From: Candidatus Auribacterota bacterium
GTDB lineage: Bacteria > Auribacterota > Ancaeobacteria > Ancaeobacterales > Ancaeobacteraceae
Direction of reading: 5' to 3'
Length of the DNA stretch: 64,000 nt
NCBI GenBank assembly: GCA_022711655.1
Contig: JAKLEM010000004.1
Span: 8,182 to 72,181 of the forward strand
Shown here: positions 1 through 64,000 of the stretch, piece after piece
Layout of the letters: every line of letters starts with the position of its first letter
Position numbering within the stretch: position 1 is the first letter of the stretch
Notes under the pieces: model-generated
Told to the model about the DNA's origin: nothing
Seen by the model: the letters and a program-made list of their open reading frames with translations, nothing else
Databases searched by the model: none
Program-made: the position numbers and the translations under genes

Positions 1-720
1 TTGACCCCTGCGAATTCAGGGCTTAACCTGGGAATTCAACGGTTGTTGAATACGCAGTTCGAAGCGATCCTTCATATGCTCGAAGAGAATTGCGGGGCCA
101 ATATCCTGTCTGCGCCGAAGATCATGGCGTACAGCAACCAGGAGGCGTCGATCATCATCGGTACGCAATACCCGATCGTGACGACGTCGATCACGACGGG
201 GACGACGGCGACGACGACGGTCCAGCTCGATTACTACCAGAACATCGGCGTGCGCTTGAGCGTCATTCCCCAGGTGAGCGACGACAAGTACATCAATATG
301 ATGCTGCATCCGGCCGTCACGACGAGCACGTCAGACCTCGAGATCAAGAACGACGGCGGCTTTACGATCGCGAAATATCCGATCATCCAGACGAGAGAGG
401 CCGATACGCGGGTTCTCATGCAAGACGGCGAGACGATCGTTATCGGCGGGCTCCTGAAAGATGAAAAGAAAGAGACGCGCATCGGCGTGCCCTTCTTGTC
501 CGACCTGCCGTTCGTCGGGGCCGCGTTCAGGCGGACCACGACCGACACGAAGAAGATGGACCTGCTGATCTTTGTGACCGCGCATATCGTACTGAAGGGG
601 AGCGATACCGGCAGGAACGCCTATTCGTACCTTATAAGCAAGCAGCAGGCGGAACAGTTGCTCAAGAAAGAACCGGCTGCCCCGGCGGAGGTTGCGCAGG
701 AACAGCCGGCTGGTGAATGA
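1..720 (+). CDS. Secretin C-terminal domain protein (GspD/PilQ family), 5-prime truncated by the window edge
   Basis: Open from base 1. Has secretin C-domain hallmarks: LSAPKIMAYSNQEASIIIG and GVPFLSDLPFVGAAFRRTTTDTKKMDLLIFVTAHIV. Confidence 0.85.
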   Translation: MTPANSGLNLGIQRLLNTQFEAILHMLEENCGANILSAPKIMAYSNQEASIIIGTQYPIVTTSITTGTTATTTVQLDYYQNIGVRLSVIPQVSDDKYINMMLHPAVTTSTSDLEIKNDGGFTIAKYPIIQTREADTRVLMQDGETIVIGGLLKDEKKETRIGVPFLSDLPFVGAAFRRTTTDTKKMDLLIFVTAHIVLKGSDTGRNAYSYLISKQQAEQLLKKEPAAPAEVAQEQPAGE

Positions 721-749
721 TGGCTCACCAACACATAAAGGAGATGGCA

Positions 750-1754
750 ATGAACATGCAAACGTTACGCTGGATCGTAGCAGCAGGGATCTGTTTCGTC
801 ATGGGATGCAGTCCGCTCAGCACCACCGTCAAGCCGGTCAAGACGGATATCTGCGCCGAATTGGTGTCGAAGAAGACCGTTGTCAGGAATATGGACACGG
901 TGGCTATCTTTCCCCTGGCTGATTACTCGAGAGACCAGTCTTTCCTCCATAATCCCCGGTACGGGATCAATCTCAAGGTTATGGAGGCGATAACCGATGA
1001 GCTGAACGGGCGGGGGATATCCGTCCTCAATCAGGAGGATGTCAACGGGTTCCTGGTAAGCGAAGGGATCATTGCAGTCGTGAAGAAGAGCAGCGACGCG
1101 GCCAGCCCCGAATGGGAACTGCAAAAACGACCGCATTCAAAGCTCATGCAGGCAAACTTAGTTCATATGATGTCGCAGAATGCAAAAGGCGATTTCAACG
1201 ATAACAAAGAACTGGAAGGGGTGAATGTCGGCCTCTCAAAAGAAAAGGTGAAGGAGCTGGGCGAAGAACTGGGCGCCGATAAGATCATACGGGGCCAGAT
1301 CATAGAATACGGTTTCGGCGAGACGAAAAACCTCAATCCGATGAACGGGTGGCTTGCGGTTTTGCTTGGAGGCCTTGCGGAGGGGAGCGGGGCGTTTGTC
1401 TATCAGGAAGGATACGAAAAAGGGTTGCCGGACAGTTCGTGGACGTCGAAATATATCTATGATAACGAGCTGGGACAGGGTCCCGGCGCCAATATCCCGC
1501 CAAAGCTGACGCAGTGTTTTGTGCAGTTACGGCTCTATCTGCAGGACGTGAAAACCGGCAAGATCGAGTGGTCGAACAGGACGGAGATAAAATTCTCGCC
1601 GACATGGCTGCTCAACTACGATGAGAACCAGCCGAAGAATATGACGGATAAGGCGATCCAGAAGGGCGTGTCGGATCTGATGCTGAATCTTTTCAACGGG
1701 GCCGTGTCTAAAAGCGCAACGGTTACAAAAGAGGCTGTCCCGGAAAATAAATAA
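750..1754 (+). CDS. Lipoprotein of unknown function, possibly with a CsgG/LpoB-like fold
   Basis: The ORF at 717 overlaps the secretin stop (ATGA). I prefer ATG 750, which sits 6 nt after AAGGAG. Signal peptide with lipobox: MNMQTLRWIVAAGICFVMGCS. The motif TVAIFPLADYS...KIIRGQIIEYGF resembles the CsgG/LpoB-type lipoprotein fold; this is from memory only. Confidence 0.6.
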   Translation: MNMQTLRWIVAAGICFVMGCSPLSTTVKPVKTDICAELVSKKTVVRNMDTVAIFPLADYSRDQSFLHNPRYGINLKVMEAITDELNGRGISVLNQEDVNGFLVSEGIIAVVKKSSDAASPEWELQKRPHSKLMQANLVHMMSQNAKGDFNDNKELEGVNVGLSKEKVKELGEELGADKIIRGQIIEYGFGETKNLNPMNGWLAVLLGGLAEGSGAFVYQEGYEKGLPDSSWTSKYIYDNELGQGPGANIPPKLTQCFVQLRLYLQDVKTGKIEWSNRTEIKFSPTWLLNYDENQPKNMTDKAIQKGVSDLMLNLFNGAVSKSATVTKEAVPENK

Positions 1755-1842
1755 ACGCGGCAAATGCCCGTCCCCGCCGCGCTGCGGGCGCGATGATCTG
1801 CCGGGCCGGTTTTTAGAGCAGCGAAAGTTTTACGGGGAGCGG

Positions 1843-3054
1843 TTATCTGCTTCGGATTTCGTCCAGCCGGGTTTTTGCCTGCACGGCGTGCTTGCTGAGC
1901 GGTATCTTCCGTATGATCTCGCGGTAGGCCTGCCTCGCGTGCGGGTACGCGCGGTTAGCAACGTACATGTCGCCCACCCGCATCTGCGTTCGCGCCCAAT
2001 CCTCGTTGACCAGGTTCCAGCCGGGTATGGCGGCGAGGAACGCGACGGCGAGCGCGATCGCCAGGTACAACACTGCTTTCGCGACCATCCTGTATGTTTT
2101 TACCTTAAGACGCTGGTACTTCTCGTCGTGGATCGATACGCGCAGCAGCCCTTTCTGGAAACGGTCGAGCACGTTGAGGAACTCGTCGAGCGTCTGATAC
2201 CGTTTTGCGGGATCCTTCTCCAGCATCTTCATGACGATCGTGTCGAGGATGTAGGGGGTCTCGTGAGTGATCTGCGACGGAACGGCCGGAGCGGCGGTGG
2301 TTATCTTGTCGATGAGCGCGGCAAACGATCCCTCGTTGAACGGCGTCCTGCCGGTGAGCAGCTCGTAGAGCACGCATCCCAAAGAGTAGATGTCGCTGCG
2401 CCGGTCGAGAGGTTTGCCCATCGCCTGTTCCGGCGACATGTAGTTCGGGGTGCCGGCGATCTCGCTGCGGTTGGTGTCGGCGAGGTTTACCAGCCTGACG
2501 AGCCCGAAATCGGTTATGCGCGGCCAGCCATCGGCATCGATCAGGATGTTCCCCGGCTTGACGTCGAGATGGATTATGCCGCGCTGGTGCGCGTAGTGCA
2601 GCCCGCCTGCGACCTCCTTGACGATACGCAGCGCCTCGTCGATCGTCGGGAGGCGCTGCAACTGCAGGTGCTTCTCCAGGACGGACGATAACGGAGTCCC
2701 TTCGACGAGTTCCATCGCGAAATAATAGGTCCCTTCTTCTATGCCGAAAAAGTAGATTGCGATGATGTTGGGATGGGACAGCGACGCGATGACCTTCGCC
2801 TCTTTCCTGAACCGCTCGACGAAATCGGGGCGCAGGGAGAATGTCTTCGGCAGAACTTTGACGGCGACCCTCCGGTTGAGGCTTTTTTGGAACGCCTCAT
2901 ACACGACGCCCATCCCGCCCCGTCCTATCTCGCGCACGATCTCGTATTCGCCGAGGCTCGCGCCTGTCAGGTCTGTCTGCGACGCGACGGCGGCCTTCGA
3001 GACTATCGTCTTTTCCGGGTCGAAAGGGGTGTTGTTGTCGAGAGGTAAGGTCAT
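1843..3054 (-). CDS. Hanks-type Ser/Thr protein kinase with a C-terminal TM segment and a short TPR-like tail
   Basis: G-loop GRGGMGVVYEA, VAVKVL lysine, catalytic loop IIHLDVKPGNIL, DFG, GTPNYMSPE; TM segment AVLYLAIALAVAFLAAI. Start set at ATG 3054 (MTLPLDNN). The longer ORF to 3468 would run antisense into gcvT. Confidence 0.9.
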   Translation of the reverse strand: MTLPLDNNTPFDPEKTIVSKAAVASQTDLTGASLGEYEIVREIGRGGMGVVYEAFQKSLNRRVAVKVLPKTFSLRPDFVERFRKEAKVIASLSHPNIIAIYFFGIEEGTYYFAMELVEGTPLSSVLEKHLQLQRLPTIDEALRIVKEVAGGLHYAHQRGIIHLDVKPGNILIDADGWPRITDFGLVRLVNLADTNRSEIAGTPNYMSPEQAMGKPLDRRSDIYSLGCVLYELLTGRTPFNEGSFAALIDKITTAAPAVPSQITHETPYILDTIVMKMLEKDPAKRYQTLDEFLNVLDRFQKGLLRVSIHDEKYQRLKVKTYRMVAKAVLYLAIALAVAFLAAIPGWNLVNEDWARTQMRVGDMYVANRAYPHARQAYREIIRKIPLSKHAVQAKTRLDEIRSR

Positions 3055-3133
3055 AGGCTGCCCTTCTTTATGGGATATTATACCCCGAGCGCATTCGGCG
3101 CGCAACGTGAAAGGGGTATTTTGAATTATACGT

Positions 3134-3162
3134 TTGACAAGGGTGAGGCCGGTTGCTAGACT
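3134..3162 (+). promoter_or_regulatory. Sigma70-like promoter candidate for the gcv operon
   Basis: TTGACA (3134-3139), 17-nt spacer, TAGACT (3157-3162), about 40 nt upstream of the gcvT ATG. Confidence 0.4.
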
Positions 3163-3202
3163 ACGGGCTGCTTCCGAGATTGTGAAGGGAAAGGATGGGG
3201 TA

Positions 3203-4336
3203 ATGTCAACGCAGGAAACCATGCAACCGCTTATGAAAACGCCCCTGTACGACGTCCATGTACAGTCGGGCGCCAGCATAGTCGATTTCAACGGATGGCT
3301 GATGCCGATCCAGTACGAGGGGATCATCGCCGAACATAACGCGGTGAGAAAGAGCGTCGGGATATTCGATATCTGCCATATGGGCGTGATCGAGGTCAAC
3401 GGCCCCGATGCGCTCCGCTTCTGCCAGTATGCGATAACCAACGACGCCGGGAAGCTCACCGACGGCAAGGCGCTCTATACGCCCCTGTGCAATAAAAATG
3501 GCGGGATCGTCGACGACGTCCTGCTCTACCGGTTCGGGAAGGAGCGTTACGCGTTCGTCGTCAATGCGTCGAACATCCCGAAAGACACCGCGTGGCTGAA
3601 GGGGCTGCTGAAAGGCTTTCAGGCGGAGGTGGCCGATGCGAGCCCGCGGACGGGGATCATCGCGGTGCAGGGCCCCAATTCGCTGCCGCTGATGGAGGAC
3701 CTTTACGGCCGCGCCGTCGAGACGCTGCAGTATTACAGTTTTGTCGAAACGGAGATCTGCGGCGGCCCGTGCGTCTTGTCGCGGACCGGCTACACCGGCG
3801 AGATGGGGTTCGAGCTTTATTTCCCCCGGGAGAAGGCCGCGGAAATATGGGCGCTTATCATGGATAAAGGGAAGCGGTACGGCATCCGCCCGATCGGCCT
3901 GGGGGCGCGCGACACGCTCCGCCTCGAGATGGGTTTCTCTTTGTACGGGCACGAGATAGACGATACGACGACGCCGCTTGAAGCGGGGCTCTCCTGGACG
4001 GTTTGTTTGGACAAAGAGGATTTTGTCGGCAAGAAGCCGCTCCTGGAGCAGAAGAAAAGCGGCCTGCCGCGCAAGCTCGTCGCCTTCAGGATGCTCGACC
4101 GGTCCATACCGAGAGCGGGCAACCCGGTGCGCAACATGGGAAAGGTGATCGGGAAAGTGACGAGCGGCTCTTATTCGCCGTCGCTTTCTGTCGGGATCGG
4201 CATGGCATATGTCGACAGCCTCTACGCCGTGGCCAACAGCCAGATCGCCGTGAATATCAGGGGCAAAGACTCGTTCGCCGAAGTCGTGAAGCCGCCGTTT
4301 TACCACAAGAAGGCGGCGGCCAAGGCGAAGAAATAA
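3203..4336 (+). CDS. gcvT: Glycine cleavage system T protein (aminomethyltransferase)
   Basis: N-terminus TPLYDVHVQSGASIVDFNGWLMPIQY, length about 377 aa, followed by gcvH and gcvP. ATG 3203 is preceded by AAGGA. Confidence 0.95.
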   Translation: MSTQETMQPLMKTPLYDVHVQSGASIVDFNGWLMPIQYEGIIAEHNAVRKSVGIFDICHMGVIEVNGPDALRFCQYAITNDAGKLTDGKALYTPLCNKNGGIVDDVLLYRFGKERYAFVVNASNIPKDTAWLKGLLKGFQAEVADASPRTGIIAVQGPNSLPLMEDLYGRAVETLQYYSFVETEICGGPCVLSRTGYTGEMGFELYFPREKAAEIWALIMDKGKRYGIRPIGLGARDTLRLEMGFSLYGHEIDDTTTPLEAGLSWTVCLDKEDFVGKKPLLEQKKSGLPRKLVAFRMLDRSIPRAGNPVRNMGKVIGKVTSGSYSPSLSVGIGMAYVDSLYAVANSQIAVNIRGKDSFAEVVKPPFYHKKAAAKAKK

Positions 4337-4349
4337 CAGGAGGATATAG

Positions 4350-4733
4350 ATGAAGACGCCGGCGGAATTACAGTATGCGAAAAGCCACGAGTGGATGAAG
4401 GTTGAAGGGAAGAACGCGCGTATCGGGATCACCGACTTCGCGCAGCACGAGCTGACCGACGTCGTGTTCGTCGAGCTGCCGAAGATCGGCAAAGAGGTCA
4501 AGGCCGGGGGGCAGGCGGCGGTGATCGAATCGGTGAAGACGGCGGTCGACGTCTATTCGCCCGTGTCGGGCAAGATCGTCGAAGTGAACGGCGGCCTGGA
4601 GAACGACCCGGGCACGCTCAACCGCGACCCCTACGGCACAGGCTGGATGTTCGTCGTGCAGATGGCGAAGCCCGAAGAGGCCGGCGCGCTGATGGCGGCG
4701 GCCGATTACGAGAAGCTGACCTCGGGGAAATAA
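4350..4733 (+). CDS. gcvH: Glycine cleavage system H protein (lipoyl carrier)
   Basis: 127 aa; lipoyl-lysine motif ESVKTAVDVYSPVSG; AGGAGG RBS upstream. Confidence 0.95.
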   Translation: MKTPAELQYAKSHEWMKVEGKNARIGITDFAQHELTDVVFVELPKIGKEVKAGGQAAVIESVKTAVDVYSPVSGKIVEVNGGLENDPGTLNRDPYGTGWMFVVQMAKPEEAGALMAAADYEKLTSGK

Positions 4734-4740
4734 GACTTTC

Positions 4741-6135
4741 ATGGACTTCATACCTCATACCAAAGCCGATACCGATTCGATGCTGAAGGCGGTCGGCGCC
4801 GATACGGTCGAGAAGCTTGTCGCGGACATACCCGCGGCGCTCCGTCACGGGCTCCACGGGATCCCGCGGCCGCTTTCCGAGTGCGAGCTTCTTGCGGACC
4901 TGCGAGAGCGCGCGTCGCGCAACGCCGACAGCGACGGCTTTACCTCGTACCTCGGCGCCGGCGCCTACGAGCACTATATCCCTTCCGCGCTCTCCCACAT
5001 CGTCGGGCGGAGCGAGTTCTACACCGCCTACACGCCGTACCAGCCGGAGGCAAGCCAGGGAACTTTGCAGGCGGTCTACGAATACCAGAGCGTCATGTGC
5101 GGCCTGACCGCGATGGATGTCACGAACGCGTCGCTCTATGACGGCGGGTCGGCGGTCGCCGAGGCGGCGCTTATGGCGCTGGCCGCGCGCGAGGGGCGAA
5201 GCGAGGTCATCGTCTCCGAGCTTGTCCATCCCGAATACCGGCAGGTGCTGAGGACCTATCTCGCGCAGCGCAAAGTGACCATCCGCGAGATCCCGCATGT
5301 CGACGGCGCGACCGACCTCAAGACTCTCAAGGGGCGTGTCAGCGGCAACACCGCCGCCGTCATCATCCAGAGCCCGAATTTCTTCGGGTCGCTTGAGGAT
5401 ATGCGCGCATGCGAAGAGATCATCCATAAGGCGGGAGCCCTGTTCGTCGCCGTCGTCAACCCCCTGTCGCTCGGGGTGATCGCGCCGCCGGGGGAATACA
5501 ATGCGGATATCGCGGTAGGCGAAGGCCAGCCGCTGGGCAACCCGGTCGCGTTCGGCGGGCCGTATCTCGGCTTTATAGCCGTCAAGGACGAGCTGAAGCG
5601 GCGGATGCCGGGGCGCATGGTCGGCGTCACGCTTGACCGCAACGGCAAAAAAGGGTTCGTCCTCACCCTGCAGGCGCGCGAGCAGCACATACGCCGGGAG
5701 AAGGCGACGTCCAATATCTGCAGCAACGAGGCGCTGTGCGCGCTCTCCGCGTGCGTTTACGTCTCCCTGCTCGGCAAGCAGGGGATGGTCGAGCTCGCGA
5801 AGCTCAATATAGCCCGCAGCCACTACCTTGCCTCGAAGATCGCTGCGGTCGAGGGCATCAGAGTTGCGTTCAAGGCGCCGTTCTTCAATGAGTTCGTCGT
5901 CGAGTCCGACGTGCCGCTGAAAAAGATCAACCGGTATCTCCTCAGGAACAAGGTGATCGCCGGCCTCGATATTTCGCGCTTCTATAAAGGGTGCAAGAAC
6001 ATGATGCTCGTGTGCGCCACCGAGACGAAGTCGCCGGACGATCTCGACAGGTACGCAGAGCTACTGGCCGAAGTCGCCGCGGGCGCGGCCAAGGTTAAGG
6101 AACCGGTCTGCGAAGAGACGGTGAAGGGCGTTTAA
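4741..6135 (+). CDS. gcvPA: Glycine dehydrogenase (decarboxylating) subunit 1
   Basis: 464 aa; FIPHT...SYLGAGAYEHYIP...TAYTPYQPEASQGTLQ is typical of split P-protein subunit 1. Confidence 0.95.
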   Translation: MDFIPHTKADTDSMLKAVGADTVEKLVADIPAALRHGLHGIPRPLSECELLADLRERASRNADSDGFTSYLGAGAYEHYIPSALSHIVGRSEFYTAYTPYQPEASQGTLQAVYEYQSVMCGLTAMDVTNASLYDGGSAVAEAALMALAAREGRSEVIVSELVHPEYRQVLRTYLAQRKVTIREIPHVDGATDLKTLKGRVSGNTAAVIIQSPNFFGSLEDMRACEEIIHKAGALFVAVVNPLSLGVIAPPGEYNADIAVGEGQPLGNPVAFGGPYLGFIAVKDELKRRMPGRMVGVTLDRNGKKGFVLTLQAREQHIRREKATSNICSNEALCALSACVYVSLLGKQGMVELAKLNIARSHYLASKIAAVEGIRVAFKAPFFNEFVVESDVPLKKINRYLLRNKVIAGLDISRFYKGCKNMMLVCATETKSPDDLDRYAELLAEVAAGAAKVKEPVCEETVKGV

Positions 6136-6167
6136 CGGGTAGGGCGCAGGCGTGCCTGTACCCTGCG
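6136..6167. repeat. 32-nt GC-rich palindromic REP-like element, copy 1
   Basis: CGGGTAGGGCGCAGGCGTGCCTGTACCCTGCG lies between the gcvPA stop and the gcvPB start. It is a near-identical reverse complement of 10039-10070. Confidence 0.7.
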
Positions 6168-6190
6168 AGATCGTGGATGACAGGATAGGG

Positions 6191-7645
6191 ATGGTTATGA
6201 ACGAAGAAAAGCTCATATTTGAGATCGGGTCGCCGGGTCGTGCTGGCTATTCGCTGCCGTCCTGCGAAGGGAGCCCGGCCCCAGAGTCGGTGATCCCGAA
6301 AGGATACCTTCGCGCCGCGGCGCCGGCACTGCCCGAGGCGTCGGAGCTTGACGTGGTCAGGCATTTCACCAACCTGTCACGGAAGAATTTCGGCGTCGAC
6401 ACCAATTTCTATCCGCTCGGCTCCTGCACGATGAAATACAACCCGAAGGTGTGCGAGGAGGCGGCGAAGATCCCCGGCTTCCTGAAGGCGCACCCGTATC
6501 AGCCCGAAGAGCTTTCGCAGGGGCTGCTCCAGATATTCCATGAGACCGAGCAATACCTGTGCGAGATCTGCGGAATGGACGCCTTCTCGCTCCAGCCGGC
6601 GGCGGGGGCGCACGGCGAATTCCTGGGGCTCCTCCTGATCAGCGCCTATTTCAGGGATCGCAGGGAGAAAAGATCGAAAGTGATCGTGCCCGACTCGTCG
6701 CACGGTACGAACCCGTCCAGCGCGCATATCGCCGGATTCTCGGTCGTGACGATCAAATCGAACGCGGACGGAGAGGTCGATCTCGCGGAGCTCGAAAAGG
6801 CCCTCGATGACGATACCGCGGCCCTGATGATGACCAACCCGAACACGCTCGGCCTTTTTGAGAGAAAGATCGTCGAGATCGCCGAGATGGTCCACAAGCG
6901 CGGTGCTCTGTTGTACTACGACGGCGCGAACCTGAACCCGCTCCTGGGGCTTGCGCGGCCCGGCGACATGGGTTTCGACGTGATCCACGTGAACCTCCAC
7001 AAGACGTTCGCTACGCCGCACGGCGGCGGCGGGCCGGGGTCCGGTCCCGTGGGCGTCAAGAAGGCGCTGGAGCCGTTCCTGCCGGTGCCGCGGATCAGGA
7101 AAAACGACGACAGCTACCGGTTCGACGGGAAACTGCCGAAATCGGTCGGCAGGGTCCGCTCGTTCTACGGGAACGCCGGGGTGATCCTCCGCGCGTACGC
7201 CTACATCCGGGCGCTCGGTGCGGAAGGACTCAAGAAGGTCGCGCTCTATTCGATCCTCAACGCGAACTACATCAAGGAACAGCTGAAAAACGACTACCAT
7301 CTGCCTTACGACCGGACCTGCATGCACGAATTCGTTTTTTCCAGCGCCAAACAGCTCGACCGGGAGGTCCACGCGGTCGACGTCGCCAAAGCGCTGATCG
7401 ACATGGGGATCCATCCGCCGACCATCTATTTCCCGCTGATCGTTCCCGAGGCGATCATGATCGAGCCGACCGAGACGGAGAGCAAGGAGACGCTCGACCG
7501 GTTCATCGCCGCCATGCGGGAGATAGCCGCCAAGGCGAAGAGCGATCCCGCATCGCTGAAAGCCGCGCCGGTCACCACCCCGGTCACCCGCCTCGACGAA
7601 GTGAAGGCTGCCCGCGAGCCGAACCTCTGCTACAAGCCCTGCTGA
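6191..7645 (+). CDS. gcvPB: Glycine dehydrogenase (decarboxylating) subunit 2
   Basis: PLP-lysine motif VNLHKTFATPHGGGGPG. Start placed at ATG 6191 (MVMNEEKLIFE) because the GTG at 6152 lies inside the hairpin repeat. Confidence 0.95.
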   Translation: MVMNEEKLIFEIGSPGRAGYSLPSCEGSPAPESVIPKGYLRAAAPALPEASELDVVRHFTNLSRKNFGVDTNFYPLGSCTMKYNPKVCEEAAKIPGFLKAHPYQPEELSQGLLQIFHETEQYLCEICGMDAFSLQPAAGAHGEFLGLLLISAYFRDRREKRSKVIVPDSSHGTNPSSAHIAGFSVVTIKSNADGEVDLAELEKALDDDTAALMMTNPNTLGLFERKIVEIAEMVHKRGALLYYDGANLNPLLGLARPGDMGFDVIHVNLHKTFATPHGGGGPGSGPVGVKKALEPFLPVPRIRKNDDSYRFDGKLPKSVGRVRSFYGNAGVILRAYAYIRALGAEGLKKVALYSILNANYIKEQLKNDYHLPYDRTCMHEFVFSSAKQLDREVHAVDVAKALIDMGIHPPTIYFPLIVPEAIMIEPTETESKETLDRFIAAMREIAAKAKSDPASLKAAPVTTPVTRLDEVKAAREPNLCYKPC

Positions 7646-7648
7646 CAA

Positions 7649-7914
7649 GAAACGGCGGATAACGGCCCGTCTGCGGCAACCCTGCGAATCGAAGATTCGC
7701 GGAGCAGCCCCCGCGCCTGGGGGCGTTGCCCGCCATCGCTCCCTTTGTGCGGCGTACTTACCAGTACGCCTCCCCAGGCGGGGACTGGTCCGCGAATCTC
7801 TAAAGATTCGCCGGCTTGTCCCCATACGGGGACCGGTCCGCAAATCTTACGATTCGCCGGCTTGTCCGCGGTCGCTGGCGGGCGCCTTGCACCCGGGCCG
7901 TTCTTCGCCGTTTC
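7649..7914. repeat. Composite palindromic intergenic element (family 2), expanded copy
   Basis: Outer inverted arms GAAACGGCGGATAACGGCCCG / CGGGCCGTTCTTCGCCGTTTC enclose three GCGAATC-N-GATTCGC hairpin modules. A shorter homolog lies at 62868-62976. Confidence 0.75.
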
Positions 7915-7940
7915 AAATAGTAACCAAAGGATATGTTCGG

Positions 7941-8711
7941 ATGAATGAAACGTTCGACGCCCCTATGAATATGGCGATCGACGAGGCGCTGTTGCTCAAG
8001 GCGATCGATTGGCGCAGCCGGACGCCGGCCGTCAGGTTTTACGACTGGTTGCGGCGCGCGGTCTCGATCGGCTACTTCCAGAAGATCGCCGTTGTCAGGG
8101 ATATCCTGAAGCCGGTGCAGACGAGCTTCGAGATCGTCCGCCGGATGACCGGCGGCGGCGTGGTCTTTCATGGCAACGATATCACGTTCAGCATCGTTGC
8201 TCCCGAAGAGGCGTTTGCCGGGGGCGAAGGGCCGGGGAAGGTCGTCGAGAGCTACCGGAAGGTCAATGAAGCGATCAGGAGCGGCATCTCGGCAATACGG
8301 GAAGCGGGCTCCGGCGGCCCGACATCTCTTGAGCGTCAGGCGGCCTCGATACGCGCGACGAAGCTTTGCTTTGCCCAGCCGACGAAATACGATGTGATGT
8401 ACGAGGGACGTAAGATCGCTGGCGGCGCTCAGCGCCGGATCGGCGGGTATGTGCTGTATCAGGGTTCGATCCTTATGCGGAGAGAGCCCGAGGAGGAGCT
8501 TTCAGCCCTGCTGGGGCCGACGGCCGCCACAATGGAAGAGATCGCTGGGCGGAAGCTTGATCGGAACGAAGCGGTACGGCAACTACGTGCGGGATTTGAA
8601 GAGGCGTTCGGCCGGTGCGCTCCGGCGGCGATTGACGAGACGGTGATCGATCAAGCCCGCCGCTTGGCCATAGAGCGATACGGGTGCGACGAATGGTTGA
8701 ACGCGTATTGA
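7941..8711 (+). CDS. Lipoate-protein ligase / octanoyltransferase family protein (BPL/LPL catalytic domain)
   Basis: MNMAIDEALL...VRFYDW...AVSIGYFQ...VRRMTGGGVVFHGNDITFS and a conserved K in GRKIAGGAQRR. Sits next to gcvH, a lipoylated substrate. Confidence 0.8.
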   Translation: MNETFDAPMNMAIDEALLLKAIDWRSRTPAVRFYDWLRRAVSIGYFQKIAVVRDILKPVQTSFEIVRRMTGGGVVFHGNDITFSIVAPEEAFAGGEGPGKVVESYRKVNEAIRSGISAIREAGSGGPTSLERQAASIRATKLCFAQPTKYDVMYEGRKIAGGAQRRIGGYVLYQGSILMRREPEEELSALLGPTAATMEEIAGRKLDRNEAVRQLRAGFEEAFGRCAPAAIDETVIDQARRLAIERYGCDEWLNAY

Positions 8712-8712
8712 T

Positions 8713-10014
8713 CTACGAAATTGTTTTTGACACGAGCGGCGGCGGCGTTACGCGCTTTTTCGAGACTCGTACCGCCGCTATCAGCTTCTGAACCGCAGTG
8801 TCGATGCAGTGTTTCCGGTGGGTGAATATGGTGAAGACCGGCTCTCCAGGGGATACGCGCTCGCCGATCTTCTTATGCACGACGATACCGGCCGCCGGGT
8901 CGACGGCATCTGTCAGCTGCATCCTTCCCGCGCCGAGCAGGTTCGCCGCCATCCCGATCTCGTAGGTGTCCATCCCGCTGATGTACCCGCGAGAGGGGAG
9001 CACGACGTCGCTCATGATCGGCGCGCGGACGAACTTCTCCGGCTGTTCGATGAACGAAACATCTCCCTCCTGAACGGAGACGATCTCGGTGAGCTTCCGC
9101 AGAGCGGATCCGTCGTCGAGGTTGCGCGCGGCAAGCCGCAAACCTTCCTTGAATGTCCGCACGGTGCCCGCAAGGGCGAGCATGTGGGCGCAGAGGATGA
9201 GCGACAGTTCGCGCACGTCCGCAGGCCCGTTGCCCCGCAAAACGTCGATCGATTCGATCACTTCCAGCGTGTTGCCGACGGCCTGGCCGAGCGGCTGGTC
9301 CATGCTCGACAGCACCGCCCGCGCCTTCTTGCCCATCAGTTTTGCGATCGATACCAAGAGACGCGCGAGCTTGTCGGAGCCGGCGCGGTCTTTCATGAAC
9401 GCGCCGCTGCCGGTCTTGACGTCCAGGACGAGCGCGTCGGTCCCCTCCGCGCATTTCTTTGACAGGATACTCGCCGTTATAAGGGGTATCGATTCGACGG
9501 TTCCCGTGACATCGCGCAGGGCGTAAAGCTTGCGGTCTGCGGGGGCGATCTCTTCGGATGTCCCGATCATGACGGCGCCGACGGTGTTTAACTGGCCGAT
9601 GATCTCAGGTTCGGAAAGGACCGTCCTGAATCCGGGGATCGATTCGAGCTTGTCGCGTGTCCCTCCGGTATGCCCTAGGCCGCGGCCGAACATCGTCGGT
9701 ACCTTGAGGCCGAGGCTGGCCGCGAGGGGGACGACGATCAGGGTCGTCTTATCGCCGACGCCGCCCGTGGAATGCTTGTCGACGGTATAGCCGACCGGAC
9801 GCAGGTCGAGGATATGCCCCGACCGCATCATCGCGCCGGTGAGCGAGGCGGTCTCGCGGTCGCTCATCCCGTTCTTGAATACGGCCATGAGAAGACTCGC
9901 CATCTGATAATCAGGTATGGTTCCCGCGGTGTATTCCGCGATCAGCGCGGCGATCTCGTCATCGGCAAGCTCTTTGCCGTCACGCTTCTTGATGATGATC
10001 TCGATGATGTTCAT
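8713..10014 (-). CDS. pdp: Pyrimidine-nucleoside (thymidine) phosphorylase
   Basis: 433 aa; IIKKRDGKEL...IPDYQMASLLMAVFKNGM...HSTGGVGDKTTL is a family signature. Confidence 0.9.
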   Translation of the reverse strand: MNIIEIIIKKRDGKELADDEIAALIAEYTAGTIPDYQMASLLMAVFKNGMSDRETASLTGAMMRSGHILDLRPVGYTVDKHSTGGVGDKTTLIVVPLAASLGLKVPTMFGRGLGHTGGTRDKLESIPGFRTVLSEPEIIGQLNTVGAVMIGTSEEIAPADRKLYALRDVTGTVESIPLITASILSKKCAEGTDALVLDVKTGSGAFMKDRAGSDKLARLLVSIAKLMGKKARAVLSSMDQPLGQAVGNTLEVIESIDVLRGNGPADVRELSLILCAHMLALAGTVRTFKEGLRLAARNLDDGSALRKLTEIVSVQEGDVSFIEQPEKFVRAPIMSDVVLPSRGYISGMDTYEIGMAANLLGAGRMQLTDAVDPAAGIVVHKKIGERVSPGEPVFTIFTHRKHCIDTAVQKLIAAVRVSKKRVTPPPLVSKTIS

Positions 10015-10038
10015 AGGTGATCTCCTTTAGCGGGAATC

Positions 10039-10070
10039 CGCAGGGTACAGGCATGCCTGTGCCCTACCCC
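10039..10070. repeat. 32-nt GC-rich palindromic REP-like element, copy 2
   Basis: CGCAGGGTACAGGCATGCCTGTGCCCTACCCC overlaps the stop codon of the GT4 gene. It is the reverse complement of the 6136-6167 copy, with two C/T differences within the palindrome and one at the element end. Confidence 0.7.
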
Positions 10071-11170
10071 TTCGCAACGACATTCGTGTACAATTCTAAC
10101 GTCTTAGAGATTGTTGCATCCAGCGGAAAACGGGCGGCGGCAGCTGCGCGCGCGCGCCTGCCGAATTCGGCGCGAAGATCGGGGTTGCCGGCGAATCGCA
10201 GGATCGCTGTTGCCAGTTCGCTCGGCGAACGCGGCGGTACCAGGATGCCGGTCGAGTTGTTCTCGACCACTTCGGATATGCCGCCGATGTCTGTCGCTAC
10301 CACCGCTTTTTCCATCATCATCGCTTCGAGGACCGCCAGGCCGAACCCTTCCATGTGCGAGGGCATCGCGAAGATGTCGATAACCGAGAGCGGCCTGCGG
10401 GTGTCGTCGACGCGGTCGACATAGCGGACCGAATCGTCGACGCCGAGCTTTTTCGCGAGCTGTACCAGGCCGGGCTTTATGTCTCCTTCGCCGACGATCA
10501 GGAGCTCGAGGCGGTTGTCGCTCGCGAGCGCCGCGGCGAATGCGGTGATCAGATCTTCATGCCCTTTGACCGTCGAGAGGCGAGCGATGATGCCGACGAC
10601 GGTAGAGTCGCCGCGCAGTCCGTATTCGCGGCGCAGGGCCTGCGGATCGATCCCGGCGGGCCGTTCGGAGAAACGCGCGGTGTCGACGCCGTTGTGGATC
10701 AGCGAGATCTTCTTTTCGGGGATGCCGAGGTCACGCAGGAGATAGTCCTTTACGGGCGTGCTGATCGCGATGACCCGTTCGCCGATGCAGGGGAGGATGC
10801 GCCGCAGCGTCCGCTTCCTGAAGAAGCCGTGATAGGTCGTTACGTGGGGTACGTGTGTCAGCCGCGAGGCGGCCTGCGCGACGACCTGCGTAACGCGGCT
10901 GTTCGAGTGGATGATGTCAATTCTCTGTTCCTTGAGCAGCGTGCAGAGCTGTGGCATGGCGCGGAACGCCTTCGGGCCGAACTCCTGTTTCGTCCTGATA
11001 GCGAGCGGCAATAGCGTGACGCCGCTTCCCCTGAACCGCTCCTCCATGCTGCCGCCGCCCGATGCGACGAATACAGAATGCCCTTCTTTGATGTATCCCC
11101 TGGAGAGCGTCAGGATATACCAGGTGATGCCGCCGATATCGAGGTGGGTGGAGAGGAAGAGGATGTTCAT
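10064..11170 (-). CDS. Glycosyltransferase family 4 (GT-B, retaining type)
   Basis: 368 aa; N-terminus MNILFLSTHLDIGGITWY; C-terminal EGFGLAVLEAMMMEKAVVATDIGGISEVV motif typical of GT4. Confidence 0.85.
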   Translation of the reverse strand: MNILFLSTHLDIGGITWYILTLSRGYIKEGHSVFVASGGGSMEERFRGSGVTLLPLAIRTKQEFGPKAFRAMPQLCTLLKEQRIDIIHSNSRVTQVVAQAASRLTHVPHVTTYHGFFRKRTLRRILPCIGERVIAISTPVKDYLLRDLGIPEKKISLIHNGVDTARFSERPAGIDPQALRREYGLRGDSTVVGIIARLSTVKGHEDLITAFAAALASDNRLELLIVGEGDIKPGLVQLAKKLGVDDSVRYVDRVDDTRRPLSVIDIFAMPSHMEGFGLAVLEAMMMEKAVVATDIGGISEVVENNSTGILVPPRSPSELATAILRFAGNPDLRAEFGRRARAAAAARFPLDATISKTLELYTNVVAKG

Positions 11171-11218
11171 TTAGGTTGCCATTGGCCGATCAGGTTTCGA
11201 GAAGGAAGTGATTGCTTG

Positions 11219-11376
11219 GCAGCGGGGCCTGACATAGCAGCACTCTTTCAGCATCGCTCGGGTCCCTCCGGCGGGGTCCCTCGCTCGGCGAGAATTTCTG
11301 CGCGCCGACGTTCGTCGGCGACCAAGCCGCAGAAATTCTCAACGTGCTGAAAGAATGCTGCCATGTCACCCACTGC
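11219..11376. repeat. 158-nt nested-hairpin element (family 1), copy A
   Basis: Terminal inverted arms GCAGCGGG / CCCACTGC, a long outer stem, and an inner 13-bp stem GAGAATTTCTGCG / CGCAGAAATTCTC. Inverted homolog at 15555-15713. Confidence 0.85.
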
Positions 11377-11414
11377 GCTTCGCGATCGATAAGGCACTGC
11401 TTTGGAAATGAGAA

Positions 11415-11491
11415 TGGTGGGCGGTACAAGGCTCGAACTTGTGACCCCATGCTTGTAAGGCATGTGCTCTAGCCAACTGAGCTAACCGCCC
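11415..11491 (-). tRNA. tRNA-Val(TAC): tRNA-Val, anticodon TAC, CCA encoded
   Basis: Reverse complement: GGGCGGTTAGCTCAGTTGGCTAGAGCACATGCCTTACAAGCATGGGGTCACAAGTTCGAGCCTTGTACCGCCCACCA. It has a 7-bp acceptor stem, anticodon loop CTTACAA and a GTTCGAG T-loop. Confidence 0.95.
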
Positions 11492-11521
11492 GTATATGAT
11501 CGTGTGTCAAAAAACAGAGTT

Positions 11522-11549
11522 ACTATAAAGCAAAAAAGGCGTTAGTCAA
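11522..11549 (-). promoter_or_regulatory. Sigma70-like promoter candidate for tRNA-Val
   Basis: On the minus strand: TTGACT, 16 nt, TATAGT, ending about 30 nt upstream of the mature tRNA 5-prime end. The -35 overlaps the stop of the upstream GT2 gene. Confidence 0.45.
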
Positions 11550-12325
11550 CTTTTTACCGGCGGCTGGCCGGCGGAGCGCTTCATTTCCCAGTACTTCGCG
11601 TAGCTCATGATCTGGTAGAGGCCGCCGAAGTAGGCGAGGATGAAGCCGTAGAAGCCGTCTTTGTAACCCTTTTTCTTTACGTAGGCACGCAGGAACCTGT
11701 CGAAGAACTTGCGCATCGTTTTAGCGAGGCCGATCTTCCGGTTCTCCTTGAACCACTTGCGCGCCTCGAGGGTGGTCTGCGCGTTGAGCTTCTGGACGAA
11801 ATCGTGCAGGTCGCGGTACGAACGGTGTATGATGTCTTTGGTGAGGTGCCCGCAGGTGCCGTCCATGAAGGCGCGGGGATGGACTTCGGTCTCTTCGTAC
11901 TTGAACTCATCCCGCTTGAAGATGCGCACCTTGCCTGCAGGGTACCAGCCGCCGTAGCGGACCCAATAGTCGCCGATATAGGTCTTGAAGGGGATCGTGA
12001 AGCCGTTGTGCGATATCGGCTTGGCGAAGGTGTCGCGGATCTCTTGCGCCAGCTCCGGCGTCACCCGCTCGTCGCAGTCGAGGCTCATCACCCAGTCGTT
12101 CTTCGCCTGCGCGTAGCCGAAATTGCGGTGCCGCCCCTCGATGTCCAGCTTGCGCTGGATCACCCGCGCGCCGAGGCCGCGGGCGATCTCCGCGGTCCTG
12201 TCGGCGCTGAAATCGTCCAGGACGATCACCTCGTCTGCCCAGCTGACGCTCTTAAGGCAGTCTGCGATATCGATCTCCTCGTCTTTTGCCATGATCATGA
12301 TGCTGATAGGGAGCTTTGTTTCCAT
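11546..12325 (-). CDS. Glycosyltransferase family 2 (small, LPS-core type)
   Basis: 259 aa; ISIMIMAKDEEIDIADCLKSVSWADEVIVLDDFSADRT and a DCDE acidic motif. Its ATG shares one base with the upstream TAA (TAATG). Confidence 0.85.
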   Translation of the reverse strand: METKLPISIMIMAKDEEIDIADCLKSVSWADEVIVLDDFSADRTAEIARGLGARVIQRKLDIEGRHRNFGYAQAKNDWVMSLDCDERVTPELAQEIRDTFAKPISHNGFTIPFKTYIGDYWVRYGGWYPAGKVRIFKRDEFKYEETEVHPRAFMDGTCGHLTKDIIHRSYRDLHDFVQKLNAQTTLEARKWFKENRKIGLAKTMRKFFDRFLRAYVKKKGYKDGFYGFILAYFGGLYQIMSYAKYWEMKRSAGQPPVKS

Positions 12326-13470
12326 TAGAATCTCTCCGCTTTCTTGAGTTGGATGATGTGATCGAGTGTCTTGATGTAAGTGATACGGCCCGTTACGTCA
12401 TTTCCTGTCCCGCGGCAATAGGCCGGACAACCGTGAATAGGATAGAAGGATGCCACCGATTTTGCAAGAGGACTTTCGAACGCCAGGGCGAGATCATACG
12501 GTTTTTTGCGCTTCGTGATGATCCTCCAGAGTGCCGTTATAGTAAGCAGAGCAGGGTTCACGGAGACCACCTTGATGTTTGCCATTTCCGCGATGCCGAG
12601 CTCGCGAAACAGATCGGCTTTGGTGCGCTGGGGGGATACGGCGATATACAGGTGGATATAGCATTCGTTGCGCGCGAGCTGTACTATATCGATGATCGCC
12701 TCCCGGAGACGCCGGCGGTCCGCGACGATCCCGTCTCCTGCCATCGCGAAGATCCTGAGCGGCCGGCCCCAGCGCTCCTCATAGATCTTCTTATTCTTCC
12801 GGAAAAGCTCTTCCTTCCAGGGGACGCGGTCGAGCGACTTGTGCTCGTGATGATAGACGTAGGCGCCGCAGGCTTTGGTACAGCGGTAGCCGGCGGCCTT
12901 TGCGCGCATCGAGAAGTCGGTGTCCTCGAAATAGGCGAGTCCGAACGCCTCGTCGAGATAGCCGATCTTGTCCATGACCTCGCGCTTGACGAGCATCGCG
13001 AAGCCGATGCAGTTGCCGAACTCGACGCAGCTCTCCGCGAGCGGCGCAAGCTTTCGTGCGACGTCGTCGGCGGTCTCGCCGGGGGCCGGCCTGACGCCGA
13101 AGTTGCTGCTCTCCGGGTTTACCAGTCCGATGTCGGGATGCCGGCGGGCGATCCCGAGCATGATCTCGAGGCATTTCTCGGTGAAGAACGTGTCGTTGTT
13201 GAGGATGAGCGCGAACGGGGAAGAGCCGCGCCGCAGTCCCTGGTTGACCGCCTTTCCGAAGCCGAGGTTCTCGGCGTTCTCGATAACCTCGATTTTCACG
13301 AATTCGTTCGGCGAGAAGCCCCGGATAACCGCTTTGGTCGCCGCGTCGCTGGCGTTGTCGACGATGATCAGTGTGACGGGTATCCGCGTGGTCCTGAGTA
13401 TCGACGCGACGCAGTCGCGGGTGAGCTCGGGCTGGTGATAGACGGGGATGACGATGTCGCAGACGCTCAT
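12325..13470 (-). CDS. Glycosyltransferase family 2 with a ~130-aa unassigned C-terminal extension
   Basis: Start at ATG 13470 (MSVCDIVIPVYHQPELTRDC...IIVDNASDA, then YFEDTDFS). The ATGA overlap with the upstream gene supports this start over the 525-aa ORF. Confidence 0.85.
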   Translation of the reverse strand: MSVCDIVIPVYHQPELTRDCVASILRTTRIPVTLIIVDNASDAATKAVIRGFSPNEFVKIEVIENAENLGFGKAVNQGLRRGSSPFALILNNDTFFTEKCLEIMLGIARRHPDIGLVNPESSNFGVRPAPGETADDVARKLAPLAESCVEFGNCIGFAMLVKREVMDKIGYLDEAFGLAYFEDTDFSMRAKAAGYRCTKACGAYVYHHEHKSLDRVPWKEELFRKNKKIYEERWGRPLRIFAMAGDGIVADRRRLREAIIDIVQLARNECYIHLYIAVSPQRTKADLFRELGIAEMANIKVVSVNPALLTITALWRIITKRKKPYDLALAFESPLAKSVASFYPIHGCPAYCRGTGNDVTGRITYIKTLDHIIQLKKAERF

Positions 13471-14369
13471 ACGGACAGTTTCTGATATCTGGTTATCAGT
13501 CCCTGCTGCGCTATGGAGAACATCGTCCGTATCCGGTCGAGATAGGTATGCTTGCTGATGGCGAGCTCGTATCCCCGCCGGGCGATCGCTTCGCGCTCGT
13601 CGTCGTGCTTCAAGTAGTGCTCGGTCAGCTCGAAGAGCTCTTTCGGCGTGCGGTAGACGACGCAGTTCTTCCGATCCTCGAAGATCTCGCCGAACCCGTT
13701 GCCTTTGATCTCGTTGGTGAGGAGCATCGTCCCGCAGCTCATCACTTCGAACATACGCATGTTGACGTCGTTCCTGATCGAGTAGTTGAAGCCGATCTTC
13801 GCCGACGAGTATATCTGCGACATCTTGGTGTGTTTCGCCATCCCGATGGAGCTTTTCGGATAGCGCTGGCGGAGCTGTTCGAGAAGCGTCTTCCGCAGGC
13901 ACTTCTTGCCGTCGGTTCCGACGAAGCCGATATCGAGCGTCTTTTTGATGTCCAGCTTCCGGTGCATCGCAGGTTCGCAGCCGAGCGGGACCCAGTACGT
14001 CTGCCTGCCGATGTGGCGGGCGACCTTTTCCGCTCCCTCTTTTTGCGCGCAGTAGACAAAATCGTAGTGCGGCGCTTGTTCGCAGATCTTCTCGTACGGA
14101 TGCTTCAGGTGCGTGTCGATGGCGAGGAATCCGCAGGGGTGCAGGTATTCCGGGATATCGTATTTGTAGTCGCCATGATCGATCCGGAGGTAGAAGTCGA
14201 ACTCCGGCTTGATCTTGTCGGCGTAGACGGTCCAGAAATGGCGGACGTCGTGCCCGGTCCGCCTGAGGGCGTTCTCGAAATAACAGCCGATCGTGTCGTC
14301 CCGGTCCTTATTGAAGATGATCGCGATCTTGAGGCCGTCTTTTTTCTTCTTCAGGAATTGGAGGAACAT
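13467..14369 (-). CDS. CgeB-family / DUF3880-type glycosyltransferase
   Basis: 300 aa. The C-terminal half (SSAKIGFNYSIRNDVNMRMFEVMSCGTMLLTNE...YRTPKELFELTEHYLKHDDEREAIARRGYELAISKHTY) matches the CgeB-like GT-B C-domain pattern as I recall it. Confidence 0.7.
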   Translation of the reverse strand: MFLQFLKKKKDGLKIAIIFNKDRDDTIGCYFENALRRTGHDVRHFWTVYADKIKPEFDFYLRIDHGDYKYDIPEYLHPCGFLAIDTHLKHPYEKICEQAPHYDFVYCAQKEGAEKVARHIGRQTYWVPLGCEPAMHRKLDIKKTLDIGFVGTDGKKCLRKTLLEQLRQRYPKSSIGMAKHTKMSQIYSSAKIGFNYSIRNDVNMRMFEVMSCGTMLLTNEIKGNGFGEIFEDRKNCVVYRTPKELFELTEHYLKHDDEREAIARRGYELAISKHTYLDRIRTMFSIAQQGLITRYQKLSV

Positions 14370-14379
14370 GTATAAAGCC

Positions 14380-14408
14380 TTGCTCTATAGATTCTTGAAA
14401 GATATTAT
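14380..14408 (+). promoter_or_regulatory. Possible promoter in an AT-rich divergent intergenic region
   Basis: TTGCTC, 17 nt, TATTAT, about 55 nt upstream of the GT9 ATG at 14463. The hexamers are weak. Confidence 0.3.
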
Positions 14409-14462
14409 ATGTGCTATCGTTTGTCAATTAATGTGTCAGGACCCGCTGCAGATTTGAGGAGC

Positions 14463-15533
14463 ATGCAGAACATACTGATCATCAACCCTTTCGGCATCGG
14501 CGATGTCCTTTTCACGACGCCGCTGGTGCGGGCGCTGAAAGAGGGGATCAAACCCGCGCCGCGCATCACATTCGTCTGCAACGCGCGGACCTATCCGATC
14601 ATCGCGGCCAATCCCTGTATCGACCGCGTGATCGTCTTTGATCGCGGCGATTACCGGATGCTCTGGCGGGCGGATAAGGCCGCCTGCGTGAAAAATCTCC
14701 TGGCGTTCGTAGCAGACATAATTAAGTCCGGGTTCGATTGTGTTTTTGACATCTCGCTGTCCCGTCAATTCTCGTTCTTGTCGGCCATAGCGCGCGTACC
14801 CGTCAGGATCGGGTTTGATTACAAGGGGAGAGGGACGTTCCTTACGCACCGTATGGTTTTGGAAGGTTTCTCCGGGAAGCCGATCCCTGACTATTATCTC
14901 TCTCTCTCCCGGCTGGCCGGCGTCGAGCCGGCGGCCGGCGGGCTGCTCGAATTTCCGCTGACGCAGGGATCGGCACGCGAGGCGGATGCTCTGTGGGCGT
15001 CGCATGGCATTACCGGGAACGATCTGCTGGTCGGCATCGTCCCCGGCGGAGGCGACAGCTGGGGGAGCGACGCCGGCCTCAAACGCTGGGCTCCGGAGAA
15101 GTTCGCCGAAGCCGCCGGCCGGCTTGTCGCAGAGCGCCGTGCTATACCGGTGATCTTCGGCAGCAATGGCGAGGCGGAGCTGTGCGACTCGGTGCAACAG
15201 ATGATCGCCGGGAAAAGCGTCGTTGCGACGGGCCTGTCTCTCGGCGGTTTCGCGGCCGCAATGAAGCGCTGTCGTGTTGTGATATGCAACGACGGCGGGC
15301 CGCTGCATATAGCCGTCAGTCAGGGAGTTAAAACGGTTTCTATCTTCGGTCCGGTCGATCCGCTCGTCTATGGCCCGTATCCGGGGACCGATCGTCACGC
15401 CGTGATCACGGCGGCGGTCCCGTGCCGACCCTGTTACCGTAACTTCCGCTATGAAAAATGCGGCAACCGCCGTTGCCTCGGGGAGATATCGCCGGACGCC
15501 GTCTGCGATGCCGCAATCCGGTTGCTTCATTGA
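14463..15533 (+). CDS. Glycosyltransferase family 9 (heptosyltransferase-like), paralog 1
   Basis: MQNILIINPFGIGDVLFTTPLVRALKE; NDGGPLHIAVSQGVKTVSIFGPVDP; C-terminal CRPCYRNFRYEKCGNRRC. Confidence 0.85.
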   Translation: MQNILIINPFGIGDVLFTTPLVRALKEGIKPAPRITFVCNARTYPIIAANPCIDRVIVFDRGDYRMLWRADKAACVKNLLAFVADIIKSGFDCVFDISLSRQFSFLSAIARVPVRIGFDYKGRGTFLTHRMVLEGFSGKPIPDYYLSLSRLAGVEPAAGGLLEFPLTQGSAREADALWASHGITGNDLLVGIVPGGGDSWGSDAGLKRWAPEKFAEAAGRLVAERRAIPVIFGSNGEAELCDSVQQMIAGKSVVATGLSLGGFAAAMKRCRVVICNDGGPLHIAVSQGVKTVSIFGPVDPLVYGPYPGTDRHAVITAAVPCRPCYRNFRYEKCGNRRCLGEISPDAVCDAAIRLLH

Positions 15534-15554
15534 ATCTCTCAGTATGCAACTTGT

Positions 15555-15713
15555 GCAGCGGGTGACAGGGCGTCATTTTTTCAGCACGTTGAGAATTTCT
15601 GCGGCTTGGTCGCCGGCAGAATGCCGGCGCGCAGAAATTCTCGCCGAGCGAGGGTCCCCGCAGGAGGGACCCGAGCGGTGCTGAAAAAGTGGCGTCCTGT
15701 CAGGCCCCGCTGC
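15555..15713. repeat. 159-nt nested-hairpin element (family 1), copy B, inverted relative to copy A
   Basis: Lies between two plus-strand GT9 genes. Its reverse complement aligns end to end with 11219-11376. The outer stem pairs fully (Watson-Crick plus G-U) on the plus strand. Confidence 0.85.
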
Positions 15714-15780
15714 AATGAGTTATTTATTCAAAAATCCCCCTGGTTTGATATAATCCTACCCTTTGGGAAACTGTGACTCT

Positions 15781-17985
15781 ATGATGACAAAAGACATCAA
15801 AAGCATCATGATCGTGAAGCTCAGTTCGATCGGGGACGTTGTCCACGCCCTTCCGATCGCCCGGGCCCTCCGGGACCGCTATCCGCACGCCCATATCACC
15901 TGGGTCGTCAAGCGGAGCTGTAAGGACGTCGTCGAGGGGAACCCCCATATCGACGAGGTGATGATATACGAGCGCGAGCGGTGGGGCGACCCGCGCAACC
16001 TCAGATCGACCGTGCAGGAGATCTGCGCTTTCGCCCGCGAGATACGTTCGCGCCATTTCGACGTGGTCGTTGACCTGCAGGGGCTTTTCTACACCGGCAT
16101 CATCACCTATTTCTCCGGCTGCAAATGGCGGATCGGCTTCAGGAACGCCCGCGAATTCGCCCACATCTTCTACAATCACCGGGTGGCGGTCCCGACGATG
16201 GACATGCACGCCATCGACCGCTATTTCCTGCTTGCCGATGCGGTCGATGCGCATGTGCGGAAGGCCGATTTTACCATCGCCGTGTCGCGGGAGGACAAGG
16301 AGTTCGTCTCCGCCTTCCTGCGTGACGCCGGCGTGTCCGGCGACGGGAAACCGCTTATCGCGATCAACCCGTCGGCGCGCTGGATAACCAAACAGTGGCA
16401 GATGGAGAAGTTCGCCGAGCTTTCAGACGCTCTGGCCCGGCATATGAACGCGACCATCATCCTGATCGGGAGCAACGCCGACCGCGAGCTCGTCGCGCGC
16501 CTTATCGAGAAGATGCACACCGTCCCGGTCAACGCGACGGGCAAGACCTCTCTGAAGCAGCTCGTCGAGCTTCTCGGCCGCGCCGACCTCCTGATCAGCA
16601 ACGATACCGGCCCGATGCATATCGCCTGCGCTGTCGGCACGCCGGTGCTCGGCCTCTTCGGGCCGACCGACCCCCGCCGCACCGGCCCGTTCGGGTTCGG
16701 CCACGCGGTGATCAGAAAGGACATCTTCTGCAGCCCCTGCTTTAAAAAGAGATGCCGGGACTTGATCTGCATGGACCTGCTGACGATCCAGGACGTGATC
16801 TACGCGATAAAGGTGAATCTGGAGAGCGGCAGCTTCGGGAAGGTCAATCTCTCGAAGGTCGGCCGCATTATGCGCAACCTCGACATCGCGGGCCTTCCCC
16901 CGGCGCCGGGGATCGACGTCCTGGTGTTGAGCGACGGCAAGCCCGGGCATGTCAACCAGTCTCTCGGGATGGTCAAGCACGTCGTCGGCCTGAAATACCG
17001 CGTTTCGCGCATCAAGTATAAATCGGAGCTGCACCGCGGCCTTGCGTGGATTGCCGGCGTGTGCGGCATGGGGAAGGTCGGCTTCCTCAGGTGGGCGCTG
17101 AAGCCGGAAAGTTACCGGTCGGTCATGGAGTCGGTGCCGAAAGTAGTCCTGTCGGCCGGCATCTCGGTGGCGGCCATTAACCTCATACTCGGCCGGATCT
17201 TCAAGGCGAAGACGGTGGTGAGCATGAAGCCGGGGCCGATCAGGCTGACCCGCTTCGATCTTGCGATCGTCCCGATGCACGACGAGCCGCCGAAGCTCAA
17301 GACGGTCATCCAGACGCTCGGCGCGCCGAACATCATAGACGACGAGCTCCTGAACGGCGAGCGGGACAAGCTGCTGAAAGATATCCGGTTCACCAAGAAA
17401 GTGAAGATCGGGATACTGATCGGCGGCGAGACGCCTGATTATTTCATTTCAAAAGAAACCATGAACCATCTGATCGAGAATATTAAGAATATGTCGGAAC
17501 GCCTGGACGCCGAAGTCCTCATCGCGACGTCGCGGCGGACGCCCAAACCGCTTGAACGGCTGCTTGTGCACAACTTTAAAAAGAACGAGCGCTGCAAGCT
17601 GTTGTCGATCGCGAGCCACACGAAGGATAACCCGATCCCCGGCATCCTTGGCTTGTGCACGATCATCGTGGTGACGGAGGAAAGCATTTCGATGGTGTCC
17701 GAGGCGGCCAGTTCCGGAAAGTATGTCTTTGTCGTCCGGATCGACCACAAGGATAACCGGCGCTTAAAGCAGGAGCGGACGATCGATATCCTCGCCCAGC
17801 GAGGTTACATCATCAAATCGGACATGTCGCAGTTGTGCGAAACGGTCGCGCAGTTCTGGCCGCCGAAAAGCCCGCCCCGTGTGCTGAACGACACCGAGAC
17901 CGCTTCGGAAGCGCTGATGAAGCTGCTTCGCACGGCGCAGGCGCAGAAAAAGGAGCTCGTGTGCGCCTGCTGCGTGAATGCGTGA
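15781..17985 (+). CDS. Fusion protein: N-terminal GT9 domain plus C-terminal ELM1-family (DUF1022-like) GT-B domain
   Basis: GT9 part: IMIVKLSSIGDVVHALPIARAL, NDTGPMHIACAVGTPVLGLFGPTDP, CSPCFKKRCRDLIC. From about nt 16900: VLVLSDGKPGHVNQSLGM, FDLAIVPMHD, IATSRRTP, VTEESISMVSEAASSGK, resembling the bacterial ELM1 family. Confidence 0.8.
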   Translation: MMTKDIKSIMIVKLSSIGDVVHALPIARALRDRYPHAHITWVVKRSCKDVVEGNPHIDEVMIYERERWGDPRNLRSTVQEICAFAREIRSRHFDVVVDLQGLFYTGIITYFSGCKWRIGFRNAREFAHIFYNHRVAVPTMDMHAIDRYFLLADAVDAHVRKADFTIAVSREDKEFVSAFLRDAGVSGDGKPLIAINPSARWITKQWQMEKFAELSDALARHMNATIILIGSNADRELVARLIEKMHTVPVNATGKTSLKQLVELLGRADLLISNDTGPMHIACAVGTPVLGLFGPTDPRRTGPFGFGHAVIRKDIFCSPCFKKRCRDLICMDLLTIQDVIYAIKVNLESGSFGKVNLSKVGRIMRNLDIAGLPPAPGIDVLVLSDGKPGHVNQSLGMVKHVVGLKYRVSRIKYKSELHRGLAWIAGVCGMGKVGFLRWALKPESYRSVMESVPKVVLSAGISVAAINLILGRIFKAKTVVSMKPGPIRLTRFDLAIVPMHDEPPKLKTVIQTLGAPNIIDDELLNGERDKLLKDIRFTKKVKIGILIGGETPDYFISKETMNHLIENIKNMSERLDAEVLIATSRRTPKPLERLLVHNFKKNERCKLLSIASHTKDNPIPGILGLCTIIVVTEESISMVSEAASSGKYVFVVRIDHKDNRRLKQERTIDILAQRGYIIKSDMSQLCETVAQFWPPKSPPRVLNDTETASEALMKLLRTAQAQKKELVCACCVNA

Positions 17986-18032
17986 GAGGCGCCGTTCCGA
18001 GTCGCTGCGAAAAGAAAGAACGAAAATAAGAC

Positions 18033-20120
18033 ATGAACATATTGCAGATGGTCCCTGAACTGGAGTGCGGCGGCGTCGAGACCGGCACGGTCGACATCGC
18101 GCTGAAGCTCAAAGAGTCCGGCAATAACTCATTTGTCGTGACCAGCGGCGGGTCGCTGGTCGCAAAACTGCGCGACGCGGGCGTCGGCTGCTACCTCCTG
18201 CCTGTCCACAAGAAATCGCTCCTGTCGATGGTCCGCTGTATCATGAAGGTCCGGCGCATCATCCTGCTGGAGCGCATCGAGGTCGTGCATGCGCGCAGCA
18301 GGGTTCCCGCCTGGATCGGCTGGTTTGCGGTAAAAGGGACGCCCGCCCATTTTGTCACCACGGCCCACGGGCACTACAAAACGCACTCGGCCAGCGCGGT
18401 CATGGGGTTCGGAGAGCGGGTGATCGTCCCGAGTTACGCGATACTCGATCACATGGAGAAGGGCTTTGGCGTGGAGAAGGAGCGGCTCCGCCTGATACCG
18501 CGCGGCGTCGACGTCAAGCGTTTTCGGCAGAAAGAGCCCGAGCTCTCGGGCCTTAAGGATTCGTTCAATATCGCGGTGATCGGGAGACTGACGCCGATCA
18601 AGGGGCACGTGTACGTGATCAGGGCGATGGAACAGGTCCTGCGCGAGTGCCCGCACGCCAAGCTGTTCATCGTCGGCGACGCGCACCCGTCGAAATTCCG
18701 CTACAAAGAAGAGCTGCTGAAACTGGTTGAGACGCTCGGCCTGAACGACAAGGTCGTCTTTACCGGGGCGTGCCACGACGTCCCCAAGATATTGGAGAGC
18801 GTCGATCTTGTCGTCCTTGCGACGACGGTCCCCGAGGCGTTCGGCCGGGTGATCATCGAGGCCCAGGCTTCCTGCATACCGGTGATCGGGACGCGCCTGG
18901 GCGGCGTTCTGGATATCATCGATGACGGCGTGACCGGCCTGCTCGTGGAGCCGAAAGATGTCCAGGGCCTGACCGCGGCGATCATCAGGATGATCAAGGA
19001 AGGGGCATTGCGGGAGCTTCTCGTCGACAACGCGTATAAGAAAGTCAGCACGGAGTATACCCTGCAGAAGATGTTCAGTGCGACGCTGCAGGTGTACGAG
19101 GAGGTCGTGCTGACAAAAAAGATACTGATCGTCAAGCTGAGCGCGTTGGGCGATATCGTCCTGATCAGTCCGTCGATACGCGCATTGAAGAACAAGTACC
19201 GTTACGCATCGCTGTCAGTCTTGACGTCAAGCCGTTATAAATCGCTGTTTGCCAATTGCCCTGACATCGACACCATCTTCACGTACGATAAGGAAAAGAA
19301 CGTCGGGGCGATCGTATCGGCGGTGCGCGGGATCCGGCGCGGGCGATACGATATCGCGATCGATTTCCAGAACACCATCAGGTCCCATCTGATCCTGTTC
19401 CTGAGCGGTATCAGGAAGACGGTCGGGTATAACAGGCACGGCGGGCATTTCCTGCTCAGCGACAGCATTACCGCCGACAGCAAGCCGATCGACCCCGTCA
19501 GCCATCAGTTCAAGCTGCTCAGCCTCCTTGGCATTACCCTGGAGGACCGCCGGATCGAGTTCTGGTCTAACGACGACGACGCTCGCATGATCGATAATTT
19601 CCTCAAACGTCACGGCGTTACGAACGGCGAGACCCTTGTCGCCGTCAGCCCGGGCGGAAGTCCCCGCTGGGAGACGAAACGCTGGCCCAAGGAGCGTTTC
19701 GTCGAGCTGATACGCGAGCTCGGGGAGAAGTACCGGGCGAAAATCGTGCTGGTCGGGGGAGAGGATAACGCGGACCTTAAGGAATATTTCGGGCAGCACG
19801 CCGGCGTCCCGTATGTCGATGCTATCGGAGAAACGTCGGTCACGCAGCTTGGCGCCCTGATACGGCGCTGCAGCCTGCTTATCACCGGGGACACCGCGCC
19901 GCTCCACATCGCGGCCGGCTGCGCCGTGCCATTTGTCGCGCTGTTCGGCCCCACCGACCCCCAGCGGCACCTGCCCTCCGGGACCGGCGTTGCGATCACC
20001 AAGAACGTGTCGTGCAGTCCCTGCGGCAAGAGCGTCTGCGAGGTGTTCCTGTGCATGGACAAGATCACCGTCTCCGACGTCCTCGGCCACGCGGACGCCT
20101 TCCTGAAAAAAACGGAGTAG
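18033..20120 (+). CDS. Fusion protein: N-terminal GT4 domain plus C-terminal GT9 domain
   Basis: GT4 part: MNILQMVPELECGGVETGTVD...EAFGRVIIEAQASCIPVIGTRLGGVLDII. From about nt 19120, the GT9 part: KILIVKLSALGDIVLISPSIRALK, GDTAPLHIAAGCAVPFVALFGPTDP, CSPCGKSVCEVFLC. Confidence 0.85.
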   Translation: MNILQMVPELECGGVETGTVDIALKLKESGNNSFVVTSGGSLVAKLRDAGVGCYLLPVHKKSLLSMVRCIMKVRRIILLERIEVVHARSRVPAWIGWFAVKGTPAHFVTTAHGHYKTHSASAVMGFGERVIVPSYAILDHMEKGFGVEKERLRLIPRGVDVKRFRQKEPELSGLKDSFNIAVIGRLTPIKGHVYVIRAMEQVLRECPHAKLFIVGDAHPSKFRYKEELLKLVETLGLNDKVVFTGACHDVPKILESVDLVVLATTVPEAFGRVIIEAQASCIPVIGTRLGGVLDIIDDGVTGLLVEPKDVQGLTAAIIRMIKEGALRELLVDNAYKKVSTEYTLQKMFSATLQVYEEVVLTKKILIVKLSALGDIVLISPSIRALKNKYRYASLSVLTSSRYKSLFANCPDIDTIFTYDKEKNVGAIVSAVRGIRRGRYDIAIDFQNTIRSHLILFLSGIRKTVGYNRHGGHFLLSDSITADSKPIDPVSHQFKLLSLLGITLEDRRIEFWSNDDDARMIDNFLKRHGVTNGETLVAVSPGGSPRWETKRWPKERFVELIRELGEKYRAKIVLVGGEDNADLKEYFGQHAGVPYVDAIGETSVTQLGALIRRCSLLITGDTAPLHIAAGCAVPFVALFGPTDPQRHLPSGTGVAITKNVSCSPCGKSVCEVFLCMDKITVSDVLGHADAFLKKTE

Positions 20121-20124
20121 CCGT

Positions 20125-21180
20125 ATGGATGCGCCGTCCAGGTCGATCGAACGTCCGGGCAGCATACTGATCGTATCGAAGAATTGGCTCGGAGACGCTG
20201 TCTGCGTGACGCCGGCGATACGGGCGATCAAAGAGGCATTCCCGTCGTCGCAGGTCAGCGTCCTGACGCATCCCCGTTGCGCGGATGTGTACCTGCACAA
20301 CCCGTTTGTCGATCATATCGTGCGCTTTCACGAGCGGCGTGGCGTTGCTGCTTTTTTCAGCCTGCTGCGCTTGTGGCTTCTGATGATCTCAGGACGGTAT
20401 GATACCGTTTTTCTTTTTCACCGGTCGCGGTCAAAGGCGCTTGTCGCGGCGCTCGCGGGTATCGGGAACAGGATCGGGTTTGACACCAAGGGCCGCGGCA
20501 TCTTCCTGACCGTGCGCGCGGCGCAGCCGGATGCCGGTGTGCACATGATCGACCACCATCTGCGGCTGCTGGAAGAGTGCGGTATCCCGGCGCGCGGGCG
20601 TGCACCCGTCTATGCTGTCGTTGACGAGGAAATGACGGCGGCGCGGCTGCTGCTGTCCGGGCTCGGTCTCGGGGACGGCGAACGATATATCGTCATCAAC
20701 CCTGGAGGAAACTGGGAACGGAAACGGTGGCCCTGCGAACGGTTCGCCGGCCTTGCCGACAGGCTGGCCGCGGCGCATCCGTGCCGTATCGTGATCACCG
20801 GGGGCGAGCAGGATAGAGCGACGGCGGGTGCGATCGCCGGCCTGATGCGGACGCAGCCGGTTATCGCCGCGGGCAGGACAGACCTCAGGACGCTCGGCGC
20901 GGTCCTGGCGGGCGCGGCGCTTTACATCGGGAACGATTCGGGGCCGACGCACATTGCGGCGGCGGTCGGTGTGCCCGTGATCGCGCTATTCGGCCCGACC
21001 GACCCTGCGCTCACCGGCCCGGCGGGGCGCGGCTCGATACGCGTCATCTCGCGGAGTGCGGGATGCCCCGTCCCGTGTTATAATGCCGGTTGCGTTGACT
21101 ACCGTTGCATTCGCGCGGTATCAGAGGAAGACGTTCTCGAAGCGGCGAGGAGAATCCTGCATGAATATGCCGGCGCATAG
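20125..21180 (+). CDS. Glycosyltransferase family 9, paralog 4
   Basis: SILIVSKNWLGDAVCVTPAIRAIKE; NDSGPTHIAAAVGVPVIALFGPTDP; CPVPCYNAGCVDYRC. Confidence 0.85.
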   Translation: MDAPSRSIERPGSILIVSKNWLGDAVCVTPAIRAIKEAFPSSQVSVLTHPRCADVYLHNPFVDHIVRFHERRGVAAFFSLLRLWLLMISGRYDTVFLFHRSRSKALVAALAGIGNRIGFDTKGRGIFLTVRAAQPDAGVHMIDHHLRLLEECGIPARGRAPVYAVVDEEMTAARLLLSGLGLGDGERYIVINPGGNWERKRWPCERFAGLADRLAAAHPCRIVITGGEQDRATAGAIAGLMRTQPVIAAGRTDLRTLGAVLAGAALYIGNDSGPTHIAAAVGVPVIALFGPTDPALTGPAGRGSIRVISRSAGCPVPCYNAGCVDYRCIRAVSEEDVLEAARRILHEYAGA

Positions 21181-22183
21181 CCGCGATCTCGGCAAGATCC
21201 TGTTTATCACGCTCAGCAATCTAGGGGACGCGGTCCTTACGACGCCCGTCCTGGAGGCGCTCCATCGCGAATTTCCTGCGGCAAAGTTCACCGTCATCGC
21301 CGGCCCGAAATGCGCGGACCTTTTCGAATCGGATCCGATCGTCGAAAAGATCATTGTCTATCAAAAAGATTATTCACTTTTCGACCTGAGCCGCTTTGCC
21401 AGGCGGCTTCGCCGAGAGCGGTTTGACGCGGTGGTCGATCTCAAGCATACCCTGTTCCCGTTCGTTATCGGTTCCCGGCGGTTGACGAAGCTTGTGCGCG
21501 GCACGAACAGGAACACGCATGCCGTCATCGATCATCTCTCGAAGCTGAACTGTGTCGGGCCGATCGATACGGCGCATGCCCGTTTTCGTATCGTCGTTTC
21601 CGAGCGGGCGTGGGAGTTCCAGCGTTCGGTCTGGAACGAGCATCGGGTCAGGGAAGGTGAATGCGTCATCGGCATCAACCCGCACGCCGCGAGTTCCCTC
21701 AAGATGTGGTACCCGTCGAACTTCATCGACTTTATGCGCGCCATCGGCAAGGAACGCCCTGTGCGGTTCGTCATCGTGGGAGGCCGGGACGCCATCGACA
21801 TAAATACGCTCGTCGCGGAAGGATATCCCGACGCGATCAACCTCACCGGCAGGACGACGATCCCGGAGCTCGCGTCGGTCGTCGGTGTCTGCAACCTGCT
21901 CGTAACCAACGACAGCGGACCGCTTCATTTCGCCAGCGCGTTCGGTGTCCCGACCGTCGCCATTTTCGGACCCTCGAATTCGAAGCGCTACGGACCGTTC
22001 GGAAACCCCCATATTATTCTGCAGAAAGATCTCTCGTGCGTCCCGTGCGAGGAGGCACAATGCCCGGCCGGCCAGCGGACCTGCATAGACCTGATCACGG
22101 TCGATGAGGTGCTTGCCGCGGCTCGGAAGCTCCTCCCGCCTTGCGCGGCGGGCGGCGGCGAAGAGCCGATCAACCTTGCGTGA
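21161..22183 (+). CDS. Glycosyltransferase family 9, paralog 5
   Basis: ATG 21161 overlaps the previous gene by 20 nt. KILFITLSNLGDAVLTTPVLEAL; NDSGPLHFASAFGVPTVAIFGPSN; CVPCEEAQCPAGQRTC. Confidence 0.85.
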   Translation: MNMPAHSRDLGKILFITLSNLGDAVLTTPVLEALHREFPAAKFTVIAGPKCADLFESDPIVEKIIVYQKDYSLFDLSRFARRLRRERFDAVVDLKHTLFPFVIGSRRLTKLVRGTNRNTHAVIDHLSKLNCVGPIDTAHARFRIVVSERAWEFQRSVWNEHRVREGECVIGINPHAASSLKMWYPSNFIDFMRAIGKERPVRFVIVGGRDAIDINTLVAEGYPDAINLTGRTTIPELASVVGVCNLLVTNDSGPLHFASAFGVPTVAIFGPSNSKRYGPFGNPHIILQKDLSCVPCEEAQCPAGQRTCIDLITVDEVLAAARKLLPPCAAGGGEEPINLA

Positions 22184-22209
22184 AAGCCAGTCCAACCTGA
22201 GGACCCCAG

Positions 22210-23250
22210 ATGAAACCGAAGATCCTGATCGTTCGTACAGACCGGATGGGCGACGTTCTGCTCAGCACGCCGGCGATACGGGCAGTGCGCCGCGCTGTTC
22301 CGAACGCGCACATCGCCGTGATGGTGAGGCCGTACACAGCCGATATCGTCAGGGACAACCCTGATATCGACGAGGTGATCGTGTATGATAAGGAAGCGCG
22401 CGAGAAAGGGATCTGGGGAAATTTCCGGTTCGCCGTCAGGCTTTTCCTTAAGCGGTTCGACACCGCGCTGATCCTGCACTCGAGCAACCGTTCGGTTCTG
22501 ATACCGTTCCTTGCCGGCATCCGCCTGCGGGCGGGATACGCGCGGCGTCTAGGGTTCCTTCTCTCCCACCCGCTGCCCCCGCTCAAGAACAAAGGCGACA
22601 GGCACGAGATCGTCTACTCGCTGGATGTCCTCGAGAAAGCCGGGTTCCCTGTCGGCGATACCCCGCTCAGGCCGGTTTTTAATGTGAACGCGCGCGACAG
22701 GGAAACGGCTAAACGTCTCTTGGAAAAAAAGGGGGTAAGGCCCGACGATACGATTGTCTGCATCCACGCCGGCGCGAGTTGCCCGTCGAGGTGGTGGCCG
22801 CTGTCGCGGTTCCGCGATGTCGCGCGGCATTTTATCAGAGAAAAAAGGTGCGTTGCGGTCGTAATAGGGGGGAACGCCGAGGTTGAAAGGATGGAAGAGC
22901 TTGCCTGCGGTCTCGGTCCGAAACTGCTCAACTTTACCGGAATGCTGACGATCGGCGAGACGGCCGCCGTGATCGAGCGCAGCGCCGTCCTCATTTCCAA
23001 CGATTCCGGCCCCGTCCATCTCGCGAGCGCCGTCGGGACGCCGGTGGTCGCGATCTTCGGCCGTAAAGACCCCGGGCTTGGCCCGAAGGTGTGGGGGCCG
23101 CTGGGAGCGCACGATATCGTTTTGCAAAAAGATGCGGGATGCGTCACCTGCCTTGCGCACCGGTGCGTCGAAGGCTTCAAATGCCTTCACGCCCTTGGGA
23201 CGCAGGACGTGCTGAAGGCGGCGGACGCCATCGTCTTTCGGAAACCATGA
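22210..23250 (+). CDS. Glycosyltransferase family 9, paralog 6
   Basis: KILIVRTDRMGDVLLSTPAIRAV; NDSGPVHLASAVGTPVVAIFG; CVTCLAHRCVEGFKC. Confidence 0.85.
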   Translation: MKPKILIVRTDRMGDVLLSTPAIRAVRRAVPNAHIAVMVRPYTADIVRDNPDIDEVIVYDKEAREKGIWGNFRFAVRLFLKRFDTALILHSSNRSVLIPFLAGIRLRAGYARRLGFLLSHPLPPLKNKGDRHEIVYSLDVLEKAGFPVGDTPLRPVFNVNARDRETAKRLLEKKGVRPDDTIVCIHAGASCPSRWWPLSRFRDVARHFIREKRCVAVVIGGNAEVERMEELACGLGPKLLNFTGMLTIGETAAVIERSAVLISNDSGPVHLASAVGTPVVAIFGRKDPGLGPKVWGPLGAHDIVLQKDAGCVTCLAHRCVEGFKCLHALGTQDVLKAADAIVFRKP

Positions 23251-25136
23251 GTAAGTTCATACGCTACCTCGACAGCATCTTCATCGGCGCGGCGCTCCTT
23301 CTGGCTGCCGGTTGGAACATCTCGCCGGTCGACAACGACGATTTCTGGCTGCACGTCAAGACGGGCGAGCTTATATGCCGCGGGAAGGCCATCCCGGATC
23401 ACGACATCTTCCTCAATAACCCCAACCCCAATCCGTGGGTCATCCATTCCTGGCTGTCATCTGCAGCATTCTATCAGTTGACGCACCGGTGGGGAGTCGA
23501 CGCCGTTATTGCGGTAAAGGCGGGGGCTGTCGTGTTGGCTCTGGCGCTGCTTTTCGCGCTGTTCCGGTCGGTCTCCGGCAGCGGCTTTGCCGGCGCTGCC
23601 GCATCATTGTCTGTCCTCTTTATGAACGCGGGAAGGATACGGATGTGCCGGCCGATGGCATTCTCGTATCTTCTTTTCGCCGGACTGGCGCTGACGCTCA
23701 CCCTGTACCGTGAGGGCGGGAGACGGCGCCTGTTCTACACGCTGCCGGCGGCATTCTTCTTGTGGGCAAATCTGCACGGCGAATTCTTGATGGGGATCGC
23801 GATGACGGCCCTGTATGCCGCGGGGCTCTTTCTCGATGAGAAGCTTTGCCGCGGCGGCCGGGATCAGTCCTGGAGAACTGCGGCGTGGCTGTCGGCATGC
23901 TGTTTCGCCGCGACGCTCTGCAATCCGTATTTCTGCGGCATCTACACTCATATCTTTTCGTTTCTCCATTCGCCGCTCTACATGGGACGTAATGCGGAGT
24001 GGGCGCCGGTGAACGTGAGGCACTCATGGCAGTTCCTCCTCGTCTGCGCGGCCGCCGCGGCGGCGGGCATCCTGGCTTTTTCGCGGATGCGTCTGGCGTT
24101 CCTTGTCCCGTTCGCCGGGCTTGTTGCCCTGGCCCTGTACAAAAACCGTTTGATCTATTTCGCATCCGTCAGCGCAGCGCTTGTGCTCGTGTCGGCGTAT
24201 CCCGTTATGCGCGAGCGATTGAGAAAAAGATCTGGGCGGTTTTTCGGATGGTTATCGGCCGGCCTGCGGCTTCTGGCCATTGCCGCGGTCCTGCTCGTGA
24301 CGCAGGCGGCCTACGCGCGCGGCATGCTTTTCCGGTGGGGAGTCGTCGAGCGGACTTTCCCTGAGGGAGGCGTCCGTTTCATGCTGGATTGCCGGCCGCA
24401 GGGAAAGATGGTCAACTTCCGGGAATGGGGCGGCTACCTGATCTACCGGCTCTGGCCGGGCTACAAGGTTTTCATCGACGGGCGGGTTCCCGAAGCGGCC
24501 GGCGAAACGACCTGGGCGTATGAGGCGATCGCCGAGGCGAAGCCGGGGTTCGACAGCTATCTGGATCGCCAGGGGATCGACATCGTTTTTGCCGACTATA
24601 TGGTCTTCAGGAGGGCGGCGGACGACCCGATCCAGCCGATCGCGTTTCTCAAAAACTGGGCTCTGGTCTACTGGGACGACACCGCGCAGGTCTATCTGCG
24701 GGACACGCCGGCGAACCATCCGCTCATCGAAAAGTATGCCTATCGCGCCGTGATGCCGTCGAGCGTGACCAACCCGTTTTGCACGCAGGACATCGATGCG
24801 GCGATCGCGGAATGCCGGCGTTCCGTGGAGACGACGCCGTCCGAGCGGGGATACCTGTTCTGGGGTTTTCTTCTCATGCAGCAGGGCCGCCGGGACGAGG
24901 CGATCGGGAAGTTCGGCGAAGCGCTCAAGGTGAATCCCGGAAGCGCCAAAGCGCTGTATAACATCGGGGTTGTGCATATGAAGCAGGGGATGCTGGACGA
25001 TGCCGAGCGATACGTATCGGCGGCGCTGGCGATGGACCGGCGGTACGCCCTTGCGCGCCGAACGCTGGAGAAGATCCGCAACCGGAAGCTGGACCGGGGA
25101 TATCTCGGCAACCCTGCAGACGGCAGCCGCCGATAA
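23247..25136 (+). CDS. Polytopic membrane protein with C-terminal TPR repeats (GT-C-like glycosyltransferase or ligase/polymerase candidate)
   Basis: ATGA overlap with the last GT9. More than 10 predicted TM helices. Acidic first loop NISPVDNDDFWLHVKTGE. C-terminal TPR-like WGFLLMQQGRRDEAIGKFGEALKVNPGSAKALYNIGVVHMKQG. Confidence 0.6.
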   Translation: MSKFIRYLDSIFIGAALLLAAGWNISPVDNDDFWLHVKTGELICRGKAIPDHDIFLNNPNPNPWVIHSWLSSAAFYQLTHRWGVDAVIAVKAGAVVLALALLFALFRSVSGSGFAGAAASLSVLFMNAGRIRMCRPMAFSYLLFAGLALTLTLYREGGRRRLFYTLPAAFFLWANLHGEFLMGIAMTALYAAGLFLDEKLCRGGRDQSWRTAAWLSACCFAATLCNPYFCGIYTHIFSFLHSPLYMGRNAEWAPVNVRHSWQFLLVCAAAAAAGILAFSRMRLAFLVPFAGLVALALYKNRLIYFASVSAALVLVSAYPVMRERLRKRSGRFFGWLSAGLRLLAIAAVLLVTQAAYARGMLFRWGVVERTFPEGGVRFMLDCRPQGKMVNFREWGGYLIYRLWPGYKVFIDGRVPEAAGETTWAYEAIAEAKPGFDSYLDRQGIDIVFADYMVFRRAADDPIQPIAFLKNWALVYWDDTAQVYLRDTPANHPLIEKYAYRAVMPSSVTNPFCTQDIDAAIAECRRSVETTPSERGYLFWGFLLMQQGRRDEAIGKFGEALKVNPGSAKALYNIGVVHMKQGMLDDAERYVSAALAMDRRYALARRTLEKIRNRKLDRGYLGNPADGSRR

Positions 25137-25163
25137 GAGTTTTGCAGCGCGCGAATTTTTCTT

Positions 25164-25191
25164 TTGACTCTCCGGATCAATATGCTATAGT
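25164..25191 (+). promoter_or_regulatory. Sigma70-like promoter candidate for tRNA-Asp
   Basis: TTGACT (25164-25169), 16 nt, extended -10 TGCTATAGT (hexamer 25186-25191). Confidence 0.5.
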
Positions 25192-25252
25192 TTCACCCTC
25201 TTCTCCGGCCTGGCCGGCGGAGGGGTCTCTTTACGGCGGATTTTCCCTTTAT

Positions 25253-25326
25253 GGGGGTGTAGCTCAATTGGTTAGAGCGCTGCCCTGTCACGGCAGAGGT
25301 CGCGGGTTCGAGTCCCGTCACTCCCG
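25253..25326 (+). tRNA. tRNA-Asp(GTC): tRNA-Asp, anticodon GTC, CCA not encoded
   Basis: GGGGGTGTAGCTCAATTGGTTAGAGCGCTGCCCTGTCACGGCAGAGGTCGCGGGTTCGAGTCCCGTCACTCCCG gives a cloverleaf with anticodon loop CTGTCAC. Confidence 0.95.
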
Positions 25327-25334
25327 TTGTTCGC

Positions 25335-25378
25335 AAGAGCCCCGTGATGCGAGAGCGTCACGGGGCTCTTTGTCGTTG
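25335..25378 (+). terminator. Rho-independent terminator candidate after tRNA-Asp
   Basis: 13-bp stem AAGAGCCCCGTGA / TCACGGGGCTCTT with a 10-nt loop, followed by TGTCGTTG (only moderately T-rich). Confidence 0.55.
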
Positions 25379-25480
25379 CGCCCATAAAGTAGCAGTCTTT
25401 TCTTACCATTTTTACTCTAATCCTGTAGAATATCCCCACGTCTTCATCTACATATGCTGAAACGCCGGGAGGTCACGATC

Positions 25481-26356
25481 ATGATAAGAAAGATGATTCT
25501 GCCGTTGGTGCTTCTGTGTGTATGTGCGGGCCTGGTATCGGCGCAGGAAGATCCGGGGCTGCCGACGCAAGAAGCGCCACCGGCCGTTGTTCGCGAAACC
25601 GTGCATATGACGGCAGAACAGTTCCACCAGGCGCTCAAGTCGGCGAACCATGATTATGCCGGGGATGCCGTGTTGGTTATCGACGAACATGGCTATGTCG
25701 CCGAGGCTGTGCTGAGCGGGACGCCGGTGGAAGACCTTTCGCCGATCGCCGGCGTTATGTTGCAGGTTCTCGACCTCCGGGGGCTTCAGATCGACAACAT
25801 TTCCGCGCTCGCCGGTACGCCGGTGCGCCGTCTTTTTATCGATAACACCCGTATTGCAGATATCTCGCCGCTCAAAGGCGCAAAGCTCGAATTGCTCTAC
25901 CTGAAGAACGCCAAGGTCTCCGACCTGTCGCCGCTTGCCGGCATGCGCTTGGTCGATCTGAACCTGGAGGGATGCCCGGTGTCCGATATTGCGGCCTTGC
26001 AAGGAATGCCGCTGGAGATGCTCTGGCTCAACGAAACTAAAGTGTCCGATATAACACCGCTTGCCGGCGCCCCCTTGATCGCCCTGACGCTGCGCGGGAC
26101 GAACGTCTCCGACCTGCGCCCTCTCGCCGGAGGCAAGCTGGAACGGCTCCATATCGGCGGCACACCGGTGGCCGATCTTACGCCGCTGAAGGGCCTTCCG
26201 CTGAAGCGTCTCATCTTCACGCCGAAGAATATAACGGCGGGGATGGATATAGTCAGGAACATGCCGACGATCAAAGAGATCGGTGTCCGGTTCGACAAGA
26301 TGATGAAGCCCTCCGAGTTCTGGCAGCGGTACGACGAGGGGGAGTTCAAGGACTGA
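25481..26356 (+). CDS. Secreted leucine-rich-repeat (LRR) protein
   Basis: Signal peptide MIRKMILPLVLLCVCAGLVSAQE. About eight 21-residue units of the type LxLLxLxxxxVSDLSPLAGxx. Confidence 0.8.
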   Translation: MIRKMILPLVLLCVCAGLVSAQEDPGLPTQEAPPAVVRETVHMTAEQFHQALKSANHDYAGDAVLVIDEHGYVAEAVLSGTPVEDLSPIAGVMLQVLDLRGLQIDNISALAGTPVRRLFIDNTRIADISPLKGAKLELLYLKNAKVSDLSPLAGMRLVDLNLEGCPVSDIAALQGMPLEMLWLNETKVSDITPLAGAPLIALTLRGTNVSDLRPLAGGKLERLHIGGTPVADLTPLKGLPLKRLIFTPKNITAGMDIVRNMPTIKEIGVRFDKMMKPSEFWQRYDEGEFKD

Positions 26357-26398
26357 TCGCAATGCTATGACCGGCGGGCGGCCGAGGAGGGATGCCGA

Positions 26399-29300
26399 GT
26401 GATCATCAGGGATTTTCCGAAAAAACAGGGGTTGTACGATCCGCGTTACGAGCACGACAACTGCGGCGTCGGCTTTGTCTGCAATATCAACGGCAGGAAG
26501 ACGCACGGCATCGTCCTGAAAGGCATGGAGGTCCTCGAGCGGCTGAGCCATCGCGGCGCGGTCGGCGCCGACCCCGAGACGGGCGACGGCGCGGGCATCC
26601 TCATGCAGATGCCGCATACATTCTTGCTGAAGGAATGCAAAAAGGCCGGCATCGCTTTACCCGAACCGGGGTCGTACGGCGCCGGCCTGGTCTTCCTGCC
26701 GAACGATGCCGGCGACCGGGAACTGTGCGTAGAAATAATCAAGAGGATCATCGATGAAGAGGGGCAGAGGTTCCTGGGCTGGCGCGATGTCCCTGTCAAC
26801 AACTCCGTGATCGGTAAGGGCGCGCGTGAGACCCAGCCGCACATTGCGCAGATATTCATCGGCATGAAAGACGGGGCGAACGATCAGCTCGCGTTCGAAA
26901 GAAAGCTCTATGTCATCCGTCGGCAGGCCGAGAACGCGGTCAGGTCCGTCGCCGCGGCGGAGAGATCATCGTTTTACGTTGTCAGCCTCTCCTCGCGCAC
27001 GCTCTGCTATAAAGGGCTCCTGATGCCCTCTCAGCTGAGAGGATTCTTCGCCGACCTGCAAGACGATTCCCTGGAGAGCTCGCTCTGCCTCGTCCATTCC
27101 CGCTACAGTACGAACACCTTCCCGTCGTGGAGCCTTGCCCAGCCGTTCCGTTTCCTCGCCCACAACGGCGAGATCAATACGCTGCGGGGCAACATCAACT
27201 GGATCAGTGCCAGGGAGCGGCTCCTCTCAAGCGGCCTTTTCGGGACGGATATCGAGAAGCTCAAACCGGTCATTGTGCGGGGCGGGAGCGACTCGGCGGC
27301 GATCGACAACGTCTTCGAGCTGCTGGTCCTTGCCGGGCGGCCGCTCGAACACGCGATGATGATGCTCATCCCGGCGGCGTGGGAGCACGACAAGCTGATG
27401 GACAACGGCCTCAAGGATTTCTACCGGTATCACGCCTGCTTCATGGAGCCGTGGGACGGACCAGCCGCGATCGCCTTCACCGACGGGACGAACATCGGGG
27501 CGGTCCTCGACCGGAACGGCCTTCGGCCCGCGCGATACATCATCACGAAGAACGATTTTGTCGTCATGGCCTCCGAGGCCGGCGTCCTCGACATCGACCC
27601 CGCCGACATCAAGGAATCGGGGCGGCTCGAGCCGGGCAAGATCTTCTTTATCGATACCGCGGCGGGGCGGATCGTCAATAATACCGAGATCAAGAAGAGC
27701 GTCTCGGGCCGCGCGCCGTACGGCTGGTGGAACGATCGCCACATGATCGATCTGGATACGTTGACCGGTTCCGGCGGCGGGGAACGGGCGATCGAAGACA
27801 TGCTGCCGGCAATGAAGGCGTTCGGCTACACCCGGGAAGACCTCAAGGTGGTCCTGAAACCGATGGCCGAGGAGGGGAAGGAGCCGGTCGGTTCGATGGG
27901 CAACGACGCCCCGCACGCCTTCCTCTCGAAGAAACCGCAGATCCTCTACGCTTACTTCAAGCAGCTGTTCGCGCAGGTGACCAACCCTCCCATCGATTCG
28001 ATACGGGAAAAGCTGGTTATGAGCATGGAGAGCTTTATCGGGCCGGAAAAGAACATACTGGACGAGTCGCCGGAGCATGGCCGCAAACTGCGGGTGAAGA
28101 ATCCCATCCTGACCGACGAGGAACTCGAAAAGATACGGGATATCAGCGTCGGCGGGTTCAAGTCGAAAACGGTCTATACCTTCTTCGACGCGGGGAGCGG
28201 CGCGGACGGTTTCCGGCGCGCGCTTGATCGCATCTGCTTTGAGGCGGAATATGCGATCGAGCAGGGGTATTCCTTCCTCATCCTGAGCGACCGCGGGGTC
28301 GACAGGGACAACATTGCCCTGCCGGCGCTGCTGGCGGTGAGCGCCGTCCATCAGCACCTGGTCAGGAAGACGATACGGTCGCAGGTGTCATTGATCGTCG
28401 AGAGCGCGGAGCCGAGAGAGGTCCACCATTTCGCCCTTCTGTTCGGTTTCGGCGCCGGGTGCGTCAACCCGTACCTTGCCTATAAGGCGGTGGAATACCT
28501 TGTGGATGAGAAACATGTCTCCGCGGACCGCACGACGGCCCTAAAAAATTACCACAAGGCCATTACGGACGGGATCCTGAAAATACTTTCAAAGATGGGG
28601 ATATCCACGCTGAGGAGTTACCGCGGCGCGCAGATCTTCGAGGCGCTCGGCCTGGATCATGAAGTCATTGGAACCTATTTTACCGGTACCCCCTCGCGGA
28701 TCGGCGGAGTGGGCCTTGACGGGATCGCCGGTGAGACGATCGCGCGGCACCGGGAGGCGTACGCGCAGAGGGACGCCGAGCGGCTGTACCTTTCGAGCGG
28801 CGGCGTCTATCAGTGGAAAAAGGACGGCGAGTTCCATCTCTGGAACCCGGACAGCATCGCGGCGCTCCAGGACGCCGCCCGCAATAACGACCATGCCCGG
28901 TACAAGGAGTTTGCGCGTCTGATCAACGACCAGAGCGACAATCCGGTAACGTTACGGAGCCTCCTGACGTTCAAAAATGGTGCGGCGCCGGTCCCGATCG
29001 AGGAGGTCGAGCCGGCCGAGTCGATCATGAAACGGTTCGTCACGGGCGCCATGAGTTTCGGCTCGATCAGCGGCGCGGCGCACGAGACGATCGCCATCGC
29101 TATGAACAGGATCGGTGGCAAGTCGAACACGGGGGAAGGGGGCGAGGACCCGAACAGGTTCATCACGCTCCCCAACGGCGATTCGCGGCGGAGCGCCATC
29201 AAACAGGTCGCGTCGGGGAGGTTCGGCGTCACGATCAACTATCTGGTGAACGCCGACGAGATACAGATCAAGATGGCGCAGGGGGCGAAGCCCGGCGAAG

Positions 29301-30934
29301 GAGGCCAGCTGCCGGGGCACAAGGTGAGCGGGATCATCGCGCGGACGAGGTATACGACGCCCGGCGTCACGCTGATCTCGCCGCCGCCGCACCACGACAT
29401 CTATTCGATCGAAGACCTCGCCCAGCTGATTTTCGACCTGAAAAACGCGAACCCCCGCGCGCGGGTGAGCGTCAAGCTGGTCTCGGAAGTCGGCGTGGGG
29501 ACCATTGCGGCGGGCGTCGCGAAGGGGCATGCCGACATGATCCTCATATCGGGCGGCGACGGCGGCACCGGCGCGTCGCCGATCAGCTCGATCAAGTATG
29601 CCGGGCTCCCGTGGGAGCTGGGCCTCTCTGAGACGCACCAGACGCTCCTCCTCAACAATCTTCGCTCGCGGGTCAGGCTGCAGACCGACGGGCAGATCCG
29701 GACGGGGCGCGACGTGGCGATCGCGGCGCTCCTCGGCGCAGAAGAGTTCGGCTTCTGCACGGCGGTGCTCATCGTGAGCGGCTGCGTGATGCTGCGGCAC
29801 TGCCATCTCAACAACTGCTCGGTCGGCGTGGCAACGCAGGACGATATTTTACAGAAGCGGTTCAGGGGGCGGCCGGAATACATCGTGAACTATTTCCGCC
29901 TGGTTACGCACGAGCTCCGCGAGATCATGGCGCAGTTGGGCGTGCGGACGGTAGACGAGATGGTCGGCAGGACCGACCTGCTCGAGACGAACGCCGGCAT
30001 CGCGCCGGCGAAGGCGAAGGAGATCGATTATAGCGCCGTCCTGTATAAGCCGGACATCCCCGCAGACGTCGGGCGTTATTGCACGCGAGCGCAGGAGTGC
30101 GGACTCGACAACGTCCTGGACCGCGAACTCATCGCGGCGAGCAAGGACGCCTTCCAGAAGAACAGGCCTGTGCGGATCTCGCGGGCGATACATAACACCG
30201 ACCGGGCCGTGGGCGCGATGCTGAGCGGCGAGGTGTGCAGGCGGTGCGGCGACGGCGTCCTGCTCGAGGACACGATCACCTGCGCGTTCACGGGCGTCGC
30301 GGGGCAGAGCTTCGGCGCCTTCCTTGCGAAAGGCGTCACCTTCGAGCTGGAGGGGATGTCCAACGATTATGTCGGCAAGGGGATATCGGGCGGGAAGATC
30401 GTCATCTATCCGGACAGGAAGTCGCACTATGCGCCGGCCGAGAACGTGATCATCGGCAACACCTCGTTTTACGGCGCCATATCGGGCGAGGCATACATCG
30501 CCGGCCTGGCGGGCGAACGGTTCTGCGTGCGGAGTTCGGGGCTGTACGCCGTCGTGGAGGGCGTCGGAGACCATGGCTGCGAGTATATGACGGGAGGCAG
30601 GGTGATCGTCCTCGGTCGGACAGGGCGTAATTTCGCCGCGGGCATGTCGGGCGGCATCGCGTATGTGTACGATGAAGAGGGGGCCTTCAGGGGGAGGTGC
30701 AACACCGATATGGTCCTTCTGGAAGACGTCAAAGAAGACGACAAAGATACCATCTATCATCTCCTCCACAACCACATCAAATACACGAAGAGCGCAAAGG
30801 CGAAAAAGGTCATCGACAATATCCATGAAGAACTGAAGAGGTTCGTGCGAGTGATCCCGATGGAATACAAGCGTATCCTCGAGGGGATCAAGATAGAAAA
30901 GAAACTGAACCTGACGGAGAAGCTGGATGGGTGA
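26399..30934 (+). CDS. gltB: Glutamate synthase large subunit
   Basis: 1511 aa; GTG start after GAGGAGGG. N-terminal Ntn cysteine EHDNCGVGFV, FMN domain LISGGDGGTGASP, C-terminal GXGXG beta-helix region. Confidence 0.95.
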   Translation: MIIRDFPKKQGLYDPRYEHDNCGVGFVCNINGRKTHGIVLKGMEVLERLSHRGAVGADPETGDGAGILMQMPHTFLLKECKKAGIALPEPGSYGAGLVFLPNDAGDRELCVEIIKRIIDEEGQRFLGWRDVPVNNSVIGKGARETQPHIAQIFIGMKDGANDQLAFERKLYVIRRQAENAVRSVAAAERSSFYVVSLSSRTLCYKGLLMPSQLRGFFADLQDDSLESSLCLVHSRYSTNTFPSWSLAQPFRFLAHNGEINTLRGNINWISARERLLSSGLFGTDIEKLKPVIVRGGSDSAAIDNVFELLVLAGRPLEHAMMMLIPAAWEHDKLMDNGLKDFYRYHACFMEPWDGPAAIAFTDGTNIGAVLDRNGLRPARYIITKNDFVVMASEAGVLDIDPADIKESGRLEPGKIFFIDTAAGRIVNNTEIKKSVSGRAPYGWWNDRHMIDLDTLTGSGGGERAIEDMLPAMKAFGYTREDLKVVLKPMAEEGKEPVGSMGNDAPHAFLSKKPQILYAYFKQLFAQVTNPPIDSIREKLVMSMESFIGPEKNILDESPEHGRKLRVKNPILTDEELEKIRDISVGGFKSKTVYTFFDAGSGADGFRRALDRICFEAEYAIEQGYSFLILSDRGVDRDNIALPALLAVSAVHQHLVRKTIRSQVSLIVESAEPREVHHFALLFGFGAGCVNPYLAYKAVEYLVDEKHVSADRTTALKNYHKAITDGILKILSKMGISTLRSYRGAQIFEALGLDHEVIGTYFTGTPSRIGGVGLDGIAGETIARHREAYAQRDAERLYLSSGGVYQWKKDGEFHLWNPDSIAALQDAARNNDHARYKEFARLINDQSDNPVTLRSLLTFKNGAAPVPIEEVEPAESIMKRFVTGAMSFGSISGAAHETIAIAMNRIGGKSNTGEGGEDPNRFITLPNGDSRRSAIKQVASGRFGVTINYLVNADEIQIKMAQGAKPGEGGQLPGHKVSGIIARTRYTTPGVTLISPPPHHDIYSIEDLAQLIFDLKNANPRARVSVKLVSEVGVGTIAAGVAKGHADMILISGGDGGTGASPISSIKYAGLPWELGLSETHQTLLLNNLRSRVRLQTDGQIRTGRDVAIAALLGAEEFGFCTAVLIVSGCVMLRHCHLNNCSVGVATQDDILQKRFRGRPEYIVNYFRLVTHELREIMAQLGVRTVDEMVGRTDLLETNAGIAPAKAKEIDYSAVLYKPDIPADVGRYCTRAQECGLDNVLDRELIAASKDAFQKNRPVRISRAIHNTDRAVGAMLSGEVCRRCGDGVLLEDTITCAFTGVAGQSFGAFLAKGVTFELEGMSNDYVGKGISGGKIVIYPDRKSHYAPAENVIIGNTSFYGAISGEAYIAGLAGERFCVRSSGLYAVVEGVGDHGCEYMTGGRVIVLGRTGRNFAAGMSGGIAYVYDEEGAFRGRCNTDMVLLEDVKEDDKDTIYHLLHNHIKYTKSAKAKKVIDNIHEELKRFVRVIPMEYKRILEGIKIEKKLNLTEKLDG

Positions 30935-32372
30935 CACGAGAGGTTTTCTCAAGATAGCGCGGCAGGGCGGCCAGTACCGAGAGGTGTGCGAGCGCGTCCG
31001 GGACTACAAGGACGTTGCGCGGATGCGCCCGGACGCGCAGACCCAGGAGCAGGCCTCGCGCTGTATGGACTGCGGGACGCCCTTCTGCCATTCGGGATGC
31101 CCGATCGGCAACTACATACCCGAGTGGAACGACCTTGTCTATCGGGGCAAGTGGGAAGCGGCGCTCGCGCTTCTTGATGCGACCAACTGCCTGCCTGAGG
31201 TCACCGGCCGGGTATGCCCGGCGCTGTGCGAATACGCCTGCGTCCTGGCGCTGAACGATGACGCGGTGACCATCCGCGAGAACGAACTTGCGGTCGTTGA
31301 ATACGGGTTCAAGCACGGTCTCATGAAGCCGGCGGTCATCAAAGAGCGGACGGGGAAACGGGTCGCCGTGATCGGATCGGGGCCGGCAGGACTCGCGTGC
31401 GCGGCGCAGCTGAACCGGGCGGGCCACGCGGTGACCGTCTTTGAGCGGGACGAAAAGCCGGGCGGGATACTGCGCTACGGCATCCCCGATTTCAAGCTCG
31501 AGAAACACCTCCTGGACAGGCGCATCGATATCTGGAAAAAGGAAGGGGTTGTTTTCAGAACAGGGGTCAACGCCGGCGGCGACTATGCGGCAGGCAAGCT
31601 GCTGAGCGAGTTCGACGCGGTCTGCCTCGCGGGCGGGTCGCGTGTTCCGCGGGATATTGCGGTGCCGGGCAGGGACCTGAAAGGCGTCGCCTTTGCCATG
31701 GATTATCTGACGCAGTCGAACAGGCGCTCGGCCGGTGAGACGATACCGAAAGGCGAGCTGATCGACGCGAAAGGTAAAAAAGTGGTGGTGATCGGCGGCG
31801 GCGACACCGGCTCCGATTGCGTCGGCACTGCGCATCGCCAGGGGGCGGGGTGCGTCGTGCAGATTGAGGTGATGCCGCGGCCCGACGAGGGGAGGACCGA
31901 GGCATACCCGTGGCCGCGATATCCGCTCCTCCTGAAGACGACGTCGAGCCATGAAGAAGGGGGAGAGCGCCACTGGGCCGTTTTGACCAAGGGCTTTATA
32001 GGCGAGAAAGGCCGTGTGACAAAGCTTTCCTGCGTCAGGGTTCAGTTCGTGCACGAGCACGGCAAGCGGTTTCCCGCCATGAAAGAAATGCCGGGAAGCG
32101 AATTCGAGATCGGCGCCGACCTGGTCATCGTCGCCGTCGGCTTCCTGAATCCGGAGCATGCCGGTCTCCTGGCGGACCTTCACGTCGCCTTCGACGAGCG
32201 CGGCAACGTGAAGACGGACGAAAAGTTTATGACCTCGGTTTCGAAGGTTTTTTCGGCGGGCGACATGCGGCGGGGCCAGTCGCTGGTGGTCTGGGCGATC
32301 GCGGAGGGCAGGCGGTGCGCGCGGAGCATCGACATGTTCCTTATGGGCGAGAGCAACCTGCCGGCGATGTGA
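30927..32372 (+). CDS. gltD: Glutamate synthase small subunit (NAD(P)H)
   Basis: Overlaps gltB by 8 nt. Fe-S motifs [10 protein letters not shown] and CPALCEYAC; dinucleotide fold [14 protein letters not shown]. Confidence 0.95.
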
Positions 32373-32466
32373 GCGGGTTTTTCTTCGATAACGGAAACCT
32401 GTCACCCGCTGCGAGAGGCAGCACGAGTATTTGGATGTGCCATATAAAATATTTTCAGGAGATACC

Positions 32467-35064
32467 ATGATCAGCACGGGACTGAAGGGGCTGGACGGCG
32501 TTATCACGGGACTGCGGCTCGGCGACAATGTGGTCTGGCAGATAGACGACATCAAGGACTATATCGGCCTGGTGAAGCCTTTCGTGCGCGAGTCGCTTGC
32601 GCAGAACAGGAAGGTGATCTACCTGCGGTTCGCCTCGCACAAGGAGATCATCAAACCTGCGAAAGAGATCAAACGGTACGAGCTCAACCCGGATACCGGC
32701 TTTGAGGTGTTTACCGCCCGGGTCAACGCGATCATCACGAAAGAAGGCGAGGGGGCCTATTACGTCTTCGATTGTCTCTCCGAGCTCCTGTCCGCCTGGG
32801 CAGCCGACCAGATGATCGGCAACTTTTTCATGGTCACCTGCCCGTACCTGTACGAGCTCAAGACGGTCACCTATTTCGCGATCCTGCGCAATAACCATTC
32901 GTTCAAATCGATCGCGCGCATACGGGAAACGACGCAGCTCCTCTTGGATGTCTACCACTGCGACGGCGGGATGTATATCCATCCGCTGAAGGTGTGGAAC
33001 CGCTATTCGCCGACGATGTTCTTCCCTCACCACTGGGCAGGCGATACGTTCGTCCCGATCACCGACAGCGTCAACGCCGTCAAGATCCTGTCGTACATCA
33101 GGGAAAAGGGAGCGGAAAGCGCGAAGCGGAACCTCGATTACTGGGACCGTCTGTTCATCGAAGTGCAGGAGATGATCTGCGGCAAGGTAACTGAAGCCCG
33201 TCGCAAAGAGATGGTCAGGAAACTCTGCGACATCATGATCACGAAGAACAGGAAGATGTCCGAGCTGGCGCAAAAGCATTTCTCGCTCGAGGAGATCGTC
33301 GAGATCAAGTCGCGGCTGATCGGCACGGGGTTCATCGGCGGCAAGGCGGTCGGCATGCTGCTGGCGCGGAAGATCCTGTCGGAGAGCAAACAGCTTGACT
33401 GGCAGAAGCTGAGCGAGCCGCACGACTCGTTTTACATAGGGTCGGACATCTTCTACGCGTATATCGTGCAGAACCGCTGGTGGAAGCTCCATATCCAGCA
33501 GAAGACCGACGAGGGTTATTTCGGCGTCGCCAAGATATTGAAAGAAAAGATGCTGTACGGCACCTTTTCCGAAGAGATCATGGAGCATTTTCAGCAGGTC
33601 ATCGAGTATTTCGGCTCATCTCCCATTATACTGCGCTCGAGCTCTCTCCTGGAGGACGGCTTCGGGAACGCGTTCGCCGGGAAATACGAGAGCGTCTTTC
33701 TGGCCAACCAGGGGACGCCCGAGCAGCGGTATATCCAGTTCGCCGAGGCCGTCAAGAAGATCTATGCGAGCACGATGAGCGAGGACGCATTGGCCTACCG
33801 CAAGCAGCGGGGGTTGGATAAACTGGATGAGCAGATGGCGCTCCTGGTCCAGCGGGTGTCGGGGTCTCACCACAGTCAGTATTTCTTCCCCGACCTTGCG
33901 GGCGTCGGCATGTCCTACAACACCTATGTCTGGAACGAGCAGATGGACCCCAAGGCGGGGATGCTCAGGATGGTGTTCGGCCTCGGGACGCGCGCGGTCA
34001 ACCGAGTGGAGGGCGATTATCCGCGGATGGTCGCGCTTGACGATCCGATTCGGCGGCCGTACGCGGAAAAAGACGACCTGCGGAAATACTCCCAGCACGA
34101 GGTAGACCTCATCAACACGAAGGACAACCTGTTCGCGACGGTGCCCTTTGACGTCCTGCTCGGCGAGCATGCCTGCGGGGATATCGGGCGGGTGGCGGTG
34201 CGGGACCACGAGGCGGAACAGATGATGAACAGGGACGGGAAGGGTGTCAAGGAGTACTGGATCCTGACACTCGACACGGTGTTCGACGACCCGGCCCTGG
34301 CAGATTCCTTCAGGAAGATGCTGAATACGATCGAGCGCGCGTACCGGTATCCAGTGGAAATCGAATGGACGGTCAATTATACGAGCGACGGGACGTTCAG
34401 AATTAACCTGCTGCAGTGCCGGCCGCTTCAGACGCGCGGGCTGGGGCATAAGGTGGATATGCCGGACAGCGTGAAGAGGGAAGAGATGCTGTTCCTGTCG
34501 CGCGGGTATTTCCTGGGGGGTAACGTCTCGCAGCCGATCAAGAGGATCATCCGTGTGGAAGCCGAAGGGTACTGCAAGCTCGATCTTTCGGATAAGTATG
34601 AGATCGCCCGCATCATAGGGGCGTTGAACAGGGAGATACGGAGCAGAGAAGAAATGCCGACCCTGCTGATGGGCCCGGGGCGTTGGGGCACCACGACGCC
34701 GTCGCTCGGCGTTCCGGTGAAATTTGCCGAGATAAATAACATGGCGGCCCTCGCGGAGGTCGCTTTCCCCGAGGGAAATCTTATGCCTGAACTTTCATAC
34801 GGGACGCACTTCTTTCAGGACCTGGTCGAGACGGGCATCTTCTACGTCGCGCTGTTCCCCGGTAAGAAAGAGGTTGTGTTCAATACGGAATGGTTTCAGC
34901 CGTCGGAGAATATCTTCGGGCGGCTCATGCCCGAATCGGTAAAATATGCCGATATCATCGGCGTCTACGACGTCGGCGACAAGGACCTGCGGATCATGTC
35001 GGACGTCGTTTCTCAGAAGGCAGTATGCTTCTCGGATGTGAAGAAGGCGGCCGCGCTCCGGTAA
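32467..35064 (+). CDS. PEP/pyruvate-binding (PPDK_N-type ATP-grasp) domain protein with an unassigned ~280-aa N-terminal domain
   Basis: ATG 32467 after AGGAGA. Central GTGFIGGKAVGMLLARKIL and SSSLLEDGFGNAFAGKYES resemble the nucleotide-binding domain of PEP synthase/PPDK. No TSHAAI-type phosphohistidine swivel motif was seen. Confidence 0.7.
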   Translation: MISTGLKGLDGVITGLRLGDNVVWQIDDIKDYIGLVKPFVRESLAQNRKVIYLRFASHKEIIKPAKEIKRYELNPDTGFEVFTARVNAIITKEGEGAYYVFDCLSELLSAWAADQMIGNFFMVTCPYLYELKTVTYFAILRNNHSFKSIARIRETTQLLLDVYHCDGGMYIHPLKVWNRYSPTMFFPHHWAGDTFVPITDSVNAVKILSYIREKGAESAKRNLDYWDRLFIEVQEMICGKVTEARRKEMVRKLCDIMITKNRKMSELAQKHFSLEEIVEIKSRLIGTGFIGGKAVGMLLARKILSESKQLDWQKLSEPHDSFYIGSDIFYAYIVQNRWWKLHIQQKTDEGYFGVAKILKEKMLYGTFSEEIMEHFQQVIEYFGSSPIILRSSSLLEDGFGNAFAGKYESVFLANQGTPEQRYIQFAEAVKKIYASTMSEDALAYRKQRGLDKLDEQMALLVQRVSGSHHSQYFFPDLAGVGMSYNTYVWNEQMDPKAGMLRMVFGLGTRAVNRVEGDYPRMVALDDPIRRPYAEKDDLRKYSQHEVDLINTKDNLFATVPFDVLLGEHACGDIGRVAVRDHEAEQMMNRDGKGVKEYWILTLDTVFDDPALADSFRKMLNTIERAYRYPVEIEWTVNYTSDGTFRINLLQCRPLQTRGLGHKVDMPDSVKREEMLFLSRGYFLGGNVSQPIKRIIRVEAEGYCKLDLSDKYEIARIIGALNREIRSREEMPTLLMGPGRWGTTTPSLGVPVKFAEINNMAALAEVAFPEGNLMPELSYGTHFFQDLVETGIFYVALFPGKKEVVFNTEWFQPSENIFGRLMPESVKYADIIGVYDVGDKDLRIMSDVVSQKAVCFSDVKKAAALR

Positions 35065-35124
35065 GGCAGATACATAGAAAGCCTGTGTCATGCCGCATAA
35101 TGCGCGATCAGGTAGGGATGTCGC

Positions 35125-35289
35125 ATGAAATACATCACATTGTTGGCCGTATGCGCGGCGCTGACATGCGCGGCCCGCGTCTATCCGGGCAGCGTCGGCG
35201 CGGCGGATACGTCAATGCTCGCCTTTCAGGCGGCGGGCAAGGTGATCGTACTTTATTCTTTAGAATCCCATGCAAGGAGGTATGAATGA
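35125..35289 (+). CDS. Small ORF (54 aa) with a signal-peptide-like N-terminus
   Basis: Not in the ORF track. MKYITLLAVCAALTCAARVYPGSVGAAD... Its TGA overlaps the ATG of the next ORF (ATGA at 35286-35289), which is preceded by AGGAGG. Confidence 0.3.
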   Translation: MKYITLLAVCAALTCAARVYPGSVGAADTSMLAFQAAGKVIVLYSLESHARRYE

Positions 35290-35684
35290 GAACAAAGTGT
35301 TCCGCGTCCCTTTGCGCTTGTGCGCTCATAGCGTTCCTCGTTCCTGCGACCGCCATGCTCTGCCTTGCGGCGGAGGATCTTGCCATCAAGAAGAGGGGGC
35401 TGACGACGACGGATCTCAATAAGGGGTATTCAGACAAGTTTTCGTTCTCTTCACAAATCCTTAAAAATGAAGAAAAAAAGGAAGTTAAAGAGATAAAGGA
35501 TAAGAGAAGCAGGAATGTCGAGGACCTCAATAAAGGGAGCACCGATAATTTTAAAATGGATCTAAAGCCCCGCGTCGGTTCAGCGACTCCGCCGGGAACT
35601 ATGCTTGGTGCGCATGAATCGCTCAGCACGAAGGGTAATCTGAAAACGTACGATCAGATGTCTGAACAGTACAAGAAGAAATAG
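35286..35684 (+). CDS. Small secreted Lys/Glu-rich protein, unknown function
   Basis: 132 aa; signal-like N-terminus; duplicated motif DLNKG-x-SD-x-F; visibly AT-rich coding sequence. Confidence 0.45.
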   Translation: MRTKCSASLCACALIAFLVPATAMLCLAAEDLAIKKRGLTTTDLNKGYSDKFSFSSQILKNEEKKEVKEIKDKRSRNVEDLNKGSTDNFKMDLKPRVGSATPPGTMLGAHESLSTKGNLKTYDQMSEQYKKK

Positions 35685-35714
35685 TGCCCCAACGTCGACG
35701 AAGGAGATACATAG

Positions 35715-37025
35715 ATGAACACGTTGATCCCGATGCTCGGTCAACCGGCAGTCCAGACGCCGCTGCTCAAGCTGCTGCCGGAAAAGTTCCAGAAGACGGT
35801 GTTTATCGCCGACGATGAACGCGTCTTGTTCGACATCCGCGCGGCGAACGTGCGGCGCATGATCGCGGAAGGGAAAGAGATACCGTCGTTCGAACAGGCG
35901 GGGCCGCGCCGTTCGATCTTCTTCGAGCCGTCGCAGACCTCCGCTGCGATCGTCACCTGCGGCGGCCTCTGTCCGGGCATCAATAACGTGATACGCTCGG
36001 TCGTCATGACGCTCACTTACCGCTATGGCGTCAAAAGGATACTCGGCGTCAGGAACGGCTACCAGGGTTTCATCCCCGAGTACGCGTGTGAGCCGATCGC
36101 CCTCACCCCCGACATGGTCGACCACGTTCACCGGCAGGGCGGGACGATGCTCGGGACGTCGCGCGGCAAGCAGGACCCCGAGCGCATCGTCGATTTCCTC
36201 CTGAACAACAAGATCGACCTGCTGTTCATCATCGGCGGCGACGGGACGCAGCGCGGCGCGCTCGTGATATCCGAGGCGGCGAGAAAGCGGGGAGCGAAGG
36301 TCAGCATTATAGGGATACCGAAGACGGTCGACAACGATATCGCCTTTATCGACCGGAGTTTCGGTTTTGCGACGGCGTCATCGGTCGCCTGCCAGGTGAT
36401 CGCCACGGCGCACACCGAGGCGAAGTCGTCACCGAACGGCATCGGGCTGGTCAAGCTGATGGGGCGGCATTCCGGCTTTATTACCTGCCTCGCGGCGCTC
36501 GCGGTGAGCGAGGCGAATTTCGTGCTGATACCGGAGGTCCCGTTCTCGCTGAACGGCGGCAGCGGCTTCCTGAACGCGCTCAAGGAGCGGATGCTGCGGC
36601 GCGGCCACGCGGTGGTGCTCGTCGCCGAGGGGGCGGGGCAGGACCTGATCCCGGCGAAGAGCCAGGAGCATGACGCCTCGGGGAATATCAAGTTCCAGGA
36701 CATCGGCATTTTCCTCAAAGACCGCATCAACGAATTTTTTAAGAAGGAAAAGATCGAGATAAACCTCAAGTATATCGACCCCAGCTACATCATCCGCGCG
36801 ATACCGGCCAACCAGATCGACAGCGTCTACTGCTACATGCTCGGCGAATATGCCGTCCACGCGGCGATGTCGGGGCGTACCGAGATGGTCGTCGGCCTCG
36901 TCAATAACGCCTTTGTGCACATACCGATGGCCATGATCGCCGCCGGCCGCAAGCGCGTCGAGCCGCACGGCCCGCTGTGGCTATCGGTGATCGAGGCGAC
37001 AGGACAACCGCCGGAGATGCTGTAG
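35715..37025 (+). CDS. pfkA: 6-phosphofructokinase, PfkA family (phosphoryl donor ambiguous)
   Basis: CGGLCPGINNVIRSVV, IGGDGTQRGA, GIPKTVDNDI, MGRHSGF; AAGGAG RBS. Confidence 0.9.
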   Translation: MNTLIPMLGQPAVQTPLLKLLPEKFQKTVFIADDERVLFDIRAANVRRMIAEGKEIPSFEQAGPRRSIFFEPSQTSAAIVTCGGLCPGINNVIRSVVMTLTYRYGVKRILGVRNGYQGFIPEYACEPIALTPDMVDHVHRQGGTMLGTSRGKQDPERIVDFLLNNKIDLLFIIGGDGTQRGALVISEAARKRGAKVSIIGIPKTVDNDIAFIDRSFGFATASSVACQVIATAHTEAKSSPNGIGLVKLMGRHSGFITCLAALAVSEANFVLIPEVPFSLNGGSGFLNALKERMLRRGHAVVLVAEGAGQDLIPAKSQEHDASGNIKFQDIGIFLKDRINEFFKKEKIEINLKYIDPSYIIRAIPANQIDSVYCYMLGEYAVHAAMSGRTEMVVGLVNNAFVHIPMAMIAAGRKRVEPHGPLWLSVIEATGQPPEML

Positions 37026-37034
37026 AGAACGCAT

Positions 37035-37271
37035 ATGGGTACGGAAAATATGGAGCTGGGAACACAGCCGCTCGACGGCATCATGACCCGGCTGAACCTG
37101 GCGAATGCTGATCTGGTCAAGGCGTCTATCGAACAGCTGACGCACAAGGTGGTCCAGAAAGGGCGCAAGGGGCGTCGGCTGACGCAGAACGCCCGTGAGA
37201 AGATACTGAAGGCGCTGAACGCGGTGAGCGGGGAAGAGAAGTTCGCGCTCAAGGATCTGTTCACCTATTAA
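37035..37271 (+). CDS. Small basic hypothetical protein (78 aa or shorter)
   Basis: ORF between pfk and glgX; KVVQKGRKGRRLTQNAREKILKALN. Start uncertain (ATG 37035, 37050 or 37083) and there is no clear RBS. Confidence 0.35.
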   Translation: MGTENMELGTQPLDGIMTRLNLANADLVKASIEQLTHKVVQKGRKGRRLTQNAREKILKALNAVSGEEKFALKDLFTY

Positions 37272-37284
37272 TAGGGAGAAATAC

Positions 37285-39375
37285 ATGCCAGACCTCTCCG
37301 GCCAGCTGAGGACCATCGAGAAGTGGGAAACCGACGAAGGGGTGCCGTTCCCGATCGGCGCGACGTGGGTCGACCATCTCAAAGCCTATAACTTCTCGCT
37401 TTTCTCGAAGTACGCGACGGGCGTCACCCTTCTCTGTTATACCAAGGTTGACCGCGATGTTCCCGTCTACGAGTACCGGTTCGACCCTCACAAGAACAAG
37501 ACCGGCAGGATCTGGCATTGCTGGATCCCCGCCGAGGAGATGAACGGCGCGACGCTCTATGCGTACCGCGTTGAGGGGCCGCACGAGCCCTCTGCCGGTC
37601 ACCGCTTTGACGACAAAAAGATCCTTCTCGACCCGCTTGCCAAAGAGGTCTGGTTCCCGCCGGAGTTCGACCGCAGCGCGGCGATCGGGCCGGGGGCGAA
37701 CGACGGCAAGGCGCCGCTCGGCGTCCTGCCAAAACGGCAAAAGGGCGGTTTCGAGTGGAGAGATAACGTCCGCCCCCGTCATACGTCGGACGCGATCGTT
37801 TACGAGCTGCATGTCAAAGGGTTCACCGCACGGAAGAACTCCGGCGTGACGCCGGCAAAACGCGGGACGTTCGCCGCCCTCATCGAAAAGATCCCGTATC
37901 TGCAGGAGCTCGGCGTCACGATCGTCGAGCTGATGCCGGTCCACCAGTTCGATCCCCGGGAGGGGAATTACTGGGGGTACATGACGCTGAACTTTTTTGC
38001 GCCGCACGCCGGTTATGCGACGGGCAGTCCGATGGAAGAGTTCCGCGAGATGGTGAGGGCGTTCCACAAGGCCGGGATCGAGGTATGGCTCGACGTCGTG
38101 TACAACCACACCTGCGAAGGGGATGCGCGCGGGCCGACCTATTCCTATCGGGGGATCGACAACCACTGTTTCTACCTCCTCGAACAGGACCGCAGCCGGT
38201 ACGTAAATGACGCCGGTTGCGGCAATGTCCTGCGCGTTGCGCACCCGACGGTGAGGATCATGATCATCGAGAGCCTCCGCTACTGGGCGCGGATGATGCG
38301 TGTGGACGGCTTCCGGTTCGACCTCGCCTCGATCTTTACGCGCAACAACGACGGGTCGGTCAATGTCACCGACCCGGCTCTTGTCATCGAGATCGGGTGG
38401 TTCGCCTACATGAACGATATCGCGCTTACCGCGGAGGCGTGGGATATCGCGTCGTACCAGCTCGGCAGGACGTTCCCGGGGATGATGTGGCGGCAGTGGA
38501 ACGGCAAGTTTCGCGACGACGTCCGCCAGTTCGTCAAAAGCGACGCCGGGATGGTCGGCGCGCTCATGCGCCGTCTATACGGCAGCGACGATCTTTTCCC
38601 TGACGCGGTGATCGACGCGAGCCGGCCGGTGCAGAGCGTCAACTTCATCACCGCGCATGACGGGTTCTGCCTCTACGACCTCGTGTCGTACAACCAAAAG
38701 CATAACAAGGCGAACGGCAACAACAACACCGACGGCGCCGACAATAACCTGAGCTGGAATTGCGGGCATGAGGGTGATCGCAATGTTCCCGCGGAGGTCA
38801 TGGAGCTCCGGCGCCGGCAGGTCAAGAATTTCTTCACTATCCTGATGCTCGCCAACGGCACGCCGATGTTCTGCGCCGGCGACGAGTTCATGAATACCCA
38901 GAAAGGGAATAACAACCCGTACAACCAGGATAACGAGACCACGTGGCTGGACTGGTCGCTTCTCGACAAGAACCGCGACATGTTTCGCTTCTTCAAGCTG
39001 ATGATCGCCTTCCGCAAGGCGCACCCCTCGATCTCCCGCAGCCGGTTTTGGCGCGACGACGTGAGCTGGTACGGCCCGAACGGCGGGGTCGACCTCGGCC
39101 ACGGATCGCGCACCCTCGCCTATTGTCTGCGCGGGGCCTCGCAGGGCGACGGCGACATCTACGTGATGATCAATGCCTTCTGGGAAGACGTCGACTTTAC
39201 GGTGCAGGAAGGGAAACCCGGCGAGTGGTCGCAGGCTGTCGATACCGCCATGGCTTCGCCGGACGATATCTGCGAAACAGGGAACGGCAAGAGGCTGCAT
39301 GCGCGTTCGGTGAAGGTCAAAGCCCGCTCGATCGTGGTCCTTGAGCGTCAGCAATCAAAGGAGATGAGTGACTAA
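37285..39375 (+). CDS. glgX: Glycogen debranching enzyme (isoamylase type, GH13)
   Basis: 696 aa; PFPIGATW N-domain; GH13 motifs VVYNHT, DGFRFDLAS, EAWD, FITAHDGF. Confidence 0.9.
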   Translation: MPDLSGQLRTIEKWETDEGVPFPIGATWVDHLKAYNFSLFSKYATGVTLLCYTKVDRDVPVYEYRFDPHKNKTGRIWHCWIPAEEMNGATLYAYRVEGPHEPSAGHRFDDKKILLDPLAKEVWFPPEFDRSAAIGPGANDGKAPLGVLPKRQKGGFEWRDNVRPRHTSDAIVYELHVKGFTARKNSGVTPAKRGTFAALIEKIPYLQELGVTIVELMPVHQFDPREGNYWGYMTLNFFAPHAGYATGSPMEEFREMVRAFHKAGIEVWLDVVYNHTCEGDARGPTYSYRGIDNHCFYLLEQDRSRYVNDAGCGNVLRVAHPTVRIMIIESLRYWARMMRVDGFRFDLASIFTRNNDGSVNVTDPALVIEIGWFAYMNDIALTAEAWDIASYQLGRTFPGMMWRQWNGKFRDDVRQFVKSDAGMVGALMRRLYGSDDLFPDAVIDASRPVQSVNFITAHDGFCLYDLVSYNQKHNKANGNNNTDGADNNLSWNCGHEGDRNVPAEVMELRRRQVKNFFTILMLANGTPMFCAGDEFMNTQKGNNNPYNQDNETTWLDWSLLDKNRDMFRFFKLMIAFRKAHPSISRSRFWRDDVSWYGPNGGVDLGHGSRTLAYCLRGASQGDGDIYVMINAFWEDVDFTVQEGKPGEWSQAVDTAMASPDDICETGNGKRLHARSVKVKARSIVVLERQQSKEMSD

Positions 39376-39394
39376 CAACAATCGGAGGTATACG

Positions 39395-39808
39395 ATGAAG
39401 ATCGGGAAAATTCTTCTTGCAGGGTTTGCGGCGACCGTTGTTCTATCGGTATTTGCGATAGTGACCGACGGCTGGCTGTTCAGCTGGATATATAAGCTTG
39501 AGCCGGTGAATGTCTGGCGGCCGATGGCAAAGGGTCCCGGCATGGACTATTACGCGGGGGCCTTCGCGCTCAACTGCCTTTTCGCGGCGGTTTATGCCGT
39601 GCTCAAGAACGGGGTCCCGGGTAAGAACCGGTACGTCAAAGGGATCGTGTTCGGCTTGTGCGTGTACGCGGTCGGCGTCCTGCCGGGGATGTTCCTGACC
39701 CATATCTTCATGACGGTCTCGTCCGTCTGGGTGATATACGGGACGCTGCTGAGCGTCATCGATACGCCGCTCAAAGCGCTGGTCATAGCGGCGATATACG
39801 GCGATTGA
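39395..39808 (+). CDS. Small integral membrane protein, unknown function
   Basis: ATG 39395 after GGAGG; about 4 hydrophobic helices. Confidence 0.5.
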   Translation: MKIGKILLAGFAATVVLSVFAIVTDGWLFSWIYKLEPVNVWRPMAKGPGMDYYAGAFALNCLFAAVYAVLKNGVPGKNRYVKGIVFGLCVYAVGVLPGMFLTHIFMTVSSVWVIYGTLLSVIDTPLKALVIAAIYGD

Positions 39809-39868
39809 TCGAAAGGGAAACAGAAAAATGGAACAGTATCTGTCTCGAAAGCGCTGATTAGCGGAAAT

Positions 39869-40201
39869 ATGATGTCGTTAATTCTTACGAGCGCTTTCGC
39901 CATCTGCACCCTTGTTTGCGTCTGCGCCGCGGTCGCGATGTTCGGGTCCGGCGATACGGGGGGCGGCTTCTTCTTTGTCTTTTTCGGCATGTTCTTCGGC
40001 GCGCTGGTCCTCGCGTCCGTCGCGGGGCGGCTGGCGGGGAAGGGCGGGTTTTTCGGAAAGTTCCATCGGGCGGTGTGCAGCAAAGAAAGACCGCGCCCGG
40101 CATTCGTCCCGCACTGGATCACGATGTTATTGCTGTGCATAGCGGCCGCTGGGGCGCTTATCGCGGTCATCGTCCCGGTGATGTCGCGGCTGCACAAATA
40201 A
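39869..40201 (+). CDS. Small integral membrane protein, unknown function
   Basis: 110 aa with three hydrophobic segments. Several overlapping alternative-frame ORFs exist, so the call is tentative. Confidence 0.4.
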   Translation: MMSLILTSAFAICTLVCVCAAVAMFGSGDTGGGFFFVFFGMFFGALVLASVAGRLAGKGGFFGKFHRAVCSKERPRPAFVPHWITMLLLCIAAAGALIAVIVPVMSRLHK

Positions 40202-40203
40202 GG

Positions 40204-40232
40204 AAGACAAGATTCGCCGCTTCGTGTAGAAT
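40204..40232 (+). promoter_or_regulatory. Possible promoter for the V-ATPase genes
   Basis: AAGACA, 17 nt, TAGAAT (40227-40232), about 58 nt upstream of the subunit B ATG. The -35 is weak. Confidence 0.3.
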
Positions 40233-40289
40233 ACAGGTTCTTGCGCAGGTGCGGTATCTGCACGTCAAACACAAACAGGGGTGAGCCAT

Positions 40290-41624
40290 ATGTCGTACGC
40301 ACTTATCAAATATACCAGTATCAGCGAGATCATAGGCGACCTGATCAGGGTGAAGGCCAAGAACGTCGCGTTCGGCGATATCGCCGTCGTGGAGAACACC
40401 GACGGCGAAAAATCGTTCGCGAAGGTGGTGGAGCTCGACGGCGACACCGTGAGCCTCCAGGTCTTCGCCGGAGGCAAGGGGCTGTCGACCGACGCGACGA
40501 TCCATTTCCTCGGCCATCCGTTCGACGTGACCTATTCGCCGAATATCCTGGGCCGTATCTTCGGCGGCTCCGGCCAGCCGGTCGACGGCGGGCCTCTCCT
40601 CGACGGGATGCCCAAAATACCGGTTGGCGGGCCGACGGTCAACCCGATGATGCGCATCCTGCCTAAGAAGATGATCCAGACCTGCGTGCCGATGATCGAC
40701 CTCTTCAACTGCCTGGTCGAAAGCCAGAAGATACCTATTTTCTCGGTGGCGGGGGAGCCGTACAACGAGCTGCTTGCGCGGATCGGGTTCCAGGCCGACG
40801 CCGATATCGTGGTGTTCGGCGGCATGGGGCTTATCTTCGACGACTACTATTTTTTCAAGAACGCGTTCGAGTCTCACGGCGTCTTCCACAAGACGGTCAT
40901 GTTCGTCAACCTGGCTTCAGACCCGATCGTTGAGCGGCTCCTTGTTCCCGACATGGCGCTGGCTGTCGCGGAGAAGTTCGCTGTGGAGGAACACAAGCGG
41001 GTCCTCGTCCTCCTGACCGATATGACGGCGTACGCCGACGTTATGAAAGAGCTGGGGATATCGCTCGAGCGGATTCCGGCGACGCGCGGTTATATGGGCG
41101 ACCTCTATACCCAGCTTGCCCAGCGCTACGAAAAGGCGTGCGATTTCAAGGACGCGGGTTCGGTGACCATCCTGACGGTGACGACGATGCCCGGCAACGA
41201 CCTGACCCATCCGGTACCCGACAATACGGGCTACATCACGGAAGGGCAGTTCTACCTTCACGACAAGATAATCGATCCGTTCGGTTCTCTTTCCCGGCTG
41301 AAACAGCACGTGGTCGGGAAGGTGACGCGCGAGGACCACCCGCAGATCATGAACACGATGATCAGGTTCTACGCGAGCGCGAAAGAGGCCGACCGCAAGA
41401 AGGCCATGGCGTTCGAGCTGTCGGCGTTCGACGAAAAGCTCCTGAAGTTCAGCTCGCTGTTCAAGGAGCGTTTCATGGATATTTCCGTGTCGCTGACGCT
41501 GGAGGATGCGCTGGACCTCTGCTGGAAAACGCTGGCGGAATGTTTCGATCCTTCGGAGCTGCTGATGAAACAGGGGCTGATCGATAAGTATTTTCCGGCG
41601 AAAGATGCGCCTGCGGCGAAATAG
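40290..41624 (+). CDS. ntpB: V-type ATPase subunit B
   Basis: YTSISEIIGDLIRV...VSLQVFAGGKGLS and a conserved B-subunit core lacking a P-loop lysine pattern. ATG 40290 (GTG 40281 also possible). Confidence 0.9.
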   Translation: MSYALIKYTSISEIIGDLIRVKAKNVAFGDIAVVENTDGEKSFAKVVELDGDTVSLQVFAGGKGLSTDATIHFLGHPFDVTYSPNILGRIFGGSGQPVDGGPLLDGMPKIPVGGPTVNPMMRILPKKMIQTCVPMIDLFNCLVESQKIPIFSVAGEPYNELLARIGFQADADIVVFGGMGLIFDDYYFFKNAFESHGVFHKTVMFVNLASDPIVERLLVPDMALAVAEKFAVEEHKRVLVLLTDMTAYADVMKELGISLERIPATRGYMGDLYTQLAQRYEKACDFKDAGSVTILTVTTMPGNDLTHPVPDNTGYITEGQFYLHDKIIDPFGSLSRLKQHVVGKVTREDHPQIMNTMIRFYASAKEADRKKAMAFELSAFDEKLLKFSSLFKERFMDISVSLTLEDALDLCWKTLAECFDPSELLMKQGLIDKYFPAKDAPAAK

Positions 41625-41630
41625 GATGTC

Positions 41631-42260
41631 ATGGCAAAGATATCGTACAATAAAAGCTTCCTCCAGAAGCAGCGCGAACAGCTGAAGCTGTACAGGCGGC
41701 TGCTGCCATCTCTCGACCTGAAGCGGCGCCAGCTCACGTTCGAGCTGGTCCGCGCGCAGAAGGAGCTTGCGGAGGTCGGCCAGGCGAAGGAGAAGTACGC
41801 GGCGTCGATCGGTGCCCAGCTGCCGATGCTTGCCCGGACGAAGGTGTCTCTGTCGGGGCTTGTCCGGATCGCCCGGCTCGATATCGGAGAGGAGAACGTT
41901 GTCGGTATCCGCCTGCCGGTGGTGCGCGAGGCCGTCTGCGAGATCGTCGATTATTCGATGTTCGTCAAGCCGCAGTGGGTCGATTTTCTGGTCGTCAGAC
42001 TGAAGGAGATGGTCCAGCTCCATTTCAGGGAGAAGATCGCCAGAGAACGGGTGTCGCTGCTGGAGAAAGGCGTCAAGCACATCACCCAGCGGGTGAACCT
42101 CTTCGACAAGATCCTTATCCCCCAGGCGAAAGAGACGATCTTCCGCATCCAGATCTTCCTGGGCGACGCCGAGCGGTCGGCGGTGGTCCGTGCGAAGCTG
42201 GCCAAGCAGAAACACCGCAAGGAACACGAGCAGGAACAGCAGATGACGGAGAGCGCATGA
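41631..42260 (+). CDS. ntpD: V-type ATPase subunit D
   Basis: 209 aa, coiled-coil; NKSFLQKQREQLKLYRRLLPSLDLKRRQL is typical of subunit D. Confidence 0.85.
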   Translation: MAKISYNKSFLQKQREQLKLYRRLLPSLDLKRRQLTFELVRAQKELAEVGQAKEKYAASIGAQLPMLARTKVSLSGLVRIARLDIGEENVVGIRLPVVREAVCEIVDYSMFVKPQWVDFLVVRLKEMVQLHFREKIARERVSLLEKGVKHITQRVNLFDKILIPQAKETIFRIQIFLGDAERSAVVRAKLAKQKHRKEHEQEQQMTESA

Positions 42261-44047
42261 GCATCGTGCCGCTGATCAAACTGACGGTGTTCGGGTTCGC
42301 GAAGGACAAAGACGCGATCCTCGCCGGGTTGCAGGAACTGGGCTGCGTGCACGTCGAGCCGCTGCAGGCGGGGCAGGGAGGGCGCGGTACTTCGGCGCCG
42401 GCGAAAGAGGCGTACGAGGCGCTCCAGTTCCTCTTGAGCTGCCCGAACCGCCGCAGGCAGGAGCGCCGCGTGACGGGGTTCGACGCCCGCAAGATACAGC
42501 GGGAAGCGCTCGCCCTCAAGGCGAAGATGCAGGACCTCGATTCGCAGCTCGACCGCATCGGCGCGCGGATCGTCGACCTGCGGCCGTGGGGCGAGTTCGC
42601 GCTGTCTCCCCTGGATGAGATGCAGGGACTGCGGCTCTGGTTCTACGTCGTGCCCCTCACGCTGATGCGCGCCGTCGAGGCGCTCCCATACCCCTGGCGC
42701 GCCGTTCACCGCGACCAGACGAACGCGTATGTCGCCGTCGTGTCGCGCGAGGAGCCGCAGGGGATGCCGGTCCTCCGCACGCACGCGGGGACGCTTTCCC
42801 TCTCCGAACTCGAGCAGAAGCAGGCGTCTCTTGAAAACGCAATGGCGGACCTCCAGTCGACGAGGGAGAGCCTGACGCGCTGGTGCGACCTGTTCATGCA
42901 GGCGATGTGGGAGCTGGAGGACCGGGCCGCCGTCGAAGAGATGGGATGCCGCACGCACGACGCAGAAGGGTTGTTCGCGCTGCGGGGATGGGCCGCGCGC
43001 GCAGACGAGGACAAGCTTCGGGAATTCGCCGTTGCGCGCCGGACGGCGGTATTCTTCGAGGAACCGCTTCCCGGCGAAGAGCCGCCGACCATGCTGCGCA
43101 ACCGCGAGCCATTCGCCGCCGGCGAGGACCTGGTGGCGTTCTACATGACGCCCGGCTACCGGCTCTGGGATCCCTCGGCGATCGTCTTCGTCTCGTTCGT
43201 CGTATTCTTCGCGATGATCTTTTCCGACGCGGGGTACGGCCTGATCATGGCCGCGATCGTGCTCTGGAAATGGAACTCATTCGGCGGGAGCCCCTCGGGC
43301 AAGCGCTTCAGGACGCTCTGCGTCGCGCTGTCGGCAGCGACGATCGTATGGGGGGTTCTTGCCGGCGGTTATTTCGGCATACACCTCCGCCCTGACTCGT
43401 TCCTGGCGCAACTGAAGCTCGTTGAGATCGAGGACGACCGTGTTATGATGCCGCTGGTGATCCTGATCGGGGTTGCTCACGTCCTGCTGGCGAACGCCTG
43501 CGACGTGTGGCGCCGCCGCTGGTCGCTGAGCATGCTCTCTCCCGCCGGCTGGATCGCGATGATCTCCGGCGGCGCCTCGTTCTACGTCAGCACGCTGGCC
43601 CCGGCGATCGCGCGGCCGCTGCAGCTTCTGGCATACGCGTTGCTGGGGATCGGGGTTGCATGCATTGTCTTATTCTCCGAGCATGAGGGATCGCTCGTCA
43701 AACGGTTACTCGGCGGCCTGCACGGCCTGACGCGCATCAGCAGCGCGTTCGGGGATATCCTGAGCTACATGCGAATATTCGCTCTCGCGCTGGCGGGCGT
43801 GTCTCTCGCGGTCACGTTCAATAATCTCGGCGCGCAGATCTCGCGCGCCCTGCCGGGGATCGGTATCGCGATCGCGGCGCTGGTCCTCGTCTTCGGTCAC
43901 GTCCTGAACTTCGGGCTTTGCATCATGAGCGGGTTCGTTCACGGGCTGCGCCTCAATTTCATCGAGTTTTTCAACTGGAGCATGTACGAGGAGGGGAAGC
44001 CGTTCAAACCCTTCGCAAAAAAAGGAGGTGTCGTTTGGAACAGGTGA
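42257..44047 (+). CDS. ntpI: V-type ATPase subunit I (a-type membrane subunit)
   Basis: ATGA overlap with subunit D. N-terminus MSIVPLIKLTVFGFAKDKDAILAGLQELGCVHVE; C-terminal multi-TM half with SYMRIFALALAG (conserved Arg region). Confidence 0.85.
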   Translation: MSIVPLIKLTVFGFAKDKDAILAGLQELGCVHVEPLQAGQGGRGTSAPAKEAYEALQFLLSCPNRRRQERRVTGFDARKIQREALALKAKMQDLDSQLDRIGARIVDLRPWGEFALSPLDEMQGLRLWFYVVPLTLMRAVEALPYPWRAVHRDQTNAYVAVVSREEPQGMPVLRTHAGTLSLSELEQKQASLENAMADLQSTRESLTRWCDLFMQAMWELEDRAAVEEMGCRTHDAEGLFALRGWAARADEDKLREFAVARRTAVFFEEPLPGEEPPTMLRNREPFAAGEDLVAFYMTPGYRLWDPSAIVFVSFVVFFAMIFSDAGYGLIMAAIVLWKWNSFGGSPSGKRFRTLCVALSAATIVWGVLAGGYFGIHLRPDSFLAQLKLVEIEDDRVMMPLVILIGVAHVLLANACDVWRRRWSLSMLSPAGWIAMISGGASFYVSTLAPAIARPLQLLAYALLGIGVACIVLFSEHEGSLVKRLLGGLHGLTRISSAFGDILSYMRIFALALAGVSLAVTFNNLGAQISRALPGIGIAIAALVLVFGHVLNFGLCIMSGFVHGLRLNFIEFFNWSMYEEGKPFKPFAKKGGVVWNR

Positions 44048-44484
44048 TGGTCATGTTGGGGTATGTGGGCATATTTTCGCCGCTGGCGCTCTCCGCCGTC
44101 GGCAGCTGTATCGGGTGCATGCGAGCTGGTATGACCGCCTGCGGCGCGATGCTCGACACGGAGAGCGGGTACGGGAAATTCATCGGGCTGTCCGTTCTCC
44201 CGTCGTCCGTCATAATCTACGGTATCGTGATCATGCTGTCGCTGCAAAAGGCGGCGGCGCCGGGGAGCCCTGCTCTCTTCGGTATCGGGTTCCTGTCGGG
44301 GGTGGCGCTGCTGTATGCGGGGGCCACGCAGGGGAGCTGCTGCGCGGCTGCCATCAACGCATCGAAGAGCAAGCCGGAGATATTCGGCATATCGGTCACG
44401 CCCGCGGCGGTCGTGGAAGGATTCGCCGTCTTCGTGTTCGTCTTCGCGCTGATACTCATCGGCTCGATAACGGGAGGGAAATAG
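44047..44484 (+). CDS. ntpK: V-type ATPase proteolipid subunit K
   Basis: 145 aa, four hydrophobic helices, carboxylate in the last helix (AAVVEGFAVF). Its start overlaps the subunit I stop. Confidence 0.85.
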   Translation: MVMLGYVGIFSPLALSAVGSCIGCMRAGMTACGAMLDTESGYGKFIGLSVLPSSVIIYGIVIMLSLQKAAAPGSPALFGIGFLSGVALLYAGATQGSCCAAAINASKSKPEIFGISVTPAAVVEGFAVFVFVFALILIGSITGGK

Positions 44485-44485
44485 C

Positions 44486-45160
44486 ATGTCAGAATCCGCA
44501 AAAGTCTCCGCGGGCGTTGAGGAGCTCATCAGGCAGATACGCGACGAGGGGGTCCAGGCGACGCGGCAGGAAGCAGACAAGATATTGAAAGACGCGCGCG
44601 ACCAGGCGGCCCGCATGCTCGACGGCGCGCGCAGGGAAGTGCAGGAGCTCAAGGCCAGGTCTCATGAGGAGATACAGAACGAAAAGGCCGCCTCGGAAGA
44701 GGCGCTGAAGCTCGCCGCGCGCGACTCGATCCTGCGGCTCGGCAACGAGGTCAGGGCGACGTTCGAAGCATATGTGAAACGGCTCGTTGCCGAGAAGCTG
44801 AGCGAGGAGGATGTGCTGAAGGAGGTCATCCTCGCCCTAGCGCGCAAGGCCGGCGCGATGCTGCCGGCGGATAACGAGATCGTGCTGCTTCTCGCAGGCG
44901 ACCCCGCGGTGGCGGGGAAGAAGACTGCCGACGCGGCCGAGCAGAAGTTCCGCCAACTGGTGCTGAAGACGGCGGGGGGGATGCTGCGGGAAGGGATCGA
45001 CCTTAAAACGGTCGGCGAGAAGTTCGCCGGCGTCAAGATTCAGCTCAAGGGTCAGAACATCCAGGTCGACCTGACCGACCAGGCGATCGCCGACCTGCTG
45101 GTGCGCCACCTTGTGCCGCGTTTCAGGAAGATCATGACGGGGCAGCACACGATCGTCTAG
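44486..45160 (+). CDS. ntpE: V-type ATPase subunit E (peripheral stalk)
   Basis: 224 aa; charged coiled-coil N-terminus EELIRQIRDEGVQATRQEADKILKDARDQAARML; position within the operon. Confidence 0.7.
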   Translation: MSESAKVSAGVEELIRQIRDEGVQATRQEADKILKDARDQAARMLDGARREVQELKARSHEEIQNEKAASEEALKLAARDSILRLGNEVRATFEAYVKRLVAEKLSEEDVLKEVILALARKAGAMLPADNEIVLLLAGDPAVAGKKTADAAEQKFRQLVLKTAGGMLREGIDLKTVGEKFAGVKIQLKGQNIQVDLTDQAIADLLVRHLVPRFRKIMTGQHTIV

Positions 45161-45175
45161 ACGGAGAGGGGACAC

Positions 45176-45859
45176 ATGGGCGTGAATCTAAACGATTACT
45201 ATGCGCTCATCGGCAGCCTGCCGCACCTGCCGCGGTTCGATCAGGCGACGCGGCTGCCGATCACGCAGGAGCGGCTCTCCGAGCGGCTGAAGATGCTGGA
45301 GCCGGGCGATGCGTACATCCTGTCGCGGATCGAGTCGTTCCTGTTCTGGAAACGCCAGGTCGTCAGGGAGTCGGAAAAAGAGCTCGGCCGCCAGTTCAAC
45401 AGCCTCATGGAGCTGCCGATGCCGGACGAGCTCAAGGAGTTCATCCGGACCGTCATGACGCAGCGCGTGGTGATGGTGCAGCTGCGGCGCCGACAGCGCG
45501 GCCTCCCGCCGCCGGTGCCGGGCGCGGCATGGGGTTTCGGGCACCTTTTGCGGCACATCGAGAAATACTGGGCCGAGCCGGACTTCAAGCTCGCGTATCC
45601 CTTCATCCCGCGCGCGCGGGAGCTGCTCGCCGCGGGCGACGCGCCTGAGCTGGACAAGCACGGCGGCCTCTACGGGATGCGGCTGGTGGATACCCTGGTG
45701 TTCGAGAAGGAATATACGTTTATCGGCGTTGTCGGGTATGTATTCAGGTGGAACATGGTGGCCTACTGGCTGTCGTTCGACAGAGAGATGGCGCAAAAGC
45801 GGTTCGAAGAACTCGTCGCGGAGGTGTGCAGTGAATTCGAAAAACGGTCAGAGCAATAA
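45176..45859 (+). CDS. DUF2764-like protein (putative C/d-subunit substitute of Bacteroidetes/Chlamydia-type V-ATPases)
   Basis: 227 aa. N-terminus NDYYALIGSLPHLPRF resembles the DUF2764 start as I recall it. Located between E and A, as in that operon type. Confidence 0.5.
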   Translation: MGVNLNDYYALIGSLPHLPRFDQATRLPITQERLSERLKMLEPGDAYILSRIESFLFWKRQVVRESEKELGRQFNSLMELPMPDELKEFIRTVMTQRVVMVQLRRRQRGLPPPVPGAAWGFGHLLRHIEKYWAEPDFKLAYPFIPRARELLAAGDAPELDKHGGLYGMRLVDTLVFEKEYTFIGVVGYVFRWNMVAYWLSFDREMAQKRFEELVAEVCSEFEKRSEQ

Positions 45860-47675
45860 CGTGCAACGGCAGTCGTCCGCCGCCCGCGCACGGATCGTCG
45901 GTGTGCGTGACAACATCGTTCAGGTCGAGGTCGTCGAGGGCTCGATCAAGAAGAACGAGGTCGGCTATGTATGCGTCGGCGAGGAGCGCCTGCGTGCCGA
46001 GGTGCTGCGGATACGCGGCAAAAAAGCAGACATGCAGGTCTTCGAGGACACCACCGGCGTGCGCATCGGTGATACGGTCGAGATGACCGGATACATGCTT
46101 TCCGTGGAACTCGGGCCCGGCCTGTTGGGCCAGGTGTTCGATGGCCTGCAGAACCCGCTGACCGTCTTCGCGAAGAATTACGGTTTTTTCCTGCCGCGCG
46201 GCCGCGATATCCGGGCGCTCGACGCGTCGCTAAAGTGGCAGGTTACCCCCGCGGTCGCGGCCGGCGCGAAGCTCAAGCCGGGCGGAGTGATCGCCAGCGT
46301 CCAGGAAGGGCGGTTCGCGCACAAGATCATGGTCCCTTTCGACATCAAGGAGCCGGTCACGGTGACCGAGGTGCAGGAGGGGCCGGCGACGATCGACGGG
46401 CAGATCGCCCGCATCCGGCTCGCCGACGGCACCGAGCGGGATGTCACGCTCACGATGAAGTGGCCTGTTCGCCGGTCGATCCCCGCGTCGCTGCTCAAGG
46501 GCGGTTACGCCGAGCGGCTGTACCCTGACGAGCCTCTGACGACGACGATCAGGATCATCGACGCTTTCTTCCCTATCGCGCGCGGCGGCACCGCCTGTAT
46601 CCCGGGGCCGTTCGGCGCCGGCAAGACGGTCCTCCAGAGCCTCATGGCGCGCTATTCGACCGTCGATATCGTCATCATCATCGCCTGCGGCGAGCGCGCA
46701 GGCGAGGTGGTCGAGACGATCACCGAATATCCCGAGATGAAGGACCCGAAGACGGGCGGTTCGCTGATGGACCGCACCGTCATCATCTGCAATACCTCAT
46801 CGATGCCGGTCGCGGCGCGCGAGTCGTCGCTCTACACAGGCATCACGCTCGGCGAGTATTACCGCCAGATGGGATACAACGTCCTGGTGATCGCCGATTC
46901 GACGTCACGATGGGCTCAGGCGATGCGCGAGACCTCGGGGCGCATGGAAGAGATCCCCGGCGAGGAGGCCTTCCCCGCCTATCTCGATTCGTCGATAAAG
47001 AACATCTACGAGCGGGCCGGTGTGATCCGGACCGCGGACGGCGCCGTGGGGAGCCTCACGATGGTGGGGACCGTATCGCCGGCCGGCGGCAACTTCGAAG
47101 AGCCGGTGACGCAGGCGACGCTCGCGACGGTCAAGACCTTTCTCGGCCTGTCGTACGACCGCGCCTACCGGCGCTTCTACCCGGCGATCAACCCGCTTAT
47201 TTCGTGGTCGCGCTACCTCCAGCAGCTCGAGCCGTGGTTTACGAAGAACCTCGGCGCGACGTGGGTGCAGGACGTCCGGGAGATGAACGAGCTCCTCGTC
47301 GAGGCCGACAACATCAACCAGCTGATGCAGGTGACCGGCGAGGAGGGGATCACGATCGGCGATTACCTGACGCTGCATAAGGCGACGCTTGTCGACATGG
47401 CCTATCTCCAGCAGGATGCCTACGACCCTGTGGACGTGTCGGTCTCGCGCGAGCGGCAGCTCGAGAGTTTCGCGTTCCTGAAGGAGATCATCCATCACGA
47501 GTACACGTTCCATACAAAAGACGAGGTGCGCGAGTTCTTCACGCGCGTCACGGGGCTATACAAGAACCTGAACTACAGCCCGCTGAAGTCGCCCGATTAC
47601 GCGAAATACAAGAAGGAGATCGAGGAGCTGATGAGGTCGTTTACCGTCAGGGGGGCGAAGGCCGCCGCGAAATAG
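45831..47675 (+). CDS. ntpA: V-type ATPase catalytic subunit A
   Basis: Walker A GPFGAGKTV; ADSTSRWAQAMRE. There is no in-frame ATG. GTG 45831 lies 6 nt after GGAGG; GTG 45861 is the alternative. Confidence 0.9.
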   Translation: MNSKNGQSNNVQRQSSAARARIVGVRDNIVQVEVVEGSIKKNEVGYVCVGEERLRAEVLRIRGKKADMQVFEDTTGVRIGDTVEMTGYMLSVELGPGLLGQVFDGLQNPLTVFAKNYGFFLPRGRDIRALDASLKWQVTPAVAAGAKLKPGGVIASVQEGRFAHKIMVPFDIKEPVTVTEVQEGPATIDGQIARIRLADGTERDVTLTMKWPVRRSIPASLLKGGYAERLYPDEPLTTTIRIIDAFFPIARGGTACIPGPFGAGKTVLQSLMARYSTVDIVIIIACGERAGEVVETITEYPEMKDPKTGGSLMDRTVIICNTSSMPVAARESSLYTGITLGEYYRQMGYNVLVIADSTSRWAQAMRETSGRMEEIPGEEAFPAYLDSSIKNIYERAGVIRTADGAVGSLTMVGTVSPAGGNFEEPVTQATLATVKTFLGLSYDRAYRRFYPAINPLISWSRYLQQLEPWFTKNLGATWVQDVREMNELLVEADNINQLMQVTGEEGITIGDYLTLHKATLVDMAYLQQDAYDPVDVSVSRERQLESFAFLKEIIHHEYTFHTKDEVREFFTRVTGLYKNLNYSPLKSPDYAKYKKEIEELMRSFTVRGAKAAAK

Positions 47676-47738
47676 GCGTCTGAACCGCGGGTATCCATTC
47701 TCAGTTGAACTTAATTGACGACACGAAAAGGAGGTAAT

Positions 47739-49916
47739 ATGGGAAAACAGGGATTACTGGTGCGCTCATGTGCCGGTTTGCTAACAATCGTATATCTATT
47801 TGTCACTGCCGTTGCCGCGTATGCGGCAGCGCCCGAATGGCCCCGGCAGATCGCCGCGCAAGGGGCGCAGGTCATCGTCTATCAGCCGCAGCCCGAGTCG
47901 CTGAAAGGCGATCTCCTGACCGCGCGCGCAGCTGTGTCGGTGACGCAGGACGGCCAGGCAGAAGCCGTTTTCGGTACCGTGTGGTTCAACGCGCACCTGA
48001 CCACCGACCGCGATGCGCGGACCGTCACGATCGTCGAGCTTGAGGTCCCCAAGGTGAAATTCCCCAACGCGACGCCGGATCAGGAACAGAAGCTTGCAGA
48101 TATCTTGAAGAACAGCCTGTCGCAGGGGGAAATGACGATATCGCTCGACCGCCTCATGAGCAGTCTTGATGCAGCTCAGAAGGAGGAGGCCGCCGCGGCG
48201 CAGCTCAGGAACGACCCCCCGCAGATCATCTTCGCGAAAGTCCCGTCCGCCCTCGTCTCTGTCGACGGGGCGCCGAAGCTCCAGCCGGTGAAGAATTCGA
48301 AGATGATGCGCGTCATGAACACGCCCTTTACCATCATCCTTGACCCGGAGGCGAAGAAGTATTATCTCAAGGGCGGCGACAACTGGTATTCGGCCGCCGA
48401 GATGAAAGGGCCGTGGACGACGGAAGGAAATACGCCGAAGGCGGTCATCGACGCGGCTCCGGCCGGCGCCGGCGCGCAGGATGTGACGGCAGAAGAGCTT
48501 ACGGCGGAAAAACCGCTGAACATCATCGTCTCGACGCAGCCGGCGGAATTGATCGTCTCCGACGGCGATCCGCAGTATACGCCGGTCGACAACACGAACC
48601 TCCTCTTCATGAGCAACACCAAGAGCGACGTCTTCATGAGCATCGATTCCCAGCAGTATTATCTCCTCCTGTCGGGCCGCTGGTACACGAGCGCGGCGCT
48701 GTCCGGCCCCTGGGCGTTCGTTCCCGCGAACGGGCTGCCGGCCGATTTCGCGAACATCCCCGAAGGCTCGCCGAAGAGCGGGGTGCTCCCGTTCGTGGCC
48801 GGCACGACGCAGGCGAAAGAGGCGGTGCTCGACGCGAGCGTCCCGCAGACCGCGACGGTCAAGCGGACGGCTGGAAAAGACCTGAAGGTGACCTACGACG
48901 GCTCCCCGAAGTTCAAGGACGTGGACGGGGTGAGGGCAAGCTATGCGGTCAACACGGCCAGCGCCGTCCTGAAGATCGACGGAAAATATTACTGCTGTGA
49001 AAAAGCGGTATGGTATGAAGCGGCGGACCCGATGGGGCCGTGGACTGTCTGCGTCAAGGTGCCGAAAACGGTCTATGAGCTGCCGCCGAGCTGTCCGATA
49101 TATAACGTGAAGTACGTGTATGTCTACGATTCAACGCCTGACGTCGTTTATGTGGGTTATCTCCCCGGTTACGTCGGCTCGTATGTGTCCGGCGGCACGG
49201 TCGTCTACGGGACCGGTTACGTGTATGAGCCGTGGTGCGATACCGTCTATGTCCCGTATCCGGTGACGTACGGCTATAGCGTCGCGTACGACCCGGTCGC
49301 CTGCGCGTGGGGGGTCGGCCTGGGTTTCTGCGCAGGGTTCGCGATCGGGGCGTGGTGCGGCGGCGGTTGGGGATGGGGCGGCTGGGGCCCGCACGGATGG
49401 AACGGCAGCTATACAAAAAATGTTACCAATAACATCTATAACCACAGCAACAACAATAACGGGAACAACTACAATAATCGGCATGATCACAACAACAATA
49501 ATAATAACCACGGCGGCAACCATGGCGGGCACGGCGGCGGGCCGCATGGCGGGCCTATGCCCGGCCCCGATGGCATCCAGCGCGGCGACAGGGGAGACAG
49601 GCCTGCCGGCGATCTGAAGAACAATGTGTTTGCCGATAAGGACGGCAATGTCTTCAAACGCGACGGTGAAGGGTTGCAGAAATTCGATAAAAACGGCTGG
49701 TCGAACCATGTGCGCAATGCGGATGATGCGCAGAGATCAGGCTGGCAGCGCCATGATTTCGACGGGGCGCAGCGCGAAGGGTTCAACCGCGACCGCGGCG
49801 ATTTCAGGTCCGACCGGTTCCAGAACGCGAACAGGGGCGGATTCGACAGGGGGAACTTCAATAGAGGCAATTTCGGCGGATTCCATGGCGGCGGCGGACG
49901 TGGCGGACGGAGATAA
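47739..49916 (+). CDS. Secreted protein with W-x-GPW repeats and an Asn/His/Gly/Arg-rich low-complexity tail
   Basis: AGGAGG RBS; signal peptide ending AAYA-AAP. Repeats WYSAAEMKGPWT, WYTSAALSGPWAFV, WYEAADPMGPWTV. Tail NHSNNNNGNNYNNRHDHNNNNNNHGGNHGGHGGGPHGG ... GGGGRGGRR. Confidence 0.7.
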   Translation: MGKQGLLVRSCAGLLTIVYLFVTAVAAYAAAPEWPRQIAAQGAQVIVYQPQPESLKGDLLTARAAVSVTQDGQAEAVFGTVWFNAHLTTDRDARTVTIVELEVPKVKFPNATPDQEQKLADILKNSLSQGEMTISLDRLMSSLDAAQKEEAAAAQLRNDPPQIIFAKVPSALVSVDGAPKLQPVKNSKMMRVMNTPFTIILDPEAKKYYLKGGDNWYSAAEMKGPWTTEGNTPKAVIDAAPAGAGAQDVTAEELTAEKPLNIIVSTQPAELIVSDGDPQYTPVDNTNLLFMSNTKSDVFMSIDSQQYYLLLSGRWYTSAALSGPWAFVPANGLPADFANIPEGSPKSGVLPFVAGTTQAKEAVLDASVPQTATVKRTAGKDLKVTYDGSPKFKDVDGVRASYAVNTASAVLKIDGKYYCCEKAVWYEAADPMGPWTVCVKVPKTVYELPPSCPIYNVKYVYVYDSTPDVVYVGYLPGYVGSYVSGGTVVYGTGYVYEPWCDTVYVPYPVTYGYSVAYDPVACAWGVGLGFCAGFAIGAWCGGGWGWGGWGPHGWNGSYTKNVTNNIYNHSNNNNGNNYNNRHDHNNNNNNHGGNHGGHGGGPHGGPMPGPDGIQRGDRGDRPAGDLKNNVFADKDGNVFKRDGEGLQKFDKNGWSNHVRNADDAQRSGWQRHDFDGAQREGFNRDRGDFRSDRFQNANRGGFDRGNFNRGNFGGFHGGGGRGGRR

Positions 49917-50043
49917 GGCTGAAGCCTGTTTTGTTCGGTGGTAATTGATTATCCCGGTACAGATGATATAACGATGCGGTTGCTTGGATGAAACCGTCGT
50001 GCCGGTTGCGGCGTCTGTACTGTGCGTACAAGGAGAGGGTATC

Positions 50044-51519
50044 ATGAGAATGCGATCGTTATGTGCGGCGGTAATGATATGTGTGCTGACAGCATTTTCT
50101 TCGACCGCGTACGGTTTTATCTTTCCGGTCGGCGGCGACCAGGAATCACGTCCGCGAAGCGAGGTGAAATACGCGGTGACGCCCGACGGGTGGAAGATCG
50201 CGCTGGAGCATGTGCCTCCAGCCGGCGGCCAAAGCGGAAGGATCCCGGTGATCCTATGTCACGGCCTTGGCTATAACGGCGATTTCTGGATGCTCTCCAA
50301 CGAGGTGAACCTGCCCAGGCACCTCTCTCTCGAAGGGTATGACGTCTGGATCCTGTCTCTGAGGGGCGCAGGCAAGAGCACCAAGTGGGTCTATAAGCTC
50401 GCGGAGATGGGGCTTGAAGCGCCCGGCATCATCAGCAGCGTGAACAACGAGGACTATGTCGGCATGGGCATCAAAGGGCTCGGGATGCTGATGAAGCTCG
50501 GCCAAGCCAAGATGGAAAATGCCTCCGCGAACCCGAAATACATCAACTGGACGTTCGATGATTACGTGAAATACGATGTCCCGACGGCGATCGACTATGT
50601 CAAGAAGGCGACCGGGTCGCCGGAGGTCTTCTGGGTCGGGCACAGCATGGGAGGCAATGTCCTCCTGGCGCACCTCGCCAGGTATCGGCGCACCGACGTC
50701 CGCGGCGCGGTGACGGTCGGCTCGCAGCTGACGATGGTCAACGGCCACATCATATCGCAGTATATCAACACGCTCCAGTGGCTCCGCCTGTCCGAACTTG
50801 CCGGCGGCGTCGAAGCCGAGAAGGCCAAGCAGGCGGCGAAAGAGCAGGCGCGGGCGCTGCTCTTCTACGGGCCAAATATGGAAGGGGATGTCGTCGGGCG
50901 GCTCGAGAACGCCGGCACCGATACCCCTGCCGTCGGCGTCCTCGGACAGTATCTTGAGCTGGTCGCCTCGGGGCAGTTCAAGACGGCCGACAACAAATAC
51001 AATTATGCGCAGAATGCGAAAAACATATCGATCCCGCTGCTGGCGTGTGCCGGCAGCCAGGACTCTTTCGTCAACCCGAACGACCTGACGTTCCTGCGCG
51101 ATAACGTGTCGTCCGGCGATTTTCAGACCCTTCTGCTTGGCCCCTCGGCGGGGATGGATACGTTCGGACACAACGACGCCCTCATCAGCCGCCGCGCGTC
51201 GTCGCAGGTCTACCCGCTGATAACCGAATGGCTCGATAAGCACGCTGACGGGCGAATGCCCGTGCCGGCCATGAACGGATCCGAACGGCTGCATGATGTC
51301 GAGAGCGATGGATCGCTTCCGGCTTCGCAGCCGCAGGTGCCCGTTCCCGGCGGCATGAATATCCCCGGATCGCAACCCGTTCAAAGCCTGCCCCGCGCCC
51401 AGCGGGTGATAGTGGATGACGGCGCGAATATCGCGCGCGCGACACGCATCGTGCCCGCTGAGAGCGATGATGAGACTGAGGGCGCGAATCGGCCGCTGAG
51501 GGCGCTGCCCGTCGAATAG
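50044..51519 (+). CDS. Secreted alpha/beta-hydrolase (lipase/esterase-like) with a disordered C-terminal tail
   Basis: Signal peptide MRMRSLCAAVMICVLTAFSSTAYG; VILCHGLGYNG; nucleophile elbow GHSMGG. Confidence 0.8.
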   Translation: MRMRSLCAAVMICVLTAFSSTAYGFIFPVGGDQESRPRSEVKYAVTPDGWKIALEHVPPAGGQSGRIPVILCHGLGYNGDFWMLSNEVNLPRHLSLEGYDVWILSLRGAGKSTKWVYKLAEMGLEAPGIISSVNNEDYVGMGIKGLGMLMKLGQAKMENASANPKYINWTFDDYVKYDVPTAIDYVKKATGSPEVFWVGHSMGGNVLLAHLARYRRTDVRGAVTVGSQLTMVNGHIISQYINTLQWLRLSELAGGVEAEKAKQAAKEQARALLFYGPNMEGDVVGRLENAGTDTPAVGVLGQYLELVASGQFKTADNKYNYAQNAKNISIPLLACAGSQDSFVNPNDLTFLRDNVSSGDFQTLLLGPSAGMDTFGHNDALISRRASSQVYPLITEWLDKHADGRMPVPAMNGSERLHDVESDGSLPASQPQVPVPGGMNIPGSQPVQSLPRAQRVIVDDGANIARATRIVPAESDDETEGANRPLRALPVE

Positions 51520-51532
51520 TATTCAGGACGAG

Positions 51533-52549
51533 CTAGAGAGAGCTTTGCACCGTGCGCGAGATCCACTGGTCGATCATTTCTCCTGCGGAAAGCGGCGGCG
51601 GGACTGCCAGGTCTTCGGGGGGCACTTTCTTCAATTCTTTCGTGACCGTGTACAGCATGCCGTCGTATTCGTATGCCGTGGAGATGTTCCGGAACGGAGT
51701 CGGTTGTATGCGCATTGATACATTTCCTTCGGCGTTCTCTTCGGCTATGACCGCTTCGACGTAAGGCAGGGTGTCTTCGGTGATGAAGAGGGTTCCGCCG
51801 CTGCGCAGCAGCAGCAGGATCTTCGAGACGACCTTCCTCTTTGCGTTATCGATCTTCTTCGCGAGCGGCAGCCTCAAGTCAGAAAAAATCTCGTCGGTGG
51901 CGATCTCGTGATACGAGATCCCGTGTTTGCGGAAGCGCTCGAGGACAGAGTCCCTGAAATCAACGGATGCGAAGACGTTGAGGAACGTGATGTGATCGAT
52001 GCTGTTGGGAAGGAATCCGTGTTCTTCGTCGATCTCCTGCACGCTTATCCGCCGGTAATCGGGGCGACGGACAACTGCTTCATGTAATTTGCTTTCAGAG
52101 AGATAGGTATCGATTAAGTACTTGTGCATCTCGAGATAGTCCTGATTGATATCGGTGATGTAGGTCCGGTCCATAAAGAAAATATCGGGGTAGGTAAAGT
52201 CAGGCAGGGGGCCGGATCCGATGTGCAGGGATGTCTGTCCCGGCAGCGCATACTGCGCCATGGATTGCGCTCGTTGTATCATTCGATGGCGCTGCTTTAT
52301 ATCAGTCACGTTATCGACGACATGTTCGGGATCAAAGATCCATCGCTGACGATGCCGGCGGGATTTGTTTTCATATAGGTCCTGAAAGTCGGACTGTATA
52401 ACCTTCAGTTTTGACTGCGGCGCCAGAGAGCTTTTTCCGACATAGACACTGCTGACCTGCTCGCGCGCAGGTGGAGAGGCAGGGATAACGTATAGTGCAA
52501 TGGCCGCAACAACAACGAAATAACCCCTTTTTAAGAGTAGACAGTTCAT
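51533..52549 (-). CDS. Signal-anchored hypothetical protein with faint class-I methyltransferase-like motifs
   Basis: 338 aa; N-terminal hydrophobic anchor. LHIGSGPLPD and LLLLRSGGTLFI loosely resemble SAM-MTase motifs I and III. Visibly lower GC than the flanks. Confidence 0.5.
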   Translation of the reverse strand: MNCLLLKRGYFVVVAAIALYVIPASPPAREQVSSVYVGKSSLAPQSKLKVIQSDFQDLYENKSRRHRQRWIFDPEHVVDNVTDIKQRHRMIQRAQSMAQYALPGQTSLHIGSGPLPDFTYPDIFFMDRTYITDINQDYLEMHKYLIDTYLSESKLHEAVVRRPDYRRISVQEIDEEHGFLPNSIDHITFLNVFASVDFRDSVLERFRKHGISYHEIATDEIFSDLRLPLAKKIDNAKRKVVSKILLLLRSGGTLFITEDTLPYVEAVIAEENAEGNVSMRIQPTPFRNISTAYEYDGMLYTVTKELKKVPPEDLAVPPPLSAGEMIDQWISRTVQSSL

Positions 52550-52654
52550 TTAATCACCTTTTCTATTATAACCTATATTCGCGACGTTGTCAATTGTTGT
52601 GCAACATGTTGCTGTGTAGGTGCATATGAGTTTTATAAGCCAGGTAGATTTTTC

Positions 52655-52681
52655 TTGTCAGCGCGCCCGTTTTTCTATAAT
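52655..52681 (+). promoter_or_regulatory. Promoter candidate very close to the DUF2156 gene start
   Basis: TTGTCA, 15 nt, perfect TATAAT (52676-52681). The first ATG (52691) is only 10 nt downstream. Confidence 0.35.
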
Positions 52682-52690
52682 GTCCCCTGT

Positions 52691-53623
52691 ATGGATATGC
52701 CTGTATTCCCGCGGTCCCGGGACGTGGTCTTCGATGATAGAGAATCGTTCAATACGTTGTTCCGGCTCTATCCGCCCGTTATATCTGAGATGACGTTCAC
52801 AAACCTTTTTGCCTGGCGCGAGTTTTACCGGTTTAGCGTCGCCGAATATAGCGGGCATCTCCTGTTGGGATGCGGCGGGGCCGCGCCTGCTGTTTTTTTA
52901 CCCCCGGTCGGTCCCGATCCGGTATCTGTTATGATGGAATTGATCGCCGCGAGCGGCGCACAGTTTATCCGCGTGCCCGAGGTTGAGGCGCAGCGGTGCG
53001 CGACGGCTGACGGTGCCGTTATCGTTTCCGACAGAGACAATGCCGATTACCTCTACGATGCGGCGGAGCTGGCCTCTCTCAGCGGAGCGAAATACGACGG
53101 CAAGCGCAATCTCGTCAGGCGGTTCCAGTCCTCTTTCCCCTACGAGTATCACCCGTTGACCCCGTCGCTGATCGACCGGTGTCGCGACTTCGAACACCGT
53201 TGGTGTTCGGAAAAAGGGTGTGACCGCGATGCCGGCCTTTGCGCGGAGCGCCGCGCATTCGATACGATGCTTCCGCACTGCGGGTGCCTGCCGCTGCGCG
53301 GCGGTGCGATAACGATCGGCGGGGAGGTCAAAGCGGTCTGTATCGGGGAGCTGCTCAATCCGGAGACACTGGTCATCCATATCTTGAAAGCGATGAGGGA
53401 TTATCCGGGCCTCTATCAGGCTGTTTTTCATGATTTTTTAGTGAAAGAAGCGCGGGATGTGCGCTATATTAATATGGAGCAGGACCTTGGCGTCGATGGG
53501 TTGCGAAAGGCGAAGCTGTCCTATCACCCGGTCCGCATGGTCGACAAATATGCCGTATCGCGAAAAATGCGGGGCTCAGCGGAGCCGCAGCCTGCCGTCC
53601 TGCATGGGTGCTCACATGAATAG
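52691..53623 (+). CDS. DUF2156-like protein (aminoacyl-phosphatidylglycerol-synthase C-domain-like, GNAT-type fold)
   Basis: FTNLFAWREFYRFSVAEYSGHLLL and GAKYDGKRNLVRRF resemble DUF2156 / MprF C-terminal domain proteins; this is from memory only. Confidence 0.6.
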   Translation: MDMPVFPRSRDVVFDDRESFNTLFRLYPPVISEMTFTNLFAWREFYRFSVAEYSGHLLLGCGGAAPAVFLPPVGPDPVSVMMELIAASGAQFIRVPEVEAQRCATADGAVIVSDRDNADYLYDAAELASLSGAKYDGKRNLVRRFQSSFPYEYHPLTPSLIDRCRDFEHRWCSEKGCDRDAGLCAERRAFDTMLPHCGCLPLRGGAITIGGEVKAVCIGELLNPETLVIHILKAMRDYPGLYQAVFHDFLVKEARDVRYINMEQDLGVDGLRKAKLSYHPVRMVDKYAVSRKMRGSAEPQPAVLHGCSHE

Positions 53624-55385
53624 CAGATCCGATCGTCAGACGATACATCGCGGTGTTTGGACGCTGTGCATTGCGGCGGCGCTCCTTTCCGGATGCGTCA
53701 AGCCGGACGATAACGCCAACCGCCTGTTCGTCGAGGCCTCTCAGCTCGTCCGTGACGGCCAGGAGCTGGAGAAGAAGAGCTTCACGAGGGCGCTTGCTCT
53801 CTATCTCAGGTCGCAGGAAAAATTGCGTGAGATCCCCGCGCGGTTCCCGTCCTCGGAGATGGCGGTGAAGCTGGTCCAGGGGCAGCTTCGTGTCGGCTCA
53901 TACACCGTGTCGGAATTCGAGGATATCGTCCTCACTCAGGCGCGGATGAAGGCGAAGGCGGAGGCCGATCCGCTGTCGTGCGCGCTGCTCGTCTCCGATC
54001 GCGTCACCGACCCGTCGTCACGCGCCAAACTGCTCATCGACATCGCAAAGATCCATCTCCAGAAGAAGAATGCCGATTTCGGCGCAGAGCTTCTCATGCG
54101 TGCGCTCGGCACCGCCAACAGTATCAATGATACGTCGCTGAAGTCGGGGATCATAGCAGACATCTCGATGATGTTCGCGCAGTCCGGGAACTACGAGAAG
54201 GCGCTGGCGGTGACCAATTCAATTGAGGGCCCTTCGGACAAGACGGGCGCCCTAACGGCGATAGCGGACGCGTACGGCAAGATCGGTCAGGGCGAGAAGG
54301 CGGCCGAGATATTGTTTCGATCGCTCGTGACCGCTTCGACTATCAAAGACCCGTCGTTCAAATATGGCGCCCTGATTGATATCGCCCGCGCGTACGCAGC
54401 CATCGGCCGTTTTGAGCCGGCGATGCAGGTGGTTAAGATCATCGACAATCCCGCCGAGCGGACCACCGCCTATTTTGCAATCGCGAGGGCGCACGTCAGG
54501 CAGGGGAGCCCCGACAAGTGCTCCGAGATCCTGTCCAAGGCGTTCGTTGCGGCCAGTATGATCAAGGACCCCGCCCGCCGCGGATTGGCCCTGTCAGAGA
54601 TCGCGAAGATCTATAACGAGATCAGCCGGTTCGACCAGTCCCAGATGATCGCAAAGATCGTCTCCGATCCGGCGATGCAGACATCGCTTCTCGGCGAGAT
54701 AGCGGGGTGCCTCTATAAGAACGGCGACGGCGTTCGGGCGGAGGATATGCTCGATCAAGCCGTGCAGGGCGTCGCGGCCGTATCCGACCCCGAGGCGAAA
54801 GTGAAGCTTTTGTCTTTTCTTGCCCATCAGTGCCTGCAGGGCGGCGAATCAGACCGGGCGGTCGAGCTTATCCACCAGGCGTATGCGGTCGTCCTCATCA
54901 TCAACGACCCTGTGGTCAAGGCGAACCTGCTTACCGATATCGCCGGCCTGTACCGGGAGTCGCCACTGAGCGGGAAGACCTCCGATATCCTTGGGCAGGC
55001 GATGCAGGAGGTCTCGGGGGCGGTCAAGGACCCGTATGGGCGGATACAGCTGCTGGAAAAGATCGGCGATCTCTACCGGGTGATCGGCAAGAATGACAAG
55101 GCGGCGCAGATCTTTGCCGAGGAGGTGCAGGTCGCCAACGGCCTCACGGACCCGTCGCATCGTGTTAGCGTCTATCTCGAGATCGCGGCACGCTACGACG
55201 AGATGGAGCTCAAGAAAGAGCTGCTTGGCGTCATTTCGGAAGCGCTGCGCGCCGCCGCATTGATGAACGATTATTCATACAAGACCAGGACGCTTGTCGA
55301 TATCGGTGAGCGGTATGCCCAAAAGGACATGCCGGTTAATGACGACTCACGCGCCGTTCTCCACGATATCATCTGCGGGTTGTGA
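53616..55385 (+). CDS. Lipoprotein with about 12 alpha-solenoid repeats (33-41 aa units)
   Basis: ATG 53616 overlaps the upstream stop by 8 nt. Lipobox LLSGC. Repeated unit I-x-DP-x2-K-x3-L-x2-IA-x2-Y-x3-G. Confidence 0.7.
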   Translation: MNSRSDRQTIHRGVWTLCIAAALLSGCVKPDDNANRLFVEASQLVRDGQELEKKSFTRALALYLRSQEKLREIPARFPSSEMAVKLVQGQLRVGSYTVSEFEDIVLTQARMKAKAEADPLSCALLVSDRVTDPSSRAKLLIDIAKIHLQKKNADFGAELLMRALGTANSINDTSLKSGIIADISMMFAQSGNYEKALAVTNSIEGPSDKTGALTAIADAYGKIGQGEKAAEILFRSLVTASTIKDPSFKYGALIDIARAYAAIGRFEPAMQVVKIIDNPAERTTAYFAIARAHVRQGSPDKCSEILSKAFVAASMIKDPARRGLALSEIAKIYNEISRFDQSQMIAKIVSDPAMQTSLLGEIAGCLYKNGDGVRAEDMLDQAVQGVAAVSDPEAKVKLLSFLAHQCLQGGESDRAVELIHQAYAVVLIINDPVVKANLLTDIAGLYRESPLSGKTSDILGQAMQEVSGAVKDPYGRIQLLEKIGDLYRVIGKNDKAAQIFAEEVQVANGLTDPSHRVSVYLEIAARYDEMELKKELLGVISEALRAAALMNDYSYKTRTLVDIGERYAQKDMPVNDDSRAVLHDIICGL

Positions 55386-55399
55386 GGGAGGGGACGATC

Positions 55400-57055
55400 A
55401 TGAAAAAGATTTTCTGCTTATGCGTTGCAGCGGCCGTTGCGATAGGCTCGCAGCTGGCCTGGGGTGGCGAACCGAACGTCGACGAACAGGCAAACGTGCT
55501 TTTCATCGAAGCTGTGGAGCATGTCGGGGGTGCACAGAAGGCCGAGCAGGGAGAGGATATGTCGCAGGCCTACAAACTATACAAGAAGGCCCTGGAGAAG
55601 CTGAATACTATCATGGACCGTTATCCGTCGTCGCAGATGGCTGCGCAGCTCTCCGAAGGCGATGTGCGTGTCGGGCCGTATACGATCGCCGAGATCGAAA
55701 AGTCGGTCTTGCCGAGGCTCAAGAAAACATGTGAATCCGAGAGCGACATGCTTGCCGGCGCCCTTGTTATGTCTGACGGGTTGGCCGAACAGCAGCAGAA
55801 AGCGATGGTCCTCAACGAAATAGCGGCGGGGTTCATCGCGCGCAAGGAAGCCGCTGCCGCAGACGAGGCATTGTCCGCGCTCCGGCAGTCGGCCGAGCAG
55901 ATCGAGAACGCAGTGATCTCTTCCAGGGTGCTGCTGGCGGCGGCAGACAAAGAAATGCTTGCCGGCCGCAGGGAACAGGCCGGAGCGCTGCTTAACGCGG
56001 CGATGCGGCGCGCCTCCTCTGTGGAGGAAGAAGACGGAAAGCTCAAACTTTTGCTCGATATAGCGATGAATATGGCCGCCGCGGGATTCTACGACCAGGC
56101 GTTCTCCGTCGCGAATATGATCGCTCACCCTTCGGCGCGCGCGGTGATCCTTCTGAATATCGCGAGGCAGCTCGGTGCTGCCGGTAAGCGCGATGAGATG
56201 AAGCGGACTATGGAAGACGCTTACCGGTCGGTGACGTCGATGCAGGATTATTTTCAGCAGGCGGTGGCGCTGTGTGAACTTGCGGATCTCTATATCTCGA
56301 TCGGCGACCTTAAAACGGCCCAGGCGGTCGTCGGCAGCGCCGCGGTATTGTCCGAACAGATGACCCTCAACGAAGTAAAGGCCTCGATACTGCCGGACCT
56401 GGCCGTCCGCTATGCGAAGCTGGGGCAGCCGGCGGAAGCGATGTCGTTGATCCTGAAGGCATATCAGATGGCAAAAGGGATCAAGGACAGCCGTCTGCGT
56501 ATGGAGCTCGGCCTCAAGATCGCGCAGGCATACGTCGATTCAAAGAACGGAGCGGAAGCCGAGAAGCTGCTCGCCAATCTGCGTTCTGACGCGGCGCATC
56601 TTGCGGATCTGCAGTTCCAGGCCCAGGCGCTCGCGGAGATCGCCGATACGCACGGCAAGATGAAGCAGTACGGGCAGTCGCTAGCCGTCATTAAGGAGAT
56701 AAAAGATCCGCAGATCGCGGTGATCGCGTATCTCAGCCTGGCGGACCTGATCAAGAGCAGCGGCTCGTCCCAGGACATCGTTCCCCTGATCGCGGATGCA
56801 TCCGCCGCAGCCCGGCAGATCGGGGACGGTAACTCGCGGGACGATGCGTTTTGCAGGATCGCCTTCCGCTATGCGGATGAGGGTAAGTTCAACGAGGCGC
56901 TGCAGCACGTCGCGCAGACGGCTAACGCCGGGATCCGCGCATTTGCGTTGGCGCACACGGGCGCGGTCGCCGCAAAGGCACAGTACGCGAGCACGCCGGA
57001 AGATCGGGCGATGATCCGGGATATTATGAAGAGTCAGCAGGTGCGGCAGAAATAA
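55400..57055 (+). CDS. Secreted alpha-solenoid repeat protein, paralog of the upstream gene
   Basis: Signal peptide MKKIFCLCVAAAVAIGSQLAWG. Shares the N-module (RYPSSQMAAQLSEGDVRVGPYTIAEIE vs RFPSSEMAVKLVQGQLRVGSYTVSEFE) and the repeat pattern. Confidence 0.7.
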   Translation: MKKIFCLCVAAAVAIGSQLAWGGEPNVDEQANVLFIEAVEHVGGAQKAEQGEDMSQAYKLYKKALEKLNTIMDRYPSSQMAAQLSEGDVRVGPYTIAEIEKSVLPRLKKTCESESDMLAGALVMSDGLAEQQQKAMVLNEIAAGFIARKEAAAADEALSALRQSAEQIENAVISSRVLLAAADKEMLAGRREQAGALLNAAMRRASSVEEEDGKLKLLLDIAMNMAAAGFYDQAFSVANMIAHPSARAVILLNIARQLGAAGKRDEMKRTMEDAYRSVTSMQDYFQQAVALCELADLYISIGDLKTAQAVVGSAAVLSEQMTLNEVKASILPDLAVRYAKLGQPAEAMSLILKAYQMAKGIKDSRLRMELGLKIAQAYVDSKNGAEAEKLLANLRSDAAHLADLQFQAQALAEIADTHGKMKQYGQSLAVIKEIKDPQIAVIAYLSLADLIKSSGSSQDIVPLIADASAAARQIGDGNSRDDAFCRIAFRYADEGKFNEALQHVAQTANAGIRAFALAHTGAVAAKAQYASTPEDRAMIRDIMKSQQVRQK

Positions 57056-57087
57056 TCAGCGGCGCATCCGGCAGAGAGGCAGGCTTC

Positions 57088-58143
57088 ATGGTCCACGATT
57101 TTATGCAGAAAATCTGTGCGGGGAACCGCATCGCCGATTATACGATCGCCCTGCTGATATTCTGCACGTTCTTTCTGGCGGTGCGTTTTTTCACCCGGGT
57201 GATCCTGTCCCGCCTCAGCGCCAGGGCGCAGCGCTCGCCGGCGCGCATCGATAATTTCCTGATCCTGCTTTTCCAGAAGAACGCGCCGCCCCTGCTCTAC
57301 TTTGTCGCGTTCTTTATCGCCGTTCAGACGCTTGCGATGGCGCCGTTTGTCGCTAGGACGGTCAATGTTCTCGGGCTGACCCTCGTATCCGTCGTTATCA
57401 TCAGGTCTTTGATCGCCATCGCCGGCTATTCGATCGCTGCCTATGTGGCGCAGAAAGGCGCCGGCGCGGAAAAACACCAGAGCATCGCGGGTATCATGAC
57501 GATGGTCAAGATGCTCGTGTGGGGGCTGGGTGCCGTTTTCGTCCTCGACAACCTCGGGTTCAAGATCTCGGCGGTTGTCACCGGCCTGGGGATCGGCGGC
57601 GTCGCCGTCGCCTTCGCGTCTCAGGCGATCCTGGGAGACCTTTTCAGCTACTTCGCGATATTTTTCGACAGGCCGTTCGAGGCAGGCGATTATATAGTCG
57701 TTGGCGACCAATCGGGGACGGTTCAGAAGATCGGACTTAAAACGACCCGCATTGCCAGCCTGTGGGGGGAGCAGATCGTTTTCTCCAACACTGACCTGAC
57801 AAAGTCGTTCATCCGGAATTACAAGAAGATGGAGCGCAGGCGGGTGTGCTTTAAGTTTGGGGTGGTCTACCAGACGTCGGCCGAAGTGCTGAAGAAAATA
57901 CCGGATACGGTGGGCGAAATCATCCGGGCGATCCCTATGACGACGCTTGACCGCGTGCATTTCACGTCGTTCGCTGACTCGTCTCTTCTCTTCGAGGTTG
58001 TCTATTATGTGACAGGGAACGATTACAATTCTTTTATGGATATCCAGCAGGAGATCAATCTGAAGGTCAAGGAATCGTTCGAGAAATGCGGGATCGAGTT
58101 TGCCTACCCGACGCAGAAGATATACGTTGCGAAAGAGACCTGA
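57088..58143 (+). CDS. Mechanosensitive ion channel, MscS family
   Basis: Pore/beta-domain signature GLGIGGVAVAFASQAILGDLFS...FEAGDYIVVGDQSGTVQKIGLKTTRI. Confidence 0.9.
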   Translation: MVHDFMQKICAGNRIADYTIALLIFCTFFLAVRFFTRVILSRLSARAQRSPARIDNFLILLFQKNAPPLLYFVAFFIAVQTLAMAPFVARTVNVLGLTLVSVVIIRSLIAIAGYSIAAYVAQKGAGAEKHQSIAGIMTMVKMLVWGLGAVFVLDNLGFKISAVVTGLGIGGVAVAFASQAILGDLFSYFAIFFDRPFEAGDYIVVGDQSGTVQKIGLKTTRIASLWGEQIVFSNTDLTKSFIRNYKKMERRRVCFKFGVVYQTSAEVLKKIPDTVGEIIRAIPMTTLDRVHFTSFADSSLLFEVVYYVTGNDYNSFMDIQQEINLKVKESFEKCGIEFAYPTQKIYVAKET

Positions 58144-58162
58144 CGCTTTGCCGGGGATAACG

Positions 58163-59890
58163 TTACCACGCCCGCCCGCCGCCTCCGCCGAAGCCTCCGC
58201 CCGAGAAGCCGCCTCCCCCGAACCCGCTGTGCCCGCCCGACGCCCCGCTCGACGACCGCGGCGCCGATACGAACGTCGTTGCGACGGTGCGGTTCATCGA
58301 GTTCAGGCTGTGCATGAAGACCATCGTGTCGAAAGGGCTGCCGCCGTACGCGCCTTCGTACCATTCCGGCTGTTCGCGGCAGATCTCCTTGAACGCCGAC
58401 GCCCACTGCTCGGCGACGCCGAGCGCCATCGCGTAGGGGAGTAATTTCTCGAATGTTTCCGGCGTGTCGAGTTTCAGGCGGTCCTTCTCGGCGCGCGAGA
58501 GATATTCTTCGAACCCCTTGATGTGCCAGAGCGCCTCGGCTCCTTTTTTCGTTTTTCGGGGCATCAGCGGGGCGAAGATCGCGATGATCGCACCGGACAG
58601 GATCATGCAGACGATCAGCGCGACGTTCGGCTCGGCGGTGAGCGGGATGGTGGCGAAACCCAGCGCGGCGACGAATATCCCAACGCCGATATAGAGCGTG
58701 CGCGTGCCGTCCGGGCGGCTGCTGAAATAGCCGTCGGTGACCATCGCGCTGTAGAGCGCATCTTTGATGGCCGGTATGTGCGTGTAGAACTTGTTGGTCA
58801 GCTCGGACAGCTTCTTCTCCGTGCCGTTTCCGAAGATACCGTTCAGGATCTCGGTCTCATGCTTGCGCAACCCGGGGTCGGCCGCGTGGCCGGGCTTGAG
58901 GAATGTGAAGCGGAAATCCTTCGAGCTGAAGATCAGCCCTTTCGACTCTTCTTCCCTGATTCGCAAATAGCCGCGGACGGCGAGATCGACGACCGTCGCC
59001 GAGATGTCTCGCATATCGACCTTTTCGTCGATGATCGTCCCGACCTCGGCAGGCGTCGCGCCTTTCGGCGGCTCGTACTGGGGCATGATCGAGCTGCGTC
59101 CGCTTTCGGGGTCACGCCCCGTCCGCAGCCAGAGGTACACCATCAGAGCGAGGATCGCGAACGGCAGGAAGATATACCAATTGTCCGTCAGGAACCAGCG
59201 GATCTTTGTCGACGCGGAGATCGGCGTGACGATCCCTTTCGGCCAGCCGCAGACGATCGTGAGCCCCTCTTTAAAGGTGAGCGGGTCGGTCGTTTCGAAT
59301 ATGATCTCGCTGCCGCTGAGCTCGGCGCGGCAGTCTTTAGCGGTCGATCCGAGCTCGCCGGTGTAGGCGGTGTAATTGACGCGCTGATCTTTCACGCCGG
59401 GCGGCAGGATGACCTTGGCGCGGGCGCGGGCGATCGGAACGGGCCATTCGTTGCCGGTGACGTTCCAGTAGAGCTCGTCATGGTCGTTGAAGTAGAGCAG
59501 GGCGTTGGAGACCCGGTAGGCGACCTTGACCGTCCGGACCGCGTCGACGGCGCCGGGGACCCATATCTTGATGTCTTTCAGCGGGCCGTTGCCGGAGACG
59601 GTGTGCTTGAGCGATGCGCCCGCCCCGTCGGTCACGCCGTCGATCTTGATCCTGAGCCTGAGCGCAGTTCCGTAGGGGCCGGTGTATTTATAGGGGATCG
59701 AGCGGTAGATGCCGTTGTACTCGCCTTCGAACCGCAGCGTGATCGTTTCGGTGACCGTGAGCGAGCTGTCGGGATGGACCTCGATCCTGCTGTCGAACTC
59801 GTCGATCGACCAGGCTTTAGCGAAAAGCGCCGCCGGAAACAAGAGGAGCGCAGCGATGACCGAAGCGCTGACGGATCTCTTCGTGGTCAT
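58163..59890 (-). CDS. DUF2207-family membrane protein with a Gly-rich C-terminal tail
   Basis: Signal peptide, large N-domain, TM segments, and tail SGFGGGGFSGGGFGGGGGRAW typical of DUF2207. Its ATG shares a base with the lemA stop (TGATG). Confidence 0.8.
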   Translation of the reverse strand: MTTKRSVSASVIAALLLFPAALFAKAWSIDEFDSRIEVHPDSSLTVTETITLRFEGEYNGIYRSIPYKYTGPYGTALRLRIKIDGVTDGAGASLKHTVSGNGPLKDIKIWVPGAVDAVRTVKVAYRVSNALLYFNDHDELYWNVTGNEWPVPIARARAKVILPPGVKDQRVNYTAYTGELGSTAKDCRAELSGSEIIFETTDPLTFKEGLTIVCGWPKGIVTPISASTKIRWFLTDNWYIFLPFAILALMVYLWLRTGRDPESGRSSIMPQYEPPKGATPAEVGTIIDEKVDMRDISATVVDLAVRGYLRIREEESKGLIFSSKDFRFTFLKPGHAADPGLRKHETEILNGIFGNGTEKKLSELTNKFYTHIPAIKDALYSAMVTDGYFSSRPDGTRTLYIGVGIFVAALGFATIPLTAEPNVALIVCMILSGAIIAIFAPLMPRKTKKGAEALWHIKGFEEYLSRAEKDRLKLDTPETFEKLLPYAMALGVAEQWASAFKEICREQPEWYEGAYGGSPFDTMVFMHSLNSMNRTVATTFVSAPRSSSGASGGHSGFGGGGFSGGGFGGGGGRAW

Positions 59891-60453
59891 CAAAAAGAGA
59901 CCTTTACGTTCTTGCCTTCTTCTTCCGAGCCGAGCTCGAAGAACGCCTTTGCCGTGAAGCTGAACATGTTCGCGACGATGTTGCTCGGGAACATCGATAT
60001 CTTGGTGTTGAGGTCGCGCACGACGGCGTTGTAGTATCTCCGTGACAGCTGCAGCTTGTCCTCGACATCGGTCAGCGTGCTCTGGAGTTGGAGGAAGTTC
60101 TCGTTCGCCTTCAGTTCGGGATAGTTCTCGGCGACGGCGAAGAGCGACTTCAACGCCGAGGTCAGGAAGTTCTCGGCCTGAGCCTTGTCGCCGACCGCCG
60201 TTGCGCTCATAGCCGCCGCACGCGCCTTCGTCACCTCCTCGAAGGTGCCCCGCTCATGCTTCGCGTACCCCTTGACCGATTCGACGAGGTTGGGGATCAG
60301 ATCGTAGCGCCGTTTCAGCTGGGTGTTGATGTCAGACCATGCCTCCTCGGATCGTATCCGAAGTTTTATGAGCCCGTTATAGATCCTGACAACGAACGAA
60401 GCGATCAAAACGATGATCAGTATGATGCCGAACATGACTCCGAGACTTCCCAT
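59890..60453 (-). CDS. lemA: LemA family protein
   Basis: 187 aa; N-terminal TM helix, then YNGLIKLRIRSEEAWSDINTQLKRRYDLIPNLVESVKGYAKHE. Confidence 0.9.
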   Translation of the reverse strand: MGSLGVMFGIILIIVLIASFVVRIYNGLIKLRIRSEEAWSDINTQLKRRYDLIPNLVESVKGYAKHERGTFEEVTKARAAAMSATAVGDKAQAENFLTSALKSLFAVAENYPELKANENFLQLQSTLTDVEDKLQLSRRYYNAVVRDLNTKISMFPSNIVANMFSFTAKAFFELGSEEEGKNVKVSF

Positions 60454-60526
60454 GGGAACCTCCGTTTTTAAGAATTTTACATTAGGCGCAGGATAATTTA
60501 TAGTAATTTCTCAACAGGAGGCGATC

Positions 60527-60892
60527 ATGGCGACCAATATCTTTTTTCTTATGTTTCTCGGATTGACGGCCGGGGTGTTTAGCGGGCTGTTCGGTATCGG
60601 CGGGGGGATCATCCTGATCCCCGCTATGGTCTATATCCTGAAGATGTCCCAGCACCAGGCGCAGGGGACGACGCTCGCCCTGATGGTGCTGCCGATCGGG
60701 CTGCTGGCGGCGTGGCAGTATTACCTGAAGGGGCATGTCGACATCAAGGTCGCGGCGTTCATCTGTATCGGCTTTGTGATCGGCGGCCTTCTCGGCGCGA
60801 AGATCGCGCTGCCGATCCCCGACGTGACGCTCCGCAGGCTGTTCGGCGTGTTCCTGCTGGTCGTGTCGGTGAAGATGATTGTTGGGAAATAG
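60527..60892 (+). CDS. Half-size TauE/SafE (TSUP) family membrane protein
   Basis: 121 aa, about four TM helices; GIGGGIILIPAMVYIL motif; AGGAGG RBS. There is no room for a second half before the convergent gene at 60910. Confidence 0.75.
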   Translation: MATNIFFLMFLGLTAGVFSGLFGIGGGIILIPAMVYILKMSQHQAQGTTLALMVLPIGLLAAWQYYLKGHVDIKVAAFICIGFVIGGLLGAKIALPIPDVTLRRLFGVFLLVVSVKMIVGK

Positions 60893-60909
60893 CCATGCCG
60901 GTTTGAAAG

Positions 60910-62199
60910 TCATTCTTCACGGTCGGTGAAACGCAGGAAACTCGCGACGACGTCGTTGTTGATGTCGGTCTTGCCCTTCTTCTTCCGCATGATCGGTTCG
61001 TATATCCTGTTCTGCTTCGCTGCGGCTGAGAAGGCGGCGATTGCCGCGTTGCGTTTCCCCGTTTTCCAGCTGATCACGCCTTTCATGAAAGCCGCCTGTG
61101 CGTTGGACGGGTCCGTCTTGAGCTCTTTGTCGAACGCGGCGAGAGCCGCGGTCTTGTTGCCCCGCTTATATTCGGACATCCCGACGACATGGTTCGCCCG
61201 CGCGATCCGCGGGTTTCTCTTGGCTGCCCGTGTCGCATACCGGACCGCCTCTGAGTATTCGCCGGCTTCGTAGTACAGCGACGCCACCTCCGTGAGCGTC
61301 TGCGCGCTCCATTCGCCTTCTCCTTTGGCGTACCGGCGCGCCAGGTTCATCTGCCATGCGTCGTCGAACGATGGGAGCGAGGCGATCTCCGACGGGAACG
61401 CCTTTATCAGACGCCTTTCGGGGCCGAACGACATCGACGTCGTTATGTACGACTTGAATTTCGATCCTGCGTGGGGCATCCGCGCGAGGTAAGCGACGAG
61501 CGAATACGAATACGCGGTAAAGAATTCCGCCCCCTCCGGCATCCGGTCGGTGTCGACGATATCGGCTACCGGCGGCAGCAGCTTTTTGTAGAGCGCAGCG
61601 TAGAGCAGTTCCTCATAGGCAGCCCGGCGTTTTTTTGAGGCCGTCATGTATTCGGCGAACCCGACAGAGAACCAGAGAGGGATCTTCTCCTCGACGCTTT
61701 GCCCGCGGAAAAATCCCTCGTTCGCGATGTCCGCGATCACCAACTGAACGATGGCCCGCTCCATTTTCGCCTGAAGATCAGGCGCGCCGTCGCAAGCGAG
61801 GATCACCCGTATCTTCCTTTCTCTGAAGAAAAGGAACCAGGAGACCTTGTCGGTGCAATCGGGCGAGACCGCCTGCCGGTACTCTTTTTCGTTCGGGAAT
61901 ACCTTGATAAGGGTTGTGCGTTTCCACCTCCCGGCGTAGGAGAGGCAGGCGTAGACCCTTTTTCTGATGCTCCGGGCCGTCGATACGAGCTCGTCCGCCT
62001 CTTTCGCGGACAGGGCGAAGGCGGTGAATTGCTTGGCGGCGTCGGTGCTGACCGCGACGTCTTTACTCTCGAATGATTGTGCGATCGACTCCTGCGTCTT
62101 CTTTGCCGCTTTTTTCGCCTTGGGCTTGGCGCCGCACACGCCGGCTGTCAGGGCAAGCACGATCGATGCGGACAGGATGTGGTAGATAAGCCTTTTCAT
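60910..62199 (-). CDS. Secreted protein with C-terminal TPR repeats
   Basis: Signal peptide MKRLIYHILSASIVLALTAGVCGA; TPR-like YYEAGEYSEAVRYATRAAKRNPRIARANHVVGMSEYKRGN. Confidence 0.65.
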   Translation of the reverse strand: MKRLIYHILSASIVLALTAGVCGAKPKAKKAAKKTQESIAQSFESKDVAVSTDAAKQFTAFALSAKEADELVSTARSIRKRVYACLSYAGRWKRTTLIKVFPNEKEYRQAVSPDCTDKVSWFLFFRERKIRVILACDGAPDLQAKMERAIVQLVIADIANEGFFRGQSVEEKIPLWFSVGFAEYMTASKKRRAAYEELLYAALYKKLLPPVADIVDTDRMPEGAEFFTAYSYSLVAYLARMPHAGSKFKSYITTSMSFGPERRLIKAFPSEIASLPSFDDAWQMNLARRYAKGEGEWSAQTLTEVASLYYEAGEYSEAVRYATRAAKRNPRIARANHVVGMSEYKRGNKTAALAAFDKELKTDPSNAQAAFMKGVISWKTGKRNAAIAAFSAAAKQNRIYEPIMRKKKGKTDINNDVVASFLRFTDREE

Positions 62200-62220
62200 G
62201 TGATATAAGGTGCCGCAGGG

Positions 62221-62772
62221 CTACTGCTGGATGCCGCGCTGGTAGGGCTTGTCATCCCAGTTCCAGCGGATGGAGTCGATGACCGTGTTGTTGTCGAGCA
62301 GGACGATGTTGTATGCCTTGACCTGGCCGTATTTCTTGTTCAGCTCCTGGTTGTGCTCGAACTTCGCGATCCGCCGCCCGACCTTCGTCTTGCTGAAGTA
62401 TTTTGGGAGGTAGCCTTTGCTCTTTTCCCAGTCCCATTGCTCGCCGTTGGTGGTCGCGCCGCCCCAGCTGACTTCCGGCAGCTCGAACTCGTCGTCGCGG
62501 CTGCCGCGGGCTACGAATTTCACCGTCAGCGGTTTCGTGCTTTCGGCGTGGTAGATGACGTAGAAAAACTTCGAGGTGCCGAACCCCTGGAAGGCGGCGG
62601 TCTTTTTCGAGACCTTGAGCAGGCGGTTTCCTTTGCCGTCGACCCCTTCGTCCTTCTTGCCCTTGCGAACCTTGTTCACGATATCGTTGATTGATCCTGC
62701 GTCGGGTGCAGAGGGGGCGAGGAGACACAGCGCGACGAGCGTGACCAGCGCGGCGACAAATGTTTTCTTCAT
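62221..62772 (-). CDS. Secreted hypothetical protein
   Basis: ATG 62772; signal peptide MKKTFVAALVTLVALCLLAPSAP. No recognisable motif. Confidence 0.55.
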   Translation of the reverse strand: MKKTFVAALVTLVALCLLAPSAPDAGSINDIVNKVRKGKKDEGVDGKGNRLLKVSKKTAAFQGFGTSKFFYVIYHAESTKPLTVKFVARGSRDDEFELPEVSWGGATTNGEQWDWEKSKGYLPKYFSKTKVGRRIAKFEHNQELNKKYGQVKAYNIVLLDNNTVIDSIRWNWDDKPYQRGIQQ

Positions 62773-62867
62773 GCGGCCTCCCATTTTGCGGTTCGGGTAT
62801 CAGATAATTTGATTGAGAAACGATACTATAATCTATAATATACCCTGTCAATTACAACCTGAGATCC

Positions 62868-62976
62868 GAAATGGCGGATAACGATCCGTCTGCGGCAACC
62901 CGGCGAATCGAAGATTCGCCGGGTTGCCCGCGCTCGCTGGCCTGCGCCTTGCAGCCGAACCGTTCTTCGCCATTTC
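62868..62976. repeat. Palindromic intergenic element (family 2), minimal copy
   Basis: GAAATGGCGGATAACG...CCGGCGAATCGAAGATTCGCCGG...CGTTCTTCGCCATTTC aligns with both ends of 7649-7914. Confidence 0.75.
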
Positions 62977-63050
62977 GAAGATTACCCATCGGGTGAGCAG
63001 TTTCTTCTATGAAAAGTGATATTACCTGCCATTCTAAGAGAGAGGACTCT

Positions 63051-64000
63051 ATGAAGCTAGTGATCATCGGAGGTGTTGCCGGCGGGGCCTCGGCGGCGGC
63101 TAGGGCGCGGCGCCTGTCAGAAGAGGCGCAGATCGTTCTATTCGAGCGTGGCGGGTTCGTGTCGTTCGCGAACTGCGGCCTGCCGTACCATATAGGGGGA
63201 ACCATCAAAGAACGCGGCGACCTGCTCGTGCAAACGCCCGAGGGCCTTCGGGGCCGTTTTAATATCGATGTCAGGGTGTTCCATGAGGTTACGAAGATAG
63301 ACCGAGAGAGGAAAGAGGTTGAGGTTAGAGAGGTAAAAACGGGGAATGTGTACCGCGAGCGGTACGACAAGATCATCCTGTCGCCCGGCGCGGAGCCCGT
63401 CAGGCCGCCGCTTCCGGGCATCGACCTGCCGGGGATATACACGCTGCGGACGATACCCGACATGGACTGTATCATCCACACGATCGATCACAGCAAGCCG
63501 CGGCGTGCGGCGGTGATCGGCGGAGGGTTCATCGGGCTTGAGATGGCCGAGAACCTTCATGCGCGGGGCCTCGGCGTGAGCGTCGTGGAGATGCTCGACC
63601 AGGTGATGCCGCCGCTCGATAAGGAGATGGCCGAGCCGGTCCATCAGCACCTCAGGCTGAAAGGGGTTTTTCTTAGGCTCGACGACGGCGTTGCCGGCTT
63701 CGAGAAGGATGGGGATGCCACGGCCGTAAAGCTGAAAAGCGGCGCTGCCGTTACGGCAGATATCGTGATACTTGCGATCGGCGTCGCTCCCGAGACGAGG
63801 CTTGCGCGCGAATGCGGGTTGGCGATCGGCGAGCGCCGCGGGATCAGGGTTGACGAGTATATGCAGACGAGCGATCCCGACATATACGCGGTCGGCGACG
63901 CAATCGAGGTGAAGGACTATGTTCTTGGTAACGACACGTTGATCCCGCTGGCGGGTCCGGCGAACAGGCAGGGGAGGATCGCGGCAGACAACGTCTTCGG
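63051..64000 (+). CDS. CoA-disulfide reductase / NADH oxidase family flavoprotein, 3-prime truncated by the window edge
   Basis: Not in the ORF track because it has no stop in the window. My translation: MKLVIIGGVAGGASAAARARRL...SFANCGLPYHIGG (redox Cys)...AAVIGGGFIGLEMAENL...YAVGDA. It stays open to base 64000. Confidence 0.9.
   Translation, partial: MKLVIIGGVAGGASAAARARRLSEEAQIVLFERGGFVSFANCGLPYHIGGTIKERGDLLVQTPEGLRGRFNIDVRVFHEVTKIDRERKEVEVREVKTGNVYRERYDKIILSPGAEPVRPPLPGIDLPGIYTLRTIPDMDCIIHTIDHSKPRRAAVIGGGFIGLEMAENLHARGLGVSVVEMLDQVMPPLDKEMAEPVHQHLRLKGVFLRLDDGVAGFEKDGDATAVKLKSGAAVTADIVILAIGVAPETRLARECGLAIGERRGIRVDEYMQTSDPDIYAVGDAIEVKDYVLGNDTLIPLAGPANRQGRIAADNVF

Follow-up and report, generated by a model that had tools for sequence, protein, structure and literature searches.

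Sequence does not reveal the donor specificity of a family GT9 enzyme, and in CAZy the family includes a non-heptose activity. Annotation of Escherichia coli K-12 gives four GT9 enzymes (WaaC, WaaF, WaaQ, and WaaU), one more than the three assumed in the original prediction for the DNA studied here. The number of heptosyltransferases is given as "up to four" in one review (PMC5713226), and six have been experimentally assigned in Actinobacillus pleuropneumoniae (PMC3559599). A set of Mito_fiss_Elm1, Glyco_trans_1_2, GT2, and polysaccharide-deacetylase families makes up the lipooligosaccharide (LOS) outer-core genes gtrOC1, gtrOC2, gtrOC3, and pda of Acinetobacter baumannii (PMC4172580, PMC10327509). 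Here we describe a glycosyltransferase locus at positions 10064-25136 of a 64-kb stretch of DNA (the whole of it termed the window), with gtA–gtD on the minus strand and g1–g7 on the plus strand. With a probability of about 0.75, we regard it as a module of glycosyltransferases that build the core oligosaccharide of lipopolysaccharide (LPS) or LOS in a deep-branching uncultured diderm.

Results

The block of sugar-transferase genes is genuine and conserved in this uncultured bacterium; four independent public assemblies contain the same gene calls, which rules out an assembly artefact. All of the domains originally proposed were reproduced with Pfam (GT4, GT2, GT2, and Glyco_trans_1_2 on the minus strand; GT9, GT9-ELM1, GT4-GT9, and three more GT9 on the plus strand), and each of the six GT9 domains exceeded Pfam's 22-bit cut-off. 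The proposed count of 11 transferase domains holds if ELM1 and g7 are left aside, but rises to as many as 13 when the ELM1 domain (GT-B clan) and g7 (GT-C fold model) are added. The many overlapping junctions that had been noticed correspond to four short overlaps, of 1 nt between gtB and gtC (base 12325 being shared) and 4 nt between gtC and gtD on the minus strand, and of 20 or 14 nt between g4 and g5, depending on the start chosen for g5, and 4 nt between g6 and g7 on the plus strand.

On the minus strand, gtA (10064..11170) encodes a GT4 protein (retaining GT-B) of 368 aa (Pfam Glycos_transf_1, 128 bits; Glyco_transf_4, 105 bits) that shares 47% identity with its positional orthologue in the related locus L010 and 38% with the free-standing GT4 of an Omnitrophica LPS operon (L069). 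A short GT2 of 259 aa (Pfam Glycos_transf_2, 53 bits) is encoded by gtB (11546..12325), which is better conserved than any other gene here, with 80% and 61% identity to the orthologues in the relatives L010 and L012, respectively. The GT2 encoded by gtC (12325..13470; Glycos_transf_2, 76 bits) carries a C-terminal extension of ~150 aa and is 45% identical to its own orthologues in L010 and L012; its mechanical open reading frame reaching 13902 is over-extended, the public gene calls giving 381 aa. The product of gtD (13467..14369, 300 aa) is a Glyco_trans_1_2 protein (CgeB-like, GT-B clan; Pfam PF13524, 93 bits), a family to which GtrOC2 of the A. baumannii LOS outer-core locus also belongs (PMC4172580). 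Promoter-like sites are predicted 5' of gtD (14427-14399) and near tRNA-Val (11549-11522). As had been proposed, one tRNA gene lies within the locus and another ends it, both located by ARAGORN and Rfam: tRNA-Val (TAC; 11415..11491, minus strand, 69.6 bits) between gtA and gtB, in the same position as in L010 and L012, and, as the right-hand landmark, tRNA-Asp (GTC; 25252..25327, plus strand, 72.9 bits), which also follows the last GT9 gene in L010, L011, and L012. Both tRNA genes are thus landmarks kept in relatives and do not mark an inserted island.

The plus-strand genes begin with g1 (14463..15533, 356 aa; Pfam PF01075, 68 bits), the most divergent of the six GT9, which forms a separate clade with its L010, L012, and L011 orthologues in a rough neighbor-joining (NJ) tree and whose best NCBIfam model is HepII (92 bits, under the cut-off). 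The 734-aa product of g2 (15781..17985) is a fusion of GT9 (~15781-16830, 188 bits) with an ELM1 domain of GT-B type (PF06258, Mito_fiss_Elm1; ~16906-17979, 182 bits). Alone among the six GT9 domains, its GT9 half matches the NCBIfam HepI model best (167.5 bits versus a cut-off of 185.3, which none of the six reaches) and scores WaaC above WaaF in a PDB sequence search. The AlphaFold2 model of the ELM1 domain (pLDDT 87.7) has a generic GT-B fold, matching UDP-GlcNAc 2-epimerases, TreT, and GT1 enzymes, so that even its transferase activity is presumptive. A second fusion, g3 (18033..20120, 695 aa), joins an N-terminal GT4 (126 bits; PDB sequence matches 7MI0 and RfaG/WaaG) to a C-terminal GT9 (g3C; 19113-20114, 109 bits; 3TOV and WaaF). 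The single-domain GT9 genes g4 (20125..21180, 351 aa, Pfam 147 bits) and g6 (22210..23250, 346 aa, 104 bits) both exceed the NCBIfam HepII cut-off of 134.6 bits (141.9 and 136.3 bits, respectively), and between them lies g5 (21161..22183, 340 aa, 84 bits; alternative start 21167, the public gene calls giving 338 or 340 aa).

The mutual divergence claimed for the six GT9 domains is borne out by pairwise identities of only 25-33%, which indicate old paralogues rather than recent duplicates. In the rough NJ tree, the characterised E. coli enzymes WaaC, WaaF, WaaQ, and WaaU cluster with none of the six, whose PDB sequence matches are solely 3TOV, WaaF, and WaaC. Each retains the WaaC residues D13, K/R192, D/E/N222, D261, and H266 and the heptosyltransferase signature D(T/S/G)(G/A)xxH (PMC3559599). 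The deviations are DGGPLH in g1 (with D13, K192, E222, D261, and H266 retained), R in place of K192 in g6, and N222 in g3C. These deviations are compatible with an LPS core of two to four heptoses in which several of the paralogues are alternative, condition-specific, or drifted to other sugars, and four GT9 domains suffice in the Omnitrophica operon. The spacer between g1 and g2 contains a very stable nested hairpin of ~170 nt (15550..15720, plus strand; -115.5 kcal/mol, z = -12), the sole one of its kind in the window and not found in L010, followed by a predicted promoter-like site (15727-15754; TTCAAA-16-TATAAT with TG upstream), and the two together suggest that g1 is regulated separately from g2–g7. 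However, D13, D261, and H266 are intact in all six domains, A. pleuropneumoniae provides a precedent for six functional heptosyltransferases in one organism (PMC3559599), and the six paralogues persist as separate positional orthologues in relatives with GT9-ELM1 proteins of only 56-65% identity. The smaller core is therefore a possible but doubtful alternative.

All ten GT genes have a positional orthologue (40-80% identity) in L010, L011, or L012, showing that the six GT9 paralogues have all been maintained; in L011 and L012, a PF01522 deacetylase gene lies directly upstream of GT9-ELM1. The family set of the A. baumannii LOS outer-core genes, deacetylase included, is thereby seen again, a precedent in favour of the LPS/LOS assignment. 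Beyond these relatives, the Omnitrophica contig L069 carries, in order, waaA, lpxK, LpxL-ELM1, GT4-GT9, GT4, GT9a, GT9b, GT9c, and DUF3108, followed by a heptose-7-phosphate kinase gene (TIGR02198, 390 bits versus a cut-off of 345), kdsB, pyrG, kdsA, and kdsD. Within this one operon, the counterparts of g3, g4, g5, g6, gtA, and ELM1 are colinear at ~34-43% identity: g3 matches GT4-GT9 over its full length (41%), g4 matches GT9a (39%), g5 GT9b (35%), g6 GT9c (43%), gtA the single GT4 (38%), and the g2 ELM1 domain the ELM1 of L069 (34%), each as the positional best match. The rough NJ tree yields the same pairing. For the GT9 domain of g2, the closest outside relatives are proteins that also contain a GmhB heptose-1,7-bisphosphate phosphatase domain (P0016, 46% identity; Nitrospirota L016, NF006506, 179.8 bits versus a cut-off of 178). 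Among the best 150 ELM1 representatives, 86 are LpxL-ELM1 fusions, two LpxK-ELM1, and one GT9-ELM1, the last architecture being found in only eight clusters. Within 10 kb of the nearest GT9 homologues in 80 reference loci, waaA occurs in 31, lpxK in 32, and a GmhB-like domain in 36.

A Pfam scan of the other large open reading frames confirmed that the window contains no waaA, lpx, kds, gmh/hld, Wzx/Wzy, or ABC exporter genes, and waaA, lpx, kds, gmh, and hld were also not found in the related loci. Since lipid A, Kdo, and heptose genes are missing from both, the connection to LPS rests on the identities of ~34-43% and on the gene order of another phylum. This physical separation from all such genes in the lineage would also suit a surface glycan or glycolipid other than LPS (for instance a membrane glycolipid, a primer for exopolysaccharide, or a polymer resembling a capsule), in which case some or all of the GT9 domains would not use ADP-heptose as donor or would not use Kdo-lipid A as acceptor. 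Such an assignment could further explain why g1, g3C, and g5 fall under every NCBIfam heptosyltransferase equivalog cut-off and why the best partial NCBIfam matches include EpsE and PEP-CTERM glycosyltransferases; GT4, GT2, and Glyco_trans_1_2 are generic families found in exopolysaccharide systems too. We nevertheless consider it improbable, because the same scan of the window detected no initiating phosphoglycosyltransferase, flippase, polymerase, chain-length regulator, or exporter, the colinear orthologues in L069 sit within a waaA-lpxK...kds operon, LpxL or LpxK is the fusion partner in the ELM1 clade, and the heptosyltransferase signature is intact in six of six GT9 domains. The window also encodes a secretin, which points to the presence of an outer membrane.

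The last gene, g7 (23247..25136, plus strand), encodes a polytopic glycosyltransferase-like protein of 629 aa with a periplasmic domain and C-terminal TPR repeats. Pfam detects only the TPR, the membrane part matching no family even at E<=10. The protein models as a GT-C fold glycosyltransferase (AlphaFold2, pLDDT 91; top Foldseek matches DPY19, STT3/PglB/AglB, and AftA, with E-values of 4e-8 to 2e-4 and TM ~0.5), and D32 in the loop following TM1 is invariant. The resemblance to DPY19 and to the oligosaccharyltransferases STT3, PglB, and AglB, the TPR repeats, as in some protein O-mannosyltransferase-type enzymes, and the 4-nt overlap with the last GT9 gene raise the question of protein glycosylation, either by GT9 enzymes that heptosylate proteins like the BAHT enzymes TibC and AAH, or by g7 moving a lipid-linked glycan, built by the cytoplasmic transferases, onto periplasmic proteins. 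This is very unlikely, given that no GT9 domain matches a TibC-like PDB chain at E<=0.01, that neither an autotransporter nor an obvious acceptor gene lies nearby, and that an initiating phosphoglycosyltransferase and a flippase are lacking. Moreover, the corresponding place in L010, L011, and L012 has no g7; homologues 40-47% identical to it are found elsewhere, surrounded by unrelated genes and without GT9 neighbours. The gene is a lineage-specific addition outside the conserved module.

Discussion

The donor and acceptor, described as unknown in the original prediction, can now be proposed: colinearity with L069, the GmhB and other fusions, the waaA and lpxK neighbours, and the GT9 signature residues all point to core assembly, with ADP-heptose as the probable donor and Kdo-lipid A as the probable acceptor. 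While the domain identities, conservation, colinearity with an LPS operon, and fusion partners were observed directly, the donor, the acceptor, the sequence of sugar additions, and the finished structure are predictions.

In the core assembly that we favour, Kdo-lipid A would be supplied by genes elsewhere in the genome, and soluble or peripheral GT-B and GT-A enzymes would add sugars singly at the cytoplasmic face of the inner membrane. Each of the six GT9 domains may transfer heptose from ADP-heptose to a different position, the GT9 half of g2 being the strongest candidate for the initial, Kdo-directed transfer. Non-heptose residues or branches would be contributed by the two GT4 domains, the two GT2 proteins, the Glyco_trans_1_2 protein, and the ELM1 domain, which probably acts beside the lipid A-Kdo region. 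Consecutive steps may be kept together by the fusions in g2 and g3 and by the gene overlaps. Once complete, the lipid A-core would rely on the general MsbA/Lpt machinery for flipping and export, and the locus would therefore need no Wzx, Wzy, or ABC exporter of its own. The g7 protein may contribute a decoration on the periplasmic side or have a different substrate.

Of the three readings first offered, a heptose-rich or otherwise non-canonical core has stood, whereas a capsule-like glycan and protein glycosylation have gained no support. Six consecutive GT9 domains and the GT9-ELM1 fusion are rare, and "unusually heptose-rich" is apt in comparison with textbook enterics (PMC5713226), but not unprecedented in view of A. 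pleuropneumoniae (PMC3559599). Altogether, the locus is an unusually dense case of a well-known locus type rather than a new system.

Organization of the locus

The cluster of glycosyltransferase genes at 10064–25136 is read here as a putative transferase module for the core of LPS or LOS, a reading that we hold at roughly three chances in four on the strength of sequence comparisons. On the minus strand lie gtA (10064–11170; GT4), a tRNA-Val(TAC) gene (11415–11491), gtB (11546–12325; GT2), which may resemble a WaaE/LgtF-type glucosyltransferase, gtC (12325–13470; GT2 with a C-terminal extension), and gtD (13467–14369; Glyco_trans_1_2), followed on the plus strand by g1 (14463–15533; GT9), g2 (15781–17985; GT9 fused to a Mito_fiss_Elm1 domain, ELM1, at 16873–17985), g3 (18033–20120; GT4 fused to GT9), g4 (20125–21180; GT9), g5 (21161–22183; GT9), g6 (22210–23250; GT9), g7 (23247–25136; a membrane protein in which Pfam sees TPR repeats), and a tRNA-Asp(GTC) gene (25252–25327). 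Every domain listed in the original prediction was recovered by Pfam profile search; the junction overlaps, put there at 1–20 nt, amount to 1, 4, 20/14, and 4 nt, and the six adjacent GT9 domains, described as divergent, share pairwise identities of just 25–33%. These six are packed within less than 9 kb, and two belong to fusion proteins (the GT9 halves g2N and g3C). The gene starts used agree with public gene calls for the sequence, which is of metagenomic origin and present in four independent assemblies. The longest mechanical ORFs (12325–13902, 21056–22183, 23091–25136, and 14409–15533) have 5′ ends that are 18–144 codons too long, and an antisense ORF mirroring g1 (14436–15530, 364 aa), without a family match, is a typical high-GC artefact.

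The earlier claim that genes for LPS precursors and export are missing also stood, since Pfam searches of the window found no waaA, lpx, kds, gmh/hld, or polysaccharide-export genes. In this lineage, the locus stands alone, with thymidine phosphorylase on one side and tRNA-Asp on the other, and the window otherwise encodes a secretin, a Ser/Thr kinase, the glycine-cleavage system, LipB, thymidine phosphorylase, an LRR protein, glutamate synthase, a PPDK-like protein, PFK, an amylase-family enzyme, a V-type ATPase, TPR proteins, MscS, DUF2207, and LemA. The host is apparently diderm, with the secretin at 1–720 alongside a V/A-type ATPase operon at 40281–47675 (A and B subunits and an I-subunit-like protein); the ORFs flanking this operon, 44486–45859 and 47715–49916, have no Pfam match. 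The product of 52655–53623 consists of an LPG_synthase_C (MprF C-terminal) domain on its own, lacking the flippase half, and two large TPR proteins follow (53457–57055).

A Rfam scan of the locus returned the two tRNAs and nothing else. A tRNA-bounded genomic island was rejected as an explanation, because the GC content is flat (0.58–0.62), that of the locus equalling that of its surroundings, and because synteny with relatives extends over both tRNAs and the genes on either side. The spacer between g1 and g2 contains, at 15550–15720, an extremely stable nested hairpin of about 170 nt (−115.5 kcal/mol, z = −12), followed by a promoter-like site at 15727–15754. The hairpin occurs as a single copy in the window, which led us to reject a repeated mobile element, and is absent from the related metagenomic contig L010; an exact-pattern metagenome scan gave no match, though the source contig itself was likewise not returned. 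In two further related contigs, L011 and L012, this position is occupied by a polysaccharide deacetylase gene.

Family assignment of the GT9 domains

All six domains match PF01075 (CAZy GT9) with 68–188 bits against a cut-off of 22 bits. When E. coli WaaC was used as the reference, with D13, K192, E222, D261, and H266 as the catalytic or ADP-heptose-contacting residues (PMC3559599), D13, D261, and H266 were kept in all six; position 192 is Lys in five and Arg in g6, and position 222 is Asp or Glu in five and Asn in g3C. The heptosyltransferase signature D(T/S)(G/A)xxH is canonical in five domains, g1 having the DG variant DGGPLH.

Assignment to single enzymes is less uniform. The HepI (WaaC-type) model TIGR02193, with an equivalog cut-off of 185.3 bits, is reached by none, g2N scoring best at 167.5 and the other domains at 54–104 bits, whereas the cut-off of 134.6 bits for the HepII (WaaF-type) model TIGR02195 is narrowly exceeded by g2N (148.9), g4 (141.9), and g6 (136.3), with g1 (92), g3C (121), and g5 (103.5) below it. 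As three paralogues score above one "equivalog" HepII model, they cannot all be WaaF. Nested within the reading as an LPS/LOS core module is a more ordinary core, in which the heptoses of a single structure would be the work of fewer than six GT9 domains; we regard this version as rather doubtful. The only domain preferring HepI over HepII is g2N, for which WaaC also scored above WaaF in the PDB search (81.5 versus 67.8 bits). In that search (E ≤ 0.01), the matches of the six domains were limited to the GT9 protein 3TOV, WaaF, and WaaC, and none of the six matched a TibC-like chain, a TibC chain being presumably present in the PDB. A rough neighbor-joining tree resolves six orthologous groups, four of which have a member in the Omnitrophica contig L069, and the window domains group with no single E. 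coli paralogue.

Conservation in relatives and linkage to LPS genes

The architecture is kept gene for gene in L010, L011, and L012, whose GT9-ELM1 proteins are 65, 56, and 57% identical to g2, respectively. For ten of ten transferase genes, the best match is the positional counterpart (40–80% identity); the flanking genes are also kept in L010, and both tRNAs occupy the same positions in L010 and L012, the truncated L011 contig, whose edge falls in the C-terminus of the g1 orthologue, showing tRNA-Asp alone. It follows from this conservation that the six-GT9 layout dates back to the ancestor of the lineage and has been kept by selection. In L011, the g5 and g6 orthologues are fused into one 678-aa GT9-GT9 protein (6581–8617), a third kind of fusion in the module. 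A PF01522 polysaccharide deacetylase gene lies directly upstream of GT9-ELM1 in L011 (403–1182) and L012 (8267–9091); the window lineage is without it, and a search of the g1–g2 spacer for a remnant found none. Among species-representative genomes, no close relative was found, the best match (45% identity) being from Nitrospirales, and a search with the housekeeping protein GcvPA returned a mixture of phyla at about 55% identity; the nearest named relatives of the locus proteins belong to Omnitrophota, Auribacterota, and Nitrospirota.

Neither the window nor the L010–L012 contig fragments have lipid A, Kdo transferase, or ADP-heptose genes adjoining the module. That the module is set apart from genes for lipid A, Kdo, and heptose in the window lineage, and that three GT9 domains stay under all equivalog cut-offs, are the only points in favour of a glycan other than LPS, which we consider unlikely. 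For the reading as an LPS/LOS core module, the key comparison is with L069 (contig CAMTXH010000006.1), one of 80 reference loci fetched around the nearest GT9 homologues, in which, in contrast to the window lineage, genes for lipid A, Kdo, and heptose surround the transferases. Its single-strand operon, known from sequence, starts with waaA, lpxK, an LpxL-type acyltransferase-ELM1 fusion, a GT4-GT9 fusion, GT4, and three GT9 genes, and continues with DUF3108, D-glycero-beta-D-manno-heptose-7-phosphate kinase (TIGR02198, 390.7 bits against a cut-off of 345), kdsB, pyrG, kdsA, and kdsD. The window genes match their L069 counterparts in order: g3 is 41% identical to the GT4-GT9 fusion over all 695 residues, g4, g5, and g6 are 39, 35, and 43% identical to GT9a, GT9b, and GT9c, gtA is 38% identical to the GT4 protein, and the ELM1 domain of g2 is 34% identical to that of LpxL-ELM1 (6891–8924). 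The two differ in that ELM1 is fused to LpxL in L069 but to GT9 in the window, and in that L069 has four GT9 domains against six; no counterparts of the two GT2 genes or of the Glyco_trans_1_2 gene were found in the L069 operon. Because four orthologous groups are common to both, the GT9 expansion predates the split from Omnitrophota.

In 44 of the 80 reference loci, the GT9 homologue is linked to a gene for Kdo transferase, lipid A, or ADP-heptose (within 10 kb: waaA in 31, lpxK in 32, a GmhB-like domain in 36), and the closest outside relatives of g2N are fused to GmhB, heptose-1,7-bisphosphate phosphatase. The GmhB fusions and the heptose-7-phosphate kinase of L069 both lend indirect support to ADP-heptose as the presumed donor, from which the GT9 domains would transfer heptose. 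By HMM count, the maximum among the reference loci is four GT9 domains per 20 kb, as compared with six in the window lineage and five plus a truncated sixth in L011; the GT9 density is thus at the extreme of the loci sampled, and the kind of system is familiar. In the Nitrospira/Nitrospirota loci (L016, L017, and others in L013–L047), two GT9 genes commonly follow a GT9-GmhB fusion and a fourth GT9 lies 4–7 kb downstream, giving three to four GT9 domains each, and waaA or lpxK is often nearby.

ELM1 domain of g2

The C-terminal half of g2 matches PF06258 with 182 bits (cut-off 27), a family placed by Pfam in the GT-B clan CL0113. Its AlphaFold2 model (pLDDT 87.7) has the two-Rossmann fold, and all Foldseek matches are GT-B proteins; being to generic GT-B alone, they give no specific fold identity, and searches of PDB sequences and NCBIfam returned no match. 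Searched exhaustively, ELM1 yielded 2,660 representative clusters, of which the best 150 include 86 LpxL-ELM1 fusions, 2 LpxK-ELM1 fusions, 57 stand-alone proteins, and a single GT9-ELM1 entry, that of the window lineage; fusion to lipid A enzymes strongly predominates in this nearest clade. The GT9-ELM1 fusion is accordingly rare, its eight clusters at 90% identity forming one cluster at 50% identity. Since ELM1 is fused to LpxK, LpxL, or a HepI-like GT9 across lineages, it probably acts on the lipid A-Kdo-proximal region. A role as a substitute for WaaA was rejected as a simple reading, because waaA adjoins LpxL-ELM1 in L069. The family had no known function in bacteria as of 2023 (PMC10327509), and the literature that we found on bacterial ELM1 is limited to work on the outer-core locus of Acinetobacter baumannii (PMC4172580, PMC10327509). 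The fusions to LpxL, LpxK, and GT9 thus provide a functional lead for bacterial ELM1/DUF1022, suggesting catalysis at the lipid A-Kdo/inner-core stage, and this lead is the most useful by-product of the locus.

Membrane protein g7

The description of g7 as a polytopic TPR membrane protein holds for both the TPR and the membrane part, to which the AlphaFold2 model (pLDDT 91, pTM 0.89) adds a GT-C fold with a periplasmic domain. The best Foldseek matches are the C-mannosyltransferase DPY19, the oligosaccharyltransferases STT3/PglB/AglB, and the arabinosyltransferase AftA (E 4e-8 to 2e-4, TM 0.42–0.54). Across about 25 homologues, D32, positioned in the first periplasmic loop just past the first transmembrane helix, is invariant, as are W173, N175, and D411. 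The membrane domain matched nothing in Pfam at thresholds as loose as E ≤ 10, and it could be placed in neither a Pfam nor a CAZy-type family; from the model, g7 looks like a GT-C transferase of a family for which Pfam has no model. What lies between the last GT9 gene and tRNA-Asp varies: the slot is filled by g7 in the window, a Fic-domain gene in L012, and radical-SAM and glycoamylase genes in L011, and is empty in L010. Homologues of g7 with 40–47% identity sit in unrelated neighbourhoods; a search with g7 also gave a match from Candidatus Auribacterota at 46% identity. Given this variability and the homologues elsewhere, g7 is a local addition outside the conserved module. The likeness to oligosaccharyltransferases is the sole feature suggesting protein glycosylation, which had been proposed beside a core or capsule-like glycan; as g7 is not conserved with the module and the GT9 domains give no TibC-like signal, we consider this reading highly improbable.

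Discussion

What was observed directly is which domains are present, how they are conserved, their colinearity, and the fusion statistics; from these we infer donor, acceptor, step order, and glycan structure for the LPS/LOS core module as follows. Kdo-lipid A would be supplied by genes elsewhere in the genome; on the cytoplasmic side, the GT9 domains would then lengthen it in up to six ADP-heptose-dependent steps. For the first, Kdo-directed step, g2N is the best candidate, because it is the only domain with a HepI preference (its score still being below the cut-off) and scores higher with WaaC than with WaaF. Hexoses or other groups may be added by the two GT4 domains, the two GT2 proteins, the Glyco_trans_1_2 protein, and the ELM1 domain. 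The product would be exported by MsbA and Lpt alone, whose sufficiency would explain a locus without an exporter. A bolder version, with a core of six or more heptoses built by an all-in-one module, ELM1 as an unrecognised lipid A-Kdo-proximal enzyme, and g7 as a new periplasmic LPS-decorating family, is tentative and well short of an even chance; if it is true, the function of ELM1 becomes directly testable through the recurrent fusions with LpxL, LpxK, or HepI-like GT9. The locus offers a first look at likely LPS core building in an uncultured, deep-branching diderm lineage and, apart from the ELM1 lead and the GT9 history, is an ordinary kind of gene cluster.

The module is worth comparing with the enterobacterial waa locus, in which Kdo-lipid A is extended at the cytoplasmic face and no dedicated exporter is required. 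The waa (rfa) cluster of E. coli K-12 (rfaD-waaFCL / waaQGPSBOJYZU / waaA) resembles the window in its divergent operons rich in GT9 and GT4 and in the heptosyltransferase signature residues. Four GT9 proteins are annotated in this strain (WaaC, WaaF, WaaQ, and WaaU), rather than the three originally stated, and their genes are spread through the cluster within about 15 kb. The window differs in being without waaA, rfaD, waaL, and the core kinases WaaP/WaaY, and in having extra ELM1, Glyco_trans_1_2, and GT2 enzymes; glycosyltransferase content varies widely among LPS core loci. The BAHT protein heptosyltransferases TibC and AAH are also GT9 enzymes using ADP-heptose, but the window is without an autotransporter partner gene.

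To our knowledge, the core of A. baumannii is without heptose. Its outer-core locus (OCL), which specifies the LOS core structure, has in region 1 gtrOC1 (Mito_fiss_Elm1), gtrOC2 (Glyco_trans_1_2), gtrOC3 (GT2), and pda1/pda2, and the ELM1-family gene alone is present in all 22 OCL types (PMC4172580, PMC10327509). At the family level, this is the same uncommon Pfam combination as in the window together with the deacetylase of L011 and L012. However, ELM1 is stand-alone in the OCL and fused to GT9 in the window, and the OCL gene tables list no GT9 family, whereas the window has six such domains (PMC4172580, PMC10327509).

The GT9 complement itself can be compared with that of two cores rich in heptose, those of Actinobacillus pleuropneumoniae and Aeromonas (WaaC, WaaF, WahC, WahD, WahF, and others). 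In A. pleuropneumoniae, six heptosyltransferases have been assigned experimentally to one core, with the genes given by locus tag (PMC3559599), whereas in the window the six GT9 domains are adjacent and their activities predicted. These heptosyltransferases include some with variant signatures, such as D(T/G)(G/S)xxH (PMC3559599), and the DG variant of g1 falls within them.

Follow-up and report, generated by a model that had tools for sequence, protein, structure and literature searches.

A family of small dispersed repeats with a conserved three-way-junction fold in candidate bacterial phyla

The window, the whole 64,000 nt stretch of Auribacterota DNA that was analyzed, contains two copies of an element which belongs to an undescribed family of small dispersed repeats. 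At least 11 copies of this family are found, with sizes between 154 and 169 nt, at 11 different loci. All of them combine a closing stem of about 33 bp with two hairpins and a junction core whose sequence is conserved, and there is strong support for a three-way-junction fold which is maintained by compensatory mutations on one strand. This is a new family which works like structured interspersed repeats (bcr, REPIN, Correia and ERIC) and is not a known RNA. Two of its features are unusual: The three-way junction is closed and has a core with a conserved sequence, and this core recurs in different candidate phyla. We consider it probable that these repeats are mobile elements similar to MITEs or REPINs, whose fold would be selected on a strand-specific single-stranded intermediate, and that any effect on mRNA would be secondary.

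Members of the family

Nine of the 11 sequences correspond to nine loci of the species in the window, and fall into two subfamilies which are about 55% identical. The other two are single copies found elsewhere: L020 in the Omnitrophota groundwater MAG JACQXK01 and L024 in the unclassified MAG SCPY01. The species of the window is placed approximately by one protein, its V-ATPase A subunit, whose closest named relative, with 80% identity, belongs to Candidatus Ancaeobacter aquaticus (Ca. Auribacterota, PVC group). Copies in subfamily 1 are 77–94% identical to each other, and the other members are 53–59% identical to subfamily 1. The variation in subfamily 1 clusters in a short stretch of the closing stem, where nearly every copy is different. 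The L020 and L024 elements have 56–59% GC, as compared with 41–46% in their genomes. A conserved ORF is absent: Inspection of the sequences shows that the sole ATG-initiated frame of copy B is missing from copy A.

The copies were collected with two covariance models, whose E-values are rough because model calibration was shortened. The first model (R1), built on seven copies, found an eighth one, L005b, which is strongly diverged, inverted and located 55 nt from another copy, L005a. It keeps the architecture of the family with nearly all its stem sequences changed, and its two strands fold with -106.9 and -89.1 kcal/mol. A broader model (R2) found the eleventh copy, L039/L041, which belongs to subfamily 2 and lies about 1.5 kb past the right end of the window. 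No further copy was found with these models in the window, in the extra DNA at its left end or in about 71 kb of DNA from sister lineages.

The junction core was recognized by comparing the two subfamilies, which allowed us to make a degenerate core pattern. It is found at 18 loci in 185,579 species genomes, and two of these were confirmed by the covariance model, with one match per genome. We have dropped the other 16 loci as chance or unrelated matches, as they present no covariance-model match at the pattern site. Five of the dropped loci are found in Novosphingobium, all with the same match length.

A pattern with both arms of the P2 stem (see below) gives five further loci in metagenome contigs from two samples. 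These samples, of the anaerobic-digester type, also hold contigs identical to the window, so it is probable that the five loci are paralogs within the species of the window. The source metagenomes are JGI 3300010429 and 3300009771 and ENA ERZ795055 and ERZ27257480. The P2-stem pattern has no match in the 185,579 species genomes and none in viral contigs. Single-arm 19–20-mers of this stem also lack matches in viral contigs, and a BLASTN search of the element against plasmid and phage collections gave no match.

At the gathering score, an Rfam 15 scan of the window detects two tRNAs and nothing else. With relaxed thresholds, the surroundings of copy A give no other match (E up to 10), and neither do the L005, L020 and L024 loci (E up to 1), and every Rfam family was rejected for lack of a covariance-model match. 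A previous reading of this DNA from its sequence only (the sequence-only reading) had proposed both this search and a search for further copies with a covariance model: The former has given no known family, and the latter at least 11 copies with covariation.

Structure of the two window copies

Copies A and B are inverted with respect to each other and have 88.75% identity over 160 columns in BLASTN. The repeat finder gives two pairs of arms, 11219–11313/15619–15713 and 11316–11376/15555–15615, with 88–92% complementarity. The arms of the repeat finder have exactly the coordinates proposed in the sequence-only reading. This reading had also described the parts of the element, all of which are present: an 8-bp stem, a long stem, a 13-bp stem with a small hairpin and a GGGNCCC hairpin. 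It had placed copy A between tRNA-Val and GT4, both on the minus strand, and copy B between GT9 and GT9-ELM1, both on the plus strand, as shown in Table 1. Genes in the different loci are based on GC3-based calls made here and on the collection's own calls, and promoter-like sites are purely matches to the consensus.

Table 1. Copies of the element, their parts and the surrounding features in the window.
Feature	Position	Strand	Remarks
GT4	10064–11170	-	Pfam; start codon 48 nt 3' of copy A
Copy A, subfamily 1	11219–11376	canonical strand = window minus	R2 163.6 bits
tRNA-Val	11415–11491	-	38 nt 5' of copy A
Promoter-like site before tRNA-Val	11522–11549	-	would drive transcription into copy A
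Two GT2 genes and a GT1-like gene	between tRNA-Val and GT9	-	Pfam
GT9	14409–15533	+	Pfam; copy B begins 21 nt past its stop codon
5' flank, copy B	15546–15554	+	GCAACTTGT
Copy B, subfamily 1	15555–15713	canonical strand = window plus	R2 171.3 bits
P1 closing stem, 5' arm, copy B	15555–15587	+	33 nt; from MFE structure and pair counts
Junction core segment 1, copy B	15582–15592	+	CAGCACGTTGA; family consensus CAGCRCRTTGA
Hairpin P2, copy B	15590–15643	+	13/14-bp stem GAGAATTTCTGCG/CGCAGAAATTCTC
Junction core segment 2, copy B	15641–15650	+	TCGCCGAGCG; family consensus TCGYYGAGCG
Hairpin P3, copy B	15648–15676	+	GC-GA-GGGTCCCC...GGGACCC-GA-GC; GGGNCCC type
Junction core segment 3, copy B	15676–15683	+	CGGTGCTG; family consensus CGRTGCTG
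P1 closing stem, 3' arm, copy B	15678–15713	+	contains 3-nt bulge GGC, 15703–15705
Promoter-like site TTCAAA-16-TGnTATAAT (extended -10)	15727–15754	+	14 nt after copy B
GT9-ELM1	15781–17985	+	Pfam; downstream of copy B

The closing stem P1 is formed by an 8-bp terminal stem, a 3-nt bulge and roughly 25 more pairs. Copy A, L002, L005a and L024 share this bulge. The stem of P2 has 13 perfect pairs, which are invariant in subfamily 1; in other subfamilies its sequence is different and it still pairs. In copy B, P2 also contains an asymmetric loop of 7 nt and, at 15611–15629, an apical hairpin of 8 bp.

As RNA, copy A has an MFE of -102.8 kcal/mol for the minus strand and -89.9 for the plus strand; the corresponding values for copy B are -112.1 for the plus strand and -96.6 for the minus strand. 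These better folding strands are those which had been pointed out from the sequence. Fold z-scores of the A and B strands are between -8.8 and -11.3, and none of 200 shuffled sequences folds equally well.

A pair-by-pair comparison of the two copies gives 18 differing columns. Five pairs are altered on both sides with pairing kept; four of these belong to the long stem and the fifth to the small hairpin. Three changes turn G-C into G-U. Three pairs do not form in copy A: The GGGACCC hairpin has an A.A mismatch, the pair which closes the junction is C.A, and a 1-nt deletion removes a pair closing a loop. Full compensation had been claimed for the 24-bp stem and is found there; it does not extend to the whole element, as these three pairs show. 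The non-standard pairs had also been described as G-U only on the canonical strands, which is broadly correct, with the C.A in copy A as a small exception.

There are no promoter-like sites between copy A and GT4. The -10 region of the site which follows copy B is kept in sister lineages which lack the element. No terminator-like site is found at copy A or copy B on either strand, and the hairpin is not followed by a U-tract; the 3' flanks of the two copies are CAAGCAATC and AATGAGTTA.

Conserved core and covariation

The family-wide core, written as RNA, is CAGCAC-R-UUGA / UCGYYGAGCG / CG-R-UGCUG. All members keep the last six pairs of P1 (CAGCAC/GUGCUG, whose first half is the final 6 nt of the P1 5' arm), the UUGA which opens P2, the UCGYYGAGCG between the two hairpins and the CG-R-UGCUG on the 3' side. 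The members outside subfamily 1 have common motifs in the internal loop of P2, GAGCGG(G/C)CA and AGAGCGA.

In a model-guided alignment of the 11 sequences, 95.2% of the cells have standard pairing, as compared with 80.3±1.0% when partners are shuffled. Compensatory changes are found in 25 of the 55 pairs; the controls give 14.4±2.3 with shuffled partners and 6–9 when partners are slid by 1–3 columns. The covariation score for the same sequences is 0.437, as compared with 0.155 for shuffled partners and no more than 0.12 for slid ones. The same result is obtained with a plain MAFFT alignment, which is not fitted to the structure, and with RNAalifold. Covariation is abundant in helix 2, which together with helix 1 forms P1 (13 of 23 pairs with compensatory changes), and in helix 6 of P3 (five of eight pairs), whose stem sequence covaries among copies and subfamilies. 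Such covariation over 11 members agrees with the earlier proposal that these sequences are not neutral repeat DNA.

Orientation and position of the copies

In each of the ten full-length copies the canonical strand folds with higher stability than the opposite strand, whatever the direction of the neighbors, with margins of 15.5, 12.9, 5.4, 11.8, 7.1, 5.8, 17.8, 13.7, 1.0 and 9.6 kcal/mol. Model scores are 104–171 bits for this strand and 20–44 bits for the opposite one. Its pair positions include 17 G-U and 6 A-C (binomial p=0.017 when positions are taken as independent). The asymmetry is still present, and smaller, with DNA energy parameters, so folding does not tell RNA from single-stranded DNA.

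Copies A, B, L002, L003, L004 (with one known neighbor) and L024 are co-oriented with their neighbors. Three copies are antisense to both neighbors: L001, between ogg and truB in the nusA-infB-rbfA-nrnA-ogg-truB-ribF operon; L020, between comEC and bamD-like genes; and L039. L005a and L005b point towards their nearest gene and are found between divergent genes, where the strong promoter-like site of an rplC-like gene (TTGACA-16-GATAAT) lies downstream of them. Judging from this arrangement, they probably form part of no mRNA. At best, there are eight co-oriented copies and three antisense copies, which is not significant; the proportion is about 6 to 3 for the copies which are probably transcribed. 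The suggestion that the strand with G-U pairs is the transcribed strand is therefore correct for both window copies, but it is not a rule of the family, which includes three antisense copies and two copies upstream of promoters. As the same strand folds better regardless of the neighbors, the asymmetry belongs to the element and not to local transcription.

L005b has the largest asymmetry of all. The antisense copies occupy the first, second and fifth places among the ten when ordered from the smallest asymmetry (one-sided rank test p~0.03, n=10), a weak hint that local transcription matters.

Position is more regular than orientation. Copies are usually found from a few to 30 nt past a stop codon (1 nt in L001, 4 nt in L024, 21 nt in copy B, 25 nt in L039 and 30 nt in L020), and many are closely followed by the next promoter or occupy tight spacers between cistrons. 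The neighboring genes are unrelated: They include ogg/truB, ABC ATPases, nuoA, rplC, comEC/bamD, glycosyltransferases and a GlpA-like oxidoreductase, with housekeeping functions.

Empty sites and flanking sequences

The spacer between GT9 and GT9-ELM1 has 247 nt in the window and 59, 42 and 93 nt in three sister lineages. These lineages have the same gene order, a GT9-ELM1 which is 65–75% identical, and also lack copy A. Similarly, L001 is found in a 181-nt spacer between ogg and truB, while these genes overlap by 26 nt in a sister lineage. The orthologous sites of copy A, copy B and L001 are thus empty in sister lineages, which indicates that these copies are insertions. This is a comparison between species, with flanking proteins which are 52–75% identical. 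No polymorphism is seen within the species: The copies are identical in four other assemblies. The insertion point is not definable at the nucleotide level from the empty ogg/truB site, as its flanks have also changed.

The flanks of the 11 copies show no consistent direct repeat at a fixed offset which might correspond to a target-site duplication. Three copies have 3–4-nt matches between their flanks, at inconsistent offsets. On the other hand, the 9-mer directly 5' of copy B is identical to that of L039, though they belong to different subfamilies; the probability of finding an identical 9-mer by chance among 45 pairs is about 2e-4. Similar flanks are found in L005a (GCAACCATT), L001 (CAAACATTT) and L002 (TGACAATT). 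These similarities suggest that the 9-mer may be a preferred target motif or, alternatively, that the element may have a short 5' tail which is unpaired.

Comparison with known repeats

The element has several features of a classical MITE: It is small, non-coding, dispersed and multicopy, with presence or absence depending on the species. Terminal inverted repeats, RCAGCGGGTGACA...TGTCA(GGC)CCCGCTGY, are found at the base of P1. The target-site duplication of classical MITEs is absent from the 11 copies.

The closest resemblance in size and structure is with bcr1, which is found with bcr2 and bcr3 in the Bacillus cereus group. Like our element, bcr1 is about 155 bp long, non-coding and intergenic, its distribution differs between relatives, and it has a branched stem-loop fold with compensatory changes, often in UTRs or operon spacers (PMC3184786; PMC3446304). 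It is also transcribed (PMC3184786; PMC3446304). On the other hand, there is no sequence similarity between them, and bcr1 has 5-bp flanking direct repeats which are absent from our element. While bcr1 is found in one species group, the core described here recurs in different candidate phyla, as part of a three-way junction which is closed and conserved in sequence.

REPINs are similar in that a long hairpin unit is itself replicated, with compensatory changes and no classical target duplication, and they have been proposed to pass through a strand-specific intermediate of single-stranded DNA (PMC3116915). Our element differs in being longer and asymmetric and in not being a doublet of REPs: Its interior has two different hairpins and the 3-nt bulge, which do not fit the design of two inverted REPs. 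It also lacks the GTAG/CGTC tag which defines REPs (PMC3733652); 5' ends are GCAG, ACAG, AAAG, CCAG, ATTG or ATAG. The DNA of this species that was read, about 150 kb, did not yield any RAYT gene. The REPIN-RAYT system has been described as mostly vertically inherited, which also differs from our element.

Other palindromic intergenic repeats of 100–170 bp which are co-transcribed with genes are Correia/NEMIS in Neisseria and ERIC in enterobacteria (review PMC3184786). They differ from our family: Their terminal inverted repeats are defined, Correia has a TA target duplication, and IHF sites or promoter motifs are present; they are lineage-specific and do not contain this junction core. The PATEs of IS200/IS605 also resemble the element in several aspects, since they are recognized in a strand-specific way as folded single-stranded DNA and inserted 3' of a short specific sequence without target duplication. 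The ends of PATEs and IS605 elements consist of two different subterminal hairpins and are not paired to one another, while those of our element pair along about 33 bp, and no TnpA or TnpB gene was seen near the element. Isolated end hairpins of IS605 with compensatory changes have been described in Borrelia (PMC3184786; PMC2775950).

Several other identities were rejected. In copies A and B an intrinsic terminator lacks the necessary U-tract on both strands, and there is no consistent association with genes, so the terminator or attenuator suggested from the sequence is not supported. A riboswitch or gene-specific cis-regulator was discarded, as there is no consistent gene family and several copies are upstream of a promoter. 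Inspection of the ends shows no RYYYAAC ... GTTRRRY boxes of an integron attC, and there are no cassette arrays. Hammerhead-like, group II domain V-like, k-turn, 6S, Y-RNA, bridge-RNA and omega-RNA structures do not fit the junction or the gene context and have no support from Rfam.

Discussion

Several features suggest mobility: The copies are dispersed and sharply delimited, orthologous sites are empty in sister lineages, two subfamilies coexist in the same genome, the neighbors are unrelated and the family occurs sporadically in different phyla. As the strand asymmetry follows the element, and copies which are probably not transcribed remain intact, the constraint most likely acts on the propagation of the element itself. 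A MITE constrained to fold was one of the options listed in the sequence-only reading, and comes near to the explanation we favor.

The best-known mechanism in which a folded strand is used in a strand-specific way is single-stranded DNA transposition by HUH/Y1 enzymes, as in IS200/IS605 and REPIN-RAYT. In our case, the copied unit would coincide exactly with the folded unit, formed by the stem of about 33 bp with its bulge, the three-way junction and the two hairpins. The element would be recognized and propagated as a folded single strand with a given polarity, which would select its fold; the sequences of the hairpins would drift while their pairing is kept. The most likely form would be single-stranded DNA handled by a transposase acting in trans, as in the systems mentioned above; an RNA intermediate appears less likely. 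Insertion would take place without target duplication, beside a sequence similar to (G)CAAC-N-TT.

The copies located in transcribed spacers would, as a by-product, place a very stable double-stranded RNA in mRNA in either orientation. This may be the case of copy A, between tRNA-Val and GT4, of copy B, which follows GT9, and of L001, in the nusA-infB-truB operon. The perfect duplex of the element is long enough for RNase III, and the long double-stranded RNA stems of Correia and ERIC are cleaved by RNases and change mRNA stability. By analogy with these repeats and with bcr, copies present in mRNA could be RNase III sites or determinants of stability.

A few observations do not fit easily with a mobile element. 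Neither a transposase nor an autonomous parent was found among the window proteins scanned, with about 150 kb of DNA read for this species. Neighboring copies are on opposite strands, both in the case of A and B and in the case of L005a and L005b, which does not agree with a strict lagging-strand rule such as that of IS608. A core which is conserved across phyla could equally mean a functional RNA.

A second explanation, clearly less probable than mobility but worth taking into account, is that the host exploits the element as a cis-acting RNA. It might be an RNase III processing site, given its 33-bp stem, a stabilizer of 3' ends or an insulator between transcription units; selection on this function at each locus would keep the fold, which is compatible with a mobile origin. 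The position of most copies, directly past a stop codon and in many cases just before the next promoter, is as expected, and the spacers of L024 and L001 are too short for a promoter, so these copies have to be co-transcribed. The small asymmetry of the antisense copies would also be expected if selection acted locally on the RNA of the other strand. As for the bcr repeats of B. cereus, about half of the copies are included in mRNAs, and a correlation with decay rate has been found for one of the families (PMC3446304). Nevertheless, antisense copies still fold better on the canonical strand, and L005a and L005b are intact where no mRNA is expected, with L005b showing the strongest asymmetry. 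Furthermore, there is no U-tract after the hairpin, sister lineages manage without the element at the same sites, and a plain hairpin function does not require a conserved junction sequence.

We consider rather unlikely, though not to be neglected, that the family represents a new class of structured nucleic acid with an active three-way-junction core, shared horizontally among candidate phyla of the PVC group (Auribacterota-like and Omnitrophota). In one version, it would be a mobile RNA, either self-processing or able to recruit proteins, a bacterial counterpart of retrozyme-like elements. In the other version, it would be a folded DNA substrate for an uncharacterized recombinase of the HUH type or of another type.

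Multicopy genes for small RNAs appear still less likely. Each of them would have its own promoter and produce a stable RNA of about 160 nt, whose junction would bind a protein or be catalytic. A genuine structured RNA might indeed have paired 5' and 3' ends, a junction core, loop motifs such as GAGCGG and AGAGCGA and covarying stems, and the strand identity intrinsic to the element and its GC content above that of the genomes would agree with it. But the scanned copies have no promoter-like site upstream and no terminator downstream, and several of them, located inside operons, begin 1–4 nt past a stop codon. The core pattern is found in two of the 185,579 species genomes, while a cellular RNA which is conserved would be common throughout its phyla, and orthologous sites of sister species do not contain the element.

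Mutations produced by template switching or gene conversion are well established for imperfect palindromes, and the concentration of subfamily 1 variation in a short part of P1 might be explained in this way. Compensation would then be mechanical, in a neutral palindrome corrected by hairpin template switching (quasipalindrome correction) or by gene conversion between copies. We find this very improbable: Templated correction yields Watson-Crick pairs and not an excess of G-U over A-C on one strand. It would also leave unexplained the conservation of three helices and of the junction geometry at 53–59% identity and across phyla, as well as the conserved 3-nt bulge, the 7-nt loop and the difference in model score between strands.

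Finally, copies A and B bracket a 4.2-kb glycosyltransferase block (tRNA-Val/GT2/GT2/GT1/GT9) as inverted repeats of 158 bp, but we may practically discard a composite transposon or invertible segment, as three sister lineages without both copies have the same gene order and orientation, with only a tRNA-Val unit of about 190 bp inverted, and the other copies are single and found in unrelated contexts.

In summary, this family adds a well-supported structured motif, which is missing from Rfam, to barely studied candidate phyla, whose non-coding elements are almost completely unknown. A census is feasible with the covariance model and the junction pattern. The family also provides a clear example of a G-U polarity which accompanies the repeat and does not depend on local transcription. 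This separates selection on the life cycle of the element from selection on the structure of host mRNA, a distinction which is usually left open for repeats such as bcr, ERIC and those of the REPIN type. The elements have been inserted into tight operon junctions, such as ogg/truB in the nusA-infB operon, and between glycosyltransferase genes for LPS, which makes them a candidate cause of differences in expression between closely related lineages.

Changes at sites of element insertion

The insertion of an element between ogg and truB is accompanied by changes in both the upstream gene and the spacer. The two genes overlap by 26 nt in a sister lineage. In this species, which carries the element, the C-terminus of ogg is different: A new stop codon is placed 1 nt upstream of the element, and truB is preceded by a new 24 nt spacer which bears a GGGG ribosome-binding site. 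The regions compared are shown in the Table, together with the other features described here.

Positions of features found near element copies and of other repeats
Feature	Position	Strand	Location or comparison
ogg/truB junction	L034 10860-11075		compared with L036 6840-6890
tRNA-Val inversion	window 11415-11549		compared with L010 1-60, L011 5850-5926, L030 5748-5823
Paired elements	L005 6350-6721		between divergent genes
Phage_integrase region	L039 1079-2781		about 5-6 kb past the window's right end
GT9 heptosyltransferase-ELM1 (Mito_fiss_Elm1) fusion	window 15781-17985		
GT4-GT9 fusion	window 18033-20120		
34 nt repeat, copy 1	window 6134-6167	+	gcvPA/gcvPB spacer
34 nt repeat, copy 2	window 10039-10072	-	between GT4 and thymidine phosphorylase genes
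Third repeat	window 7649-7926, 62868-62988		intergenic

A rearrangement is also found near copy A. Compared with three sister lineages, where tRNA-Val is divergent from GT4, this species has an inversion of about 190 bp that comprises the tRNA-Val gene together with its promoter. The position of TCTCATTTCC, which flanks the inverted unit, is unchanged. Copy A is found 3' of the inverted tRNA-Val at a distance of 38 nt, yet about 27 nt from the inversion breakpoint.

Locus L005 has two elements from different subfamilies, placed tail to tail and 55 nt apart, between two divergent genes, one rplC-like and the other of unknown function. The 3' end of each element faces the nearer gene, each being upstream of the promoter-like site of that gene.

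A tyrosine recombinase (Phage_integrase) gene is found 3.7 kb from the eleventh copy (locus L039), accompanied by an excisionase-like gene (HTH_17) and an ECF sigma factor. None of these genes has an evident link to the element.

Other repeats in the window

A second, short repeat (GGGTAGGGCRCAGGCRTGCCTGTACCCTGCG) has two copies which are 91% identical, both co-oriented with their own operon. It forms a small hairpin, which does not fold better than shuffled sequences (z -0.7 and -1.1). A third repeat occupies two spacers of about 230 nt each, with 66-76 nt blocks which are 83-86% identical, and has internal inverted CGAATC...GATTCG units. It has no match in Rfam at the gathering score.

Genes downstream of copy B

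Two unusual fusion proteins are encoded downstream of copy B, followed by several more GT9 paralogues. For the GT9-ELM1 fusion, a collection of 5.8 billion proteins contains only 8 full-length relatives.

What the first reader, a model, noticed from the sequence alone, without database searches (positions are those of the whole stretch)
15781..17985. Single ORF fusing a GT9 domain to an ELM1-family (DUF1022-like) domain
Seen in sequence: a 734-aa uninterrupted ORF. Residues 1 to about 345 form a complete GT9 domain, including the four-Cys tail. After a ~30-aa linker, the C-terminal ~360 aa carry VLVLSDGKPGHVNQSLGM, FDLAIVPMHD, ATSRRTP and VTEESISMVSEAASSGK. I recognise these as the pattern of bacterial homologs of the mitochondrial-fission ELM1 family, which are uncharacterised GT-B-like proteins often annotated as putative nucleotide-sugar enzymes. 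Inference: physical coupling of an uncharacterised GT-B domain to a heptosyltransferase-like domain gives a functional context (glycan core assembly) for a family with no established bacterial function.
Basis: partly seen in the sequence, partly recalled or inferred. Interest (0 to 1): 0.65.

Follow-up and report, generated by a model that had tools for sequence, protein, structure and literature searches.

The report
Fused heptose and Kdo-type LPS glycosyltransferase
This is a real single gene that joins two sugar-adding enzymes of the bacterial outer-membrane lipopolysaccharide core, a heptosyltransferase and a relative of the recently characterised Kdo transferase KdoT; the fusion is rare but the "mystery" family it contains already has a known bacterial function.

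Summary
Window 15781-17985(+) is one uninterrupted 734-aa ORF. It has an N-terminal GT9 domain (Pfam E 2e-55) and a C-terminal ELM1 domain (PF06258, E 2e-53).

The fusion is not an assembly artefact. Three other assemblies contain the identical gene. Seven orthologues (54-75% identity) keep both domains equally conserved, joined by a divergent linker with no frame break.

ELM1-family genes were placed in the Acinetobacter baumannii lipooligosaccharide core locus in 2014. One member, KdoT, was shown in vitro in December 2025 to be a CMP-Kdo transferase that adds a third Kdo to Kdo2-lipid IVA.

The window's ELM1 domain keeps KdoT's invariant SRRT motif and the D-x4-H and HD motifs. Its GT9 domain is WaaC-like, with the catalytic Asp and donor-binding residues conserved.

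Its closest ELM1 relatives are fused to LpxL or LpxK and sit next to waaA. The downstream GT4-GT9 fusion gene is conserved, which parallels the KdoT/GnaT pair.

Best reading: a bifunctional inner-core LPS glycosyltransferase that adds heptose and Kdo. It is a rare new architecture of known enzyme kinds and of moderate interest.

The parts
15781..17985 (+). Whole gene: 734-aa GT9-ELM1 fusion protein plus stop codon
   Evidence: Two Pfam domains are found. The identical gene is in loci L082, L083 and L084. Orthologues P0002-P0008 and P0083 keep the fusion.
15781..16815 (+). N-terminal GT9 (heptosyltransferase, WaaC-like) GT-B domain, residues 1-345
   Evidence: PF01075 matches at E 1.9e-55. TIGR02193 (Hep I) scores 167.6 bits, the best of the six GT9 domains in the cluster. 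TIGR02195 (Hep II) scores 149 bits, above its cutoff. PDB sequence hits are 3tov at 4.8e-36, WaaC at 1.5e-22 and WaaF at 1.7e-18. Foldseek TM-scores normalised to the target are 0.80-0.84 against 3tov, WaaF and WaaC.
15835..15837 (+). Asp19, which aligns with the Asp of the N-terminal KTSSMGDVLH motif of E. coli WaaC (motif here KLSSIGDVVH)
   Evidence: The alignment to WaaC entries 2gt1 and 6dfe is. The residue is invariant in all 8 fusion proteins. Coordinates were checked. The catalytic role of WaaC Asp13 comes from my own knowledge of the WaaC literature.
16729..16770 (+). Four-Cys motif CSPCFKKRCRDLIC (C317, C320, C325, C330), a probable metal-binding knuckle at the end of the GT9 domain
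   Evidence: The motif is invariant in the orthologues. The same CxxC...C...C motif is in 5 of the 6 GT9 domains of the cluster. Local pLDDT is low (60-64), as expected for a metal site modelled without metal. The iron-containing GT9 enzyme TibC is among the fold hits.
16816..16911 (+). Inter-domain linker, residues 346-377 (one short helix)
   Evidence: Identity to the orthologues is 22-53% in the linker, against 54-78% in the domains. No frame break occurs.
16912..17982 (+). C-terminal ELM1/GtrOC1-family (KdoT-like) GT-B domain, residues 378-734
   Evidence: PF06258 matches at E 1.8e-53. The AF2 model of the domain has pLDDT 93.8 and pTM 0.90, with two Rossmann-like halves. Foldseek returns only generic GT-B hits. 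The domain carries all nine columns that are invariant across 34 family members.
16933..16950 (+). DGKPGH motif (D385...H390), which corresponds by motif spacing to KdoT D8 and H13
   Evidence: The family alignment is and motif positions. KdoT residue numbers are from PMC12856342.
17278..17283 (+). HD motif (H500, D501), which corresponds by motif to KdoT H109 and D110
   Evidence: See, and PMC12856342.
17530..17541 (+). SRRT motif (S584 R585 R586 T587), the invariant family motif whose second Arg (R180 in KdoT) is needed for activity
   Evidence: R221, R222 and T223 of the domain are invariant in 34 of 34 family members. Mutagenesis of KdoT R179 and R180 is reported in PMC12856342. Coordinates were checked.
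15727..15754 (+). Promoter-like site (TTCAAA, 16-nt spacer, TG-extended TATAAT) 27 nt upstream of the start codon. This is a consensus match only.
18033..20120 (+). Downstream gene: 695-aa GT4-GT9 fusion, the candidate partner enzyme (its GT4 half parallels GnaT)
   Evidence: Pfam finds GT4 and GT9 domains. It is 44% identical over its full length to the gene that follows the LpxL-ELM1 gene in Omnitrophota locus L085. The same neighbour is present in L081, L086 and L087.
14463..15533 (+). Upstream GT9 gene (356 aa)
20125..23250 (+). Three further GT9 genes at 20125-21180, 21167-22183 and 22210-23250, completing a presumed operon
10064..14369 (-). Divergently oriented glycosyltransferase genes: GT4 at 10064-11170, GT2 at 11546-12325, GT2 at 12325-13470 and a PF13524 GT at 13467-14369, with tRNA-Val at 11415-11491 between them

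Best explanation
The gene encodes one polypeptide with two complete GT-B glycosyltransferases that both work on the innermost LPS core at the cytoplasmic face of the inner membrane.

**The two domains.**
- The N-terminal GT9 domain is a WaaC-like heptosyltransferase that uses ADP-heptose.
- The C-terminal ELM1/GtrOC1 domain is a KdoT-type inverting transferase. It most likely takes Kdo from CMP-Kdo and adds an extra, third Kdo to the Kdo2-lipid IVA/lipid A that WaaA makes.

**Why they are fused.** Both domains use the same membrane-bound acceptor. Fusion keeps the two early branching steps together. The next gene, a GT4-GT9 fusion, then extends both branches.

**Shown here.**
- The ORF and both domain families.
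- Both GT-B folds.
- Conservation of the catalytic and donor-binding motifs.
- The reality and age of the fusion.
- The conserved gene neighbourhood.

**Inferred.**
- The donor sugars.
- The acceptor.
- The order of the two reactions.
- The linkage positions.
For: **1. The fusion is real and old.**
- The 2205-nt gene is identical in three other assemblies: JGI 3300010429, ENA ERZ795055 and ENA ERZ27257480.
- Seven orthologues at 54-75% identity keep the same architecture. One of them is in the same 90% cluster as MDP8263093.1 of Ca. Ancaeobacter aquaticus.
- Both domains are equally conserved (54-78% and 58-76%), while the linker has drifted to 22-53%.

**2. The GT9 half looks like Hep I.**
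- It has the best Hep I (TIGR02193) score of the six GT9 domains in the cluster: 167.6 bits against 54-104.
- It matches WaaC more strongly than WaaF in the PDB: 1.5e-22 against 1.7e-18.
- KLSSIGDVVH aligns with WaaC's KTSSMGDVLH. K204, D275-T276-G277, H280 and GPTDP all align with WaaC's donor-site residues.
- Its closest non-orthologous relative, P0016 (46% identity), is fused to a GmhB-type heptose-1,7-bisphosphate phosphatase.

**3. The ELM1 half looks like an active KdoT-type enzyme.**
- It is a full-length PF06258 match with a confident GT-B model.
- It carries all nine family-invariant residues, including the SRRT arginines. These are the residues shown to matter in KdoT (PMC12856342).

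**4. Other fusions of close relatives point at Kdo2-lipid IVA.**
- Most of the best ELM1 relatives are LpxL-ELM1 fusions.
- Two are LpxK-ELM1 fusions.
- LpxK acts just before WaaA in the Raetz pathway and LpxL just after it. This pathway order is established knowledge, not something tested here.
- KdoT prefers Kdo2-lipid IVA to the hexa-acylated Kdo2-lipid A.

**5. WaaA coexists with the ELM1 domain.** Omnitrophota loci read waaA, lpxK, [lpxL-ELM1], [GT4-GT9], GT4, deacetylase, GT9. In L085 these genes are followed by ORFs with the Pfam domains expected of KdsB, KdsA, KdsD and KdsC. The ELM1 domain is therefore an extra transferase rather than a WaaA replacement.

**6. A GT4 partner is conserved.**
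- The GT4-GT9 gene follows the ELM1-bearing gene in the window, L081, L087, L085 and L086.
- Arcobacter acticola has lpxL, ELM1, a UDP-sugar dehydrogenase, GT4 and a deacetylase in a row. This mirrors A. baumannii KdoT, Gna, GnaT and the deacetylase.

**7. An independent analogue exists.** P0029 fuses a Hep I-like GT9 domain to a KpsS-like domain, the family of capsule Kdo transferases.
Against: - No biochemical data exist for this protein or for any member of its subfamily.
- I could not obtain the A. baumannii KdoT sequence. Similarity to the characterised enzyme therefore rests on shared Pfam membership and motifs, not on a direct alignment.
- The SRRT motif is invariant across the whole ELM1 family, so it does not prove Kdo specificity. 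Arcobacter carries two ELM1 paralogues in one cluster, so the family may hold more than one specificity.
- In A. baumannii, KdoIII goes onto O5 of KdoI. From established knowledge of enteric LPS, that is the position Hep I occupies. If both domains are active, at least one linkage must differ from the model organisms.
- The GT9 domain misses the curated Hep I cutoff (167.6 against 185.3 bits) but passes the Hep II cutoff, so Hep I is only the likelier assignment.
- The window holds no waaA, kds or lpx genes. WaaA is therefore not shown for this organism.
- The structure search found no specific resemblance to WaaA. It returned only generic GT-B proteins at TM-scores of about 0.5.
Confidence: 0.6

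Rival explanations
1. The protein is a bifunctional LPS core enzyme, but the ELM1 domain transfers a sugar other than Kdo. Candidates are another acidic sugar or ulosonic acid, or a hexose. It might also act later in the pathway, for example on a heptose.
For: - The family is large: 2660 representatives at 50% identity.
- Some clusters carry two paralogues. Arcobacter L091 has two, and A. baumannii OC loci carry several GtrOC ELM1 types.
- Only one member has been assayed.
- The window domain is only 25-39% identical to the stand-alone members aligned.
- It has an insertion of about 30 residues relative to the short forms.
Against: - The arginines proposed to hold the Kdo carboxylate are invariant.
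- Distant homologues complemented ΔkdoT, including the Rickettsia homologue.
- Fusion partners LpxK, LpxL and a Hep I-like GT9 all act on lipid IVA or Kdo2-lipid IVA. This argues for action at the Kdo level rather than on distal sugars.
Confidence: 0.27
2. The ELM1 domain is catalytically silent. It serves only as a membrane or acceptor-binding or scaffolding module for the heptosyltransferase. This would echo the non-enzymatic recruiting role of plant ELM1.
For: - The 2024 paper raised a possible assistive, non-catalytic role for the A. baumannii protein.
- No single catalytic base could be identified in KdoT.
Against: - KdoT was later shown to be catalytic on its own in vitro.
- Every family-invariant residue is retained in the window domain.
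- The domain is as conserved as the GT9 domain among orthologues: 58-76% against 54-78%.
Confidence: 0.05
3. The ORF is an artefact. Two adjacent genes were joined by an assembly chimera or a sequencing frameshift.
For: Nothing found here favours it. Read coverage could not be examined with these tools.
Against: - The DNA is identical in three other assemblies.
- Seven diverged orthologues, from different samples and different MAGs, share one continuous reading frame through a variable linker.
- GC and GC3 are uniform across both halves: GC3 is 0.86, 0.89 and 0.82.
Confidence: 0.01

Closest known systems
KdoT (A1S_2903, GtrOC1) of Acinetobacter baumannii, a CMP-Kdo:Kdo2-lipid IVA Kdo(III) transferase (PMC12856342)
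   Same: - Same Pfam family, PF06258.
- Same GT-B fold.
- Same invariant SRRT motif and the same D-x4-H and HD motifs.
- Lies in an LPS core gene cluster.
- Followed by a GT4 enzyme, as KdoT is partnered by GnaT.
   Different: - KdoT is a stand-alone protein. Its SRRT arginines are residues 179-180, against 221-222 counted from the start of the 370-residue C-terminal fragment used as query (nt 16873-17982), or 585-586 in the whole protein.
- Here the domain is the C-terminal half of a 734-aa protein fused to GT9, and it carries extra insertions.
- The host is heptose-rich (six GT9 domains), whereas the A. baumannii core locus lists no GT9 gene.
- No direct sequence comparison was possible and no activity data exist.
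WaaC (RfaC), E. coli ADP-heptose:LPS heptosyltransferase I (PDB 2gt1, 2h1h, 6dfe)
   Same: - GT9 GT-B fold, with target-normalised TM-scores of 0.80-0.83.
- The N-terminal K-x-S-S-x-G-D-V-x-H motif containing the catalytic Asp.
- The K, DTG and GPTDP donor-site motifs.
- The ARE...FYN acceptor-side motif aligns.
   Different: - Only about 25% identical.
- Below the curated Hep I cutoff.
- Carries a C-terminal four-Cys motif that WaaC lacks.
- Fused to a second glycosyltransferase.
LpxL-ELM1 and LpxK-ELM1 fusion proteins of Candidatus Omnitrophota and relatives (database entries only, annotated 'ELM1/GtrOC1 family putative glycosyltransferase' or 'Kdo2-lipid IVA lauroyltransferase')
   Same: - They are the closest relatives of the window's ELM1 domain (30-40% identity).
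- The ELM1 domain is also C-terminal.
- They are followed by an orthologous GT4-GT9 gene.
- The fusion partner also acts on lipid IVA or Kdo2-lipid IVA.
   Different: - The partner domain is an acyltransferase or a kinase, not a glycosyltransferase.
- They are common (dozens of clusters), whereas GT9-ELM1 forms a single 50%-identity cluster.
WaaA (KdtA, GT30), the canonical Kdo transferase
   Same: It is an inverting GT-B enzyme that uses CMP-Kdo on lipid A precursors. The authors of the KdoT paper superimposed KdoT on it.
   Different: - It belongs to a different family (PF04413).
- There is no detectable sequence similarity, and it is absent from the top 50 fold hits here.
- WaaA is encoded separately next to the ELM1 gene in related loci.
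ELM1 of Arabidopsis (mitochondrial fission factor), which gives the Pfam family its name
   Same: Same Pfam family.
   Different: The plant protein recruits a dynamin-related protein to mitochondria and is not known to be an enzyme. The bacterial context here is LPS synthesis.

Membership tests
Pfam PF06258 Mito_fiss_Elm1 / NCBI 'ELM1/GtrOC1 family putative glycosyltransferase' | Full-length match to the family HMM above the gathering score | tested here: met
   The score is 182.1 bits against a cutoff of 27, E 1.8e-53, covering profile positions 1-302 of 304.
Pfam PF06258 Mito_fiss_Elm1 / NCBI 'ELM1/GtrOC1 family putative glycosyltransferase' | GT-B architecture (two Rossmann-like halves) | tested here: met
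   The AF2 model of residues 365-734 has pLDDT 93.8 and pTM 0.90. All the top Foldseek hits are GT-B proteins.
Pfam PF06258 Mito_fiss_Elm1 / NCBI 'ELM1/GtrOC1 family putative glycosyltransferase' | Invariant SRRT motif, plus the DGKxGH..NQS, HD and SM.SEA motifs | tested here: met
   All nine invariant columns of a 34-member alignment are present. Of 17 near-invariant columns, 15 are identical and two differ (A for T, E for D).
KdoT-type Kdo(III) transferase (functional subfamily defined by A. baumannii KdoT) | Uses CMP-Kdo as donor and Kdo2-lipid IVA as acceptor | not testable with these tools
   This needs the in vitro assay of PMC12856342. The only indirect support is the set of fusion partners and the neighbourhood.
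KdoT-type Kdo(III) transferase (functional subfamily defined by A. baumannii KdoT) | Direct sequence relatedness or orthology to A. baumannii KdoT | not tested
   The KdoT sequence could not be retrieved. The paper's alignment is an image. The third homologue search was saturated by Arcobacter sequences.
KdoT-type Kdo(III) transferase (functional subfamily defined by A. baumannii KdoT) | Acts in addition to a separate WaaA | tested here: inconclusive
   No waaA lies in the 64-kb window. In relatives, waaA sits two genes upstream of the LpxL-ELM1 gene.
KdoT-type Kdo(III) transferase (functional subfamily defined by A. baumannii KdoT) | Partnered by a GT4 enzyme that caps the new Kdo (GnaT) | tested here: inconclusive
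   A GT4 domain is encoded immediately downstream, and this arrangement is conserved across phyla. Its orthology to GnaT was not tested.
GT9 heptosyltransferase (PF01075) | HMM match, GT-B fold, and catalytic Asp and donor-site residues | tested here: met
   PF01075 scores 188 bits. Target-normalised TM-scores are 0.80-0.84 against 3tov, WaaF and WaaC. D19, K204, D275-T-G and H280 align with WaaC.
Heptosyltransferase I (WaaC; TIGR02193 equivalog) | Score above the curated equivalog cutoff | tested here: not met
   The score is 167.6 bits against a cutoff of 185.3. It is still the highest Hep I score among the six GT9 domains of the cluster.
Heptosyltransferase II (WaaF; TIGR02195 equivalog) | Score above the curated equivalog cutoff | tested here: met
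   The score is 149.0 bits against a cutoff of 134.6. Two other GT9 genes of the cluster also pass, and the domain scores higher on the Hep I model. The cutoff therefore does not discriminate here.

The most novel reading that the evidence does not exclude
The fusion may be evolution's answer to a puzzle left open for A. baumannii. There, KdoT works alone in vitro, yet in cells it needs the next glycosyltransferase. The authors suggest a reversible Kdo transfer that must be trapped. On this reading, KdoT-type enzymes generally require a physically coupled partner acting on the same Kdo2-lipid IVA molecule. The natural GT9-ELM1, LpxL-ELM1 and LpxK-ELM1 fusions would be hard-wired versions of that coupling. 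The window protein would then be an obligatorily coupled two-site machine in which heptose addition commits the otherwise reversible third-Kdo addition, or the reverse.
Probability: 0.2. Interest if true: 0.55.

Novelty: new variant of a known kind. Interest (0 to 1): 0.38.

Why it matters
**What it adds to the KdoT finding.** KdoT was described only in Acinetobacter, with a Rickettsia homologue. The window protein and its relatives show the same domain embedded in LPS inner-core operons of PVC-group bacteria (Auribacterota-like), Omnitrophota and Campylobacterota. In three independent cases it is welded to enzymes that handle lipid IVA or Kdo2-lipid IVA. This is comparative support that a WaaA-independent extra-Kdo step is widespread.

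**Experimental use.** The fusions give experimentalists single-polypeptide systems for testing how KdoT-type transfer is coupled to the neighbouring steps.

**An annotation gap.** The named orthologue is labelled only 'lipopolysaccharide heptosyltransferase II', so its second catalytic domain is ignored.

**Limits.** It does not open a new field. Both domains belong to known enzyme kinds, and bifunctional glycosyltransferase fusions are common in envelope polysaccharide pathways.

Tried and rejected
1. **Retrieving the KdoT sequence for a direct alignment.**
   - The paper's supplement holds the alignment only as an image.
   - My last word-indexed homologue search used a short-form ELM1 protein as query (P0181). 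It returned only Arcobacter and Poseidonibacter relatives.
2. **The single genome-contig scan.** It chose GT9-domain peptide patterns and returned 80 GT9 relatives, mostly Nitrospira at 45% identity or less. The taxonomic hint came instead from a cluster member named Ca. Ancaeobacter aquaticus, plus shared synteny.
3. **PDB sequence search with the ELM1 domain.** There were no significant hits. The fold search gave only generic GT-B proteins, so no solved structure informs donor specificity.
4. **ELM1 as a WaaA replacement.** I considered this because of the LpxK fusions. I rejected it as the main reading because waaA sits next to the ELM1 genes in Omnitrophota and because KdoT cannot act on lipid IVA.
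5. **Assembly artefact.** Rejected. Read coverage itself could not be examined.
6. **Rfam search of the upstream hairpin repeat.** There was no real match.
Full report
**The observation**

Window 15781-17985(+) is one uninterrupted ORF of 734 codons plus a stop.

Pfam finds two full domains:
- Glyco_transf_9 (PF01075) at residues 82-326, E 1.9e-55.
- Mito_fiss_Elm1 (PF06258) at residues 388-714, E 1.8e-53, covering 302 of 304 profile positions.

The four-Cys tail (C317, C320, C325, C330) is real and invariant among orthologues.

**Is the fusion real?**

I could not inspect reads, but three lines of evidence make an artefact very unlikely.
- The 2205-nt gene has zero mismatches in three other assemblies. 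Their contigs align to the window at 100% over 9.7-18.9 kb (JGI 3300010429, ENA ERZ795055, ENA ERZ27257480).
- Seven other 90%-identity clusters carry the same GT9 + ELM1 architecture at 54-75% identity over the full length. The cluster of P0004 also contains MDP8263093.1 of Candidatus Ancaeobacter aquaticus, phylum Auribacterota, PVC group.
- Among these orthologues the two domains are equally conserved (GT9 54-78%, ELM1 58-76%). The linker has drifted to 22-53% without breaking the frame. GC3 is uniform across the gene.

Gene order around the fusion is also conserved. The order gcvP, lplA, thymidine phosphorylase, GT4, GT2, GT2, PF13524 GT, GT9, fusion, GT4-GT9, three GT9 genes is shared with locus L087. 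The window therefore probably comes from a relative of Ancaeobacter. This is an inference.

**What the literature already says**

- ELM1-family proteins (GtrOC1, 14, 19, 22) were catalogued as predicted glycosyltransferases of the A. baumannii LOS outer-core locus in 2014 and again in 2023 (PMC4172580, PMC10327509).
- Deleting the ELM1 gene A1S_2903 leaves a Kdo2-lipid A chemotype (PMC10936431).
- In December 2025 the purified protein, renamed KdoT, was shown to transfer Kdo from CMP-Kdo to Kdo2-lipid IVA but not to lipid IVA. It prefers the tetra-acylated acceptor. It depends on an invariant SRRT motif, with R180 the key residue. A Rickettsia homologue can replace it (PMC12856342).
- NCBI already names relatives 'ELM1/GtrOC1 family putative glycosyltransferase'.

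**The ELM1 half**

In an alignment with 33 stand-alone family members, the window domain carries all nine invariant residues. These include R221, R222 and T223 of the 370-residue query fragment, which are R585, R586 and T587 in the whole protein. It also carries the DGKPGH..NQS, HD and SM.SEA motifs. By motif spacing these correspond to KdoT D8, H13, H109, D110, R179 and R180.

AlphaFold2 models are confident:
- Whole protein: pLDDT 92.6, pTM 0.79.
- C-terminal domain alone: pLDDT 93.8, pTM 0.90.

Foldseek against the PDB returns only generic GT-B proteins, namely UDP-GlcNAc 2-epimerases, MurG and GT1 enzymes, at TM-scores of about 0.5. A sequence search of the PDB finds nothing. The fold is therefore confirmed, but no solved relative informs specificity. 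The epimerase look-alikes explain the old 'nucleotide-sugar epimerase' mis-annotation noted.

**The GT9 half**

- It has the highest Hep I (TIGR02193) score of the six GT9 domains in the cluster: 167.6 bits against 54-104. This is below the curated cutoff of 185.3. It passes the Hep II cutoff (149 against 134.6), as do two neighbouring GT9 genes.
- Against solved structures it matches WaaC (1.5e-22) better than WaaF (1.7e-18).
- KLSSIGDVVH aligns with WaaC's KTSSMGDVLH. K204, D275-T-G, H280, GPTDP and the ARE...FYN segment also align with WaaC.
- Fold TM-scores normalised to the target are 0.80-0.84.
- Its nearest non-orthologous relative (P0016, 46% identity) is fused to a GmhB-type heptose-bisphosphate phosphatase. 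This ties the clade to heptose chemistry.

**Context and 'Rosetta stone' fusions**

The gene sits in a 13-kb block holding 12 glycosyltransferase domains. Six are GT9, two GT4, two GT2, one PF13524 and one ELM1. A promoter-like site lies just upstream of the gene.

An exhaustive HMMER search of 1.84 billion representatives found 2660 ELM1-family clusters. Among the 150 best, exactly one (P0002) has the GT9-ELM1 architecture.

Most of the closest relatives are 600-700-aa proteins with a C-terminal ELM1 domain.
- In the word-indexed search, most of the listed hits carry precomputed PF03279 + PF06258.
- Of the ten long representatives that I scanned, eight are LpxL(PF03279)-ELM1 and two are LpxK(PF02606)-ELM1.
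- The LpxL half of P0087 matches lipid A lauroyl acyltransferase models.

LpxK makes lipid IVA. LpxL and Hep I both act on Kdo2-lipid IVA/lipid A. This is established Raetz-pathway knowledge. All three fusion partners therefore bracket the WaaA step.

In Omnitrophota the operon reads waaA, lpxK, [lpxL-ELM1], [GT4-GT9], GT4, deacetylase, GT9. In L085 this is followed by ORFs with the Pfam domains expected of KdsB, KdsA, KdsD and KdsC. WaaA therefore coexists with the ELM1 domain.

The GT4-GT9 gene that follows is orthologous to window 18033-20120, at 44% identity over the full length.

In Arcobacter acticola the order is lpxL, ELM1, UDP-sugar dehydrogenase, GT4, deacetylase, GT4, then a second ELM1. 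This closely mirrors the A. baumannii set KdoT, Gna, GnaT and deacetylase.

An independent analogue, P0029, fuses a Hep I-like GT9 domain to a KpsS-like Kdo-transferase-family domain.

**Mechanism proposed**

The protein is a bifunctional inner-core enzyme.
- The GT9 domain adds heptose from ADP-heptose.
- The ELM1 domain adds an extra Kdo from CMP-Kdo.
- Both act on the Kdo2-lipid IVA/lipid A made by WaaA.
- The downstream GT4-GT9 protein then extends both branches.

The families, folds, motifs, fusion and synteny are shown. The donors, the acceptor, the order and the linkages are inferred. My confidence is about 0.6.

One real tension remains. A. baumannii puts KdoIII on O5 of KdoI, the position that Hep I occupies in enteric bacteria. 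If both domains are active, the regiochemistry here must differ for at least one of them.

The rivals are:
- a different donor for the ELM1 domain (about 0.27);
- a silent scaffold domain (about 0.05);
- an artefact (about 0.01).

**Novelty and interest**

Both domains belong to known kinds, and the family's role in LPS core assembly is already published. What is new is a rare fusion architecture, mis-annotated in GenBank as plain heptosyltransferase II. Also apparently undescribed is the wider pattern that ELM1 domains are repeatedly fused to enzymes of the lipid IVA/Kdo2-lipid IVA steps in several phyla. My literature searches found no mention of such fusions.

The most novel reading not excluded is that these fusions hard-wire a coupling that appears in A. 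baumannii as an unexplained in-cell dependence of KdoT on the next transferase. I rate the finding of moderate interest (0.38) and classify it as a new variant of a known kind.

Noticed in passing
window 15555-15713 (+) and 11219-11376 (-); also L090 6348-6507 and L089 5103-5249: This is a dispersed, roughly 160-nt structured repeat.
- The two window copies are 89% identical and inverted. One lies directly upstream of the fusion gene and the other directly upstream of the GT4 gene at 10064-11170(-).
- It folds into a long branched hairpin: MFE -115.5 kcal/mol, z = -10.5.
- Two further copies (88-94% identical) lie on other contigs of sample ERZ795055, which have similar coverage.
- Four copies share the structure, with 6 compensatory pairs.
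- There is no Rfam match, and the element is absent from orthologous loci L081 and L087.
- It looks like a MITE/REP-like intergenic element or a lineage-specific structured leader.
   Followed up: partly
window 18033-20120 (+): The next gene is itself a two-enzyme fusion (GT4 + GT9, 695 aa). It is conserved at 44% identity over its full length in Omnitrophota, where it follows the LpxL-ELM1 gene. Its GT4 half may be the counterpart of A. baumannii GnaT. This was not tested.
   Followed up: partly
P0220, P0224 (LpxK-ELM1); P0086-P0107 and many others (LpxL-ELM1); loci L085, L086: ELM1 domains are very often fused to lipid A late acyltransferase LpxL, and occasionally to the 4'-kinase LpxK, in Omnitrophota-like bacteria. 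These genes sit within waaA-lpxK-...-kds operons. I found no paper describing these architectures.
   Followed up: partly
window 16729-16770, and the C-terminal ends of GT9 domains at 14463-15533, 18033-20120, 21167-22183 and 22210-23250: A CxxC-x(n)-C-x(n)-C motif occurs in 5 of the 6 GT9 domains of the cluster. E. coli WaaC and WaaF lack it. The iron-containing GT9 enzyme TibC is among the fold hits. It may be a structural metal site.
   Followed up: no
L091 (Arcobacter acticola CP042652.1) 7118-14109: The cluster reads lpxL, ELM1, UDP-sugar dehydrogenase, GT4, polysaccharide deacetylase, GT4, then a second ELM1 paralogue. This closely parallels the A. baumannii KdoT/Gna/GnaT set. It also shows that two ELM1 enzymes can act in one pathway.
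   Followed up: no
P0029 (771 aa, JGI metagenome); P0016, P0038 and others: Other GT9 fusions turned up among the homologues. P0029 joins GT9 to a KpsS-like domain (PF05159, capsule Kdo-transferase family). P0016, P0038 and others join GT9 to a GmhB-type heptose-1,7-bisphosphate phosphatase, in either domain order, mostly in Nitrospirota-like sequences.
   Followed up: partly
PDB 9grx chain 1 and 7f9o chain 6, hit by model mcc0f4cef211e: A subunit of the chloroplast NDH-PSI supercomplex matched the full-length model at E 4e-12. It did not match the ELM1 domain alone. The resemblance therefore seems to be to the GT9 half.
   Followed up: no
window 12325-13902 (-) and 21056-22183 (+): The mechanical ORFs are longer than the genes called in public assemblies: 381 aa from 13470 and 338 aa from 21167. 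The start codons of these two glycosyltransferase genes are therefore uncertain.
   Followed up: no
window 40281-47675 (+): Subunits of a V/A-type ATPase are encoded here: A/B-type catalytic subunits and an I subunit. They are unrelated to the finding.
   Followed up: no
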